DNA of 49,185 bases from a virus (lineage: Duplodnaviria; Caudoviricetes): the IMG/VR virus record IMGVR_UViG_3300025103_000029, positions 1 through 49,185 of that record; one strand, written 5' to 3'. The notes beneath the pieces are model-generated. The model did not search any database, was not told the origin of the DNA, and saw only the letters and a list, made by a program, of their open reading frames with translations. The translations under genes were made by a program, and so were the position numbers. This document shows, one piece after another, positions 1-49,185 of this stretch. Numbering within the stretch: position 1 is the first letter of the stretch; every line of letters begins with the position of its first letter.

Positions 1-2
1 AA

Positions 3-479
3 ATCGACTTAGACGAAATCCTAAAAGAAATGGGATACGGAGAAGAAGATGAATCAGAAGAAGAAGTTTCTGAAGAAGTTGTAGAAGAAACTAATGAACT
101 TGAAGAAGTAAAATCAGAGCTTACAGAAGCAATGGATACTATCAAGGAACTTAAATCTACAATCAACGAAGTAAATTTATTGAATGCAAAATTACTTTAC
201 ACTAACAAACTATTCCGTTCTTATGACTTGAACAACGACCAGAAAATGAAAGTTGTTGAAACATTAGATAGAACTAAGAATGTTAGAGAAGTAAAACTAG
301 TATTCTCAACTCTTGCTGAATCACTAAAAATTGGTGGTACTGCAAAAAAAGTAAAACAAGCTAAAATAACTGAATCATTCGCATCTAAACCAGTTGCAAG
401 TACTGCTCCTTCTAAAGAAGTAATTACTGAAGCAACTAACACGATGGCAGAAAGATTTAAGAAATTAGCAAATATTTAA
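3..479 (+). CDS. Prohead core/scaffolding protein (gp22-like), 5'-truncated
   Basis: The frame is open from the window edge (IDLDEILKEMGY...). The product is an acidic coiled coil ending MAERFKKLANI, directly upstream of the major capsid gene as in T4-like phages. Confidence 0.75.
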   Translation: MDLDEILKEMGYGEEDESEEEVSEEVVEETNELEEVKSELTEAMDTIKELKSTINEVNLLNAKLLYTNKLFRSYDLNNDQKMKVVETLDRTKNVREVKLVFSTLAESLKIGGTAKKVKQAKITESFASKPVASTAPSKEVITEATNTMAERFKKLANI

Positions 480-507
480 TTTAACCCAAAAAAAAGGAAA
501 AATAAAA

Positions 508-2115
508 ATGGCAAATTTTGATTTATCTAAACTTATGGAAGGAAAGAACCCACAATCAGTTATGCTTGCTGAAACAAGAGAGCTTAAAGGAAAATGGGAA
601 CAAACTGGACTTTTAGAAGGTTTAGGAGAGAGAGAACAATCACAGATTTCTGTATTGTTAGAAAACCAAGCAAAACAATTGCTTGATGAAGCTACTGCTA
701 CCGGTACAGGTGGTGGAAACGAAGAGTGGAGTGGAGTAGCTCTACCATTAGTAAGACGTATCTTCGGTGAAATTGCATCGAAAGAATTCGTTAGTGTTCA
801 ACCAATGAACTTACCATCTGGTCTAATCTTTTATTTAGATTTCAAATATGGTACTGCACAACCAGGTAATCCTGCGTTTTCTGGAAAATCACTTTTTGGT
901 GGTACTGGTGACGATTTAGGTTCAACTGATTCTGCTGTAAATGGTTTATACGGTGAAGGTAGATTTGCATATACTGCAAATGACGTATCTGATTCAATCG
1001 CTGTTGGTGATTTAACTATCGCTTCAGCTTCTTGGGCAGATGTAAATTATGATGCATCATTATCAGCTTCAGTTGCTGATGGTTCATTAGCTAAGATTTC
1101 ATTTGACGCATCTGAATTAGTAAGACCTGATTTAGATGGTGTAAGAAGTTTTTACATTTCATCTTCAGATTTCGCATCTGCAGATTCTTACTACCCTGCA
1201 CACTCTAGTGTTGCTGGTGCAGTAGGTTCAGAAGTAATTTCTACATTCGCAAAATTATCATCTTTAGGTGATGATTTAGCAGTTAAACATTCACAACAAC
1301 CAATCGCTGCAAACAGAGGAGACTTCGAAGATAGTTCTCCATCTGAACCTGCAACTGATTTAGGTATTCCTGAAGTTGATTTAGAATTAAAGTCTGAAGC
1401 AATTGTTGCTAAGACTAGAAAACTAAAGGCTGTATGGACTCCTGAGTTAGCTCAAGATTTAAATGCATACCATTCAATTGATGCTGAAGCTGAATTAACT
1501 TCAATGTTATCAGAGTACATCTCATTAGAGATTGACCTTGAAATCCTTGATATGTTAAAAGCTAACGCTTTAACAACTGAATACTGGTCTGTAACTTTAG
1601 GTGAAGAGTATGATGCAAACACTAGTGGATGGGTTGCTGGAGGAAATTCTGCAGCTTATACTAAAAATTCTTGGTTCCAGACTTTAGGAGCTAAGTTGAA
1701 CAAAGTATCTAACAAGATACACCAATTAACTTTAAGAGGTGGAGCTAACTTCGTTGTTGCTTCTCCTGATGTATGTACTATTTTAGAATCTATTCCAGGA
1801 TTTACTGTATCTGCTGATAAAGATGCTTCATCTTTCGCAGCTGGTGTATCTGCTGTTGGTTCTATGAGTAATAGATATACTGTGTACAAAAACCCTTATA
1901 TGACTTCTAACGAAATCTTATTAGGATTTAAAGGTTCAAACTTCCTAGAAACAGGAGCTGTTTATGCACCTTATGTACCGTTAATTATGACTCCACTTGT
2001 ATATGACCCAACTAACTTTACACCAAGAAGAGGTGTAATGACTAGATATGCTAAGAAAATGGTAAGACCAGAATTCTATGGTAAAATCTATGTTAAAGAT
2101 TTAAACAACCTATAA
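508..2115 (+). CDS. gp23: Major capsid protein, T4 gp23 family
   Basis: gp23 motifs: LVRR..VQPM..PSGLIF, AKTRKLKAVWTPELAQDL..H..DAEAEL, YAPYVPL, F.PRRGVMTRY. Probable prohead protease site at LLDE|A. Confidence 0.97.
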   Translation: MANFDLSKLMEGKNPQSVMLAETRELKGKWEQTGLLEGLGEREQSQISVLLENQAKQLLDEATATGTGGGNEEWSGVALPLVRRIFGEIASKEFVSVQPMNLPSGLIFYLDFKYGTAQPGNPAFSGKSLFGGTGDDLGSTDSAVNGLYGEGRFAYTANDVSDSIAVGDLTIASASWADVNYDASLSASVADGSLAKISFDASELVRPDLDGVRSFYISSSDFASADSYYPAHSSVAGAVGSEVISTFAKLSSLGDDLAVKHSQQPIAANRGDFEDSSPSEPATDLGIPEVDLELKSEAIVAKTRKLKAVWTPELAQDLNAYHSIDAEAELTSMLSEYISLEIDLEILDMLKANALTTEYWSVTLGEEYDANTSGWVAGGNSAAYTKNSWFQTLGAKLNKVSNKIHQLTLRGGANFVVASPDVCTILESIPGFTVSADKDASSFAAGVSAVGSMSNRYTVYKNPYMTSNEILLGFKGSNFLETGAVYAPYVPLIMTPLVYDPTNFTPRRGVMTRYAKKMVRPEFYGKIYVKDLNNL

Positions 2116-2166
2116 TCGGTTAATTAAATTTTAGTAGTAAGTCATTACAATAGTGATGATAGAATT

Positions 2167-2197
2167 AAGAGGGAACAGAAATGTTCCCTCTTTTTTT
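2167..2197 (+). terminator. Rho-independent terminator after the capsid gene
   Basis: GAGGGAACA-GAAA-TGTTCCCTC stem-loop followed by T7. Confidence 0.9.
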
Positions 2198-2377
2198 ATG
2201 CTATAATAAGATATTTATTAGAAATTTACAAAAAAACATGATAAATATCATGTTTTAGTACTATATTTTGTTTTTTTCGTAAAATAATTGAATAAAACCT
2301 GTATTTTTTTTAAATTATAACTATATATTGACTCAACATATTAAGACAATTCGGTCTTAATTCATAAACTATATATA

Positions 2378-3160
2378 ATGAGCTACATTTCAAATGAAAC
2401 AATTACTAATTGGGAAGATAATGGATTTATCAATTTTCAATTATTTACAAAAGAAGAAGTCAATTTAATGAAAATTGAATTGATGAGATTACTAAAAGAA
2501 AGAGATAATGACCCTCTTACTTTTTTTGAACATCCTCACCTAAAATCAGATTTATTTTTAAAAATAACCAAAGATGAGAGAATTGTTTCTGCAATTGAAA
2601 AGTTGATGGGAAATGATTTAGATATAGCTGATTGTAAAATAGAAGCTACCCAAACATGGGCATATTTCAAACCACCAGGAGCTCTCGGTAGGGATGTACA
2701 TCACAATATATTTTATTCTCATGCAAATTATGGAGAAGTAATAAATGTAAGTATTGCAATAGATGATGCTGATGAAGAAAATGGATGTTTATATTGGTAT
2801 CCTGGTTCTCATAAAGATAAAATGGTATATCCTATTCCAGATTCTACTCATACTGAGTTTGAATCAAGAGATGAAAGTAGAATAAAAACTAATCCTAATG
2901 GTCAACCAAATGAAAGAGGAAAACCTTTATATGTACCTGGTACTTGGGTTGATGGACAATGGGTTGATAAATGGAATAAAATTTACGTTCCAATTAAAGC
3001 AGGTTCAGTAACACCATTAAATTCTCATGTATTACATGGTTCAGATGCAAACTTTACAACTGATAGATGGAGAAGGTCTTTTCTAATACAATATTCTAAA
3101 TTAGGAGGTATTCAGAGTGGTGGTAAACATATGAAACGAGAAACAATAAGTGTATATTAA
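2378..3160 (+). CDS. PhyH-family Fe(II)/2-oxoglutarate dioxygenase (paralog 1)
   Basis: W..NGF start, FKPPG..GRDVHHN, IAIDDADEENGCL..YPGSHK, HVLHGS.AN...RWRRS: the PhyH layout. Confidence 0.85.
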   Translation: MSYISNETITNWEDNGFINFQLFTKEEVNLMKIELMRLLKERDNDPLTFFEHPHLKSDLFLKITKDERIVSAIEKLMGNDLDIADCKIEATQTWAYFKPPGALGRDVHHNIFYSHANYGEVINVSIAIDDADEENGCLYWYPGSHKDKMVYPIPDSTHTEFESRDESRIKTNPNGQPNERGKPLYVPGTWVDGQWVDKWNKIYVPIKAGSVTPLNSHVLHGSDANFTTDRWRRSFLIQYSKLGGIQSGGKHMKRETISVY

Positions 3161-3198
3161 TGCACAATCAATTAAGGTTACAAATATTCTATTAAATT

Positions 3199-3229
3199 AA
3201 GAGGGGAACTTACTCACCCCTCTTTTTTT
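3199..3229 (+). terminator. Rho-independent terminator after the dioxygenase gene
   Basis: GAGGGG...CCCCTC stem followed by T7. Confidence 0.75.
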
Positions 3230-3257
3230 ATTTTTATACTTCCTTTTCTAATATTTT

Positions 3258-3266
3258 ATATTTATA
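3258..3266 (+). promoter_or_regulatory. Putative late promoter ATATTTATA
   Basis: The motif recurs upstream of many structural genes (see findings). Confidence 0.65.
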
Positions 3267-3299
3267 ATAGTATAATTGTAAATAAGGAGAAAGTATAAT

Positions 3300-4451
3300 A
3301 TGTCTCAAGCACGAATTTGGACAGGTTCAGCTGATTTTACATCAGGTTCCTCTACACCATTTGGTATATATGATGATGATTCATCATTTCAATTAGATGC
3401 ACCGAAGGTTGCATCGTGGTGTGCAAAAAGGCTAGGATATCCTATTATTGATATAGAACTACAAGGAGAGAACTTCTTTGCAGTATTTGAAGAATCAGTA
3501 TCGGAGTATTCTGCACAAGTAAATCAGTTTAACATAAGAAATAACCTCGGTTCATTAGAAGGACAACCAACTGGTTCTGATTATACTGGTCAATCAGTAC
3601 AAGGTTCAGAACTAAATAACGTAGTAACAATAGCAGAATCATATGGTAACTTTGCAAACGTTGGTGGTAGAACTGATATCAAAAAGGGTTCAATAGATGT
3701 AACTACTGCCTCTCAAGAATATGATTTACAGGCTCTTTATGGAGATGTATCTGAAAGTAGTGAAAGAATTGATGTAACTAAAGTATATTACGAAACAACT
3801 CCAGCAATTAACAGATTCTTTGACCCATATTCAGTTAGTGGACAAGGAACACTTAACTTAGTTGATGAATTTGGATTTGGTTCATTCTCACCAGCGGCAC
3901 AATTCGTGATGATGCCGATTTATGAGGATATGTTAAGAATTCAACAGATTGAATTTAATGACCAAATTAGAAAATCTGCACATTCATTCAATATAGTAAA
4001 TAATAAAATAACAATTTTACCAAAACCTGCATCAGATTATAAACTTTGGTTTGAATATCAAGTTGTAAAAGATAGAAGAGAAAATTCTACTGTTATAATT
4101 CCAAATGTAGTATCGGATTATTCAAACATTGGATATAGTTTTGCTACATATAGTAGAATAAACGATGTTGGTAAACAATGGGTTAGAAAATACACACTTG
4201 CTTTGGCAAAAGAGATGTTAGGTGCAATTAGAGAGAAATATTCTTCAGTACCAATTCCTGGTTCAGAAGTTTCTTTAGATGGTGCATCACTTAGAGCTGA
4301 AGCACAAACAGAAAAAGATGCTCTTATTGAACAACTAAGAGAGAATCTTAATGAAGTAAGTAAAAAACAAAGAATAGAGAACGAAGCTTCTATGGTTGAC
4401 CAACAACAAACAATCATAAACAAAGTTCCACTAGCAATTTATATAGGATAA
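3300..4451 (+). CDS. gp13: Neck/head-completion protein (gp13-like)
   Basis: RLGYPIIDIEL near the N-terminus and WVRKYTLALAKEMLG.IR.KY..VP.PG..V.LDG at the C-terminus; located downstream of the capsid gene. Confidence 0.8.
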   Translation: MSQARIWTGSADFTSGSSTPFGIYDDDSSFQLDAPKVASWCAKRLGYPIIDIELQGENFFAVFEESVSEYSAQVNQFNIRNNLGSLEGQPTGSDYTGQSVQGSELNNVVTIAESYGNFANVGGRTDIKKGSIDVTTASQEYDLQALYGDVSESSERIDVTKVYYETTPAINRFFDPYSVSGQGTLNLVDEFGFGSFSPAAQFVMMPIYEDMLRIQQIEFNDQIRKSAHSFNIVNNKITILPKPASDYKLWFEYQVVKDRRENSTVIIPNVVSDYSNIGYSFATYSRINDVGKQWVRKYTLALAKEMLGAIREKYSSVPIPGSEVSLDGASLRAEAQTEKDALIEQLRENLNEVSKKQRIENEASMVDQQQTIINKVPLAIYIG

Positions 4452-4455
4452 CGTT

Positions 4456-5019
4456 ATGCCGAAGTTTTTCAACGCTAAAGATTTAGATTTCATAAAAACT
4501 ATCTCAGAGGAGGTGGTAGATTATGTAGTAGAACAAGCAGTAACCTTGTTCAAGGTATCTGTGGGTGAAACTAAAACTAATTTATATGGTGAATCTCTTG
4601 GTAAAGTGTGGAGAGCACCTTCTACTATCATGGCGATTGTAGATAGAGAACCAATGAATGTAGTTTATGAAGGATTTGGTGCAGATAAACAACAAGCAGT
4701 TGAATTTAGGTTCAATAGAGAACGATTAAGAGAAACAACACACTCAGTTCCTAAAATTAGAGATGTAAATGGTACATTAGTACCAACAGAAGCAATTCAA
4801 AACTTAACAGTTGGTTATCCTGAGATTGGTGATGTAATATTGTTTGATGGTATCTATTATGAAATGGATAACATACGAGAAAACCAAAGAATTGGTGGAC
4901 AACCTCAAATCTATGATAAAGAAACAAATACATTCCAAAATTCTAACAATACACTTATTGGTGTTGGATTTATGGTAAGAAGAAGTCAAATTCAAATAGA
5001 TGAAAGGGTATATCACTAA
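4456..5019 (+). CDS. gp14: Neck/head-closure protein (gp14-like)
   Basis: TNLYGES and P.IGDVI.F motifs; located between the gp13-like and gp15-like genes. Confidence 0.65.
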   Translation: MPKFFNAKDLDFIKTISEEVVDYVVEQAVTLFKVSVGETKTNLYGESLGKVWRAPSTIMAIVDREPMNVVYEGFGADKQQAVEFRFNRERLRETTHSVPKIRDVNGTLVPTEAIQNLTVGYPEIGDVILFDGIYYEMDNIRENQRIGGQPQIYDKETNTFQNSNNTLIGVGFMVRRSQIQIDERVYH

Positions 5020-6179
5020 TGGCAATCGACCCTTTAAAAAATATAAAACCAAACAGAGCACTTCAATACAAAAAAGAAAGTATTGAACAAGGAAAAGGTG
5101 TAAAATTATATGATGTGGATATGGCAATTGCCGAACACATGATAGATACTGTATTACCTACTGTTGAAATCTTCCAAGAGAAACAAAAGATACCTGTTGT
5201 GTATGGAAATCCTGAAAGATGGAAATCTGTTCAAAAGGATGGGTATTTACGAGATAAAAAAGGAATATTACAAATTCCTCTCGTAATGTTTAAGAGAAAT
5301 TCTATTGAAAGAAACGATAGTTTATCAAATACAATGAATAGACACGTTTCTTACCCATCAGTATCAAGATATTCCAAAAAACATAAGTACGATAAGTTCT
5401 CAGCAATGACTTCAACACAAAAACCTGTTGAAATGTATGATGTTGTGATACCTGATTATGTTACTTTATCATATGAAGTAATAATATGGACTGATTTTAC
5501 AGAACACATGAATAAAATTGTTGAAGCCTTTCAATATGCAACTGATGAGTATTGGGGAGATAAAGGTGGATTTAAATTTAGAGTAAAAATAGATAATTTT
5601 GATAATACAACAGAAGTAAGTGAAGGTTCACAAAGAATTGTAAGAACAAACTTTACTATGGCAGTAAATGCTTATCTATTACCAGAACAATTTGATAACC
5701 AATCAACTCATAAAAAATCATTTACCCCTAAAAAGGTAGTTTGGGGATTAGAAACCGATTTAACAGGATTAGGTGATGGAAATGTAACAAATTCAACAGT
5801 AAAAAAACAATTAATAAACGAATATTCGGATATTATCGATTTTGTATCCATACGAGGTTCAAAACAAGGTTCATTTGTTGATGCAGATACAATGAAACTA
5901 ACAAATGTAGAAAAACCTAAATTACCACCCGAATTAATTGGTACATTTAATGAAGATGAGTGGTTTAGAGTTTATATCAATGGAGTATTTATTCCAAAGG
6001 CAAAATATAATTTTATTGAAGGTGATAATGATGATGAGATAGTATTTAATTTCGCAACAGGTTCACTTTCAGTAGGTGGAACATATCCTACTGATTTACA
6101 ATCAACTCAAACTGAGTTGGGATATATTTTAGAAAATACAGATGAATTTGGTGTAACTGGTAAATTTATAGAAAAATAA
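5019..6179 (+). CDS. gp15: Tail terminator/sheath stabiliser (gp15-like) with a C-terminal extension
   Basis: IPVVYGNPERW, PDYV.LSYEV.IWT....MNKIVE, RIVRTNF...VNAYL; extra C-terminal beta domain (FRVYING). Confidence 0.75.
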   Translation: MAIDPLKNIKPNRALQYKKESIEQGKGVKLYDVDMAIAEHMIDTVLPTVEIFQEKQKIPVVYGNPERWKSVQKDGYLRDKKGILQIPLVMFKRNSIERNDSLSNTMNRHVSYPSVSRYSKKHKYDKFSAMTSTQKPVEMYDVVIPDYVTLSYEVIIWTDFTEHMNKIVEAFQYATDEYWGDKGGFKFRVKIDNFDNTTEVSEGSQRIVRTNFTMAVNAYLLPEQFDNQSTHKKSFTPKKVVWGLETDLTGLGDGNVTNSTVKKQLINEYSDIIDFVSIRGSKQGSFVDADTMKLTNVEKPKLPPELIGTFNEDEWFRVYINGVFIPKAKYNFIEGDNDDEIVFNFATGSLSVGGTYPTDLQSTQTELGYILENTDEFGVTGKFIEK

Positions 6180-6180
6180 A

Positions 6181-6510
6181 ATGGCATTAAAAGATTTGGT
6201 AAAAATATTAGCTCAAGTACATGAACCCGATGAATATCAGTTGGCTGTTCACGATATGAATCATGAACATTATTGGATATGGAAATTACCAAATGGTAAG
6301 ATGAAAGATTTAGAGCTAGAAATTAGAGAAAAAAGACCCGAACACGCAAGATTTGATATATTTATAAACGGTCAATATGTTCTAGAAGATGATTATACAT
6401 TTGAACATGGTGGAAAGGATTTATTAGTTAAATTTAAAAAATCAAATTTCGGTTATTCTCTAGAAATAGATGATGATATAAAAATAGAAGGAGATATACA
6501 GGTAGGATGA
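6181..6510 (+). CDS. Small virion protein paralogous to the gp15 C-terminal domain
   Basis: FDIFINGQYV...GYSLE..D..KIEG resembles the gp15 C-terminus. Confidence 0.6.
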   Translation: MALKDLVKILAQVHEPDEYQLAVHDMNHEHYWIWKLPNGKMKDLELEIREKRPEHARFDIFINGQYVLEDDYTFEHGGKDLLVKFKKSNFGYSLEIDDDIKIEGDIQVG

Positions 6511-6875
6511 GTTCAAGGAAGAAACCAAATATTATAACTCCGTTTGATGATAGGAAACGATTTAAAAATTTAGTGCAAGAGGTTTTTAGAGATATGGAAA
6601 TATTCAGTCATGTGCCAGATTCAATATCTTTAGATGGTGTTTTGTTTACACTTACACTAAGTAATAAAAAACTTGTTTATGAAGATGTATCAGTAGATAT
6701 TATATCTGATTACGTTGATGTTTATTTACAAGGAGTAAAAAAAACAGCGGATACATATTCAGTTACAGATAATGGAACAGATATAGTAATTAGTTTTACT
6801 GAAAATATAACACTTGTCCCTGAGGATATAGTGAAGGAAGATTTTTCAGTAAAAGGAAAGATAGTGAGTAGATAA
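6507..6875 (+). CDS. Small virion protein with the same domain
   Basis: VDVYLQGVKK...Y...DIVISF...VKGK; ATGA overlap with the previous gene. Confidence 0.6.
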   Translation: MSSRKKPNIITPFDDRKRFKNLVQEVFRDMEIFSHVPDSISLDGVLFTLTLSNKKLVYEDVSVDIISDYVDVYLQGVKKTADTYSVTDNGTDIVISFTENITLVPEDIVKEDFSVKGKIVSR

Positions 6876-6877
6876 GA

Positions 6878-9800
6878 ATGGCAACATTAATTCAAAGTAA
6901 ACAGATACAAGGAATAGTAACCGCTTCGGTAATCGAGGGGGATTTTGCTGTAAGTGGTGGTTCGGTTAACTTAGGTGCTGCAAGTGGTGTAACAGGTTCA
7001 TTTAGTGGTTCATTCGTTGGTGATGGTAGTGGAATACAAGGAATAGATTATTCTCAAATAACTAATACACCGGTATTTCTACCAGGTGATAATATAACAA
7101 TCACATCCGGTAGTAATATCATTACTATAACTTCAACTGCAAGTGGTGGTGGTTCAAATGAATCTTTAAACTCATTTACTGCATCATACTATTCAGATTC
7201 TTCATCATTTGATTCAAGAATTGTAGGTATTTCTGCAAGTGGTAGTGGTGCTGATTGGAATACTAATTTACAAAATATTCCAAGTGGAATTATTAGTGGT
7301 TCTATTCAAATTCTTGGTGGAACTGATATTATTAGTAGTTCTGCTCAAATATCATCTTTAGGGTTTATAACATCATCTCATACAGATATAGCTTCATTAA
7401 ATGATTATACTGCATCAAATGATTTAAGAATAACTAATTTAGAATCAACAACTTCTTCATTAGATACACGAATAACTCAATTATCAGATAGTACTGGTTC
7501 GTATGAAACTATTGGTAGAGGAATAATAAGTTCATCAGAACAATTCCCAAGTGGATTAGTAAGTGGTTCAGAACAAATATTAGGTGGGACAGGAATACTT
7601 AGTGGTTCTCATAGTGATTTATCATCATTAAATACATACACATCATCTACTGATGAAAGATTATCAAATATAGAAGCTGCAACAGGTTCTTATTTAACAT
7701 CTGAAACAGATTCTCAAACACTTTCTATAAGTGGAGACCAATTAACAATAACAACTGGTAATACAATAACAATACCAACAGGTTCAAGTGTAGTAGCAGG
7801 AACAATTAGTGGTTCACAACAAATAAGTGATTTAGGATTCATTTCTTCATCACATACAGATATAGCTGATTTAAATACGTTTACTTCATCAATACAAACT
7901 GAAGTAGATGCATTATCAGCCGCAACATCATCGTATCTAACATCTGAAACTGATTCACAAACACTTTCTATTGATGGAGACCAATTAACAATATCAAGTG
8001 GTAATACAATAACAATACCAAGTGGTAGTAGTACAACTGATTATACTCAACTTACAAATGTTCCTAGTGGATTAGTAAGTGGTTCATCTCAAGTAGATTA
8101 TGATGTTCTAACTGGTGGTAAAGGATTACTTAGTGGTTCTCATACAGATATAAGTTCATTAAATGATTATACATCATCAACTGATGCACGATTAAGTGGT
8201 ATAGATTCAATAACTTCTTCTTTAGAACAAAGAGTTAGTGAAATTGAATCAAACACCGGTTCATATGATGATTTAACAAATATATCATCATTAAATACAT
8301 TCACATCATCAATAGATACAAGTATAAAATCTAAATTAGATTCAGATGGTGTAATTAGTGGTTCACAACAAATTACTGATTTAGGATTTATATCCTCATC
8401 ACATACTGTAATTGAATCATTAAATACGTTTACTTCTTCAATCCAAACAGAAGTAGATGTTATATCTGCTCAAACATCATCTTACCTAACAGAACTTCCT
8501 GATGGATTAGTTTCTGGTTCTGTTCTTAGAACTTTAGGTGGAACAGGTGTTTTAAGTGGTTCTAAAACTGATATAAGTTCATTAAACGTATTTACTTCTT
8601 CAATCCAAACAGAAGTAGATGGTTTAAGTTCGTTTACATCATCTTATTTAACTGAAATACCAGCTGGTACAATAAGTGGTTCATCACAATTAACATCTTC
8701 TTATGATACAAGGTATGCGTTAAGTGGTTCTAGTGGAGAAACTGATTTTGATGGAAATAGAATTGTATCACAAGAAAAACTACCAACGATGTTTTCATCA
8801 TCGTTTAATCCAGGTACAAGTGGTTCAATAGTAGATTTCTTAAACGCAGTATTTTATCCAAACTCAGACCCTGCTATAACAAGTGGTAATCAAACTATAT
8901 CTGAATATAGTTCAAGTGGTTCACCAATATTTACTTTAGAAGCAACGGATCCTGAAGGACAATCACTAACATTTGGTACAGGTTCAACATATACTGATGA
9001 TTTAGTTAGAGTTGCATCCAATGGTGTTGTAACTTTAAATGCAGTACCAACATCTGCATCATTTAATACTGATTTAGTAGGTGGTTCACATGGACATACA
9101 TTTATTGCAAAAACAACTGATACATTTAACTCATCAATTGAAAAAGATATTACAATATTTGTAACACCAAACTCAACACCTGTATTTAGAGAAACTTCTA
9201 TTAGTGGAAATGTAATTACATCGGTAACTTCAAACTTAAATGAAAGTTCTGCTGATGATACTTTACTAAAAAGAGTATTCTTTACAGATGCAAATGGAGA
9301 TTCAATAACAATACACTCATCTTCAATAGATGGAAATCATTTTGAAGTAATAAAATCAGCAACGTATGTTGATATATTACAAAATACTGGTTCTTTAAAT
9401 TATGAAGAAAAAACTACATACAATTTCAGTATATCTGCATCAGATGAACATTATGAGTTAGGACAAGATTCGGATTCAATAGTTGTTTTACCAATTACTG
9501 TAAATGTAACTGATAACTTAGTACCAACTATTTCAAACCAATCACTATCATCTATAAATGAGAATTCATCCAATGGAACAACTGTTGGAACAATATCTGC
9601 AGCGGATAATGAAGGAGATACAATAACATTTGCTAACTTTACTTTATATAAGTTAGAATTAGATAATGTAAATGTACCAAGTGGTTCGTATGGTGGTACT
9701 TCTCAATTAACAGACCCACATGAGAACCCATTCCAAATGAGTTCAAGTGGAGTAGTAACAAGAAAAGTAGGGATTTTCTTAAATTCCGATTTAATAAACG

Positions 9801-12800
9801 AATATCAATATACAGTCGAAGTTAAAGATTCATATAACGAATCATCTAACCCTGCAATCATCACAATACCAATTGATGATGATACACCAGCAACTATTTC
9901 TGATAACTGGTCAGCAGGACCGTATATTAAAGAATCTGAAGAAAATGGTACAACTATAAAAACAACAAACTATGGTTCAACTACTGCAGATTATAATTCA
10001 AATCAAAGTGGAACATTTACATCATCAAATCCAGCAATTGTAATAAATGGTAGTGGTAATTTATCATTAGGAGTTGATTTAAGTGGTTCTGTAACACAAA
10101 GTGATGATTCATTGGATTCTGTAATTACATTTACTAATACTTTCGGTACAATAACGACTGATAACTTAAATGTAGATATTATACACAATCATCATCCGAG
10201 TGCATCATTCACATTACAAAATTCTAATCTAAATACAAATTTAGCAACAACAAATACAAACTTGGTTCTTGTTTCGATAACTGACACTGAAGGTGATACT
10301 CCTTATTCTGCTTCTTTATCTGGTACTGATGCGGGGAAACTCAATCTCAATTATACAAACTCAAATTCATCTTCTTTATACATTAGAGCAAATGAGAATT
10401 TATCTGCAGGGACCATAACTTATAACCTAAGAGTATCTGATTCTTATAGTGAAGTTTCAGATTACATAGGTAACACGATTTCAATCAATGATGTAGATAC
10501 TGGTACACTTGGTGGAGATACAACCTCTCATATTATAGAATCAGCAAGAAATAATGATTCATTGAGAGATGCAAGTGGTTTTGAAGGTGGTAATACCTCT
10601 CAATTAACTGTTTCATACTCTGGTTCTGATGGAACTCCGAGTGTTCAATCATTTACTTCATCAAATCCATCGATAGATATTGATTCAAGTGGTAATCTTA
10701 CCCTTGCAGTTGATATAAGTGGTTCACTTACAAGTTCAGGTGATACAATTTCATCTGATATTACATTCCAAGATAACTATGGTAATGTAGGTAGTGGTAG
10801 TTTAACAGTAAATGTATTTGCAAACTCACATCCAAGTGCTTCGTTCACTAATAATAGTGGAGTTTACAATACAAACCAAGCAACATCAAGTGCATTGATA
10901 ACATCTTTAACAATTACTGATGAAGAATCAGATACTCCATTCAGTATGAGTTTAAGTGGTACAGATGCTAACAAATTTAACATCGAACCACAAAATTCTA
11001 ACACATCATCTATTCAATTAACTGCGGTTTCTGATTTAGATAGTGGAACTTACTCATATACTGCTTCAGTATTTGACCAATTTAGTGAAGTATCACATTA
11101 TGAAAGAGAAATAACAATCGCAGAAGCTGATTTAGGTACTCTTTCAACAAATGGTACGTTCTATGTTATAGAATCTGCTGTAAATGGTAACAACATCGTA
11201 ACAAACTCAAATGGTAGAACAGGAACACAAGGAGATTTAGGAGTTTCTTACTCACCTAACTATGGTTCACAAGTTGTACAAGAGTTTACTTCATCAAATG
11301 CATTTGTTTCTGTAAATTCAAGTGGTAATTTATCAGTTGGAACAAACATAAGTGGAAGTAGTGAAACAAGTGGAGATTCAATCACCTCTAATATAACTTG
11401 GGCAGACCAACATGGTAATGTAGGTAGTGGTTCTATATCAGTTAATGTAACAACTAACAATGCACCAACTACAAGTTCATTTTCAAGTCAATTTGAAAAC
11501 ACAAATCAAGCAACTGGTTCAGTTGAAGTATTAGAATTAACAATATCTGATACTGAAAGTGATTCAATGCCAAATGCTGGTTTAACTTGGTCAAGTTACA
11601 ACTCAACTTATTTCACACCATCGGTTTCAACTCCTAATATGAGTTTAAATGTAAACAATATATCAGTACCAAGTGGAACTTACCCTTGGGAAGTAACATT
11701 AGAAGATGAACATGGATTCAATACACGAGTTGTAAGTGGTTCATTAGTAATAACACAAGCAGATACAGGTACTATGAATGGTGATACTGCAGTTTATGCA
11801 ATTGAATCAGCATTAAGTGGTTCTGTACTTAGAGATGCGACTGGATTTGGAAATGGAAATTCAGCTGATGTTGGTGTAGCTTACTCACCATCATTTGGTT
11901 CACCAATAGTACAATCATTTACTTCATCAAATGCAGCAATTGCAATTGATGATAATGGTGGATTAACTTTAGCAGTAGATTTGAGTGGTTCGGTAACACA
12001 AAGTGGAGATACAGTAAGTACAACAATAACATTTGATGACCAATATGGAAATGTAGGTAGTGGTTCAGTAACCTTAACTGTATTTGGTAATCAATCACCA
12101 GTTGCTTCATTTACATCAGCATCAGACTACGAAAGTGATAATGCAGTTGCTGATTCTGATGCAGGTACGTTAGTAGTAACTGATGTAGAAAGTAATTCAC
12201 CATTTACAGTTACCCTCGCAGGTACAGATGGTGGTAAATTTGCTGTAAGTGGTTCAACATCACCATTTGAGATACAACCAACTGGTTCTTTAGAAGCAGG
12301 AACATATTCAATCAATATAGTAGTAACAGATACTTACTCAGAATCGGTAACATTATCAAATCAATCAATTGTAGTTGACCAATCAGCAAATACAGGTAAA
12401 GTATATATTTATTATTCGAACTACGCTTCGGATGGTAATTACACGAGTGCGTATAATTCGGTGATGGGTGCAAGTACCTTAAGTAGTGATACTCCACCTG
12501 AAGTAACTGCTTATACGGCAAATACTGCATCACCATATTATAAACTTAAAACATCAATAGGTGATAGTTCATACTCACTTGCTGGTGGTAAAACTATGAC
12601 CCTTGCGGCAACGATAAGTGGTTCGGATTTTGCAGAAATTATTTCTGCATCTGCAGGAAACATGAGTTGGGGAAGTACTGTACAAACAGTATTTGTAATA
12701 CCAAGTGGTTCAAGTATGATAAATGTACCAACTTCAATGACAGATGGATTTGGAGGAAGTACTGTGGGAGAATATTGTTTAGTTCACTATGCTGATGGAA

Positions 12801-12967
12801 CATCTGCACCTTTAGGTCCATCTCCATCAGTAATTCACACACTTGATGTTGATGGAACACAAGGTGGGTTTGATAAGTGGCACGTATTAGGTGCTGCAAT
12901 AAATAGTACTGCAACAAATATGAGAGTTAAAGTAATACCAAGTAGTGGTTCGATAGGTAATTTTTAA
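6878..12967 (+). CDS. Giant fibre/adhesin: SGS-rich repeat stalk plus tandem cadherin/Ig-like domains
   Basis: 2029 aa. N-terminal SGS.Q / LN.FTSSI repeats; cadherin-like motifs (ATDPEGQSLTF, INENSSNGTTVGTISAADNEGD); four ~200-aa units (IES...FTSSN...GSGS). Confidence 0.7.
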   Translation: MATLIQSKQIQGIVTASVIEGDFAVSGGSVNLGAASGVTGSFSGSFVGDGSGIQGIDYSQITNTPVFLPGDNITITSGSNIITITSTASGGGSNESLNSFTASYYSDSSSFDSRIVGISASGSGADWNTNLQNIPSGIISGSIQILGGTDIISSSAQISSLGFITSSHTDIASLNDYTASNDLRITNLESTTSSLDTRITQLSDSTGSYETIGRGIISSSEQFPSGLVSGSEQILGGTGILSGSHSDLSSLNTYTSSTDERLSNIEAATGSYLTSETDSQTLSISGDQLTITTGNTITIPTGSSVVAGTISGSQQISDLGFISSSHTDIADLNTFTSSIQTEVDALSAATSSYLTSETDSQTLSIDGDQLTISSGNTITIPSGSSTTDYTQLTNVPSGLVSGSSQVDYDVLTGGKGLLSGSHTDISSLNDYTSSTDARLSGIDSITSSLEQRVSEIESNTGSYDDLTNISSLNTFTSSIDTSIKSKLDSDGVISGSQQITDLGFISSSHTVIESLNTFTSSIQTEVDVISAQTSSYLTELPDGLVSGSVLRTLGGTGVLSGSKTDISSLNVFTSSIQTEVDGLSSFTSSYLTEIPAGTISGSSQLTSSYDTRYALSGSSGETDFDGNRIVSQEKLPTMFSSSFNPGTSGSIVDFLNAVFYPNSDPAITSGNQTISEYSSSGSPIFTLEATDPEGQSLTFGTGSTYTDDLVRVASNGVVTLNAVPTSASFNTDLVGGSHGHTFIAKTTDTFNSSIEKDITIFVTPNSTPVFRETSISGNVITSVTSNLNESSADDTLLKRVFFTDANGDSITIHSSSIDGNHFEVIKSATYVDILQNTGSLNYEEKTTYNFSISASDEHYELGQDSDSIVVLPITVNVTDNLVPTISNQSLSSINENSSNGTTVGTISAADNEGDTITFANFTLYKLELDNVNVPSGSYGGTSQLTDPHENPFQMSSSGVVTRKVGIFLNSDLINEYQYTVEVKDSYNESSNPAIITIPIDDDTPATISDNWSAGPYIKESEENGTTIKTTNYGSTTADYNSNQSGTFTSSNPAIVINGSGNLSLGVDLSGSVTQSDDSLDSVITFTNTFGTITTDNLNVDIIHNHHPSASFTLQNSNLNTNLATTNTNLVLVSITDTEGDTPYSASLSGTDAGKLNLNYTNSNSSSLYIRANENLSAGTITYNLRVSDSYSEVSDYIGNTISINDVDTGTLGGDTTSHIIESARNNDSLRDASGFEGGNTSQLTVSYSGSDGTPSVQSFTSSNPSIDIDSSGNLTLAVDISGSLTSSGDTISSDITFQDNYGNVGSGSLTVNVFANSHPSASFTNNSGVYNTNQATSSALITSLTITDEESDTPFSMSLSGTDANKFNIEPQNSNTSSIQLTAVSDLDSGTYSYTASVFDQFSEVSHYEREITIAEADLGTLSTNGTFYVIESAVNGNNIVTNSNGRTGTQGDLGVSYSPNYGSQVVQEFTSSNAFVSVNSSGNLSVGTNISGSSETSGDSITSNITWADQHGNVGSGSISVNVTTNNAPTTSSFSSQFENTNQATGSVEVLELTISDTESDSMPNAGLTWSSYNSTYFTPSVSTPNMSLNVNNISVPSGTYPWEVTLEDEHGFNTRVVSGSLVITQADTGTMNGDTAVYAIESALSGSVLRDATGFGNGNSADVGVAYSPSFGSPIVQSFTSSNAAIAIDDNGGLTLAVDLSGSVTQSGDTVSTTITFDDQYGNVGSGSVTLTVFGNQSPVASFTSASDYESDNAVADSDAGTLVVTDVESNSPFTVTLAGTDGGKFAVSGSTSPFEIQPTGSLEAGTYSINIVVTDTYSESVTLSNQSIVVDQSANTGKVYIYYSNYASDGNYTSAYNSVMGASTLSSDTPPEVTAYTANTASPYYKLKTSIGDSSYSLAGGKTMTLAATISGSDFAEIISASAGNMSWGSTVQTVFVIPSGSSMINVPTSMTDGFGGSTVGEYCLVHYADGTSAPLGPSPSVIHTLDVDGTQGGFDKWHVLGAAINSTATNMRVKVIPSSGSIGNF

Positions 12968-12982
12968 AATGAAAGGAATAGT

Positions 12983-13573
12983 ATGCCATTTATAGGAGAA
13001 AGATTAGGGTTAAATACCGCGACGAAAAACGCGGGAACAACTGCCTTACTGAATGTTGATTTCGTTAAAGGAGCATTTAAGATATATGCATCCTCTGACT
13101 TAGTTGGTATTTCTCCTAACCTATTTTCAGATAACCAAATAATATATGTTCAAGATAGTGGTTCACTATATAAAGCAGATGTTGTACCTGCAAATTTCAT
13201 TGATACATTTGAAGATACAGTAACTTTTGCAGAATTCTCATTCAATAGTGGTTCATTTACAAGTGCATCCTTTGATGGAACTGCAACACTAACATTATTC
13301 GGACAAAATTTAGAAGGTTCACCACAAATATCAATGTCTGTTGATTTATCAGCATTAACTGGTTCTGGTGGTGGAGGTGGAACAGGTGATATCACTGCAG
13401 TTTTCACATCCGATGAGGGTATTATTGGAGGTCAATCAAGTGGTAATGTTGTATTAGAATTAGACCCAGGAGATGGTGTTATTCTAAACTCAAATGGTAT
13501 AAACGTAAGTACAGGTTCTACCCATTTTATAAGTGGTGTACAGAAAGTAGAAATTGATGGAGAAACTTTTTAG
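12983..13573 (+). CDS. Fibre adaptor/connector protein
   Basis: Gly linker, GDITAV module, and C-terminal IDGETF. Confidence 0.55.
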   Translation: MPFIGERLGLNTATKNAGTTALLNVDFVKGAFKIYASSDLVGISPNLFSDNQIIYVQDSGSLYKADVVPANFIDTFEDTVTFAEFSFNSGSFTSASFDGTATLTLFGQNLEGSPQISMSVDLSALTGSGGGGGTGDITAVFTSDEGIIGGQSSGNVVLELDPGDGVILNSNGINVSTGSTHFISGVQKVEIDGETF

Positions 13574-13591
13574 TATTTAAAAAATAATACT

Positions 13592-13600
13592 ATATTTATA
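13592..13600 (+). promoter_or_regulatory. Putative late promoter ATATTTATA
   Basis: Recurring motif. Confidence 0.6.
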
Positions 13601-13737
13601 AAAGTAACAAACACTATATAGTGTTTTAATTATGGGAACATTCCCGTTGAACAAATGGTTACATAAATTTAATTCAATAAAGGTTATTTAACAAAAAATC
13701 AAATTAAAAATTTTAACAAAAAAGGAAAAAATTAAAA

Positions 13738-16575
13738 ATGGCACAAATTATTAAGCACAGAAGAGGTAATCTTGAAGGCGTAAAGGATGCAACAACGAGA
13801 GCAGGTGAACTGTTAGTTGTTACAGGTTCAACAGGTCTTGGAACGATTGCCAATGGTGATAGTTTGGTATTTGTTGGTATTGATGGTTCAACGGCTACTC
13901 CTGTAAATAAAATATTGCAAGGAACAACCGTACCGAATTTAACTGGAGAAACTTACAGCACTCATGTTGATGGTATTCCATTCTTCGATACTGATGATGA
14001 AAAATTATACATCTTAAACAAAGGGGGGAATATTGAAGTAAAAGCAGCTCCCCAAACAGGTGGTACGGGATTAGTATCTGGTTCATCTCAATTAGCAAAC
14101 TCAAGTGTTTCTAATGAATCATTAAATGCATATACTGCATCTAACGATACAAACCAATCTGCACAAGATACAAGATTAGACCAATTATCTACATTCACTG
14201 GTTCTATTAGTGGAGATTTTGTAGATAATTCAGAATTAGCAGCAGCAACAGGAGCATTAGAAACTTCTGATTCTGCGTTATCACAAAGAGCTGGTAGGTT
14301 AGAAAACTATACAAGTTCATTCGCAGCTTCAACTGTAACTCTTACAAATAAAACAATAGATGCAAGTAGTAACACAATATCTAATATTGCTAATTCATCA
14401 CTTACAAATGATGGAATTACAATTGCAGGTGTTGATACATCTTTAGGTGGTACTATTACATTCCAAACAATTGCTGGTGGTAGTGGAACAATCTCTGGTT
14501 CAGCACAAGTAGTATCTTCACTTTCTAACCAAGCAACCGATTTCGGTAGTGGTAGAGTAAGTGGTGAACAATTTGGTGATGTAGCAGGAACTTCAACTAT
14601 GACAGGTTCATTCGTTGGTGATGGTTCAGGTTTAACTGGATTAGCAACTAACTTAACTGTTGATGGTGATAGTGGAGCACAAGATGTAGATTTATTAGCA
14701 GATGATTTACAAATTTTAGGAACTGCAAACGAAATCGCAACTGCAGTAACTAAAGTTGGTAATGATGTAAAAGTAACATTAAGTTTACCTGATGATGTAA
14801 CAATCGGAAATGATTTAACAATCGTTGGTAACTTAGAAGTACAAGGAACAACTACATCAGTTGATTCAACTACTGTTGTATTAGGAGATAACATTTTAGC
14901 TCTTAATGGTAGTGGAGCAGCACTTGGTGGTTTAGAAGTACATGATGCAAATGGACCTGCAAGTGGTTCATTCTTATGGAATGGAACAACTAACCAATGG
15001 ATTGCTGGAGCAAGTGGTTCAGAATCTAAAGTATTAGTTGCAAATGGTGATGGTGTATTCTCTGGTTCTGCACAAGTATCAGGAATTACAAATGCACAAT
15101 TAGCTGGTTCAATATCTAACGATAAATTAGCTGGTTCAATCGCAAATGATAAATTAGCAAATTCAGCAATTACTATTAGTGGAACTTCGGTTTCTCTTGG
15201 TGGTGCAATTACTGATGAAGTATTATTTGGTGGAGTTGGTGTAGTATCTGGTTCTTCTCAAGTAGTATTACAATCTGCTGATAAGACTGGATTCACAGGA
15301 GCATCTTCCATAACTACATTAGGTACAATTGCTACCGGTGTATGGAATGGTACTGCAATAGATAAAACATATTTAGATGATGAAGTATTAAATGCTTCTT
15401 TAAATTCATATACTGCATCTAATGATACAAACCAATCTGCACAAGATACAAGGTTAGACCAACTATCTGCATTTACAGGTTCTGTAAGTGGTGATTTCGT
15501 AGATACTTCGGAATTAGCTGCTGCAACAGGAGCACTTGAAACTGCTGATTCTGCTTTAGAAGGAAGAGCTGATAACTTAGAAAACTATACAAGTTCATTC
15601 GCAGCTTCTGCTGTAACTCTTACAAATAAAACAATTGATGGTGCTAATAACACTTTAACAATTGATATTTCAAGAGATACAAACTTAGCAGTATCTGATA
15701 CTTCACAAGTTGATATGATTTTGACTGGTGATACTATATCAGCAAATCTTAAAGGTGGTGTAATTTCTGGTTCAGCACAAGTAGTTTCTTCTTTATCAAA
15801 TCAAGCAACTGATTTTGGTAGTGGTAGAGTAAGTGGTGATGATTTCGGTAATGTTGCCGGAGATACTACATTTACTGGTTCATTTAGTGGTGATGGTAGT
15901 GGATTGACAGGATTAGCAACTAACTTAACAGTTAATACTGCTGATGTTGATTTATTAGCTGATGATTTAGATATCGTTGGTACTGCAAATGAAATCGAAA
16001 TCGCAACTGCAAAAGTTGGTAACGATGTAACTGTAACTGTTGGTTTACCAAATGATGTAAACATTGGAAACAATCTTGTTGTAGGTGGAAACCTTACAGT
16101 AGAAGGTACAACTACAACTATTGATTCTACGACTGTAAACATTGGTGATAGAATTATTGAATTAAACTATGCTGGAAATGCTGGTGATGCAGGTATCTTA
16201 GTATCTGATGTTGATGGTGGTGGAACTACAAGTGGTTCTTTACTATGGGATGCATCTGCAGATAATTGGATGGCTGGTACACTTGGAAGTGAGAAAGAAA
16301 TCGCAAGATTAAATGCTTCTCCTACTTCTAACACAGTACTTAAGGCTAACGCTAGTGGATTATTAGTTGATTCATTGATTACTGATGATGGAACAGATGT
16401 AACGATTAGTGGAACTGCAGAATTGAGAATCAATGCTGCAACTGCTAACTCATTCGTTTATTTCGATTCAAACAAATCTCTTGAATCAGTATCAGCTGCA
16501 ACTGCAGGTGATGTAATTCAATGGAATGGTTCATCATTCGTTGCAAGTAACGAAATTGATGGAGGTACATTCTAG
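13738..16575 (+). CDS. Fibre protein (shaft segment)
   Basis: N-terminal MAQIIKHRRG...GEL, TLTNKTID fibre motifs, an internal duplication, C-terminal IDGGTF. Confidence 0.75.
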   Translation: MAQIIKHRRGNLEGVKDATTRAGELLVVTGSTGLGTIANGDSLVFVGIDGSTATPVNKILQGTTVPNLTGETYSTHVDGIPFFDTDDEKLYILNKGGNIEVKAAPQTGGTGLVSGSSQLANSSVSNESLNAYTASNDTNQSAQDTRLDQLSTFTGSISGDFVDNSELAAATGALETSDSALSQRAGRLENYTSSFAASTVTLTNKTIDASSNTISNIANSSLTNDGITIAGVDTSLGGTITFQTIAGGSGTISGSAQVVSSLSNQATDFGSGRVSGEQFGDVAGTSTMTGSFVGDGSGLTGLATNLTVDGDSGAQDVDLLADDLQILGTANEIATAVTKVGNDVKVTLSLPDDVTIGNDLTIVGNLEVQGTTTSVDSTTVVLGDNILALNGSGAALGGLEVHDANGPASGSFLWNGTTNQWIAGASGSESKVLVANGDGVFSGSAQVSGITNAQLAGSISNDKLAGSIANDKLANSAITISGTSVSLGGAITDEVLFGGVGVVSGSSQVVLQSADKTGFTGASSITTLGTIATGVWNGTAIDKTYLDDEVLNASLNSYTASNDTNQSAQDTRLDQLSAFTGSVSGDFVDTSELAAATGALETADSALEGRADNLENYTSSFAASAVTLTNKTIDGANNTLTIDISRDTNLAVSDTSQVDMILTGDTISANLKGGVISGSAQVVSSLSNQATDFGSGRVSGDDFGNVAGDTTFTGSFSGDGSGLTGLATNLTVNTADVDLLADDLDIVGTANEIEIATAKVGNDVTVTVGLPNDVNIGNNLVVGGNLTVEGTTTTIDSTTVNIGDRIIELNYAGNAGDAGILVSDVDGGGTTSGSLLWDASADNWMAGTLGSEKEIARLNASPTSNTVLKANASGLLVDSLITDDGTDVTISGTAELRINAATANSFVYFDSNKSLESVSAATAGDVIQWNGSSFVASNEIDGGTF
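14121..15640 (+). repeat. Internal ~240-nt duplication (about 14121-14360 and 15400-15640)
   Basis: LN.YTASNDTNQSAQDTRLDQLS.FTGS...LTNKTID occurs twice with high nucleotide similarity. Confidence 0.85.
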
Positions 16576-16596
16576 TAGAATATACTGAGTAAATTT

Positions 16597-16632
16597 AAAA
16601 ATCCCCTTCTAAAAAAGTTGGGGATTTTTTTT
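16597..16632 (+). terminator. Rho-independent terminator
   Basis: AAAAATCCCC...GGGGATTTTT inverted repeat plus a T tract. Confidence 0.75.
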
Positions 16633-16649
16633 ATACTTTTAATTTTTCT

Positions 16650-16709
16650 ATACTTATAGTAGTGGTATGGGAATATTTATTTCTAAAATCACATTTGCGA
16701 ATATTTATA
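16650..16709 (+). promoter_or_regulatory. Two putative late promoters (ATACTTATA 16650-16658; ATATTTATA 16701-16709)
   Basis: Recurring motif, directly after a terminator. Confidence 0.6.
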
Positions 16710-16735
16710 TACAAGATTAAGGAAGATATCCATAC

Positions 16736-19700
16736 ATGGCTGCAATATTACAATTAAGAAAAGGAACTGATGCGGACTTAAGTAGTATAGGTAATTTATC
16801 TAGTGGTGAATTATTTTATAATACTGATAAAGAAGTCATACAAATAGGCACAGGAAACTCAAACGTTACACTTTCACGATTGGGTATAAACACAGGTTCA
16901 ATCGAATTCACTGGAGATATTACTTTAGGTGGTAATATTATATTAGGTGATGAAATTCAAGATAACATAACAGTATCAGGACAATTTGATTCTGATTTAA
17001 TTCCATCTGCATCAGCAACTTATGATTTAGGTTCTGATTCAAAAAAATGGAGTGAGATTCATGCAGAAACTGGTTATTTTGGAAATGGTATTGTATCGAG
17101 TTCAGCACAAATAATCGCAGAATTTCCTGATGGTTTAATTTCAGGTTCTTCTCAAGTAACCATAACAGAATCTCAAATATCAGATTTATCTCATTATAGT
17201 GATTCTAATGTAAAAACAAAATTAAATGTAGAGGGTGTAATTAGTGGTTCATCACAAATAACAATTACTGAATCACAGATTTCAGATTTATCACATACAG
17301 ATATAAGTTCACTAAATACTTATACATCTTCAAATGATACAACTAATACAACTCAGAATACAAGATTAGACCAACTTTCAACTGAAACTGGTTCTATATC
17401 AACTGAACAATCTGCACAAGATTCAAGATTAGACCAACTTTCAACTGAAACTGGTTCTATCTCAACCGAACAAGCTACACAAAATACTAGATTAGACCAA
17501 TTTGCAACTGAAACCGGTTCTATCTCAAACGAACAAGCGGCACAAGATACTAGATTAGACCAACTTTCAACTGAAACTGGTTCTATTTCATCAGAACAAG
17601 CTACACAAAATAGTAGATTAGATAGTATAGAGGCAGTAAGTGGTTCATACTTAACAACATCGGGTTCAGTAGATTATACAGATATTACAAGTAAACCAAC
17701 TTTAGTAAGTGGTTCATCTCAAATAACATATGGAGATGTTTCATCAATACCATCAAATATAATTTCTGCATCAACAGATTCATCAACAGTAAACTTTACA
17801 ATTACTAATGGTAATATAACTGCAGATTTAAAAGGTGGTGTAATTAGTGGTTCATCTCAAGTAACAATTACTGAATCTCAAATATCAGACTTATCACATA
17901 CAGATATAAGTTCTTTAAACTCATATACATCTTCGAATGATATAAACATTACAAACATTCATTCTACAACTTCATCATTTGAAAGTAGATTAGATTTATT
18001 AAGTGATGTATCTCACTCTCATGCAAATAAAAGTACTCTTGATAACATTAATCAAGAACTTACAACAACATCAGATGTAACTTTTAACACTGCTTCATTT
18101 ACAGGAGATGTTATTATAACAGGTGATTTTACAGTATTAGGTTCTGCAACTGAAATATCTTCAACAGAATTAAGAATTGAAGATAAATTAATTACAGTTG
18201 CAAGTGGTTCTGCTGATTCGGCTGCTGCTGATGGTGCAGGTTTAGAAATAGATGGAGCAGGAAAATCAATAAAATGGGACCACAATACAACTTCTTTCGT
18301 ATTAGATGCCAAAGTAAGTTCATCAGTAGGATTTAAAGGGGAAGGTGGAGAACTTACAGGTATCGATACCGACCAAGTAACTGAAGGTAGTAATCTTTAC
18401 TATACTGATGATAGAGTAAAAATAAAATTAGATAATGATGGTGTAGTTAGTGGTTCATCACAAGTAGTTGAACTATTGGATTCATTAAACACTTATACAT
18501 CATCAAATGATACAACAAATTTAATACAAGATTCAAGATTAGACCAACTTTCAACTGAAACTGGTTCTATTTCATCTGAACAAGCGGCACAAGATGTAAG
18601 GTTAAATCAACTTTCAACTGAAACAGGTTCTATTGCAACAGAGCAATCAATTCAAGATTCACGATTAGACCAATTTGCAACTGAAACTGGTTCTATTTCA
18701 TCTGAACAATTAATTCAAGATTCAAGATTAAATCAGTTATCAACCGAAACCGGTTCTATTGAAACTGAACAAGCTGCACAAGATACTAGATTAGACCAAC
18801 TTTCAACTGAAACTGGTTCTATTTCTTCAGAACAATTAATTCAAGATACTAGATTAGACCAATTTGCAACTGAAACAGGTTCTATATCAACTGAACAAAC
18901 TACACAAAATACTAGATTAGACCAATTTGCAACTGAAACAGGTTCTATTTCATCTGAACAATTAATTCAAGATTCGAGATTAAACCAACTTTCAAGTGAA
19001 ACTGGTTCTATCTCAACTGAACAAACTATACAAAATAGTAGATTAGACCAACTTTCATCGGAAACAGGTTCATATCTAACAACTGTTGATATTTCAACTG
19101 ATACTAATTTAGGAGTATTGGATACTGATAATGTTGATTTGATTTTAGATGGTGATACTTTATCAGCAAACTTAAAAGGTGGTGTTGTATCTGGTTCATC
19201 TTTTGTATCAAATCAACAAGGTTCGATAACTGCTAGTATCAATGGTACTGCAACAAATATAGATTTAGGACTAAACACAAATGATTCACCATCATTTAGT
19301 TCTTTAAGTTTAAATGGATTAGTAACAAGTAGTGATAGTGTACTAACTGCATTATTTGTAGATAGTAATGAAATTAAATTTAATTCTTTAGGAACTGCTG
19401 CTCTATTACATTATTCAAATTCTATTGATGATGGTAACTCAGAAGTAATTGGTACTGCTCAAGCAGTTAAAAATTATATTGATGGAGCTATAATAGAAGC
19501 TGGTGCAGGTGATATTACAGAAGTAAATGCTGGATTAGGTTTAGATGGTGGAGCATTAACTGGTTCTGCAACTGTTGGATTAGATACCGGTTCATCTCAC
19601 TTTCAAGAAGGAGTTGAAAAATATACATCATCAACAGAAATACCAAGTGGAACAGTAAGTGGTTCATCTCAAGTTTCTTATGTAGGACTTTCAAACATAC

Positions 19701-21628
19701 CAAGTGGTATTGTAAGTGGTTCATCACAAATAACAATAACAGAATCTCAAATTTCTGATTTATCTCATTATACAGATGCAGATGTAAAAGAAAAATTAGA
19801 TGAAGAAGGTGTAGTAAGTGGTTCATCTCAAATTAATGTAACTGCAACTACAAACTATTCTTCTATAAATCAATATTCTGATAGTAAAGTAAAAACAAAA
19901 TTAAATATAGAGAGTGTAATTTCATCATCTGAACAAATAACAGATTTCGGATTTATTTCTTCTTCAGATTCAACAACATCATTAAATGAATTTACTTCAT
20001 CAATACAAACAGAAGTAAGTGGTTTATCTGCTCAAACATCATCCTACTTAGTAGCACTTCCTGATGATTTAGTTAGTGGTTCATCTCAAATAGATGTAAC
20101 TGCAACTACAAATTATAGTTCTATAAACCAATACTCTGATAGTAAAGTAAAAACAAAATTAAATGGAGACGGTGTAATTAGTGGTTCATCACAAATAGAT
20201 GTAACTTCAACTACAAACTATTCTTCTATAAACCAATACTCTGATAGTAAAGTAAAAGGCAAATTAGATTCAGATGGTGTAATTAGTGGTTCTTCTCAAA
20301 TAAATCACGATGCAACTACAAACTTTGTAGCAAACGAACATATTGACCACTCAACTATAACAGTTGGTAGTGGTAAAGGTTTAGATGGTGGTGGTACTAT
20401 TGATACAAATAGAAGTATATTCTTAGATACTGGTTCGGTACATTTCCAAGAGGGTGTTGAATTATATTCATCTACATTACCAAGTGGAACAGTTAGTGGT
20501 TCTTCTCAAGTAGATGTAACTGCAACTACAAACTATTCTTCTATAAATCAATATTCTGATAGTAAAGTAAAAACAAAATTAAATGCAGAAGGTGTAATTA
20601 GTGGTTCATCTCAAGTAACTATAACAGAATCTCAAATTTCTGATTTATCTCATACAGATATAAGTTCTTTAAACTCATATACATCTTCAAATGATTTAAA
20701 TATAACAAAATTATTCTCATCTTCCTCAAATCATGAAGGTAGAATTGATACTCTTGAAGGAGATACTCATGAAAATGTATTAACTTTCAATGATACCTCT
20801 ACTATTGAATTGGATAGAAGTACAGATACTATAACTGCAAATGTTATTGGAGGAATCTTTAGTGGTTCTGCTCAAGTAGCTGCAGGTGGAGATGTTAGTG
20901 GTAATGTTGATTCACTAACTGTTGAAAAAGTACAAGGTGTATCATTAACAAGTGGAGAAGCTACTCAGTTAGCAAATATCGGAACATCTACAATAACAAG
21001 TGCACAATGGGGTTACTTGGGTGGAACAGACCAACAACTATATACAGGAGCAGATGTAACGTTTAATGATATCAACGCTTCGGGTGATGTTGTTATAAAC
21101 GGTGATTTTACAGTATTGGGTTCTGCAACAGAAATTTCAACTACTGAATTATCAATTGAAGATAAACTAATTACAGTTGCAAGTGGTTCATCAACTCCAG
21201 CAGCAGCAGATGGTGCGGGTATTGAAGTAGCAGGAGCAAATGAATCAATAACTTGGAATAATGGAAATTCACGATGGGCAATTACAAATGATGTTTTTGT
21301 AAGTGGTTCTATAAAAGCAAGTGATGATATTATAGCATATGCTTCTTCAGATAAAAGATTAAAAGATGATATTCAACCTATAAAAAATCCAATAGAAAAA
21401 ATTAATTCAATTTCTGGTAATAGTTTTGTTTGGAATGAAGAAAGACAAGATATTTATAAAGGGAAAGATTATGGTGTAATTGCTCAAGAAATAGAAGAAA
21501 TACTTCCCGAATTGGTAGTTACTAAGGAAAATGGATATAAGGCGGTAAAATATGATAAATTAATATCTCTTCTTGTAGAGGGAATTAAGGAACTATCAAA
21601 AGAAATCAAAGAATTAAAAAATAAATAA
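16736..21628 (+). CDS. Long fibre protein with a C-terminal peptidase S74 intramolecular chaperone
   Basis: N-terminal LQLRKG...GELFYNTD; 21-aa coiled-coil repeats; SSDKRLKDDI..I.NP.EKI...GVIAQEIE..LPELV from about 21347. Confidence 0.85.
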   Translation: MAAILQLRKGTDADLSSIGNLSSGELFYNTDKEVIQIGTGNSNVTLSRLGINTGSIEFTGDITLGGNIILGDEIQDNITVSGQFDSDLIPSASATYDLGSDSKKWSEIHAETGYFGNGIVSSSAQIIAEFPDGLISGSSQVTITESQISDLSHYSDSNVKTKLNVEGVISGSSQITITESQISDLSHTDISSLNTYTSSNDTTNTTQNTRLDQLSTETGSISTEQSAQDSRLDQLSTETGSISTEQATQNTRLDQFATETGSISNEQAAQDTRLDQLSTETGSISSEQATQNSRLDSIEAVSGSYLTTSGSVDYTDITSKPTLVSGSSQITYGDVSSIPSNIISASTDSSTVNFTITNGNITADLKGGVISGSSQVTITESQISDLSHTDISSLNSYTSSNDINITNIHSTTSSFESRLDLLSDVSHSHANKSTLDNINQELTTTSDVTFNTASFTGDVIITGDFTVLGSATEISSTELRIEDKLITVASGSADSAAADGAGLEIDGAGKSIKWDHNTTSFVLDAKVSSSVGFKGEGGELTGIDTDQVTEGSNLYYTDDRVKIKLDNDGVVSGSSQVVELLDSLNTYTSSNDTTNLIQDSRLDQLSTETGSISSEQAAQDVRLNQLSTETGSIATEQSIQDSRLDQFATETGSISSEQLIQDSRLNQLSTETGSIETEQAAQDTRLDQLSTETGSISSEQLIQDTRLDQFATETGSISTEQTTQNTRLDQFATETGSISSEQLIQDSRLNQLSSETGSISTEQTIQNSRLDQLSSETGSYLTTVDISTDTNLGVLDTDNVDLILDGDTLSANLKGGVVSGSSFVSNQQGSITASINGTATNIDLGLNTNDSPSFSSLSLNGLVTSSDSVLTALFVDSNEIKFNSLGTAALLHYSNSIDDGNSEVIGTAQAVKNYIDGAIIEAGAGDITEVNAGLGLDGGALTGSATVGLDTGSSHFQEGVEKYTSSTEIPSGTVSGSSQVSYVGLSNIPSGIVSGSSQITITESQISDLSHYTDADVKEKLDEEGVVSGSSQINVTATTNYSSINQYSDSKVKTKLNIESVISSSEQITDFGFISSSDSTTSLNEFTSSIQTEVSGLSAQTSSYLVALPDDLVSGSSQIDVTATTNYSSINQYSDSKVKTKLNGDGVISGSSQIDVTSTTNYSSINQYSDSKVKGKLDSDGVISGSSQINHDATTNFVANEHIDHSTITVGSGKGLDGGGTIDTNRSIFLDTGSVHFQEGVELYSSTLPSGTVSGSSQVDVTATTNYSSINQYSDSKVKTKLNAEGVISGSSQVTITESQISDLSHTDISSLNSYTSSNDLNITKLFSSSSNHEGRIDTLEGDTHENVLTFNDTSTIELDRSTDTITANVIGGIFSGSAQVAAGGDVSGNVDSLTVEKVQGVSLTSGEATQLANIGTSTITSAQWGYLGGTDQQLYTGADVTFNDINASGDVVINGDFTVLGSATEISTTELSIEDKLITVASGSSTPAAADGAGIEVAGANESITWNNGNSRWAITNDVFVSGSIKASDDIIAYASSDKRLKDDIQPIKNPIEKINSISGNSFVWNEERQDIYKGKDYGVIAQEIEEILPELVVTKENGYKAVKYDKLISLLVEGIKELSKEIKELKNK
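17354..17648 (+). repeat. 63-nt (21-aa) coding tandem repeat, 4 full copies plus 1 partial
   Basis: Unit Q(D/N)(T/S)RLDQ(L/F)(S/A)TETGSIS.EQ.. Confidence 0.9.
18527..19073 (+). repeat. 63-nt (21-aa) coding tandem repeat, 8 full copies plus 1 partial
   Basis: Same unit as 17354-17648. Confidence 0.9.
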
Positions 21629-21642
21629 GGAACATAACAAAC

Positions 21643-22296
21643 ATGGCACAAATTATTAGATTAAAAAGAAGTAACACCGCTAATAGTAAACCAACTACAA
21701 GTGAGTTGGCTATTGGTGAATTAGCAATCAATGTAGATGATGGAAAAGTATTTCTTAGAAAGTCTGGTTCTAATTCTGGTGTTGATGTAATTAAAGAGTT
21801 TGTTACTCTTGACCATGAAGGAGTACTAACAGGTTCTTTCAGTACCGTGGGTACAATTTCAGCATCAGCTTTTCAAGGTGATGGTTCTCAATTAACAAAT
21901 ATTTCTGTATCTCAAAATGCAACTGTAAAACAATCTTTTACAAATTCTGATACTTGGAGTGTAGAACATAATTTAGATACACCAAATGCAATTGTACAAA
22001 TATATGATTCAAGTGATTTTCAAATAATACCATCAACATTACAAATAATTGATAATGATAATGTAAGAGCAACATTCTCAACTAACCAAAGTGGTTATGC
22101 TGTTGTTGCACGAGGTGGACAAATTGTAAGTGGTTCAATAGAAGCAGATAATATTAGTGGACTTGATGATAAAGTTCTAGAAGAAATAAACCAAGCTGGG
22201 GTATTTAGTGGTTCAGCACAAATAACTTTATCGGGTGATGTTACAGGAACAGGAAATGCAACTGTTATATCAACAGTTGATGGAGAAACATTTTAA
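21643..22296 (+). CDS. Short fibre/connector protein
   Basis: MAQIIRLKRS..KPT..L..GELAIN..DGK N-terminus, one HNL..P..VQ.YD domain, C-terminal VDGETF. Confidence 0.7.
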   Translation: MAQIIRLKRSNTANSKPTTSELAIGELAINVDDGKVFLRKSGSNSGVDVIKEFVTLDHEGVLTGSFSTVGTISASAFQGDGSQLTNISVSQNATVKQSFTNSDTWSVEHNLDTPNAIVQIYDSSDFQIIPSTLQIIDNDNVRATFSTNQSGYAVVARGGQIVSGSIEADNISGLDDKVLEEINQAGVFSGSAQITLSGDVTGTGNATVISTVDGETF

Positions 22297-22316
22297 TATA
22301 AAAATAATATAGTTAG

Positions 22317-22324
22317 TATTTATA
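22317..22324 (+). promoter_or_regulatory. Putative late promoter TATTTATA
   Basis: Recurring motif. Confidence 0.55.
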
Positions 22325-22346
22325 AAAATAATAAGGAAAAAACAAA

Positions 22347-25300
22347 ATGATAATACACAATCCCAAAATTTCAGGTTCATTACAATTCCCATCGGATGAG
22401 AATGGTAATTTAATAACCTTACAAGTACAGAATGGTACTCTTGAAACCAAAACCTTAAACTCAAGTGGAGTTGACCAAGGAATACAACCAGCTGTTAATT
22501 ACTCTGGTTCATTTACAGGTTCATTTGTTGGAGATGGTTCAAGTTTAACTGGTGTAGCAGCAAGTGGTTTTAACATCGATATTTTAGATGCCGTTGGTGG
22601 AGCTTCAATCGAACAATCTGATACATTCCTTATTAGTGATGCTGGAACTGAAAAGAAAATAACTTTCTCAAATATAGAAGATTCAATATTTGCAAATGTA
22701 AGTGGAGATATTAGTATTGCAGCTGGGGGTGCTGTAACTCTTGGTAAAGATGGAGTAATATCTGGTTCAGCTCAGATATCAGCATTAGGATACTCTACTA
22801 CTGATAACGAACTAACTACCGAGGAAGTACAAGATATAGCTGGTGGAATGGTAAGTGGTAATACTCAAACAGGAATTACAGTAACTTATCAAGATGGTGA
22901 TGGAACAATTGATTTTGTGGTTGCATCTCAAACAGATGAAAACTTTACAACTGCTGACCACTCTAAATTAGATGGTATCGAAGCAAGTGCAGATGTAACA
23001 GATGCAACAAACGTTACTGCAGCTGGAGCCTTAATGGATTCAGAAGTAACTGATTTGGCAGGTATCAAAGGTGTAACAATTTCTACTCTACAAGTAAAAC
23101 CATCGGAAGGTGCTTTTGCAGATGGAGATAAAACAAAACTAGATGCTATCGAGGCTAGTGCAGATGTAACAGATGCGGCAAACGTATTATCATCACTACC
23201 AAGTGGTGTAATATCTGGTTCAGCTCAAGTATCTATTGATTCATCTCAAATTAGTGATGTTGCAGCATTCTCACAAAGTGGAACATATGCAAACTTAAGA
23301 GCACAATCAACAACTGCAGGAGATGTTGGTTTAGGTAATGTAACAAATGAGAGTAAAGGAACAATGTTTACTTCTCCAACATTTACAGGAACACCAATAT
23401 CAACAACACCTTCGGCAAACGATGATTCAACAAAAATAGCAACAACTGCTTATGTACAACAAGAACTTACAGATTTAATAGGTACTGCCGATTCAACAGT
23501 AGATACACTTGGAGAACTATCAGCTTCATTAGCTGCAGATTCTGGTTCACTAAACTCTTTAGTAACAACTGTTGGTACTAAATTAGCAAAAGCAAGTAAC
23601 TTATCTGATTTAGCAGATGCATCAACTGCAAGAACTAACTTAGGAGTTGCAATTGGTTCAGATGTACAAGCATTTAATTCAACATTGGCAACTGTTGCTG
23701 GTGGAACATATGCTGGTGATAATTCAATAGTAACAGTAGGTACGGTAACCGCAGGTGATGTACAAGCAATATTACCAAGTGGTGTAGTATCTGGTTCAGC
23801 TCAAGTACAAGCATTGGGTGGTGTTAATGATAATACAATTACATTTACTGCAGGTGCAGGATTAGATGGTGGTGGTGCAATAACACTTAACCAAAGTTCA
23901 GATGAAACAGTAACATTTACAGTAGCTGATGGTGTAGTAAGTGGTTCATCACAAATTAGTGGAATAACTAATACTCAATTAGCTGGTTCAATAGCTAATT
24001 CAAAATTATCAAACTCAAGTATAACAATTGATGGTTCGGCTATCTCACTAGGTGGTTCAGTAACAACTTTACAATTAGGTTCAACTTCATCAACTGCACT
24101 TGCAGGTGATACTACAACAATTAGTGGAGCTCAAGCATCGGCAATTAGTGCCAACACAAGTAAAGTTGGATTTACAGAAGCATTAGTAAAAGATAAAATG
24201 AATGATGATACTGTATCAAGTGGTTCAGCTTCAGATATAAAATCATTCTTATCCATATCTTCATCAGATATTTCTGATGTTGCAGCGTTCTCACAAAGTG
24301 GAACATATGGAAGTTTAAGAGCACAAGGAACTACAAAAGGTGATGTTGGTTTAGGTAATGTAACAAATGAATCAAAAGCAACTATGTTTACTGATGCTGC
24401 ATTGACAGGTAATTCAACATCAGAAACACCGAGTTCAAATGATGATTCAACAAAAATAGCAACAACTGCTTATGTACAACAAGAACTTACTGATTTAGTA
24501 GGTACTGCTGGTTCAACATTAGATACTCTTGGTGAACTATCTGCTTCTTTAGCATCAGACCAATCAGGTTTGGCATCACTAACAACAACTGTTGGTACTA
24601 AATTAGCAAAAGCAAGTAACTTATCTGATTTATCAAATGCTTCAACTGCTAGAACTAACTTAGGTGTAGATGCAGCTGGAACTGATAATTCAACAGATGT
24701 AACTTTAGCTGGTAATGATTACTTAACTATAAGTGGACAAGAAATTACTGCAGGTGCTATAAACAATGATGATTTAACAAATTCATCAATTACTATAAAT
24801 GGTGTAGCTATCTCATTAGGTGGTTCAGTAACAACTCCAAATGATAACACTCAATTATCAACAGAAGCAGTTCAAGATATAGTAGGTGGAATGTTAGGTG
24901 GTACTGAAACAGGAATTACAGTAACGTATCAAGATGGTACTGGTGATATTGATTTCGTAGTATCATCTCAAACAGATGAAAACTTTACAACTGCTGACCA
25001 CTCTAAATTAGATGGTATTGAAGCAGGTGCAGATATAACTGATAGTGGAAATGTTGTACCTATCTTAAATGCAAATACAGTAATATCTGGTTCAGCTCAA
25101 ATTGCAGCATTAGGATATTCTACTACTGATAATGAATTAACTACTGAAGAAGTTCAAGATATCGTAGGTGGAATGGTAAGTGGTAATACCGAAAGTGGTA
25201 TTAGTGTTACTTATGATGATGCTGGAAATTCATTAGATTTCTCAGTTACATCACAAACTGATAATAACTTCACTACTACTTTAAAAAATAAATTAGATGG

Positions 25301-26966
25301 TATTGAAACAAGTGCAGATGTTACTGATACAACAAACGTAACTTCTGCTGGAGCATTAATGGATTCAGAACTAACATCTATCACAGATGTTAAAGCATTA
25401 GACCAATCAGTTGTTAGTGGAGCATCACCAACATTTGGAACTGATAACTTTACAGATGCTACAAATAAAAGGTTAATGACTGATGCTCAAGAAACTAAAT
25501 TAGACTCAGTTGAATCATCAGCAGATGTAACAGATACGACTAACGTAACTGCTGCTGGAGCATTGATGGATTCTGAATTAACATCTATTGCAGATGTTAA
25601 GGCATTAGACCAATCAGTTGTTAGTGGAGCAACACCAACATTTGGAACTGATAACTTTACAGATGCATCTAATAAAAGATTCATGACAGATGCTCAAGAA
25701 ACTAAATTAGATAATATTGAGAGTAATGCAACTGCTGACCAATCTGCATCTGAAATAAGAACTTTATTAGGAACTGGTAATAGTGGTATAGTACCAGCGG
25801 CTGGTTCAAGTGGAGAATTCTTAAAACACGATGGAACATTCGGTACACCATCTTATACTACGAATACAAACACCCAAAACACCGCAGCTGAAATAAGAAC
25901 TAAAATCGGAACTGGTAATAATGGTGTTGTACCTGCAGCGGGTACAAGTGGACATTTCTTAAAACACGATGGAACATTTGGATTACCTTCATATACAACA
26001 AATACAGATACTCAATTAACTACTGAAGAAGTTCAAGATATAGTAGGTGGAATGTTTAGTGGTAATAGTGAAACAAGAATTTCAGTAACCTATCAAGATA
26101 GTGATGGAACTATTGATTTATCTGTTAATGATATGACAGCTAATGATAATGATGATGTATCTGTTGCAAATCTTAAAACTAGATTAGCTGGTGGATTCGG
26201 TTCAAATGCAGTACAGATTGGTGATGCAGATGATACTGTAACTATTCCTGGTAACTTAACAGTACAAGGTACTCAAACTATCAACAATGTAACATTGATT
26301 GAAACTTCTAATGGAGTAGTATTTGAAGGAACAACTGCTGATGCATATGAAACAACATTAGTTGCTTCAGACCCATCTGCAGATAGAACAATAACTTTAC
26401 CAAATTCAACTGGTACAGTAGCTCTTACATCTCAAATACCAACAAGTAACTCTTCATTAACAAATGGTGAAGGATATATTTCATCATTTGATATTACAGA
26501 ACAAACAGATAGTAAATATCTAAGAAGTAATGCTAATGATACTGCAACTGGTATTATATCAATTACAAACTCAACTGCATCAACATCCAAAACGACTGGA
26601 GCACTTAAAGTAACTGGTGGTGTTGGTATTAGTGGAGCATTGAATGTTGGTGGTGATGTTGTAGCATACGCTTCTTCGGATGAAAGATTAAAAGATAATA
26701 TAGAACTTATCTCTAACCCAATTGAAAAAGTACAATCTTTAAAAGGTGTAACATGGAATTGGAATGATAATGCAGATGAATTACAACAATCATTACCAAA
26801 TGTTGGTGTAATTGCACAAGATGTTGAGAAAGTTCTACCACAGTTGGTAACTGATAGAGATAATGGATTCAAGGGTGTAGATTACGCTAAACTTACAGGA
26901 TTACTTATCGAAGCTATTAAAGACCAACAAAAACAAATTGATGAATTGAAGAGTAAACTATCTTAA
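22347..26966 (+). CDS. Long fibre protein with a C-terminal peptidase S74 chaperone
   Basis: Fibre motifs (DVGLGNVTN, TKIATTAYV, LDTL.EL, ARTNLG, KLDGIE..ADVTD); SSDERLKDNI from about 26673. Confidence 0.85.
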   Translation: MIIHNPKISGSLQFPSDENGNLITLQVQNGTLETKTLNSSGVDQGIQPAVNYSGSFTGSFVGDGSSLTGVAASGFNIDILDAVGGASIEQSDTFLISDAGTEKKITFSNIEDSIFANVSGDISIAAGGAVTLGKDGVISGSAQISALGYSTTDNELTTEEVQDIAGGMVSGNTQTGITVTYQDGDGTIDFVVASQTDENFTTADHSKLDGIEASADVTDATNVTAAGALMDSEVTDLAGIKGVTISTLQVKPSEGAFADGDKTKLDAIEASADVTDAANVLSSLPSGVISGSAQVSIDSSQISDVAAFSQSGTYANLRAQSTTAGDVGLGNVTNESKGTMFTSPTFTGTPISTTPSANDDSTKIATTAYVQQELTDLIGTADSTVDTLGELSASLAADSGSLNSLVTTVGTKLAKASNLSDLADASTARTNLGVAIGSDVQAFNSTLATVAGGTYAGDNSIVTVGTVTAGDVQAILPSGVVSGSAQVQALGGVNDNTITFTAGAGLDGGGAITLNQSSDETVTFTVADGVVSGSSQISGITNTQLAGSIANSKLSNSSITIDGSAISLGGSVTTLQLGSTSSTALAGDTTTISGAQASAISANTSKVGFTEALVKDKMNDDTVSSGSASDIKSFLSISSSDISDVAAFSQSGTYGSLRAQGTTKGDVGLGNVTNESKATMFTDAALTGNSTSETPSSNDDSTKIATTAYVQQELTDLVGTAGSTLDTLGELSASLASDQSGLASLTTTVGTKLAKASNLSDLSNASTARTNLGVDAAGTDNSTDVTLAGNDYLTISGQEITAGAINNDDLTNSSITINGVAISLGGSVTTPNDNTQLSTEAVQDIVGGMLGGTETGITVTYQDGTGDIDFVVSSQTDENFTTADHSKLDGIEAGADITDSGNVVPILNANTVISGSAQIAALGYSTTDNELTTEEVQDIVGGMVSGNTESGISVTYDDAGNSLDFSVTSQTDNNFTTTLKNKLDGIETSADVTDTTNVTSAGALMDSELTSITDVKALDQSVVSGASPTFGTDNFTDATNKRLMTDAQETKLDSVESSADVTDTTNVTAAGALMDSELTSIADVKALDQSVVSGATPTFGTDNFTDASNKRFMTDAQETKLDNIESNATADQSASEIRTLLGTGNSGIVPAAGSSGEFLKHDGTFGTPSYTTNTNTQNTAAEIRTKIGTGNNGVVPAAGTSGHFLKHDGTFGLPSYTTNTDTQLTTEEVQDIVGGMFSGNSETRISVTYQDSDGTIDLSVNDMTANDNDDVSVANLKTRLAGGFGSNAVQIGDADDTVTIPGNLTVQGTQTINNVTLIETSNGVVFEGTTADAYETTLVASDPSADRTITLPNSTGTVALTSQIPTSNSSLTNGEGYISSFDITEQTDSKYLRSNANDTATGIISITNSTASTSKTTGALKVTGGVGISGALNVGGDVVAYASSDERLKDNIELISNPIEKVQSLKGVTWNWNDNADELQQSLPNVGVIAQDVEKVLPQLVTDRDNGFKGVDYAKLTGLLIEAIKDQQKQIDELKSKLS
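23240..26020 (+). repeat. Nested coding repeats within the fibre gene
   Basis: A ~400-nt block at about 23240-23650 and 24260-24670; tandem 66-aa units at about 25310-25710; tandem EIRT..GTGN.G.VPAAG..G.FLKHDGTFG units at about 25745-26015. Confidence 0.8.
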
Positions 26967-27085
26967 ATAAGAAAGTTCACTTAACAATTTAAATTTTAAA
27001 AAGTTAAATAGTATATATATATCTTTATATAAAGGTAATATATTATTTAGGGTAGATAATTATATAAAAAAGGTAAGTCATATAT

Positions 27086-28363
27086 ATGGCACAATTAGTT
27101 AAGCTAAAAAGAACGTCAGTTGCTGGTAGAAAACCTACCACATCAAACTTGGAACTTGGAGAATTAGCGATTAATACTTACGATGGTAAGATATTTTTCG
27201 AAAAAGATTCAGGAACACCTTCCATACGAGAAATAGCCACAGAAGATACTTACCACTTTTACACAACTTCATTAGATTCAAGATATGTTAACCTCACAGG
27301 TGATGAAACCATTGCAGGTAACAAAACATTTTCAAACAACATAACGATTGCAGGAAACCTCTCAGTAGAGGGAACTACAACTACAATTGATTCAACTACT
27401 CTTAATATTGGAGATAATACGTTAGAACTTAACTATGGTGGTTCTCAAACAACAGGAGGTATCTTAATAAAAGATGCAACTGGTGGTTCAACTGTAAGTG
27501 GTTCATTATTATGGGATTCTTCAAATGATTTTTGGAAAGCAGGAAAATTAGGTTCTGAATCAGAAGTAATTACTACATCTAATATAGTAACAAACTTACC
27601 AAGTGGAACTGTTAGTGGTTCTTCACAAATATCACTTAGTGGATTTAATACTTCACAATTATCCGAAAATACAAACCTTTATTATACAGATGCAAGAGTA
27701 AAAACTAAATTAAATACTGAATTAGTACTAAGTGGTAGTAATTTAGAAGGAATGACCGTAAGTGGTTCATTTAGTGGTTCTTTCCAAGGTGATGGTAGTA
27801 GTTTAACAGGATTATCAGTAGACCAAGTTGCAACAGTAACAGATACTTTTACAAATGCATCTTCTAAAGTAGTAACTCACAACTTTGGTACTAAAAATGT
27901 AATTGTAACTGTATATGATGAAAATGATGGTTATTTTATACCAAATTCAATTGTAACAACAAATACTAATCAAGTAACCGTAACATTTGCATCAACTGAA
28001 AGTGGTAGAATAGTAGTTGCAAAGGGTGGTCATGTTGTACAAGGAGTTTCTTCCGATTCAAATCTATTAGATGGTGAAGATGGAACTTATTACTTAGATT
28101 ATGGTAATTTTACAAGTGTTCCGAGTGGAATAGTTAGTGGTTCATCCCAAATTACAGATTTAACTACTCACAAAGAAACAGTTAGTGGAGCATCTTCATA
28201 TGCAGTAGACCACAACTTAAACGAACAATATCCAATAGTACAATGTTGGAATACTTCAACTTCACAACAAGAACAAGCAGAATCAGTAACAACAAATTCA
28301 GTAAATAGAGTAACTGTAACTTTTGCTGGTAATTTTGCAGGTTTAATCATTGTAAAAAAATAA
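27086..28363 (+). CDS. Fibre/connector protein
   Basis: MAQLVKLKRT..KPT..L.LGELAIN..DGK N-terminus; two HN(F/L) domains; shares the GNL.VEGTTTTIDSTT module with 13738-16575. Confidence 0.7.
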   Translation: MAQLVKLKRTSVAGRKPTTSNLELGELAINTYDGKIFFEKDSGTPSIREIATEDTYHFYTTSLDSRYVNLTGDETIAGNKTFSNNITIAGNLSVEGTTTTIDSTTLNIGDNTLELNYGGSQTTGGILIKDATGGSTVSGSLLWDSSNDFWKAGKLGSESEVITTSNIVTNLPSGTVSGSSQISLSGFNTSQLSENTNLYYTDARVKTKLNTELVLSGSNLEGMTVSGSFSGSFQGDGSSLTGLSVDQVATVTDTFTNASSKVVTHNFGTKNVIVTVYDENDGYFIPNSIVTTNTNQVTVTFASTESGRIVVAKGGHVVQGVSSDSNLLDGEDGTYYLDYGNFTSVPSGIVSGSSQITDLTTHKETVSGASSYAVDHNLNEQYPIVQCWNTSTSQQEQAESVTTNSVNRVTVTFAGNFAGLIIVKK

Positions 28364-28367
28364 ATTT

Positions 28368-29366
28368 ATGGTATATGATGTGTATTATACTACTGGTGGT
28401 GGTCCTTGGGTAAATGCTGGTACTGATACTTGGGTAAATCTATGGATGGAACTTATTGCTCCTAAATTAGATGTAAAACCTATTCTTTTAATTCATAGAA
28501 ACAAACCAAAAGGAAGTGAAGATTATGAATTTCCAATAGAAGCTCATTGGCATGGTGATAATATTGAAAAGTTTGAAGAATTATGTAAAGGAGCAAGGAG
28601 AATCAATATATTACATGGGCATTATACACCAACAAAACCGATAATCGATAATAGTGATAAAATACATTCAAATGTTTTACACAATTCAGTAGACCATATA
28701 TTAAAATCTCAAATGGGTGGTGATGTTATGTTAAGTTGGCATCCTTATTTAGATTCGAGTTGGGAAACACAGGTAAATGATTGGTCAAAAAATTCAATAT
28801 GGGTTGGTTTGTTTGAAATATTGTTTGAAAACAAGAATATACCTAACTTTTATGAATTTAAACAAAATTTACCATTAAATGATTCTAATACACTTGGTTT
28901 TGCTGCAAGATGTGAAGGAAGAAAGAATCCATATTACTTAGATGGTTTAAAATCTTATATATTTACAAACACAACAGAATTTAATATAGTTTGGAAACAA
29001 GGAACTAAACTAGATACCTCTAAATCTAAAATATATCATTATAATTCTAAATTTAAAGATACGTTCTATAATATGGATTGGGGAATATCTCACTCTTGTT
29101 TTACTAGTGAACCTTTTGGATATTCTATATTTGAAGCAGTAGATTATGGTAAACTACCCATATTACACACATCTTGGTGTAAAGATTTAGAATATCCTTA
29201 CAGAGCTTCATCTAAAAAAGAATTTAATCATATTTATAAGAGGTTATCTAAAACCTCATATTCAGAAAAAAATAAATGGTTTAATTTGTTAAAAAAATTC
29301 ATGATTAATAATTATACTAATAAGAATAGATGGGTAAACGATTTACTTAATATTTATAATATATAG
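28368..29366 (+). CDS. GT-B fold glycosyltransferase (GT4-like)
   Basis: N-terminal Gly-rich TTGGG..AG; FAAR...RKNP; EPFGYSIFEA (EX7E)...GKLPI. Confidence 0.75.
   Translation: MVYDVYYTTGGGPWVNAGTDTWVNLWMELIAPKLDVKPILLIHRNKPKGSEDYEFPIEAHWHGDNIEKFEELCKGARRINILHGHYTPTKPIIDNSDKIHSNVLHNSVDHILKSQMGGDVMLSWHPYLDSSWETQVNDWSKNSIWVGLFEILFENKNIPNFYEFKQNLPLNDSNTLGFAARCEGRKNPYYLDGLKSYIFTNTTEFNIVWKQGTKLDTSKSKIYHYNSKFKDTFYNMDWGISHSCFTSEPFGYSIFEAVDYGKLPILHTSWCKDLEYPYRASSKKEFNHIYKRLSKTSYSEKNKWFNLLKKFMINNYTNKNRWVNDLLNIYNI
29350..29358 (+). promoter_or_regulatory. Putative late promoter ATATTTATA within the 3' end of the glycosyltransferase gene
   Basis: Recurring motif, followed by AGGAG and ATG. Confidence 0.55.
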
Positions 29367-29378
29367 GAGAAAAGAATT

Positions 29379-30689
29379 ATGCCAACAATAAGCTCAGGAG
29401 ACGGTCTTTCATTAAACAATTTAGCAGGTGCAACCGGTACAACACAAAACTCTAATGTATCATTAGGTACTATTAAAGGTTCACCATCTGCAGGTGATGA
29501 TATTGGACTGACTACATTTTGCATAGATGAAATAACCGGTTTAACTGGATTTACATATGCGATTGAATCAACAACAGAAACATATTCACTTGGAGTAACA
29601 AGTCCTGGTACAAACTATCTTTCAACAGTTGGTGCTTATAGTGGAAATGTAACTTGGACAGTTCCAGTAGGTTCAAAATTATCAGTAAATACTAATAGTG
29701 GAATATCTGCAACATTTAATGTAGCAGCAATGGATAACTCGGATGGAATATTAGATGGAGCAATAACACATACCATTCGTGCTGTATATTCAGATGGATA
29801 TAATGACCACCTTGATTCTGGAGATGGATATGGTACAAATTTTGATAAAACAGTTTATTCAATTGATTCTTATGATGGTAATACAACAGGATTATGTTTA
29901 ACATCAGATACACCTATTACTTTACCTAATGGTGAAGTAATTCCAATTGGAGATGCTGAAGAAGGAATGAAGTTAAAAGGATATTCTTTAAAAGGATTGG
30001 GAGATTATGATGATTCTGAATATATGAATTGGACTTCTACTGATTTACAACCAGAAATGGATGTAGTGGAAGTTGAAAATGTAGTTTTCTCATTTGCAAG
30101 TAAATATTATGATATAAATAATGGAGATGTAAAATGTACATCTGAACATCCTTTCTTAGTATTGGAAGGTGGTGATTATAAATTTAAAAGAGCTCACTTA
30201 TTAGGTGAAGGAGATATTTTAATAAAAGGTAATGGTAGTGAAGTAGAACAAGTTTCTATTTCATCAATTGAAATTATCGAAGAAGATATAGAGATTGTAT
30301 CATTAGATGTATCAAATACAGATACCTATATAGCTAATGGATATATAACTCACAACAAAGGAACAAACTCACATACAGATTTTGATGGACCAACTGCACC
30401 AACAAGTGTATCATACTCACATCCAAACTTATCATGGAGTGGTGGAACACCTGATACTGATTCTGGTGGTATTACAGGATATGATGTACAAGTAGATAAT
30501 AATTCTGATTTTTCATCACCTGTTATAAGTCAAACAAATTGGAATGCATCTTCAATGCAGTTATCAGGAGCAATTTCAGCTGGAACATATTATGCAAGAG
30601 TAAGAAACATACAATCAGGATTAAGGTCTGATTGGACAACTGTTGGTGGTAATAACTCATCTATTAGTGTGAGTGTGTGGCCTCAATAA
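29379..30689 (+). CDS. Virion-associated protein with a Hint (intein-like) domain and a C-terminal FN3-like domain
   Basis: CLTSDTPI...TSEHPF...LDV...TYIANGYITHN; then PTAP...LSW...ITGYDVQV...YYARVR. Confidence 0.8.
   Translation: MPTISSGDGLSLNNLAGATGTTQNSNVSLGTIKGSPSAGDDIGLTTFCIDEITGLTGFTYAIESTTETYSLGVTSPGTNYLSTVGAYSGNVTWTVPVGSKLSVNTNSGISATFNVAAMDNSDGILDGAITHTIRAVYSDGYNDHLDSGDGYGTNFDKTVYSIDSYDGNTTGLCLTSDTPITLPNGEVIPIGDAEEGMKLKGYSLKGLGDYDDSEYMNWTSTDLQPEMDVVEVENVVFSFASKYYDINNGDVKCTSEHPFLVLEGGDYKFKRAHLLGEGDILIKGNGSEVEQVSISSIEIIEEDIEIVSLDVSNTDTYIANGYITHNKGTNSHTDFDGPTAPTSVSYSHPNLSWSGGTPDTDSGGITGYDVQVDNNSDFSSPVISQTNWNASSMQLSGAISAGTYYARVRNIQSGLRSDWTTVGGNNSSISVSVWPQ
29895..30356 (+). other. Hint domain, BIL/mini-intein type (Cys173-Asn326)
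   Basis: Block A C1, block B TxxH and terminal HN; the +1 residue is Lys; no homing endonuclease. Confidence 0.8.
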
Positions 30690-30718
30690 TAATTTTTTTA
30701 TGTTTTAAAAAAAACTAT

Positions 30719-30727
30719 ATATTTATA
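30719..30727 (+). promoter_or_regulatory. Putative late promoter ATATTTATA
   Basis: Recurring motif. Confidence 0.6.
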
Positions 30728-30761
30728 TATACACTTAACAATATTAATTAAATATATCAAA

Positions 30762-31061
30762 ATGGCAGAACAAATAAAGTTTACTGAAGAAGAAGTTTCG
30801 GAAATAAATACTCTAAGGCAAAACGTTGCAAACGTTTTTACGAGATTGGGACAACTTCAAATCGAAAAAAACAGAAGAATTTCTGAAATCGAAAATGTAG
30901 AGAAAGGTATAATAGCTGAACATCAAAATTTAATTGAACAAGAAAATACACTTTTTCAAGGTTTAAATAAGAAATATGGTGATGGTAATTATGACCCAAA
31001 TACAAATGAATTCATACCTTCAGAAAAAGAAACTGAAAGTATTAAAGAGACTAAAGAGTAA
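30762..31061 (+). CDS. Small coiled-coil protein, function unknown
   Basis: 99-aa helical protein ending KYGDGNYDP.T.EF; has its own promoter motif. Confidence 0.7.
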   Translation: MAEQIKFTEEEVSEINTLRQNVANVFTRLGQLQIEKNRRISEIENVEKGIIAEHQNLIEQENTLFQGLNKKYGDGNYDPNTNEFIPSEKETESIKETKE

Positions 31062-31087
31062 AAATTATATTTTGAATAAACTTATTA

Positions 31088-31096
31088 ATACTTATA
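31088..31096 (+). promoter_or_regulatory. Putative late promoter ATACTTATA
   Basis: Recurring motif. Confidence 0.6.
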
Positions 31097-31140
31097 TAAG
31101 AGTATTATTATACAAAAAACATAACAAGGAGTAAAATAAA

Positions 31141-33492
31141 ATGGCAGAAAAAATCGTATCACCTGGTGTATTTACAAGAGAGAATGACCTTTCTTTCTTA
31201 TCACAAGGGATTGGTGAAATAGGAGCAGCAATAATTGGACCTTTCCATAAAGGACCTGCTTTCGTACCAACCGTTGTTAATACGCAATCAGAATTTGAAG
31301 AAAAATTCGGTGTACCTGATGGTTCATACTATACAGGATATACCGTACAAAATTACCTTAGAGAAGCAGGAACAGTAACTATTGTTCGTGTTGGTCATCA
31401 AGGTGGATATTCACAAGCTAAACCAATAGGAATTGAAATAAGTGGTTCATCATCAGAAGGTGGAAGAAAATTAATCGGTGTTTTAAACGCAACACACAAT
31501 GGTTCTTTAACCGTTGGATTTCCTTCATGTTCTATTGATTCTACTGCGGAAGAATCCGTATTCAGTATTAGTGGTTCTAATATAGCAGCAGTATCGGCAT
31601 CTGTACTACCAAGTGCAGGAAATGATATATCAGACGTATTTGGAAGTAACCCAAGAGGTTCTAAAAAAGCGTATGCAGCTCAATATTTTGAAAAAGCTGC
31701 AACAGATTTTACTGATTGGTTTCAAAGTGGTTCTCAAGTATTACACAGAGAATTAGCTACACAAGATTTTACACAAGATATTCAACACGCAACAACTCCT
31801 TATATACAATCACAATTAATTTCAGGAGAAAGACATGATTTATTTAGATTCCATACTTTAGGTGATGGTTCTAATTATAATAAAGAATACAAAATTGGTA
31901 TCTTTAATGTAAAAGCAGCTGGTGCATCAAATGCAACTGATTATGCAACTTTCTCAATTTCAATTAGAAAGTATGGTGATATAAATAAAAGAACAAATGT
32001 ACTTGAAACGTTTAATAATCTTAACTTAGACCCAGCTTCACCAAATTACATTAAAAAAGTAATCGGTGATAGAAACGTTACTATTGATTCAAATGGTAAA
32101 CAAACTGAAAATGGTGATTATCCAAATAATTCAAAGTATGTAAGAGTAGATTGTTCAGAAGAAGGTTCATTCCCAATTACTGCAGCACCATTTGGACATG
32201 GAGCATATACAAATCCAATATATCATGGTACTGATGAATCATTAATTCCAGCGGTAATATTTGCAACTGGTTCAGAAAATAATAATGGTTCTAACTCAGT
32301 ACAATATAGTGGTATTGATTTAGAAACTGCAGTAGTAAAAATTGATAACAACAATTACTTAGCTCCAATACCTGCTTCGGCAACAGTTGGTGGTAATACT
32401 GCTTTCTCATTCGATGCGGACTTTACTGCAATCGTAACTGGTTCAGTTGGAACTAAGAACTTTGGATATTCATTATCAACATCTGATACTGCAACAACTA
32501 TTAATAAAAGACAATTTATCGTAGGATTCCAAAGTGGATTTGATGGTATCTCTCCAACAATCAAATCAGCTAAGTATGGTGATTCTGATTGGGGTGCAGG
32601 TAACTCTCAAGGATTTGATTTATCTACTTCAGCTGCTAATGGTTCAGTTGCATATGTAAAAGGAATAAACTCAGTATCTAATCCAGATGATTTCGATATC
32701 AACTTGGTATCTGTACCTGGAGTTGTAAGAAGATTACACTCTTATGTATTTGATAAAGTAACTGATATGGTAGAAGCTAGAGAAGATGCATTTTTCATCG
32801 GTGATGTAACTGATGGTGGTGATACAATATCTCAAGCAACTGCACAAGGTTCAGCAATCGATTCTAACTATGTAGGTACTTACTACCCATGGGTTAAAAC
32901 AATCGATAGAAACACTAATAAATTAACTGCAATTCCACCATCTGTATTGATGCCTGGTATATATGCAGCTAACGATGCTGTTGCAGCCGAATGGTTTGCA
33001 CCTGCTGGTTTAAATAGAGGTGGTATCGTAGGTGCGGTATCTGTATTAAACAGATTAACACACGCTGAAAGAGATACACTATATGAAGGAAAGATTAATC
33101 CAATTGCTCAGTTCCCGGGAGAAGGTATCGTAGCATTCGGACAAAAAACTTTACAAGATAAGGCATCTGCACTTGATAGAATCAACGTAAGAAGATTAAT
33201 GATTAAAGTTAAGAAGTATATTGCTTCAACTTCAAGATACTTAGTATTCGAACAAAATACTTCACAAACAAGAAGTAGATTCTTAAATACTGTAAATCCG
33301 TATCTAGAAGGAATACAACAAAGACAAGGATTGTATGCATTTAGAGTGGTGATGGATGAATCAAATAACACACCTGATGTAATCGACAGAAACATATTGG
33401 CTGGAGCAATTTATCTACAACCAACAAAAACTGCTGAATTCATCGTGTTAGATTTCAACATCTTACCGACAGGAGCATCATTCTCGGCATAA
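31141..33492 (+). CDS. gp18: Tail sheath protein
   Basis: SPGVFTREND; WFAPAGLNRG; LY..KINPI; GQKTL...SALDRINVRRL; FEQN; VVMDESNNTPDVIDRN; PTKTAEFI. Confidence 0.96.
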   Translation: MAEKIVSPGVFTRENDLSFLSQGIGEIGAAIIGPFHKGPAFVPTVVNTQSEFEEKFGVPDGSYYTGYTVQNYLREAGTVTIVRVGHQGGYSQAKPIGIEISGSSSEGGRKLIGVLNATHNGSLTVGFPSCSIDSTAEESVFSISGSNIAAVSASVLPSAGNDISDVFGSNPRGSKKAYAAQYFEKAATDFTDWFQSGSQVLHRELATQDFTQDIQHATTPYIQSQLISGERHDLFRFHTLGDGSNYNKEYKIGIFNVKAAGASNATDYATFSISIRKYGDINKRTNVLETFNNLNLDPASPNYIKKVIGDRNVTIDSNGKQTENGDYPNNSKYVRVDCSEEGSFPITAAPFGHGAYTNPIYHGTDESLIPAVIFATGSENNNGSNSVQYSGIDLETAVVKIDNNNYLAPIPASATVGGNTAFSFDADFTAIVTGSVGTKNFGYSLSTSDTATTINKRQFIVGFQSGFDGISPTIKSAKYGDSDWGAGNSQGFDLSTSAANGSVAYVKGINSVSNPDDFDINLVSVPGVVRRLHSYVFDKVTDMVEAREDAFFIGDVTDGGDTISQATAQGSAIDSNYVGTYYPWVKTIDRNTNKLTAIPPSVLMPGIYAANDAVAAEWFAPAGLNRGGIVGAVSVLNRLTHAERDTLYEGKINPIAQFPGEGIVAFGQKTLQDKASALDRINVRRLMIKVKKYIASTSRYLVFEQNTSQTRSRFLNTVNPYLEGIQQRQGLYAFRVVMDESNNTPDVIDRNILAGAIYLQPTKTAEFIVLDFNILPTGASFSA

Positions 33493-33516
33493 ATTAATTA
33501 AAAATAAAAAAGAACT

Positions 33517-33525
33517 ATATTTATA
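33517..33525 (+). promoter_or_regulatory. Putative late promoter ATATTTATA
   Basis: Recurring motif. Confidence 0.6.
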
Positions 33526-33551
33526 GTAGAATATAATTAGGAGAAAACAAA

Positions 33552-34043
33552 ATGGCAGAAGTATTAGAATTTAACGATATGTTTTATACCAACTTCGAAC
33601 CGAAGATGAAGAATAGATTCATCATGGAAATCGATGGTATCCCTTCATATCTTATAAAAACAGCAAACAGACCTTCAATACAATTTGAAACTGTAACACT
33701 AGACCACATTAACGTTAAAAGAAAACTTAAAGGAAAAGGTGAATGGCAAGATGTAGAGATTACTCTATATGACCCAATCGTTCCTTCAGGAGCTCAAGCA
33801 GTAATGGAATGGGTAAGATTATCACACGAATCTCTAACAGGTAGAGATGGATATGCAGATTTCTATAAGAAAGATATCCAATGTTACCTATTAGGACCAG
33901 TTGGTGATAAAATAGAACAATGGACTCTAAAGGGTGCATTTATCAACAATGCAGTGTTTAATGATTTAGATTGGGCAAATGCCAGTGATCCAGTTGAGAT
34001 TAGTTTAACACTTTCTTATGATTATGCAGTTTTAGAATTTTAA
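33552..34043 (+). CDS. gp19: Tail tube protein
   Basis: EPK..NRF; W..V.ITLYD; VMEW; YKKDI...LGP.G...E.W.L.GAF; L.YDYA; follows the sheath gene. Confidence 0.9.
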   Translation: MAEVLEFNDMFYTNFEPKMKNRFIMEIDGIPSYLIKTANRPSIQFETVTLDHINVKRKLKGKGEWQDVEITLYDPIVPSGAQAVMEWVRLSHESLTGRDGYADFYKKDIQCYLLGPVGDKIEQWTLKGAFINNAVFNDLDWANASDPVEISLTLSYDYAVLEF

Positions 34044-34070
34044 TACTCCCAAAATATATTTTTATAAAGA

Positions 34071-34099
34071 AAAAAGTTCTCTTAGTGAGAACTTTTTTT
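34071..34099 (+). terminator. Rho-independent terminator
   Basis: AAAAAGTTCTC-TTAGT-GAGAACTTTTT plus a T tract. Confidence 0.85.
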
Positions 34100-34132
34100 G
34101 TGTCTTTATTTTTCTAGTTTTTTAAAAGTTAT

Positions 34133-34141
34133 ATATTTATA
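34133..34141 (+). promoter_or_regulatory. Putative late promoter ATATTTATA
   Basis: Recurring motif. Confidence 0.6.
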
Positions 34142-34164
34142 TACGAACAAATAAAATAAATGTT

Positions 34165-34929
34165 ATGGCAAATTATGAATTTCCAACTGAAATAGTAGAT
34201 TTACCTTCTAAGGGTAAATGCTATGCAGAATCAAACCCATTATCAAAGGGTAGCATTGAAATCAAGTATATGACTGCAAAAGAAGAAGATATACTTGCAT
34301 CGCAAAATTTGATAAGGAAGGGGGTGGTACTTGATAAACTCTTCGAATCGGTTGTGGTTCAAAGTGATATTAATACTGATGATATTTTAATCGGTGATAA
34401 AAACGCTATTTTACTAGCAACTCGTATTTTGGGTTATGGTAAAGATTATCAAGTAGATGTAATAGACCCTTTTACAGGTGAACAACAAAAAACAAATATC
34501 GATTTATCTAAGGTACAGATAAAAGAATCTAACTTAGAATCATTTAGTAATGATAATAGATATACTTATGAATTACCTATTTCAAAAAAGAAAATCGTAT
34601 TTAAATTACTTACACATAAAGATGAAAAAGAAATAACTGCTGAAATAGCAGCGTTACAAAGATTACAAAAAGGAGAATCTGTTTCTCAAGATATCACTAC
34701 TCGTTTAAGATATATGATTCAAGAAGTAGATGGTAATAATGAAAGAGGATTTATAAATAATTACGTTAAAAATGGTTTATTAGCTAGAGATTCAAGAAGT
34801 TTAAGAAACTATGTAAAAGATTTATCACCAGATTTAGATTTAACATATGAATTTACATCAGATATAACAGGAGAGAAGGAGGCTCTTGATATACCATTAG
34901 GTGCCGGGTTTTTTTACCCTACCGACTGA
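34165..34929 (+). CDS. Baseplate hub/tail assembly chaperone (T4 gp26-like)
   Basis: LPSKG..Y; MTAKEEDIL; GD..AILL..RI..YG; ELP.SKK.I.FKLLT; ends GFF.P; lies between tube and tape measure. Confidence 0.7.
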   Translation: MANYEFPTEIVDLPSKGKCYAESNPLSKGSIEIKYMTAKEEDILASQNLIRKGVVLDKLFESVVVQSDINTDDILIGDKNAILLATRILGYGKDYQVDVIDPFTGEQQKTNIDLSKVQIKESNLESFSNDNRYTYELPISKKKIVFKLLTHKDEKEITAEIAALQRLQKGESVSQDITTRLRYMIQEVDGNNERGFINNYVKNGLLARDSRSLRNYVKDLSPDLDLTYEFTSDITGEKEALDIPLGAGFFYPTD

Positions 34930-35137
34930 TTACTCTATTCAACTCCATAATCAACTTTGGGAAATGGTTAATTATGGCAATGGTTTTACTTGGAAAGAAG
35001 TTTATACCATGCCAATACATTGGAGAAGGTTCTATTTCAAGAAACTAGTAGAAGCAAAAAAGAAAGAAAAAGAACAATTAGATAAATCTAAGAAAAAAAG
35101 TGGTCCAAGAGGACCAAATGTAAATGTGAGGAGGTAA
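34901..35137 (+). CDS. Chaperone extension ORF, probably reached by frameshift
   Basis: Overlaps the chaperone end in the +1 frame across GGGTTTTTTT; LH.Q.....G.GF....VY.MP..WR.FY motif. Confidence 0.6.
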   Translation: MPGFFTLPTDYSIQLHNQLWEMVNYGNGFTWKEVYTMPIHWRRFYFKKLVEAKKKEKEQLDKSKKKSGPRGPNVNVRR

Positions 35138-35157
35138 TACTTCCTCACTTTTTTTTT
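35126..35157 (+). terminator. Rho-independent terminator
   Basis: GTGAGGAGGTA / TACTTCCTCAC stem plus T9. Confidence 0.85.
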
Positions 35158-35175
35158 ACACTATTTTATATTTTA

Positions 35176-35184
35176 ATATTTATA
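35176..35184 (+). promoter_or_regulatory. Putative late promoter ATATTTATA
   Basis: Recurring motif. Confidence 0.6.
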
Positions 35185-35217
35185 GTAGTATAAAACTATA
35201 TAAAGGAAAACAATATT

Positions 35218-35430
35218 ATGTCCAAAAACAAAATAGATGAATTAAACATGGTTTCTCGTTTTTTCGGAGATGTATTTGATAATTTAAAAAATGGTACTGC
35301 TGATAGAATTATCAAACAAGTTAAACAACAAGGTATGCCAAAAGATGTTATCAAATCTATCGAACAACTTAACAAAGATTCAGAGAAGTTAAGAAAGACT
35401 TTAGAAAAACTTAAAAAGTATAACAAGTAA
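35218..35430 (+). CDS. Hypothetical 70-aa protein upstream of the tape measure gene
   Basis: ORF with AGGA upstream and a promoter motif. Confidence 0.65.
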   Translation: MSKNKIDELNMVSRFFGDVFDNLKNGTADRIIKQVKQQGMPKDVIKSIEQLNKDSEKLRKTLEKLKKYNK

Positions 35431-35449
35431 AAATAACGAAAGTTAAATA

Positions 35450-37813
35450 ATGGCTGGCGAAAGAAGTAGATTACAAGTTCTTAAAGAAATAGAAGCTCTT
35501 GAAAAGAAGATAGGGGATTTCAAGAGTAAGAACGATATGCGTCTTAAAAAGAGTAGAGGAGAGGAAAAAAAGCAGCTACAAGAACTTAGAGATTTACAAC
35601 AAGAATCTGCAGATATAAAGTTAAAAAATCTAAATGCATTATCTAGTGAAGAAAAAAGTATAGGAAATATATCAGGTTCATATAGACAACTTCAACAACA
35701 ACAAAGTGGTATATTAGATATTGCAAAAAGTTTAGATGGATTAAATTCTCAAGAAATTGAACATATTACTAGTGCACTCGAAGCTTCAAGAGATTTAGCA
35801 GACTTAAGTGCTGAGGATAAAATACAGATTGAAGAAAAAACTGCTGAATTCAATAAGCAACTAGATGCACTTTCAGCAATTGATGGATTTAATCAAGAAA
35901 TACTAGATAAATTAAGAGCTCAAAATACCGAAGCACAATCATTAGCTGGTAAAACCAAAGAACAAAAAGAAGTATTAGATAGAAGTGCACAAGCAAATAA
36001 AGAACTTCAAGCAAAAATGCAAGCATTTTCGGAAAATGTTGAAACTGCTATAACTCATTTAACAAGTATGAAGGGATTACTTGGGTTAGCACTAATCGGA
36101 GCAGGTAAGTTAGCAGATAAATTTTATGAAACTAATAAAACACTTGGTCAAGTAGGACAAGGTACAACTGAATTTTCAAGAGAAGCTAGTTATTTATCAT
36201 TTATCTTTGATGATGCAGCTTCAAGTGCAAAAGATTTAGCGGATAATTTAGGTGGGACGGATAGAGTTTCTGATAATTTGCAAAGGAGTACTCTCCTTAT
36301 AGCAAATAATATGGGTATTAGTGCAAGTGAATCTGCAACTTTATTAACAACGTTAACATATCTTAATAAAGGTTCATCCGATACTGCTGCAAATATGGCT
36401 GCAACTGCACGTTCATTTGCAAAAGCAAATAGTATTCCTATTTCTTCAATGATGAGTGATTTAGCAAAATCCACAGAAGAATTTGCATTATTTGGAAAAG
36501 AAGGTGGTAGAAATATTATTGAAGCAGTTGGTGCTGCTAAAAAGTTGGGTGTTGAAATGTCTACAATTTCTGGTGTAGCTGATAACTTATTAGATTTTGA
36601 AACATCCATATCAAAAGAATTAGAACTATCTGCAATGTTAGGTAGAAACATCAATTTATCAAAAGCTAGACAATTGGCGTTTGATGGTGACATGGCAGCA
36701 GCAACACAAGAAACTCTTAGACAATTGGGTGGTATAGCTGAGTTTGAGAAAATGAACTATTATCAGAAAAAAGATGCTGCCGCTTTAATGGGTGTATCTG
36801 TTGCAGAACTACAAAAAATGGTTACCAATCAAGGTTCTCTAAATGACTTACAAGCAGCTGGAAATGAAGAACTTGGTATTGCAAGTGAACTCTTTAGTAT
36901 GATAACTGGAAAGGGTTTAGGAACTGTCTTGAAATATGGAGGTGGTTTAATGTTGTTAGCATCTCTTGCATCTAAGACTGGTGGTGTAGTAGGTACTATG
37001 GGTAAAAACGTTGCGAGTAGTTTCTCAAGTATGGGTAGTGTTGTTGGAAATGTAATGAAAAGTGTTGGTAGTGGTATTAAAGGATTCTTAGGTGGAATAG
37101 GACGAGGAATAGGTGCATTCTTACAAGGAATAGCTACAGGATTAGTAGCATTAACTCCAGCAATACCTGTTATACTTACATTATCCTTAGCATTTGTTGC
37201 TATGGGATTTGCACTTAGATTAGCTGCACCTGCTTTTGAAGCAATCGGTAATGCGATTGGTACTACATTAGCTGGACTTACAAGTATGTTAGGAGTAGTA
37301 ACCTTAGAAAAAGCAGCTGCATTTGCGTTACTTGGGTATTCATTCCTAGGACTTGCAGTGGGTATAGGAGCTCTTGCGGTATCAGCCGCATTTGGAGGAG
37401 GTATCGTTGGTAGATTTATAGAAAGAATTGGTTCATTAGATACTACTGTTTTATCAAGAAATGCGATGGCAGTTAGAAACTTTGCAACAGGTATAGGAGC
37501 ATTAAATGAACAGATACAAAAATTAGATACTGAAAAATTAGAAAAACTAGAAGATGTTTCAGTTAGTTTATCAGTAGGTGCAGCAATATCGGGAGTAGCA
37601 TCTTCAATCGGTGGAATGATTGATTCAGCATCCGATGCGTTATTTGGTGATAGTGAATCAAGTGTAAACGAAAAAATGTTAGCTGAATTGGTATTAATAA
37701 AACAACATTTAGCAACACCAAGAGTAGTAAAAATAGATAGAGAAAAAGCTGGTCAAGAATTTGCAAAATCAACAGATTCTAGTTCAAAAAATGTATCAAG
37801 TATAGATAATTAG
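35450..37813 (+). CDS. Tape measure protein
   Basis: Helical Ala/Gly-rich protein; LLDFETSI.KELE.S..LGR.INL.KAR; hydrophobic Gly-rich C-terminal half; expected position. Confidence 0.8.
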   Translation: MAGERSRLQVLKEIEALEKKIGDFKSKNDMRLKKSRGEEKKQLQELRDLQQESADIKLKNLNALSSEEKSIGNISGSYRQLQQQQSGILDIAKSLDGLNSQEIEHITSALEASRDLADLSAEDKIQIEEKTAEFNKQLDALSAIDGFNQEILDKLRAQNTEAQSLAGKTKEQKEVLDRSAQANKELQAKMQAFSENVETAITHLTSMKGLLGLALIGAGKLADKFYETNKTLGQVGQGTTEFSREASYLSFIFDDAASSAKDLADNLGGTDRVSDNLQRSTLLIANNMGISASESATLLTTLTYLNKGSSDTAANMAATARSFAKANSIPISSMMSDLAKSTEEFALFGKEGGRNIIEAVGAAKKLGVEMSTISGVADNLLDFETSISKELELSAMLGRNINLSKARQLAFDGDMAAATQETLRQLGGIAEFEKMNYYQKKDAAALMGVSVAELQKMVTNQGSLNDLQAAGNEELGIASELFSMITGKGLGTVLKYGGGLMLLASLASKTGGVVGTMGKNVASSFSSMGSVVGNVMKSVGSGIKGFLGGIGRGIGAFLQGIATGLVALTPAIPVILTLSLAFVAMGFALRLAAPAFEAIGNAIGTTLAGLTSMLGVVTLEKAAAFALLGYSFLGLAVGIGALAVSAAFGGGIVGRFIERIGSLDTTVLSRNAMAVRNFATGIGALNEQIQKLDTEKLEKLEDVSVSLSVGAAISGVASSIGGMIDSASDALFGDSESSVNEKMLAELVLIKQHLATPRVVKIDREKAGQEFAKSTDSSSKNVSSIDN

Positions 37814-37823
37814 GAAAAATAGT

Positions 37824-40160
37824 ATGCCAACAATATTAGAATTATTTCATAGTAGTGGTTTAAGGGATTCAGTTAAGGCTGATACAGAAACTCTTGTCGA
37901 ACAAGAATTAACTGGTATTAGAATTAAATCTGCTGTTGAAGTAAACAATCCTTTAATATATGGTAACGAAGCAACTCGTATAGCAATAAGAAGTACACCT
38001 TCAGTTGAGAAAATGAAAGATGCTACTGGTGGTACTGGTGGTGATGGTGGTTTAATTGGAAAAGGTTTAGGTGCAATTACAGGTGGTGGATTTGGTAAAG
38101 CATTATTTGGTGGACAAGTAAATTCTTTATCTCAAGCACGAGATGGTATAAATTCCAAATTAGGTATTCCTGGTTCTCCAATACCAACGTTTGTAGATAA
38201 CCATGGTGATTTACAAAAAGGAAAAGAACCTGATACCATGATTACACTTGGTAAAATAAGAAATGATGCAGCAGGAACTGAACTCGGTAAATTTTTAAAA
38301 CAAACAGGTGGTGGGAATTTTAGAAGTATTGGAAGAAATGTTATTGGACAGGGTATCTCTCTTGTTAAAGGTAAGGTAAGAGATACTTTATTTGGTTCTC
38401 CGTTATCTGTTGGTGAAAATTCTCCATCAAATCAATCATATGAGTATAGTTCACAAGAACCATATTCTATTACAATTCGTAATGTAAAAAATAGTGAACC
38501 TGAAAATGATAAACTACAACTTGTACAATCTCAAGCAAAAGAAAAAGTAGATGCATTAAAAAGTAAAACAAAAGATTTACTTAAAAAGAATAAAAAAGTT
38601 GATGAAGTAGTTGAAGATAACGAATCATCTGATGAAGAAACGTATTCTTTAAAAAATGAACAATTAAAAGTAAAAGATAGTAAAGAAACTAATCTTTCAA
38701 TACCAACTGATGAATCAGATAATGAGGTTAAGAAAGATACTGATGCTAAATTAAATGAATCTTCTCCTTTAGATGAAGAAAAAAAAGAAAGAGTTGATTA
38801 TAGTAAAGAAAATAAATACTCTGATGTAGTTAAAGAAGAGCAAACAGATGATACCTCAGATGGAATATTTAAAAGAATAGACTTAAGTTCATTACCAGGA
38901 AAAGTAGATAAAGAACCTACGTTGAGTTCAACTATAAAAGAATTAAACTCAGCATTTAGTTCAGAAAATCTATATTCAAAAGATATGCCAACATTGGAAT
39001 CTTTGTATGGAATGGGAACATCTTTTGATACTTTGAATGCAGATGGAAAAGAAGGTGAAAACTTTACAAGAAAAGAACTTGAAGATAGTGATTTAATTCC
39101 AATTTGGATTGCAGCAAAAGGAGGAAAATCTGTACACTTTAGAAGTATTATATCTGGTCTAACAGAAACAGTAACACCATCTTGGAGTAGTCAGAAGTTT
39201 TTAGGTAACCCATATAATTTTTATAACTATGAAGGAGTTGAAAGAGGTATCTCTTTTAATTTAAAAATGTTTTGTTACTCTAAATCAGAACTTGCAAATA
39301 TGTGGACCAAAATTCAATTTATTTCAAAAAATTGTTATCCAGATTTTGAAAATGTAAACAAAAATAAAGTAATAAAACCACCTATTATTGAATTTAGAAT
39401 AGGAAATATTTACAAAAGTAAAGTATCATTTATTGAATCTCTTTCTTATACAATACCAGATGATTCTAATTGGGAAACTATTGATGGTTTACAATTACCA
39501 AAAATTGTAGAAGTTGCTATTGGAATAAAATTCATTGAAAATGCAGGAATAGAAGATACTTTATATGCATACGAAATAACTGAGGAATCATTAAAGATTA
39601 TTAATGAGAAACGAGGAGCTAATTCAGAATCAACAAGTACGTTCTCTGAAGAACCTCAAACTAATGGCGATGGAGCTTCTCCAGAAGTTGTTAAACTTGA
39701 TAATACTGGTGTAGAGATTACAGAAGAAACTGAAAAACAAAAAGATAATTCTGGTATCAACAAACCTCCTAAAGATGCAAAAACAGGAGAAGCTTCACCT
39801 GAATTTGATGAAAGTATAACTCCTAAATCAAAACAACAACAAAGAAGAGAAAAAAATAGAAAAGACCTTTTAGCTACTGGTAAAATACAAGAAGATGCTA
39901 CAATTTTTTCTACATTAGTTAATGTTAGAAAAACAATTGTTGCAGGTAGACACTTTGGTTTTGACTATGATACTTTGAGAAAAGAGAATGAAGAATTTAT
40001 TAGTATAAACTACCAAAATGGAAACAATGTAAGTAGAAGAGTTTTTTCTGTAATTAGTGGAAAGCCAGGTACAACTGGTGTATGGTATGAGAAATGGAAA
40101 AAAGACCAAGCAAAAAAACAAGAAGCACCTAAAGAAAATAATTCAATAGAAACTTTCTAG
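37824..40160 (+). CDS. Baseplate/tail-tube initiator-like protein with low-complexity insertions
   Basis: FRS.I.GL.ET.TPSW....F.G.P..FY.Y.G.ER.ISF...PP...FRIG..Y domain; follows the tape measure gene. Confidence 0.55.
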   Translation: MPTILELFHSSGLRDSVKADTETLVEQELTGIRIKSAVEVNNPLIYGNEATRIAIRSTPSVEKMKDATGGTGGDGGLIGKGLGAITGGGFGKALFGGQVNSLSQARDGINSKLGIPGSPIPTFVDNHGDLQKGKEPDTMITLGKIRNDAAGTELGKFLKQTGGGNFRSIGRNVIGQGISLVKGKVRDTLFGSPLSVGENSPSNQSYEYSSQEPYSITIRNVKNSEPENDKLQLVQSQAKEKVDALKSKTKDLLKKNKKVDEVVEDNESSDEETYSLKNEQLKVKDSKETNLSIPTDESDNEVKKDTDAKLNESSPLDEEKKERVDYSKENKYSDVVKEEQTDDTSDGIFKRIDLSSLPGKVDKEPTLSSTIKELNSAFSSENLYSKDMPTLESLYGMGTSFDTLNADGKEGENFTRKELEDSDLIPIWIAAKGGKSVHFRSIISGLTETVTPSWSSQKFLGNPYNFYNYEGVERGISFNLKMFCYSKSELANMWTKIQFISKNCYPDFENVNKNKVIKPPIIEFRIGNIYKSKVSFIESLSYTIPDDSNWETIDGLQLPKIVEVAIGIKFIENAGIEDTLYAYEITEESLKIINEKRGANSESTSTFSEEPQTNGDGASPEVVKLDNTGVEITEETEKQKDNSGINKPPKDAKTGEASPEFDESITPKSKQQQRREKNRKDLLATGKIQEDATIFSTLVNVRKTIVAGRHFGFDYDTLRKENEEFISINYQNGNNVSRRVFSVISGKPGTTGVWYEKWKKDQAKKQEAPKENNSIETF

Positions 40161-40175
40161 AAAAGAAAAATAATT

Positions 40176-40466
40176 ATGGCAAGTAGATATGGTAATAATA
40201 AACAGAAAAAATTAGATGATGGCAGAATAGTCTATCGTTCTAAGATATATCCTAATATTCCTAAAAAAGATAGTGATATCTATATCGTAACTCAAGGTGG
40301 TGATAGGTTAGATACATTAGCTTATCAATTTTACGAAGATTCTTCATTATGGTGGATTATAGCTACTGCAAACAATATACATGGAGCAGATTTTGCTCTA
40401 GAAGATGGAACAATACTTAGAATTCCAAAAGATTATATCTCAATTATAAATAAAATAAAAGACTAA
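40176..40466 (+). CDS. LysM-like baseplate wedge protein (gp53/tail-X-like)
   Basis: GDRLDTLAYQFYEDSSLWWIIA.AN...G..LRIP. Confidence 0.8.
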   Translation: MASRYGNNKQKKLDDGRIVYRSKIYPNIPKKDSDIYIVTQGGDRLDTLAYQFYEDSSLWWIIATANNIHGADFALEDGTILRIPKDYISIINKIKD

Positions 40467-40467
40467 T

Positions 40468-43053
40468 ATGAGTAGTGGTTTTCCTCAAAGAGCAAATTTA
40501 AACGAGAATATATATAAAACTATATTAAGTAGAGCAGGTAACAACAAGAAAGTTTCTGAAAAACTACCTTGGATAAAAGTTACTTCTTGTTTACATGAAT
40601 TTTTATCGTTAGAATCAACTCCAATGAATGATTCCTTTGCTTCACGATATGGTGGTAAAAAAGATGGTAGAAGTGGTAGAATAGGAATTAACCAAAAAGG
40701 AGATCCTGTTTATCCTGAAAAAATAAACGATATAGATGGAAACGAAATTGGTATAGATAGAAGTTTTAGAAGTTCACCTATTATAGAAAGTGTAGTGATA
40801 TCACAGGGTAAAGAAGGATTATCCAAAAAAACAAATTTTACAATAAAAGCATTTACTCTTGCACAAGCAGATGCATTGGTTCAATATTTTTTAGAACCAG
40901 GTGGTAATGTTTTGGTGGAATGGGGATTTAATGAAAGTAACTCAGTTATTTATAAAAGTGCGATAGATGCTTGTGAAATTGCAAAATATCAAAATATTAA
41001 GCACTTAACTGATAAAAGAAAAAAATCATTAGGAACGTATGATGCTGTATTGGGTATAATAACTGGTGGTTCAATGTCATTTGGTGAGGCAGAATCATAT
41101 AATATTGAGGTTGAAATAACTTCTATTGGAGAAATACCTGCATATTTACAACATCATAAAAATGTAAGAAATGGAGAAGAGGAAATTAATAACACAGGTG
41201 AGACATTTGCTATATCTGATATAGATAGTGATGCTGAAGAACGCAAATCAGTTGGAACTAGTTTATTTAAGCAGATGTATAATGATTTGCCTTCACATAA
41301 ACAAACATCCACAATTAAAAACCTTGCGAAAGAATCGTGGGCAACAGATGAAGGTAACTTTGTTAATATGGATAAAGAGATTAGAGAAAAACTAATCGAA
41401 GCCACAAAAAATGCAGATTTAAGAAGTGAAGATAAAGATGGTGATGGTGATGATTTATCAATACCAACCGATACTCCTTTATTTGATACCGATAGATATA
41501 TAAAAGCTAGTTTGGCTTTTACAATACTAGATTTAACACATACATTAACGTTAAAACCTATAAGAGTAGGTTGTGATGAAAATGTTCAAACTTCGAATCC
41601 TTATATAAATTGGAGAAATACTATTATAAGAGCTCATAAGAATATTTTTTCAACTGATGGTAGTAAGTTAATGATTCCAAATGAGAAGACACCTGATTTC
41701 GATTTAAACTCAGCGTTAACTTCCAAAAAAGAGCCTAATCCAACTATTACATTTTCTTCAGGACAAGGGAGCAGAAGCACAATTGTAACTCAACCAAATG
41801 GAACATATCCAGAAAATACGTTTTCTCCAACAATGCCATTTCCAAGAAAAACCTCAATTGAATATAGTGCTGCAAAAGATATCGATAGTGATTATGAATG
41901 TATAGAATATAATAGATATGAATGGGGATACTTAAAAGATTTATATATAAACTTTGATTTTTTTATTAGTTGTATTAGTAGTCCTGGATTATTATCAAAA
42001 GATGTTTATTATAAAATTCTAAATGGACTTTCAGGTGCAGTTAATATGAATTGGGACTTTCAGTTAACCGAATCTCCTTGGGTTGAACCACAAGATTCAT
42101 CAGATGGGTGTATAAAGTGGTGGAGAAAAAGAATTACAAATAATCTTGATAAAGGAGCAACAGAATTAAAAGTAGTTTGTTTTAATACTACTGGTAACAC
42201 TACTAATAAACTTGGAAAGGCTAAATTTCAATCAAGGGGTATAAACTCTCCTTTTCTTTCTGCGGAAATAAATATGGATATTCCTTCTGCTATGAAAGGT
42301 CAGGTAGTTATGCAAAAAAATGCAAGCAGGGATGCAAGTCCAAATACTGAACAAAAAGATAAAGATTTTAGAGGGTTATTTACAAAATATAAAGATGCAC
42401 TTAATGAGAAGTTAAATTCTTTTAGAAAAAAAGAAGATGCTGAAAGGGAAGCTGAGCAAAAGGCAGCTGAGCAAAGAGAGGAAGATAAGTTAACTTCAAG
42501 TGAAAAAGCAAAGAAAGAGAGAAAAGAGAAAAAAGCTGCTGAAAAGGCTAAAGAAGCACAGAAAAAATCAAACTATGAAACTTTTGCTAAAAAAGCAACT
42601 GTTGTTCCTAGAGCCCAATTCCGAGCTGGGGATATTGATGTTGCAAAAGCATGGTTTTCTGGACTCGGAGGTGATGCTAATATAGAAGATATTATGATGG
42701 TTGTTGCATTTAGTGATACCGAACTTCTTAAAAATGTTGAAGATTTCAATAAAGGAATTATAGATGGAAAATTTCAAGAAGAAAACCAAAAATCAAAAGA
42801 TGCAATTGCATTGCCTGTTAAATTTAACTTTACAATACATGGAGTAAGTGGTATAAAAGTAGGAGATACCTTTAATATACCAGATTTACCGGGTGTTTAT
42901 AAGAAAAAAATATTCACAGTAACACAAATAGAACATAATATAGAACAAACTATTTGGAAAACAAGTGTTCAAGCATCGTTAGTTTCAATTGATGCATCCA
43001 AAATCAGTTATGAACAGAAATATAAAAAGCCTAAATCTCATCAACAAATTTAA
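40468..43053 (+). CDS. Putative baseplate hub protein (gp27-like)
   Basis: FLEPG..V.VEWG; C-terminal F.IHG.SGI.VGDTF....LP......F.VTQIEH.I....W.T. Confidence 0.55.
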   Translation: MSSGFPQRANLNENIYKTILSRAGNNKKVSEKLPWIKVTSCLHEFLSLESTPMNDSFASRYGGKKDGRSGRIGINQKGDPVYPEKINDIDGNEIGIDRSFRSSPIIESVVISQGKEGLSKKTNFTIKAFTLAQADALVQYFLEPGGNVLVEWGFNESNSVIYKSAIDACEIAKYQNIKHLTDKRKKSLGTYDAVLGIITGGSMSFGEAESYNIEVEITSIGEIPAYLQHHKNVRNGEEEINNTGETFAISDIDSDAEERKSVGTSLFKQMYNDLPSHKQTSTIKNLAKESWATDEGNFVNMDKEIREKLIEATKNADLRSEDKDGDGDDLSIPTDTPLFDTDRYIKASLAFTILDLTHTLTLKPIRVGCDENVQTSNPYINWRNTIIRAHKNIFSTDGSKLMIPNEKTPDFDLNSALTSKKEPNPTITFSSGQGSRSTIVTQPNGTYPENTFSPTMPFPRKTSIEYSAAKDIDSDYECIEYNRYEWGYLKDLYINFDFFISCISSPGLLSKDVYYKILNGLSGAVNMNWDFQLTESPWVEPQDSSDGCIKWWRKRITNNLDKGATELKVVCFNTTGNTTNKLGKAKFQSRGINSPFLSAEINMDIPSAMKGQVVMQKNASRDASPNTEQKDKDFRGLFTKYKDALNEKLNSFRKKEDAEREAEQKAAEQREEDKLTSSEKAKKERKEKKAAEKAKEAQKKSNYETFAKKATVVPRAQFRAGDIDVAKAWFSGLGGDANIEDIMMVVAFSDTELLKNVEDFNKGIIDGKFQEENQKSKDAIALPVKFNFTIHGVSGIKVGDTFNIPDLPGVYKKKIFTVTQIEHNIEQTIWKTSVQASLVSIDASKISYEQKYKKPKSHQQI

Positions 43054-43058
43054 TCTTT

Positions 43059-43451
43059 ATGAAAAATACAGAAAGATATAAAAAAATTAAACGTACTTCA
43101 CTTAAATCAAATATAAGTGATGTAGAAACTCATATACCAACACCAACTAAGGATGATTATGGTATGGGATTCGTTAAGAGATATTTTATACAGTTGGTGA
43201 ATGATAAAAATTCTATAATATATGAAGTTAATGATAGAGTATATCTTAACCACGAACATAAATCATTTTATGCAAGAACTTCATTAAAATGGAGAATTTC
43301 TGGTAATTTAGACGAATCATATGATATGAATGGAAATCTAATTAATAAATCAGTTAAAGAATCTAATAGAATAGCAATAAGTTTAGCATCTAAAGAAATC
43401 CCAAATTTAAAATTATATTTACCAAATTTATTACAATTTTATAAAAGTTAA
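43059..43451 (+). CDS. Hypothetical protein, probably baseplate-associated
   Basis: P.PT..DY..GF..RYF...W.ISG; closely follows the hub gene. Confidence 0.6.
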   Translation: MKNTERYKKIKRTSLKSNISDVETHIPTPTKDDYGMGFVKRYFIQLVNDKNSIIYEVNDRVYLNHEHKSFYARTSLKWRISGNLDESYDMNGNLINKSVKESNRIAISLASKEIPNLKLYLPNLLQFYKS

Positions 43452-43482
43452 TATATATAGATATACAACTAAATTAGGTTAC

Positions 43483-44250
43483 ATGAATTATCTTACAGAA
43501 GAAGAAAAACAACAATTACTTTTTGATTGGAGATACAAAGGATTTTCTACAATAGAATTACTTAGTGAAGAGGAATGTGATGAATTGAATGAAGAATTAG
43601 AAAAACTTCGTAAGCAAAGACAAGAAACAACAAAAGAAGATGGTAGTGAATGGGGAGAATATGACCCATTTATGTATCCACACAAATTATCAGAAAAATT
43701 TGAAAAAATATTTTCTCATCCTAAAATTATAGAAGCAACCCAATTCTTATTAGGGGGTAAAGTAAATGGAACACAAACTTGGTGTTACTTCAAACCACCA
43801 GGTCAATTAGGTAGAGATATGCATCAAAATGCATTTTATACAGGATGTAAACACAATGAATATTTAAACATTACTGTTGCACTAGATAATCATGATAAAG
43901 AAAATGGTGCAGTATGGAACTACGAGGGAACTCATAGATTGGGAATACTTCCAATAGAAGTAGATGAGGAAAGGATTAAAACTAATCCAAAGAACTGGTC
44001 TAATGAAAGAGGTAAACCTTGTGTAATGCCTGAAGGTCATGATTTTAGAAAAATTGAAGGAAGTACTAAAAAGGGTGATATTGTTTTCTTACACTCACAT
44101 ACAATCCATGGCTCAGAAACAAATCATTCAAATAGATTCAGAAGAAGTTTCTTAGCAGGATATTCATTAAAAGGAGCCGAATTCAAAAAAGGCGGACATA
44201 TGAAAAGAGAACCTATTGATATCTATTCATTACAAAACAAATATTGGTAA
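43483..44250 (+). CDS. PhyH-family Fe(II)/2-oxoglutarate dioxygenase (paralog 2)
   Basis: FKPPGQLGRDMHQN, VALD..D.ENGA...Y.GTH, KGDIVFLHSHTIHGS..N...RFRRS. Confidence 0.85.
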   Translation: MNYLTEEEKQQLLFDWRYKGFSTIELLSEEECDELNEELEKLRKQRQETTKEDGSEWGEYDPFMYPHKLSEKFEKIFSHPKIIEATQFLLGGKVNGTQTWCYFKPPGQLGRDMHQNAFYTGCKHNEYLNITVALDNHDKENGAVWNYEGTHRLGILPIEVDEERIKTNPKNWSNERGKPCVMPEGHDFRKIEGSTKKGDIVFLHSHTIHGSETNHSNRFRRSFLAGYSLKGAEFKKGGHMKREPIDIYSLQNKYW

Positions 44251-44254
44251 ATTG

Positions 44255-44306
44255 CAAAAATAATTCACTTTTTGCTTGGATTTCTCGTTTATTTTTCGTA
44301 TATTTA
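44255..44306 (+). promoter_or_regulatory. Early promoter, Bacteroidota sigma-A type
   Basis: CAAAAATAATT...TTG(44276-78)-N20-TATATTTA(44299-306). Confidence 0.7.
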
Positions 44307-44343
44307 CTATGTAAATAATTAATAACACTTAAAACTTAAACGA

Positions 44344-44622
44344 ATGATTTACTTAGTACATCCCCAACACATCGTATCAAGAGCCCTTGGTATCGATTCT
44401 TTCACAAAAATGATTAATGATGAGCAAGTTCAATTCTCTGAATTGGTTGATACTTCAGTACAGATAGCTGAAGAATGGACTAACGATTGGGATGAAGACC
44501 AAGGATTTGGTTCTTCAGATGGAACTTATCTTCTAAAAGATTTTATGGATACTATCATATCATCTTATACTAAGGGATATAAAACAGTATTTAATCCTTC
44601 GTTAAACATAATTAAACTTTAA
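44344..44622 (+). CDS. Hypothetical early protein
   Basis: ORF downstream of the promoter with an A-rich leader. Confidence 0.7.
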   Translation: MIYLVHPQHIVSRALGIDSFTKMINDEQVQFSELVDTSVQIAEEWTNDWDEDQGFGSSDGTYLLKDFMDTIISSYTKGYKTVFNPSLNIIKL

Positions 44623-44625
44623 AAC

Positions 44626-44853
44626 ATGACAATTAAACAATTTTATTTAGAAACATACCCAACTGATGATATGGGTAACGATATTAAAGATGATACTACC
44701 TTTTTGGGTTTGATTACCGAATTAGTTGGTAAAAATGATATATATGACTTCCTTGGTGTTCACGATAGTTTAATAAGAGAACGATTATTCTCAGAACTAG
44801 CAAAACAACTAAAAACAAGTTATGAACTCATTTATGATTTATGGTTAAAATAA
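44626..44853 (+). CDS. Hypothetical early protein
   Basis: ORF 3 nt after the previous stop; YPTD..G...DS.IRER.F. Confidence 0.7.
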   Translation: MTIKQFYLETYPTDDMGNDIKDDTTFLGLITELVGKNDIYDFLGVHDSLIRERLFSELAKQLKTSYELIYDLWLK

Positions 44854-44855
44854 AT

Positions 44856-44907
44856 CAAAAATAATTGAAAAAAAGCTTGCATAATCCAATAAATAGTCGT
44901 ATATTAG
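44856..44907 (+). promoter_or_regulatory. Early promoter, Bacteroidota sigma-A type
   Basis: CAAAAATAATT...TTG(44877-79)-N20-TATATTAG(44900-907). Confidence 0.7.
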
Positions 44908-44963
44908 TATTGTAATTGAGTGGGAGTTTAGTCCACAAATAATAAACCTTTAAAACATAAAAC

Positions 44964-45560
44964 ATGAGTAAAAAATTAAAATTTTCGTTAAACGGTCAAG
45001 AGTTCCAATTACCCCTTAATTCTTATACAGAACAAACTTGGGGTAGTTCAGTTGAGAAATACATCCACATGAGTGCTAAGAATTGTGCTTCAATAATCAA
45101 ACAATTTGTTAAAAAGAATTATCCTGAACTTAAGGTATGGGCTGGTTCTGATGTATATAGTGGTGGTTCTTCTGTAAGAGTAAGTGTTTGTAATCCTGAT
45201 GGTTCTGAAGTAGATTATGATGTTTTCAAATCTATCTCCCAATGGAAACACATCTTACAAGGTGGTAACTTCAATGGTATGGAAGATATCTACGAATATA
45301 GAGAAGATAAATTGTGTACTGATAATGGTATGGAGTTGAAATACTTCCCTTCTTATATCTTCATTGATAACAAACCAAAATGGGGTTCTGTTGAATATTG
45401 GGTAAATCAGTATAATGAGTATAAATCAAATATCAATAATCCTGATTACTCTAAACAAAGAGAAATTATGAATGAGAAATATAATGGTTCGTTCTTAGAA
45501 ATGAATAAAACTTATATGACTAAAAAAGAATATGAAAGATGTTCTTTAGTATTATCTTAA
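44964..45560 (+). CDS. Early protein, possibly LPD29-like (large polyvalent protein domain)
   Basis: IKQFVKK.YP..KVW..SDVYSGGSSVRV...G.FNGMEDIYEY resembles LPD29 as I recall it; not verified. Confidence 0.5.
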   Translation: MSKKLKFSLNGQEFQLPLNSYTEQTWGSSVEKYIHMSAKNCASIIKQFVKKNYPELKVWAGSDVYSGGSSVRVSVCNPDGSEVDYDVFKSISQWKHILQGGNFNGMEDIYEYREDKLCTDNGMELKYFPSYIFIDNKPKWGSVEYWVNQYNEYKSNINNPDYSKQREIMNEKYNGSFLEMNKTYMTKKEYERCSLVLS

Positions 45561-45570
45561 ACTTTAAAAT

Positions 45571-45825
45571 ATGAGAATCGGATATAAAAAATTTAAAGAA
45601 ATTAAAAAGTGGTATGGGTCATCTGATTTTGAAATCGGATATGATTCTTACTTTACTAAAGGTAAAGGAATAAACCTAAGATTTGGTTATTGGCAAAAAG
45701 TAGATTTTGAAGGATTGCAAGAAATACTACCACATTATTGTACGGTTACTGAAAACATCGTTGATGAAGATGAGGATTGTGGGGTTTTATACCAATATAA
45801 TATTACAGATTCGAGGATATATTAA
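45571..45825 (+). CDS. Hypothetical protein
   Basis: ORF in the tightly packed early operon. Confidence 0.65.
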   Translation: MRIGYKKFKEIKKWYGSSDFEIGYDSYFTKGKGINLRFGYWQKVDFEGLQEILPHYCTVTENIVDEDEDCGVLYQYNITDSRIY

Positions 45826-45847
45826 AATAACTTTAAACCAATAAGAT

Positions 45848-46171
45848 ATGAAACTACCTAAAATAACAAAACCTTGGAGTAAAGAAATGTATGAGTATAA
45901 CGATTATGTTGCTAACTTCATGAAGATGGAAATTGAAACTAAGATTAACGAAGCCGAACAAAATGATGATTTCAATACCCTAAACGAACTAATGGTTCTT
46001 TCTGGTGGTATTAAGTATGGAGATAGTTACACAATTGGTGAACTATACGATGATTGTTTGAACGAATTACAGAATGTTCAAAACTATTGGTTACATGAAG
46101 AATTCCCATATGCTGTATCAAAAGGATGGGTTGATGATGTTGAATTAAAATTCGTTGGATATGACAAATAG
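45848..46171 (+). CDS. Hypothetical protein
   Basis: ORF in the early operon. Confidence 0.65.
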   Translation: MKLPKITKPWSKEMYEYNDYVANFMKMEIETKINEAEQNDDFNTLNELMVLSGGIKYGDSYTIGELYDDCLNELQNVQNYWLHEEFPYAVSKGWVDDVELKFVGYDK

Positions 46172-46352
46172 TTGGTATTATACAGAGATGGGTTCTCGAA
46201 ACAAGAAAACAGGTAAGTTATCTTACTACCAAGTAAGAGTAACCGATTATAGAATTGATGATTGTAATTGTAAGGCAAGAGAATTTCGTTCTTACTCACC
46301 TTGTAAACATATGAAAAGATTACACGAAAAATTAACACACTTAAATATTTAA
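46161..46352 (+). CDS. SWIM zinc-finger protein
   Basis: CNC...(REFR)...CKH; the ATG at 46161 overlaps the previous gene. Confidence 0.7.
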   Translation: MTNSWYYTEMGSRNKKTGKLSYYQVRVTDYRIDDCNCKAREFRSYSPCKHMKRLHEKLTHLNI

Positions 46353-46355
46353 AAC

Positions 46356-46559
46356 ATGAAATTATATAACGTACCAAGAAATAGTAGAATTAAAGTAATA
46401 GTAGAGGATAAAGTACCACCAGCTGCACCTCAAATCACAGAAGGTGAAGAGTTAAACTTCAGAAGTATCGATGGGATGTATAGTTACTGTACCAGAGATA
46501 CTGGTGAGGTAGTACATTTAGCAGCTTGGACCGAAGTGGACGTAATAAATCAAAAATAA
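46356..46559 (+). CDS. Hypothetical protein
   Basis: ORF 3 nt after the previous stop; IDGMYSYC....G..VHLAAWTEV. Confidence 0.65.
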   Translation: MKLYNVPRNSRIKVIVEDKVPPAAPQITEGEELNFRSIDGMYSYCTRDTGEVVHLAAWTEVDVINQK

Positions 46560-46591
46560 TTAGGATAATTAAAAATAATTTCGTATATTTG
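46551..46591 (+). promoter_or_regulatory. Early/middle promoter with an exact Bacteroidota -7 box
   Basis: CAAAAATAAT-TAG(46561-63)-N20-TATATTTG(46584-91), which matches TAnnTTTG. Confidence 0.75.
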
Positions 46592-46598
46592 TACCATT

Positions 46599-46736
46599 AT
46601 GAATAAAACAGATTTAACACAACAAGATGGAATGTATTATGTAGGACACCTCATCGATATCGATGGAAGTGGTTATGTAGATGAAGAAACTGCAGAACTT
46701 ATCCTATTAGAATATAATGCAGGAGTTACAGAATGA
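46599..46736 (+). CDS. 45-aa hypothetical protein (absent from the ORF track)
   Basis: MNKTDLTQQDGMYYVGHLIDIDGSGYVDEETAELILLEYNAGVTE; starts 7 nt after the -7 box. Confidence 0.6.
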   Translation: MNKTDLTQQDGMYYVGHLIDIDGSGYVDEETAELILLEYNAGVTE

Positions 46737-46825
46737 AAAAGATATTAAAAGAAATGTACCTTGGTATTAAGATATCAACAGAAATGTATCTTAGTGGTAA
46801 AGCAGGTATGTGGGGTAAATGGTAA
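46733..46825 (+). CDS. 30-aa hypothetical peptide (absent from the ORF track)
   Basis: MKKILKEMYLGIKISTEMYLSGKAGMWGKW; ATGA overlap upstream and overlap with the polymerase start downstream. Confidence 0.45.
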   Translation: MKKILKEMYLGIKISTEMYLSGKAGMWGKW

Positions 46826-48075
46826 TAGTAGAAACTAATAAAGAGAAAGAACAATTTCTCGAATATTGGAATAACGAAGAATCTAAGATTATTCCGATTT
46901 GGGAAGATTTGGATAGACATCCTATGAATAATGGGTTGTCATTTTTGTATGTCCGATTCTCAAACTTAGATTTTATACTTCCTTTTAATCATAATGATTG
47001 TGAAAAGTTAGAAATAGATTTATCAACCTCGAATCAAACAAAGTGGATTTGGAACAAAAAAGGTTTCTTACAAACCGATATTAAGGTAAATAATCTAAAA
47101 GATGTGCAAACTTCCTTATTCTTTGAGAAATTCCAATTATATAATATCGAATCGAAATTAGAGGGTTTAACGAACTTTTACTATCGTTTGGGTATAAGAG
47201 ATGGTTTGGGTAAGAGTATCCCTATAATGAAGTGGGGTGAAGTATTACAAGGTATTGTTGGTGAATGGGATATAAAAGATACAAACATTTGGGTGGATGA
47301 AACGATGATTCCTATTCTTTCAGATATCGAGAGAAAAGGGATTCAAGTCGATAGGGAAAAATTTTTTGATAGATGGCCAACTCACCAAAAGTCATTACTT
47401 TTAGGGAATACGTTCACCGAATACAATCCATACACGATTACATCAAGACCTTCAAACAGGCATTTAGGTATTAATTATGGTGCATTAAACAAATCCGATG
47501 GTAGTAGGGATGTATTCGTTCCAAGAAAAGGAAAGTTATTCTTACAATTCGATTACGATGCATATCATGTTAGAATTATTGGTAAGTTGATTAAATATAA
47601 ATTACCCGATACTTCGGTTCACCAATGGTTGGCAGACCAATATGGTTGTGATTATGGGGAATCCAAAGGAAGAACGTTTAGAATCCTTTATGGGGGTGTA
47701 TCGGATGAAGATAGAAAAATACCATTCTTTGATAAGGTAGATAAGTTTATTAGAAAGATGCAAGAAGAGAGTATTCGAAATGGGTATCTACAAACTCCAA
47801 AGGGAAGAAAAATTCCTTTAGGATGGATTGAAAAACCCAACTCTCAAAAGTTCTTCAACTATATTCTCCAAGCGACGGAAACTGAGTTCAATATTGAGGT
47901 ACTGAATAAACTAAAAGAAAAAGGGTTACCTCTACCTATATTATACACATATGATTCATTTTTATTCGAGTTTGATGATTCTGAGGTAGAAACTATTAAA
48001 AAGATTAAATCCGTTCTCGAAAGTTATGGATTTCCTGTCAAAGCCGATTGGGGAAGTGATTATGGAAAAGTTTAA
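46819..48075 (+). CDS. Short, divergent family-A DNA polymerase
   Basis: T.TSRPS...IN; motif A FDYDAYHVR; motif B KGRTFRILYG; NY.LQ; motif C YTYDSFLFE. Confidence 0.8.
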   Translation: MVIVETNKEKEQFLEYWNNEESKIIPIWEDLDRHPMNNGLSFLYVRFSNLDFILPFNHNDCEKLEIDLSTSNQTKWIWNKKGFLQTDIKVNNLKDVQTSLFFEKFQLYNIESKLEGLTNFYYRLGIRDGLGKSIPIMKWGEVLQGIVGEWDIKDTNIWVDETMIPILSDIERKGIQVDREKFFDRWPTHQKSLLLGNTFTEYNPYTITSRPSNRHLGINYGALNKSDGSRDVFVPRKGKLFLQFDYDAYHVRIIGKLIKYKLPDTSVHQWLADQYGCDYGESKGRTFRILYGGVSDEDRKIPFFDKVDKFIRKMQEESIRNGYLQTPKGRKIPLGWIEKPNSQKFFNYILQATETEFNIEVLNKLKEKGLPLPILYTYDSFLFEFDDSEVETIKKIKSVLESYGFPVKADWGSDYGKV

Positions 48076-48083
48076 TATTTATA
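48075..48083 (+). promoter_or_regulatory. Putative late promoter ATATTTATA
   Basis: Recurring motif overlapping the polymerase stop codon. Confidence 0.55.
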
Positions 48084-48110
48084 TATAACTTTTAAAGAGA
48101 AAAGAAAATT

Positions 48111-48722
48111 ATGAAAATATTTAAAATATTACTGCTATCATTCATCTTGTGGGGATGTGAAGCAGAAGGAATAGTAGCACAAGAATTAAGAGAAAATGTA
48201 ATTGTTGAAAACGCAGTATTTAAAGTTTGGTACAACGAAGTATTAGAACAACCTGTTCAATTAATTTACACATCTACTAATAGACCAAAAAATGTAGATA
48301 GAGGTTCAATGAACTTTTATAATGAAGCAGATTATCATACATCTGATAATGCTGATTATTATGCAAATGTGTGGGATAAAGGTCATTTAGCACCTGCAGC
48401 AACTTTTTCCGATTCTAAAGAAAATCTACGACAAACATTTTCGTTTTTAAATTGTGCTCTACAAAACCAATATCTTAATAGAGGTGAGTGGAGATTATTA
48501 GAAGAACAAGAACGAAGATGGGATGATGATTCAAACTTAACTATTACAGTTAATTTAGAATTTATTGATGGACATGAAGTTCTACCAACAGGTGGTCATG
48601 TTCCAACTCATATGATAAAACACATCAGATTTGATAACGATGGTAGTTATAGATGTTTTAGATTTCCAAATGTTAAACCAATCGAAGGATGGGAAGAACA
48701 TGAGGTAACTCATACTCATTAA
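48111..48722 (+). CDS. DNA/RNA non-specific endonuclease (NucA/Endonuclease_NS family) with a lipoprotein-type signal peptide
   Basis: DKGHLAPA, N...Q...LNRG.W..LE, VPTH..K; N-terminus MKIFKILLLSFILWG|C. Confidence 0.85.
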   Translation: MKIFKILLLSFILWGCEAEGIVAQELRENVIVENAVFKVWYNEVLEQPVQLIYTSTNRPKNVDRGSMNFYNEADYHTSDNADYYANVWDKGHLAPAATFSDSKENLRQTFSFLNCALQNQYLNRGEWRLLEEQERRWDDDSNLTITVNLEFIDGHEVLPTGGHVPTHMIKHIRFDNDGSYRCFRFPNVKPIEGWEEHEVTHTH

Positions 48723-48730
48723 TATTTATA
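48722..48730 (+). promoter_or_regulatory. Putative late promoter ATATTTATA
   Basis: Recurring motif, 6 nt before an ATG. Confidence 0.55.
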
Positions 48731-48736
48731 GTATAG

Positions 48737-49185
48737 ATGGATTATAAAGAAGTAATAGATAAGTTAGTAAGAGAACTCTCATATAGGGTAGGAATTCCCA
48801 ATATAAAAAATAAAGACCATCAATCAATCATGTCAGAAATTCTCTCAGAATGGGGTGAGTATGATGTAAAAGAAACTATCTTTGAATTTCTTACTGAAGA
48901 ACCAAGAAAATTTAAAAATCCAATTCTTAATAGAGTTATTAAGTATAGAGATAAAAAAGGTAATGAAAAAGAAGGGATTGTTGGAAATCTATTAACTTCA
49001 CCAAAAGATTCACCAGGTAGAATAGAGGCAGAAAAAACCTTACCAGCTGAAGGAACTCCTGAAAGAGATGCAGTAAATCAAGAAGTTGGTTCTCAGGGAA
49101 CTAAGAAAAAAATTGATTCTCCAAAAGGAAATTCAAGTGATACTACTGATGATACTCAAACCACACAAGGTAGTGCAGTAAAACC
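48737..49185 (+). CDS. 3'-truncated hypothetical protein, possibly an internal head protein
   Basis: MDYKEVIDKLVRELSYRVGIP...FEFLTEEP..., open to the window end. L-x-E resembles a gp21 cleavage site. Confidence 0.6.
   Translation, partial: MDYKEVIDKLVRELSYRVGIPNIKNKDHQSIMSEILSEWGEYDVKETIFEFLTEEPRKFKNPILNRVIKYRDKKGNEKEGIVGNLLTSPKDSPGRIEAEKTLPAEGTPERDAVNQEVGSQGTKKKIDSPKGNSSDTTDDTQTTQGSAVK

Follow-up and report, generated by a model that had tools for sequence, protein, structure and literature searches.

A serine-ending tripeptide as a candidate O-glycosylation sequon on outer virion proteins in a clade of T4-related jumbo phages

Main finding

The tripeptide [S/T]-[G/A/S]-S is probably a recognition site at which phage-encoded cytoplasmic glycosyltransferases (GTs) would O-glycosylate serine in a clade of T4-related jumbo phages, a reading with a probability of about 0.6. 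The [ST]GS form occurs about three to five times over expectation in the outer virion proteins of the phage analysed here and of most of its relatives, and the excess is directional, fold-independent and selected at the protein level. The preliminary description of this DNA had proposed the sequon and tied it to a glycosyltransferase gene at 28368; the sequon appears to hold as clade-wide, fold-independent, directional and avoided by one Hint-domain protein family, whereas the tie to that gene does not. The window, that is, the whole stretch analysed (49,185 nucleotides), is a 49-kb, 24%-complete fragment whose relevant genes are listed in Table 1; the candidate core enzymes are known from relatives.

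Table 1. Features of the window that bear on the tripeptide, with the basis of each label.
Feature	Position	Strand	Basis
Major capsid protein (gp23-like)	508..2115	+	Pfam Gp23
Neck protein, gp13-like, 4 motif sites	3300..4451	+	phrog_211
gp15-like tail terminator	5019..6179	+	Earlier reading and gene order
Fibre/appendage cluster, seven genes, 115 [ST]GS sites	6878..28363	+	Fibre and S74 chaperone matches
Fibre-cluster gene starts	6878, 12983, 13738, 16736, 21643, 22347, 27086	+	
Two blocks of 21-aa heptad-like repeats, 13 copies with ETGS	17363..19105	+	Sequence
Phage-specific predicted GT-B glycosyltransferase	28368..29366	+	GT-B fold, pLDDT 59 model
Ser/Thr/Gly-rich Hint-domain protein	29379..30689	+	Weak Intein_splicing and PT-HINT matches
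Tail sheath	31141..33492	+	Pfam sheath

Tripeptide enrichment in the window

Across 11 virion proteins, the window holds 124 [ST]GS sites against 30.8 expected; these sites fall into 55 independent contexts (shuffles give 30.5), and the excess persists when shuffling is confined locally within 30 residues. In the fibre cluster, observed counts over the means of 500 shuffles are 41/10.6, 4/0.7, 13/3.4, 37/6.8, 4/0.7, 10/5.2 and 6/1.4 for the seven genes, with SGS at 80 vs 15.6 and TGS at 35 vs 12.6. Per-protein enrichment after correction for composition is also found in the sheath (5/1.1, p 0.008) and the neck protein (3/0.4, p 0.010; 500 shuffles each), whereas the window's capsid protein ([ST][GAS]S 3 vs 2.8) and gp15-like protein ([ST]GS 1 vs 0.2) show no significant excess when taken alone.

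The class as first described was broader than the window counts bear out: the enriched core is [ST]GS and SAS, while TAS is barely above expectation (11 vs 8.5) and SSS is without enrichment (17 vs 26.5). Support for the full set of [ST][GAS]S forms nevertheless comes from their interchange at orthologous sheath columns and from the Hint family, which avoids all six. Scarcity in the tube, chaperone and polymerase had been noted by eye; since fewer than 0.3 sites are expected in each, a low count in any one of them is uninformative. The quoted peptides were all found: SAS, SAS and SSS at aa 173, 186 and 218 of the major capsid protein (MCP); TGS, SGS and TGS at aa 8, 15 and 91 of the neck protein; TGS at aa 347 of the gp15-like protein; and SGS, SGS, SGS, TGS and TGS at aa 101, 144, 196, 376 and 433 of the sheath. 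The report of TGS within 21-aa heptad repeats is likewise correct, with ETGS in 13 copies in the gene at 16736–21628.

The position of the sites within domains suggests that they are surface-exposed. T4 gp23 matches the MCP only at aa 67–117 and 283–515, and the three MCP sites (aa 173–220) lie between these parts, in a stretch that is likely an outer insertion domain; MCP orthologues carry 1–7 sites each across nine motif-rich genomes. Similarly, T4 gp18 matches the sheath at aa 5–105 and 554–782, and all seven sheath [ST][GAS]S sites lie beyond this core, at aa 101–435, being either conserved or wandering between homologues. The single site of the gp15-like protein, for which a Pfam/PHROG family search gave no match, is in its C-terminal extension. 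In the 21-aa repeats, which probably form a coiled coil, the pattern places T, G and S of ETGS at heptad positions a, b and c.

Distribution across the clade

Among 166 clade sheaths (<85% identity), [ST]GS or SAS occurs 997 times vs 255.7 expected, and only 5 of the 166 hold two or fewer sites. In the Ser/Thr/Gly-rich proteins of eight complete genomes, the observed/expected ratio of [ST]GS is 2.6–4.3; four control phages show little excess (39/30.8). Genes broken at the edges of 20-kb stretches entered the counts as pieces. The order of residues matters, as SGS (290/52) and TGS (172/48) are in excess and SGT (42/48) and TGT (44/45) are not. Orthologue comparison shows that the sheath and four baseplate proteins are motif-rich in all nine motif-positive genomes, and that the tube, tape measure protein (TMP), portal, TerL, helicase and SSB are not. 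Phages with Flavobacterium and phages with Microcystis as the recorded host both carry the motif.

Some members differ. LR756508 is motif-free yet nests inside the clade, and G005 and G031, which represent one species, are also motif-free (9/12.2). A switch of G005 to N-x-S is at most weakly hinted at (NGS 11 vs 4.9; N-x-S 63 vs 47.5), and N-x-S/T is not enriched in the virion proteins of the clade. G036 has 7/5.2, but most of its outer genes are absent, hence it is uninformative. Non-surface proteins show mild genome-wide avoidance (0.88, the control class being at 1.09, with a slight bias from the exclusion step); depletion in the TMP was considered as motif-specific avoidance and rejected, since the control classes are low there too.

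Core glycosyltransferases and the reader of the motif

Soluble GTs are predicted to be phage-encoded: a GT-B enzyme in the window, and in relatives a GT trio together with a sugar island. The GT4/GT4/GT2 trio, which is not seen in the 49-kb window, is present in 8/8 complete motif-rich genomes (gp181, gp180 and gp178 in phage immuto) and, in relatives, heads an island of hypervariable sugar-gene content. Two members of the trio, GT-X and GT-Y, are direct neighbours or have a single short ORF between them in G001, immuto, Mel-JY01 and those MAG loci that span both. GT-Y and GT-Z are missing from motif-free LR756508, and across 50,697 phage records they are full-length only in immuto and Mel-JY01. 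The GT-Y model (pLDDT 91) has chlorovirus B736L (PDB 3oy2) as its best structural match (E 1.4e-17), and GtfA is not among its listed structural matches. It has been reported that immuto DNA contains dA, dC, dT and fdPreQ1 (10.1101/2023.04.13.536721, in the portion available), so the immuto GT cluster likely has a non-DNA acceptor.

GT-X also occurs in motif-poor phages (LR756508, RM378, TJE1 and S-CBS4), and unrelated phages with weak relatives of GT-X or GT-Y show no motif excess (S-CBS4 20/15.5, TJE1 7/7.7, Kitkat 14/10.3, RM378 15/8.4). The distant 248-kb phage contig G038 has the trio and an [ST]GS-rich fibre block that is nearer to G001 than the core genes of G038 are; its core proteins show a small excess only, with an overall ratio of 1.77.

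It is unlikely that the reader is something other than the trio, such as an enzyme of the host, a modification by groups other than sugars (phosphate, acyl, methyl or sulfate) or a binding decoration protein. Enrichment and avoidance demonstrate recognition only, G001 encodes many further enzymes, and motif-free G005 and G031 retain an intact-looking trio, which counts against the trio as the reader and fits a host switch. Against this, the motif is found in phages of both host genera, the host D-S/T-x system requires export (PMC8550257, as far as its available text goes), and among the G001 genes common to motif-rich genomes and absent from LR756508, GT-Y and GT-Z are the only identifiable transferases, two short ORFs being unannotated. 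The G005 form of GT-Y differs by G19S/T14C, which is rare (5 of 128 rows), and G19S occurs in 8 contigs of about three lineages; G19S as the route to motif loss was set aside, because a sheath is absent from all five contigs searched, of which the 90-kb contig belongs to the G005 species.

The Hint family and a structural alternative

In 34 homologues of the Hint-domain protein, [ST][GAS]S occurs 23 times vs 125.5 ± 24.1, a value reached by 0/200 column permutations, while the control class [ST][GAS]T is unchanged (122 vs 124.8); when 245 tripeptides are ranked by depletion, all six [ST][GAS]S forms fall in the top 11. Neither an N-x-S/T excess (NxS z 0.3, NxT z 0.9) nor any other second sequon was found among tripeptides of these homologues. 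Two hub-region proteins show weaker avoidance (20 vs 36 and 18 vs 34.5). The N-terminus of the Hint protein presumably resembles the adhesin type (an Atlas search with it gave scores up to 0.81 only), and the protein is therefore likely a virion protein of that type.

These data bear on a second alternative, in which the tripeptide is a clade-inherited structural turn or close-packing motif that stays unmodified. This is improbable, even though the residues flanking the motif are hydrophobic, as in strands or turns, G-S often stays while the first residue varies (NGS, KGS, LGS), many fibre sites are repeat copies, so that 124 sites reduce to 55 contexts, and relatives without the glycosyltransferase at 28368 still have the motif. 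A turn does not account for why Ser is favoured over Thr at position 3, why LR756508 and G005 have few sites in the very same folds and control fibres few as well, or why the motif occurs in non-homologous sheath domains, as in immuto, whose outer sheath domain is non-alignable and equally motif-rich. Avoidance of [ST][GAS]S but not of [ST][GAS]T by a Ser/Thr/Gly-rich family fits a sequon and is hard to square with a turn.

The glycosyltransferase at 28368

This gene does start 4 nt past the stop of the fibre gene at 27086–28363, as first described. It has 710 homologues, the best 120 at 73–92% identity; its sequence matched nothing in searches of Pfam, PHROG and PDB sequences, and 14 homologues gave no Pfam match, Glycos_transf_1 included. 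The original label of GT4-like agrees with the predicted GT-B fold, but GT4 is not singled out: for the pLDDT 59 model, Foldseek ranks two protein GTs first, ApNGT/HMW1C and SPY (E ~2e-4), VIA Z scores for GT41 (9.6–11.0) are tied with GT4 enzymes and a phage AGT, and its Atlas neighbours include PF00534 and AGT clusters. E-X7-E is the GT4 donor motif; the protein has E248 and E256, the second Glu being Q or D in some homologues.

That this enzyme reads the motif, as was first thought, is now very improbable, and as the initiating enzyme it is largely refuted. Its place within the virion module at 80/80 loci examined and its top matches to protein GTs favour that role; however, the family is missing from 7/8 complete motif-rich genomes and found in motif-free LR756508, the motif number per near-relative sheath is 7.6 when the gene is present and 7.1 when it is absent (n = 14 each), and the structural scores are tied. 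Presence/absence and sheath density thus contradict a general sequon enzyme. The expected co-occurrence of motif enrichment with this gene in relatives was not found either; it tracks only the motif-avoiding Hint gene, both being present at 16 loci and neither at 123, with no discordant locus. From this strict co-occurrence, the enzyme is predicted to be a partner of the Hint protein.

The peptide could also be a by-product of a codon bias (GGTTC) or of some signal in the DNA, but the probability of this is close to nil: the motif Gly is GGT at 123/124 window sites, but GATC is avoided genome-wide (3 vs 205), so GGA-TCN is excluded, non-motif GS shows the same codon bias, GGTTC occurs 187 times in frame and 6 times in the two other sense frames, GGA and GGT are used alike in relatives without GATC avoidance, and the mixed codons of immuto, G022, G023 and G024 refute such an origin.

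Proposed mechanism

Virion proteins are presumably cytoplasmic. In the glycosylation reading, the core trio would recognise the short motif in freshly synthesised chains, as suggested by its presence in beta-strand contexts and heptad repeats alike, and would add a core glycan, most likely at the third-position Ser, since Thr is not a substitute there. Island enzymes would then lengthen the glycan, giving a strain-variable coat on the sheath, baseplate, neck, capsid and fibre shafts. The Hint protein avoids the motif, likely to keep clear of the coat, and the glycosyltransferase at 28368, its constant companion, may be its dedicated modifier. A full two-tier system, in which the trio glycosylates every outer-virion [S/T]-[G/A/S]-S, the Hint protein is exempt and served by its cassette enzyme, and loss or change of GT-Y drops the coat, is put forward only tentatively.

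Comparison with known systems and significance

Virion glycosylation has been reported for mycobacteriophages Che8, Corndog and Myrna (Freeman et al. 2023, via the accessible parts of PMC12619734 and PMC12363180). The system proposed here is similar in that phage GTs, here predicted, would act on virion proteins in the cytoplasm; in the mycobacteriophages, the reported glycan positions are the C-termini of the capsid and tail tube (PMC12619734, PMC12363180), whereas here a short internal motif is present in well over a hundred copies in unrelated outer proteins. The tail tube has no motif in nine motif-rich genomes, which concerns the motif and not actual glycan positions. For capsid glycosylation, chloroviruses likewise encode GT-B enzymes and nucleotide-sugar genes, but according to the sections available of PMC4691112 their glycans are N-linked and share no sequence pattern, and what B736L does is unproven; here, in a bacteriophage, the candidate site is a Ser/Thr tripeptide.

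GtfA/GtfB, which O-GlcNAcylates serine-rich repeat proteins, is, as far as described in the available text of PMC8498110, also an adjacent GT-B pair with Ser/Thr acceptors in fibrous surface proteins and variable elongating GTs nearby; unlike its Ser-X repeats and accessory Sec export, the tripeptides here are dispersed in globular and fibrous virion proteins. HMW1C/NGT (same source, same limit) resembles the proposed system as a cytoplasmic, N-glucosylating GT-B enzyme with a three-residue sequon, a hydroxyl at +2 and adhesin hyperglycosylation, but its sequon is N-X-S/T, and the first residue here is Ser/Thr, not Asn. The Bacteroidota O-glycosylation motif is given as D-(S/T)-(A/I/L/V/M/T/S/C/G/F) in the part of PMC8550257 available; the enriched tripeptide begins with S/T and ends with S. 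Moraphages, too, are large phages of aquatic habitats; they are predicted to infect Bacteroidota and have four GT orthogroups in their core, and their authors name virion glycosylation as one possibility; the available text of that account proposes neither motif nor acceptor (PMC12619734). A literature search, with most subscription papers outside its reach, found no paper on the motif.

If the reading is right, this would be a defined sequon for cytoplasmic O-glycosylation in a bacteriophage, with whole-virion use; it would assign a function to the core GTs of these phages and to their variable sugar islands, provide a three-residue tag for cytoplasmic glyco-engineering, and would bear on how aquatic virions escape degradation, grazing and decoy binding. 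The clade is aquatic and very abundant, with an estimated 10,000 or so matching IMG/VR stretches. The proposal is testable now, because the cultured Flavobacterium phage immuto carries both the motif and the trio. The sheath of immuto (gp041) is also part of the 166-sheath set.

Distribution of the motif

The tripeptide [ST][GAS]S is a real feature, and we regard it as a putative sequon for phage-encoded O-glycosylation, with a probability of about 0.6. The window is a 24% complete, 49-kb fragment of a T4-related jumbo myovirus, and its closest complete genome among those examined is G001 (289 kb; sheath identity 71%). The peptides quoted in the preliminary description are all found in the window. 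Of the surface proteins in which it had seen the motif, the seven fibre genes, the sheath and the neck have a composition-corrected [ST]GS excess (500 shuffles per protein, both global and local), while the capsid and gp15 are not significant alone. In the fibre genes, SGS occurs 80 times against 15.6 expected and TGS 35 times against 12.6, with no excess of SSS (17 against 26.5). Collapsing repeats reduces 124 sites to 55 contexts, whereas 300 shuffles average 30.5 contexts and never exceed 46; SGS still ranks first among tripeptides. The sheath and capsid sites of the window fall outside the regions alignable to T4 gp18 and gp23, in stretches that, judged by T4 architecture, may be outer domains.

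Among 100 representative sheaths below 85% identity (98 clade members and two from LR756508), SGS (290 observed/52 expected), TGS (172/48) and SAS (112/52) are in excess, and SGT, TGT, TAS and SSS stay at the expected level; a larger set of 166 sheaths has 997 sites against 255.7 expected, with two or fewer in only five. SGS, TGS, SAS, TAS and SSS interchange at orthologous columns, and sites also wander; the sheath of the cultured Flavobacterium phage immuto has a non-alignable outer region that is equally motif-rich. When orthologues are compared, 9/9 motif-positive genomes have a motif-rich sheath and four motif-rich baseplate proteins, and capsid and neck richness varies among them; no such richness is seen in the tube, tape measure, portal, terminase, helicase or SSB. 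The structural regions of four control phages hold 39 sites against 30.8 expected, with no direction bias. LR756508, nested within the clade on the sheath tree, is motif-free (30/28.0); in G005 and G031, genomes of one species, the motif is absent even at columns near-invariant in relatives, and the baseplate region is missing.

Avoidance and alternative explanations

The Hint-domain protein encoded beside the predicted glycosyltransferase of the window (window GT) consists of 35% Ser/Thr/Gly and has zero motif sites. A set of 34 homologues with a median identity of 50% holds 23 [ST][GAS]S sites, where column permutation with relatedness kept gives 125.5 ± 24.1, a count as low being reached in 0/200 permutations, and the six motif forms take ranks 1, 3, 5, 7, 9 and 11 from the bottom among 245 tripeptides. 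The control classes [ST][GAS]T and [ST][not GAS]S occur 122 times against 124.8 and 395 times against 290, respectively; TST, TSA and STS are low too. Depletion is weaker in two hub-region proteins and mild in non-surface proteins overall (0.88 vs 1.09, compared with 1.08 vs 1.11 for two genomes lacking the motif). A turn preference would explain the enrichment but predicts enrichment alone, whereas a recognition site would be expected to be enriched in some proteins and specifically avoided in another; the combined pattern fits a recognition site.

A DNA-level origin, with the motif glycine encoded by GGT at 123/124 window sites, is ruled out by the avoidance of GATC across the window (3 vs about 205 expected) and by relatives without this avoidance, which use GGA and GGT alike. 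The depletion of GATC extends to G001 (140 vs 1119) and Mel-JY01 (0 vs 357) but not to immuto, where all guanines are modified; its scarcity is likely restriction-site avoidance. According to 10.1101/2023.04.13.536721, fdPreQ1 replaces dG in immuto DNA, and dA, dC and dT are canonical.

Candidate enzymes

The window GT, proposed earlier as the enzyme reading the motif, does not hold up as a general sequon enzyme: its family profile finds it in only 1/8 complete motif-rich genomes, it is present in motif-free LR756508, and near-relative sheaths average 7.6 sites with it and 7.1 without it (14 each). The modelled fold is GT-B, the model confidence is low (pLDDT 59), and GT41, GT4 and phage AGT enzymes match it about equally well. 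Of 139 loci sampled by sheath, each with at least 3.2 kb upstream, 16 carry both the GT and Hint genes and 123 carry neither, with no discordant locus; at GT-sampled loci the Hint gene follows the GT in 79/80. We infer that the window GT serves its Hint partner, whose domain suggests self-processing. G001 and G002 carry a second window-GT paralogue, and next to it or close by lies a Ser/Thr-rich protein whose N-terminus is similar and whose motif sites are few (2/8.9 and 1/5.3); the G002 protein is a possible mucin-like acceptor.

Better candidates are GT-X and GT-Y (both GT4-like) and GT-Z (GT2), a trio present in 8/8 complete motif-rich genomes, where it stands at the head of a variable island that encodes GTs, epimerases and aminotransferases. 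The trio was not found in the 49-kb window, itself a 24% complete fragment. LR756508 has only GT-X. Among 50,697 phage records, full-length GT-Y and GT-Z are confined to five, each of them immuto or Mel-JY01, and a GT-Y pattern scan of 185,579 prokaryote genomes gave 15 matches, all MAG contigs, with phage-like neighbours in all 11 examined. The best match of the GT-Y model (pLDDT 91) is chlorovirus B736L, a GDP-sugar-binding GT for which PMC4691112 proposes, without showing it, a capsid-glycan role. In G038, a distant 248-kb contig, the trio is 47–66% and an [ST]GS-rich fibre block 30–62% identical to G001, and the virion and replication core (24–45%) has only a slight motif excess; G038 looks like a mosaic of a distant core with a G001-like fibre block and trio. 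Two proteins of its own are rich in [ST][GAS]T (41/9.5 and 49/15.3), for which their PTP/PSP repeats may account. The splits of GT-X and GT-Y (see table) may reflect frameshift, sequencing error or true division.

Against the trio, GT-X occurs alone in motif-poor phages, and G005/G031 keep all three genes yet lack the motif. Their GT-Y carries a rare first-loop change (T14C, G19S; 5/128 rows), which is a lead only as to the motif loss. The changed GT-Y is also found in L498, L499, L502, L504 and L505, making about three lineages with that of G005; the motif is lost in the only one of them represented by virion genes.

Coordinates of the features
Source	Position	Feature
Window		gp23-like capsid, neck, seven fibre-type genes, sheath, tube, hub, tape measure (family matches)
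Window	2378-3160; 43483-44250	two PhyH-type 2OG-Fe(II) dioxygenases, one between capsid and neck genes
Window	6878-12967	2029-aa protein, cadherin-like domains (Pfam E 3.6e-10)
Window	28368-30689	strictly co-inherited cassette: GT (28368-29366), Hint gene (29379-30689)
LR756508	L084:37463-43426	two sheath-like genes close together, one highly diverged
G005	L448:8253-11362	four tandem paralogues, near-identical N-termini (MIKL.D.LENKILVPRRS)
G005	L446:12042-13322	GT-Y with T14C, G19S
Mel-JY01	L108:13441-14932	GT-X as two ORFs
MAG contig	L539:9995-11399	split GT-Y
G002	L477:1043-2479	Ser/Thr-rich, motif-avoiding protein; long poly-Thr run
G001	L091:3613-5766	Ser/Thr-rich, motif-avoiding protein
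G038:C1	L545-L557	phage contig within Flavobacteriaceae MAG

Proposed mechanism

Recognition of the motif would likely take place on unfolded or still-folding chains, because it lies in strand-like contexts with hydrophobic flanks and in 21-aa heptad repeats, where Thr takes the buried a position and Ser the exposed c position. Ser at position 3 would be the acceptor, position 1 being possible; the former is favoured by the Ser-over-Thr preference and by the heptad placement of Ser. The proposed system would work like the virion glycosylation of mycobacteriophages and chloroviruses and like cytoplasmic NGT and GtfA/B, but the motif does not fit the site definition of any of them, as far as PMC12619734, PMC12363180, PMC8550257, PMC8498110 and PMC4691112 describe these; the literature listings searched showed no report of [ST][GAS]S. 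The 2029-aa protein, a possible head or collar appendage, comes from the most motif-dense gene after the neck block.
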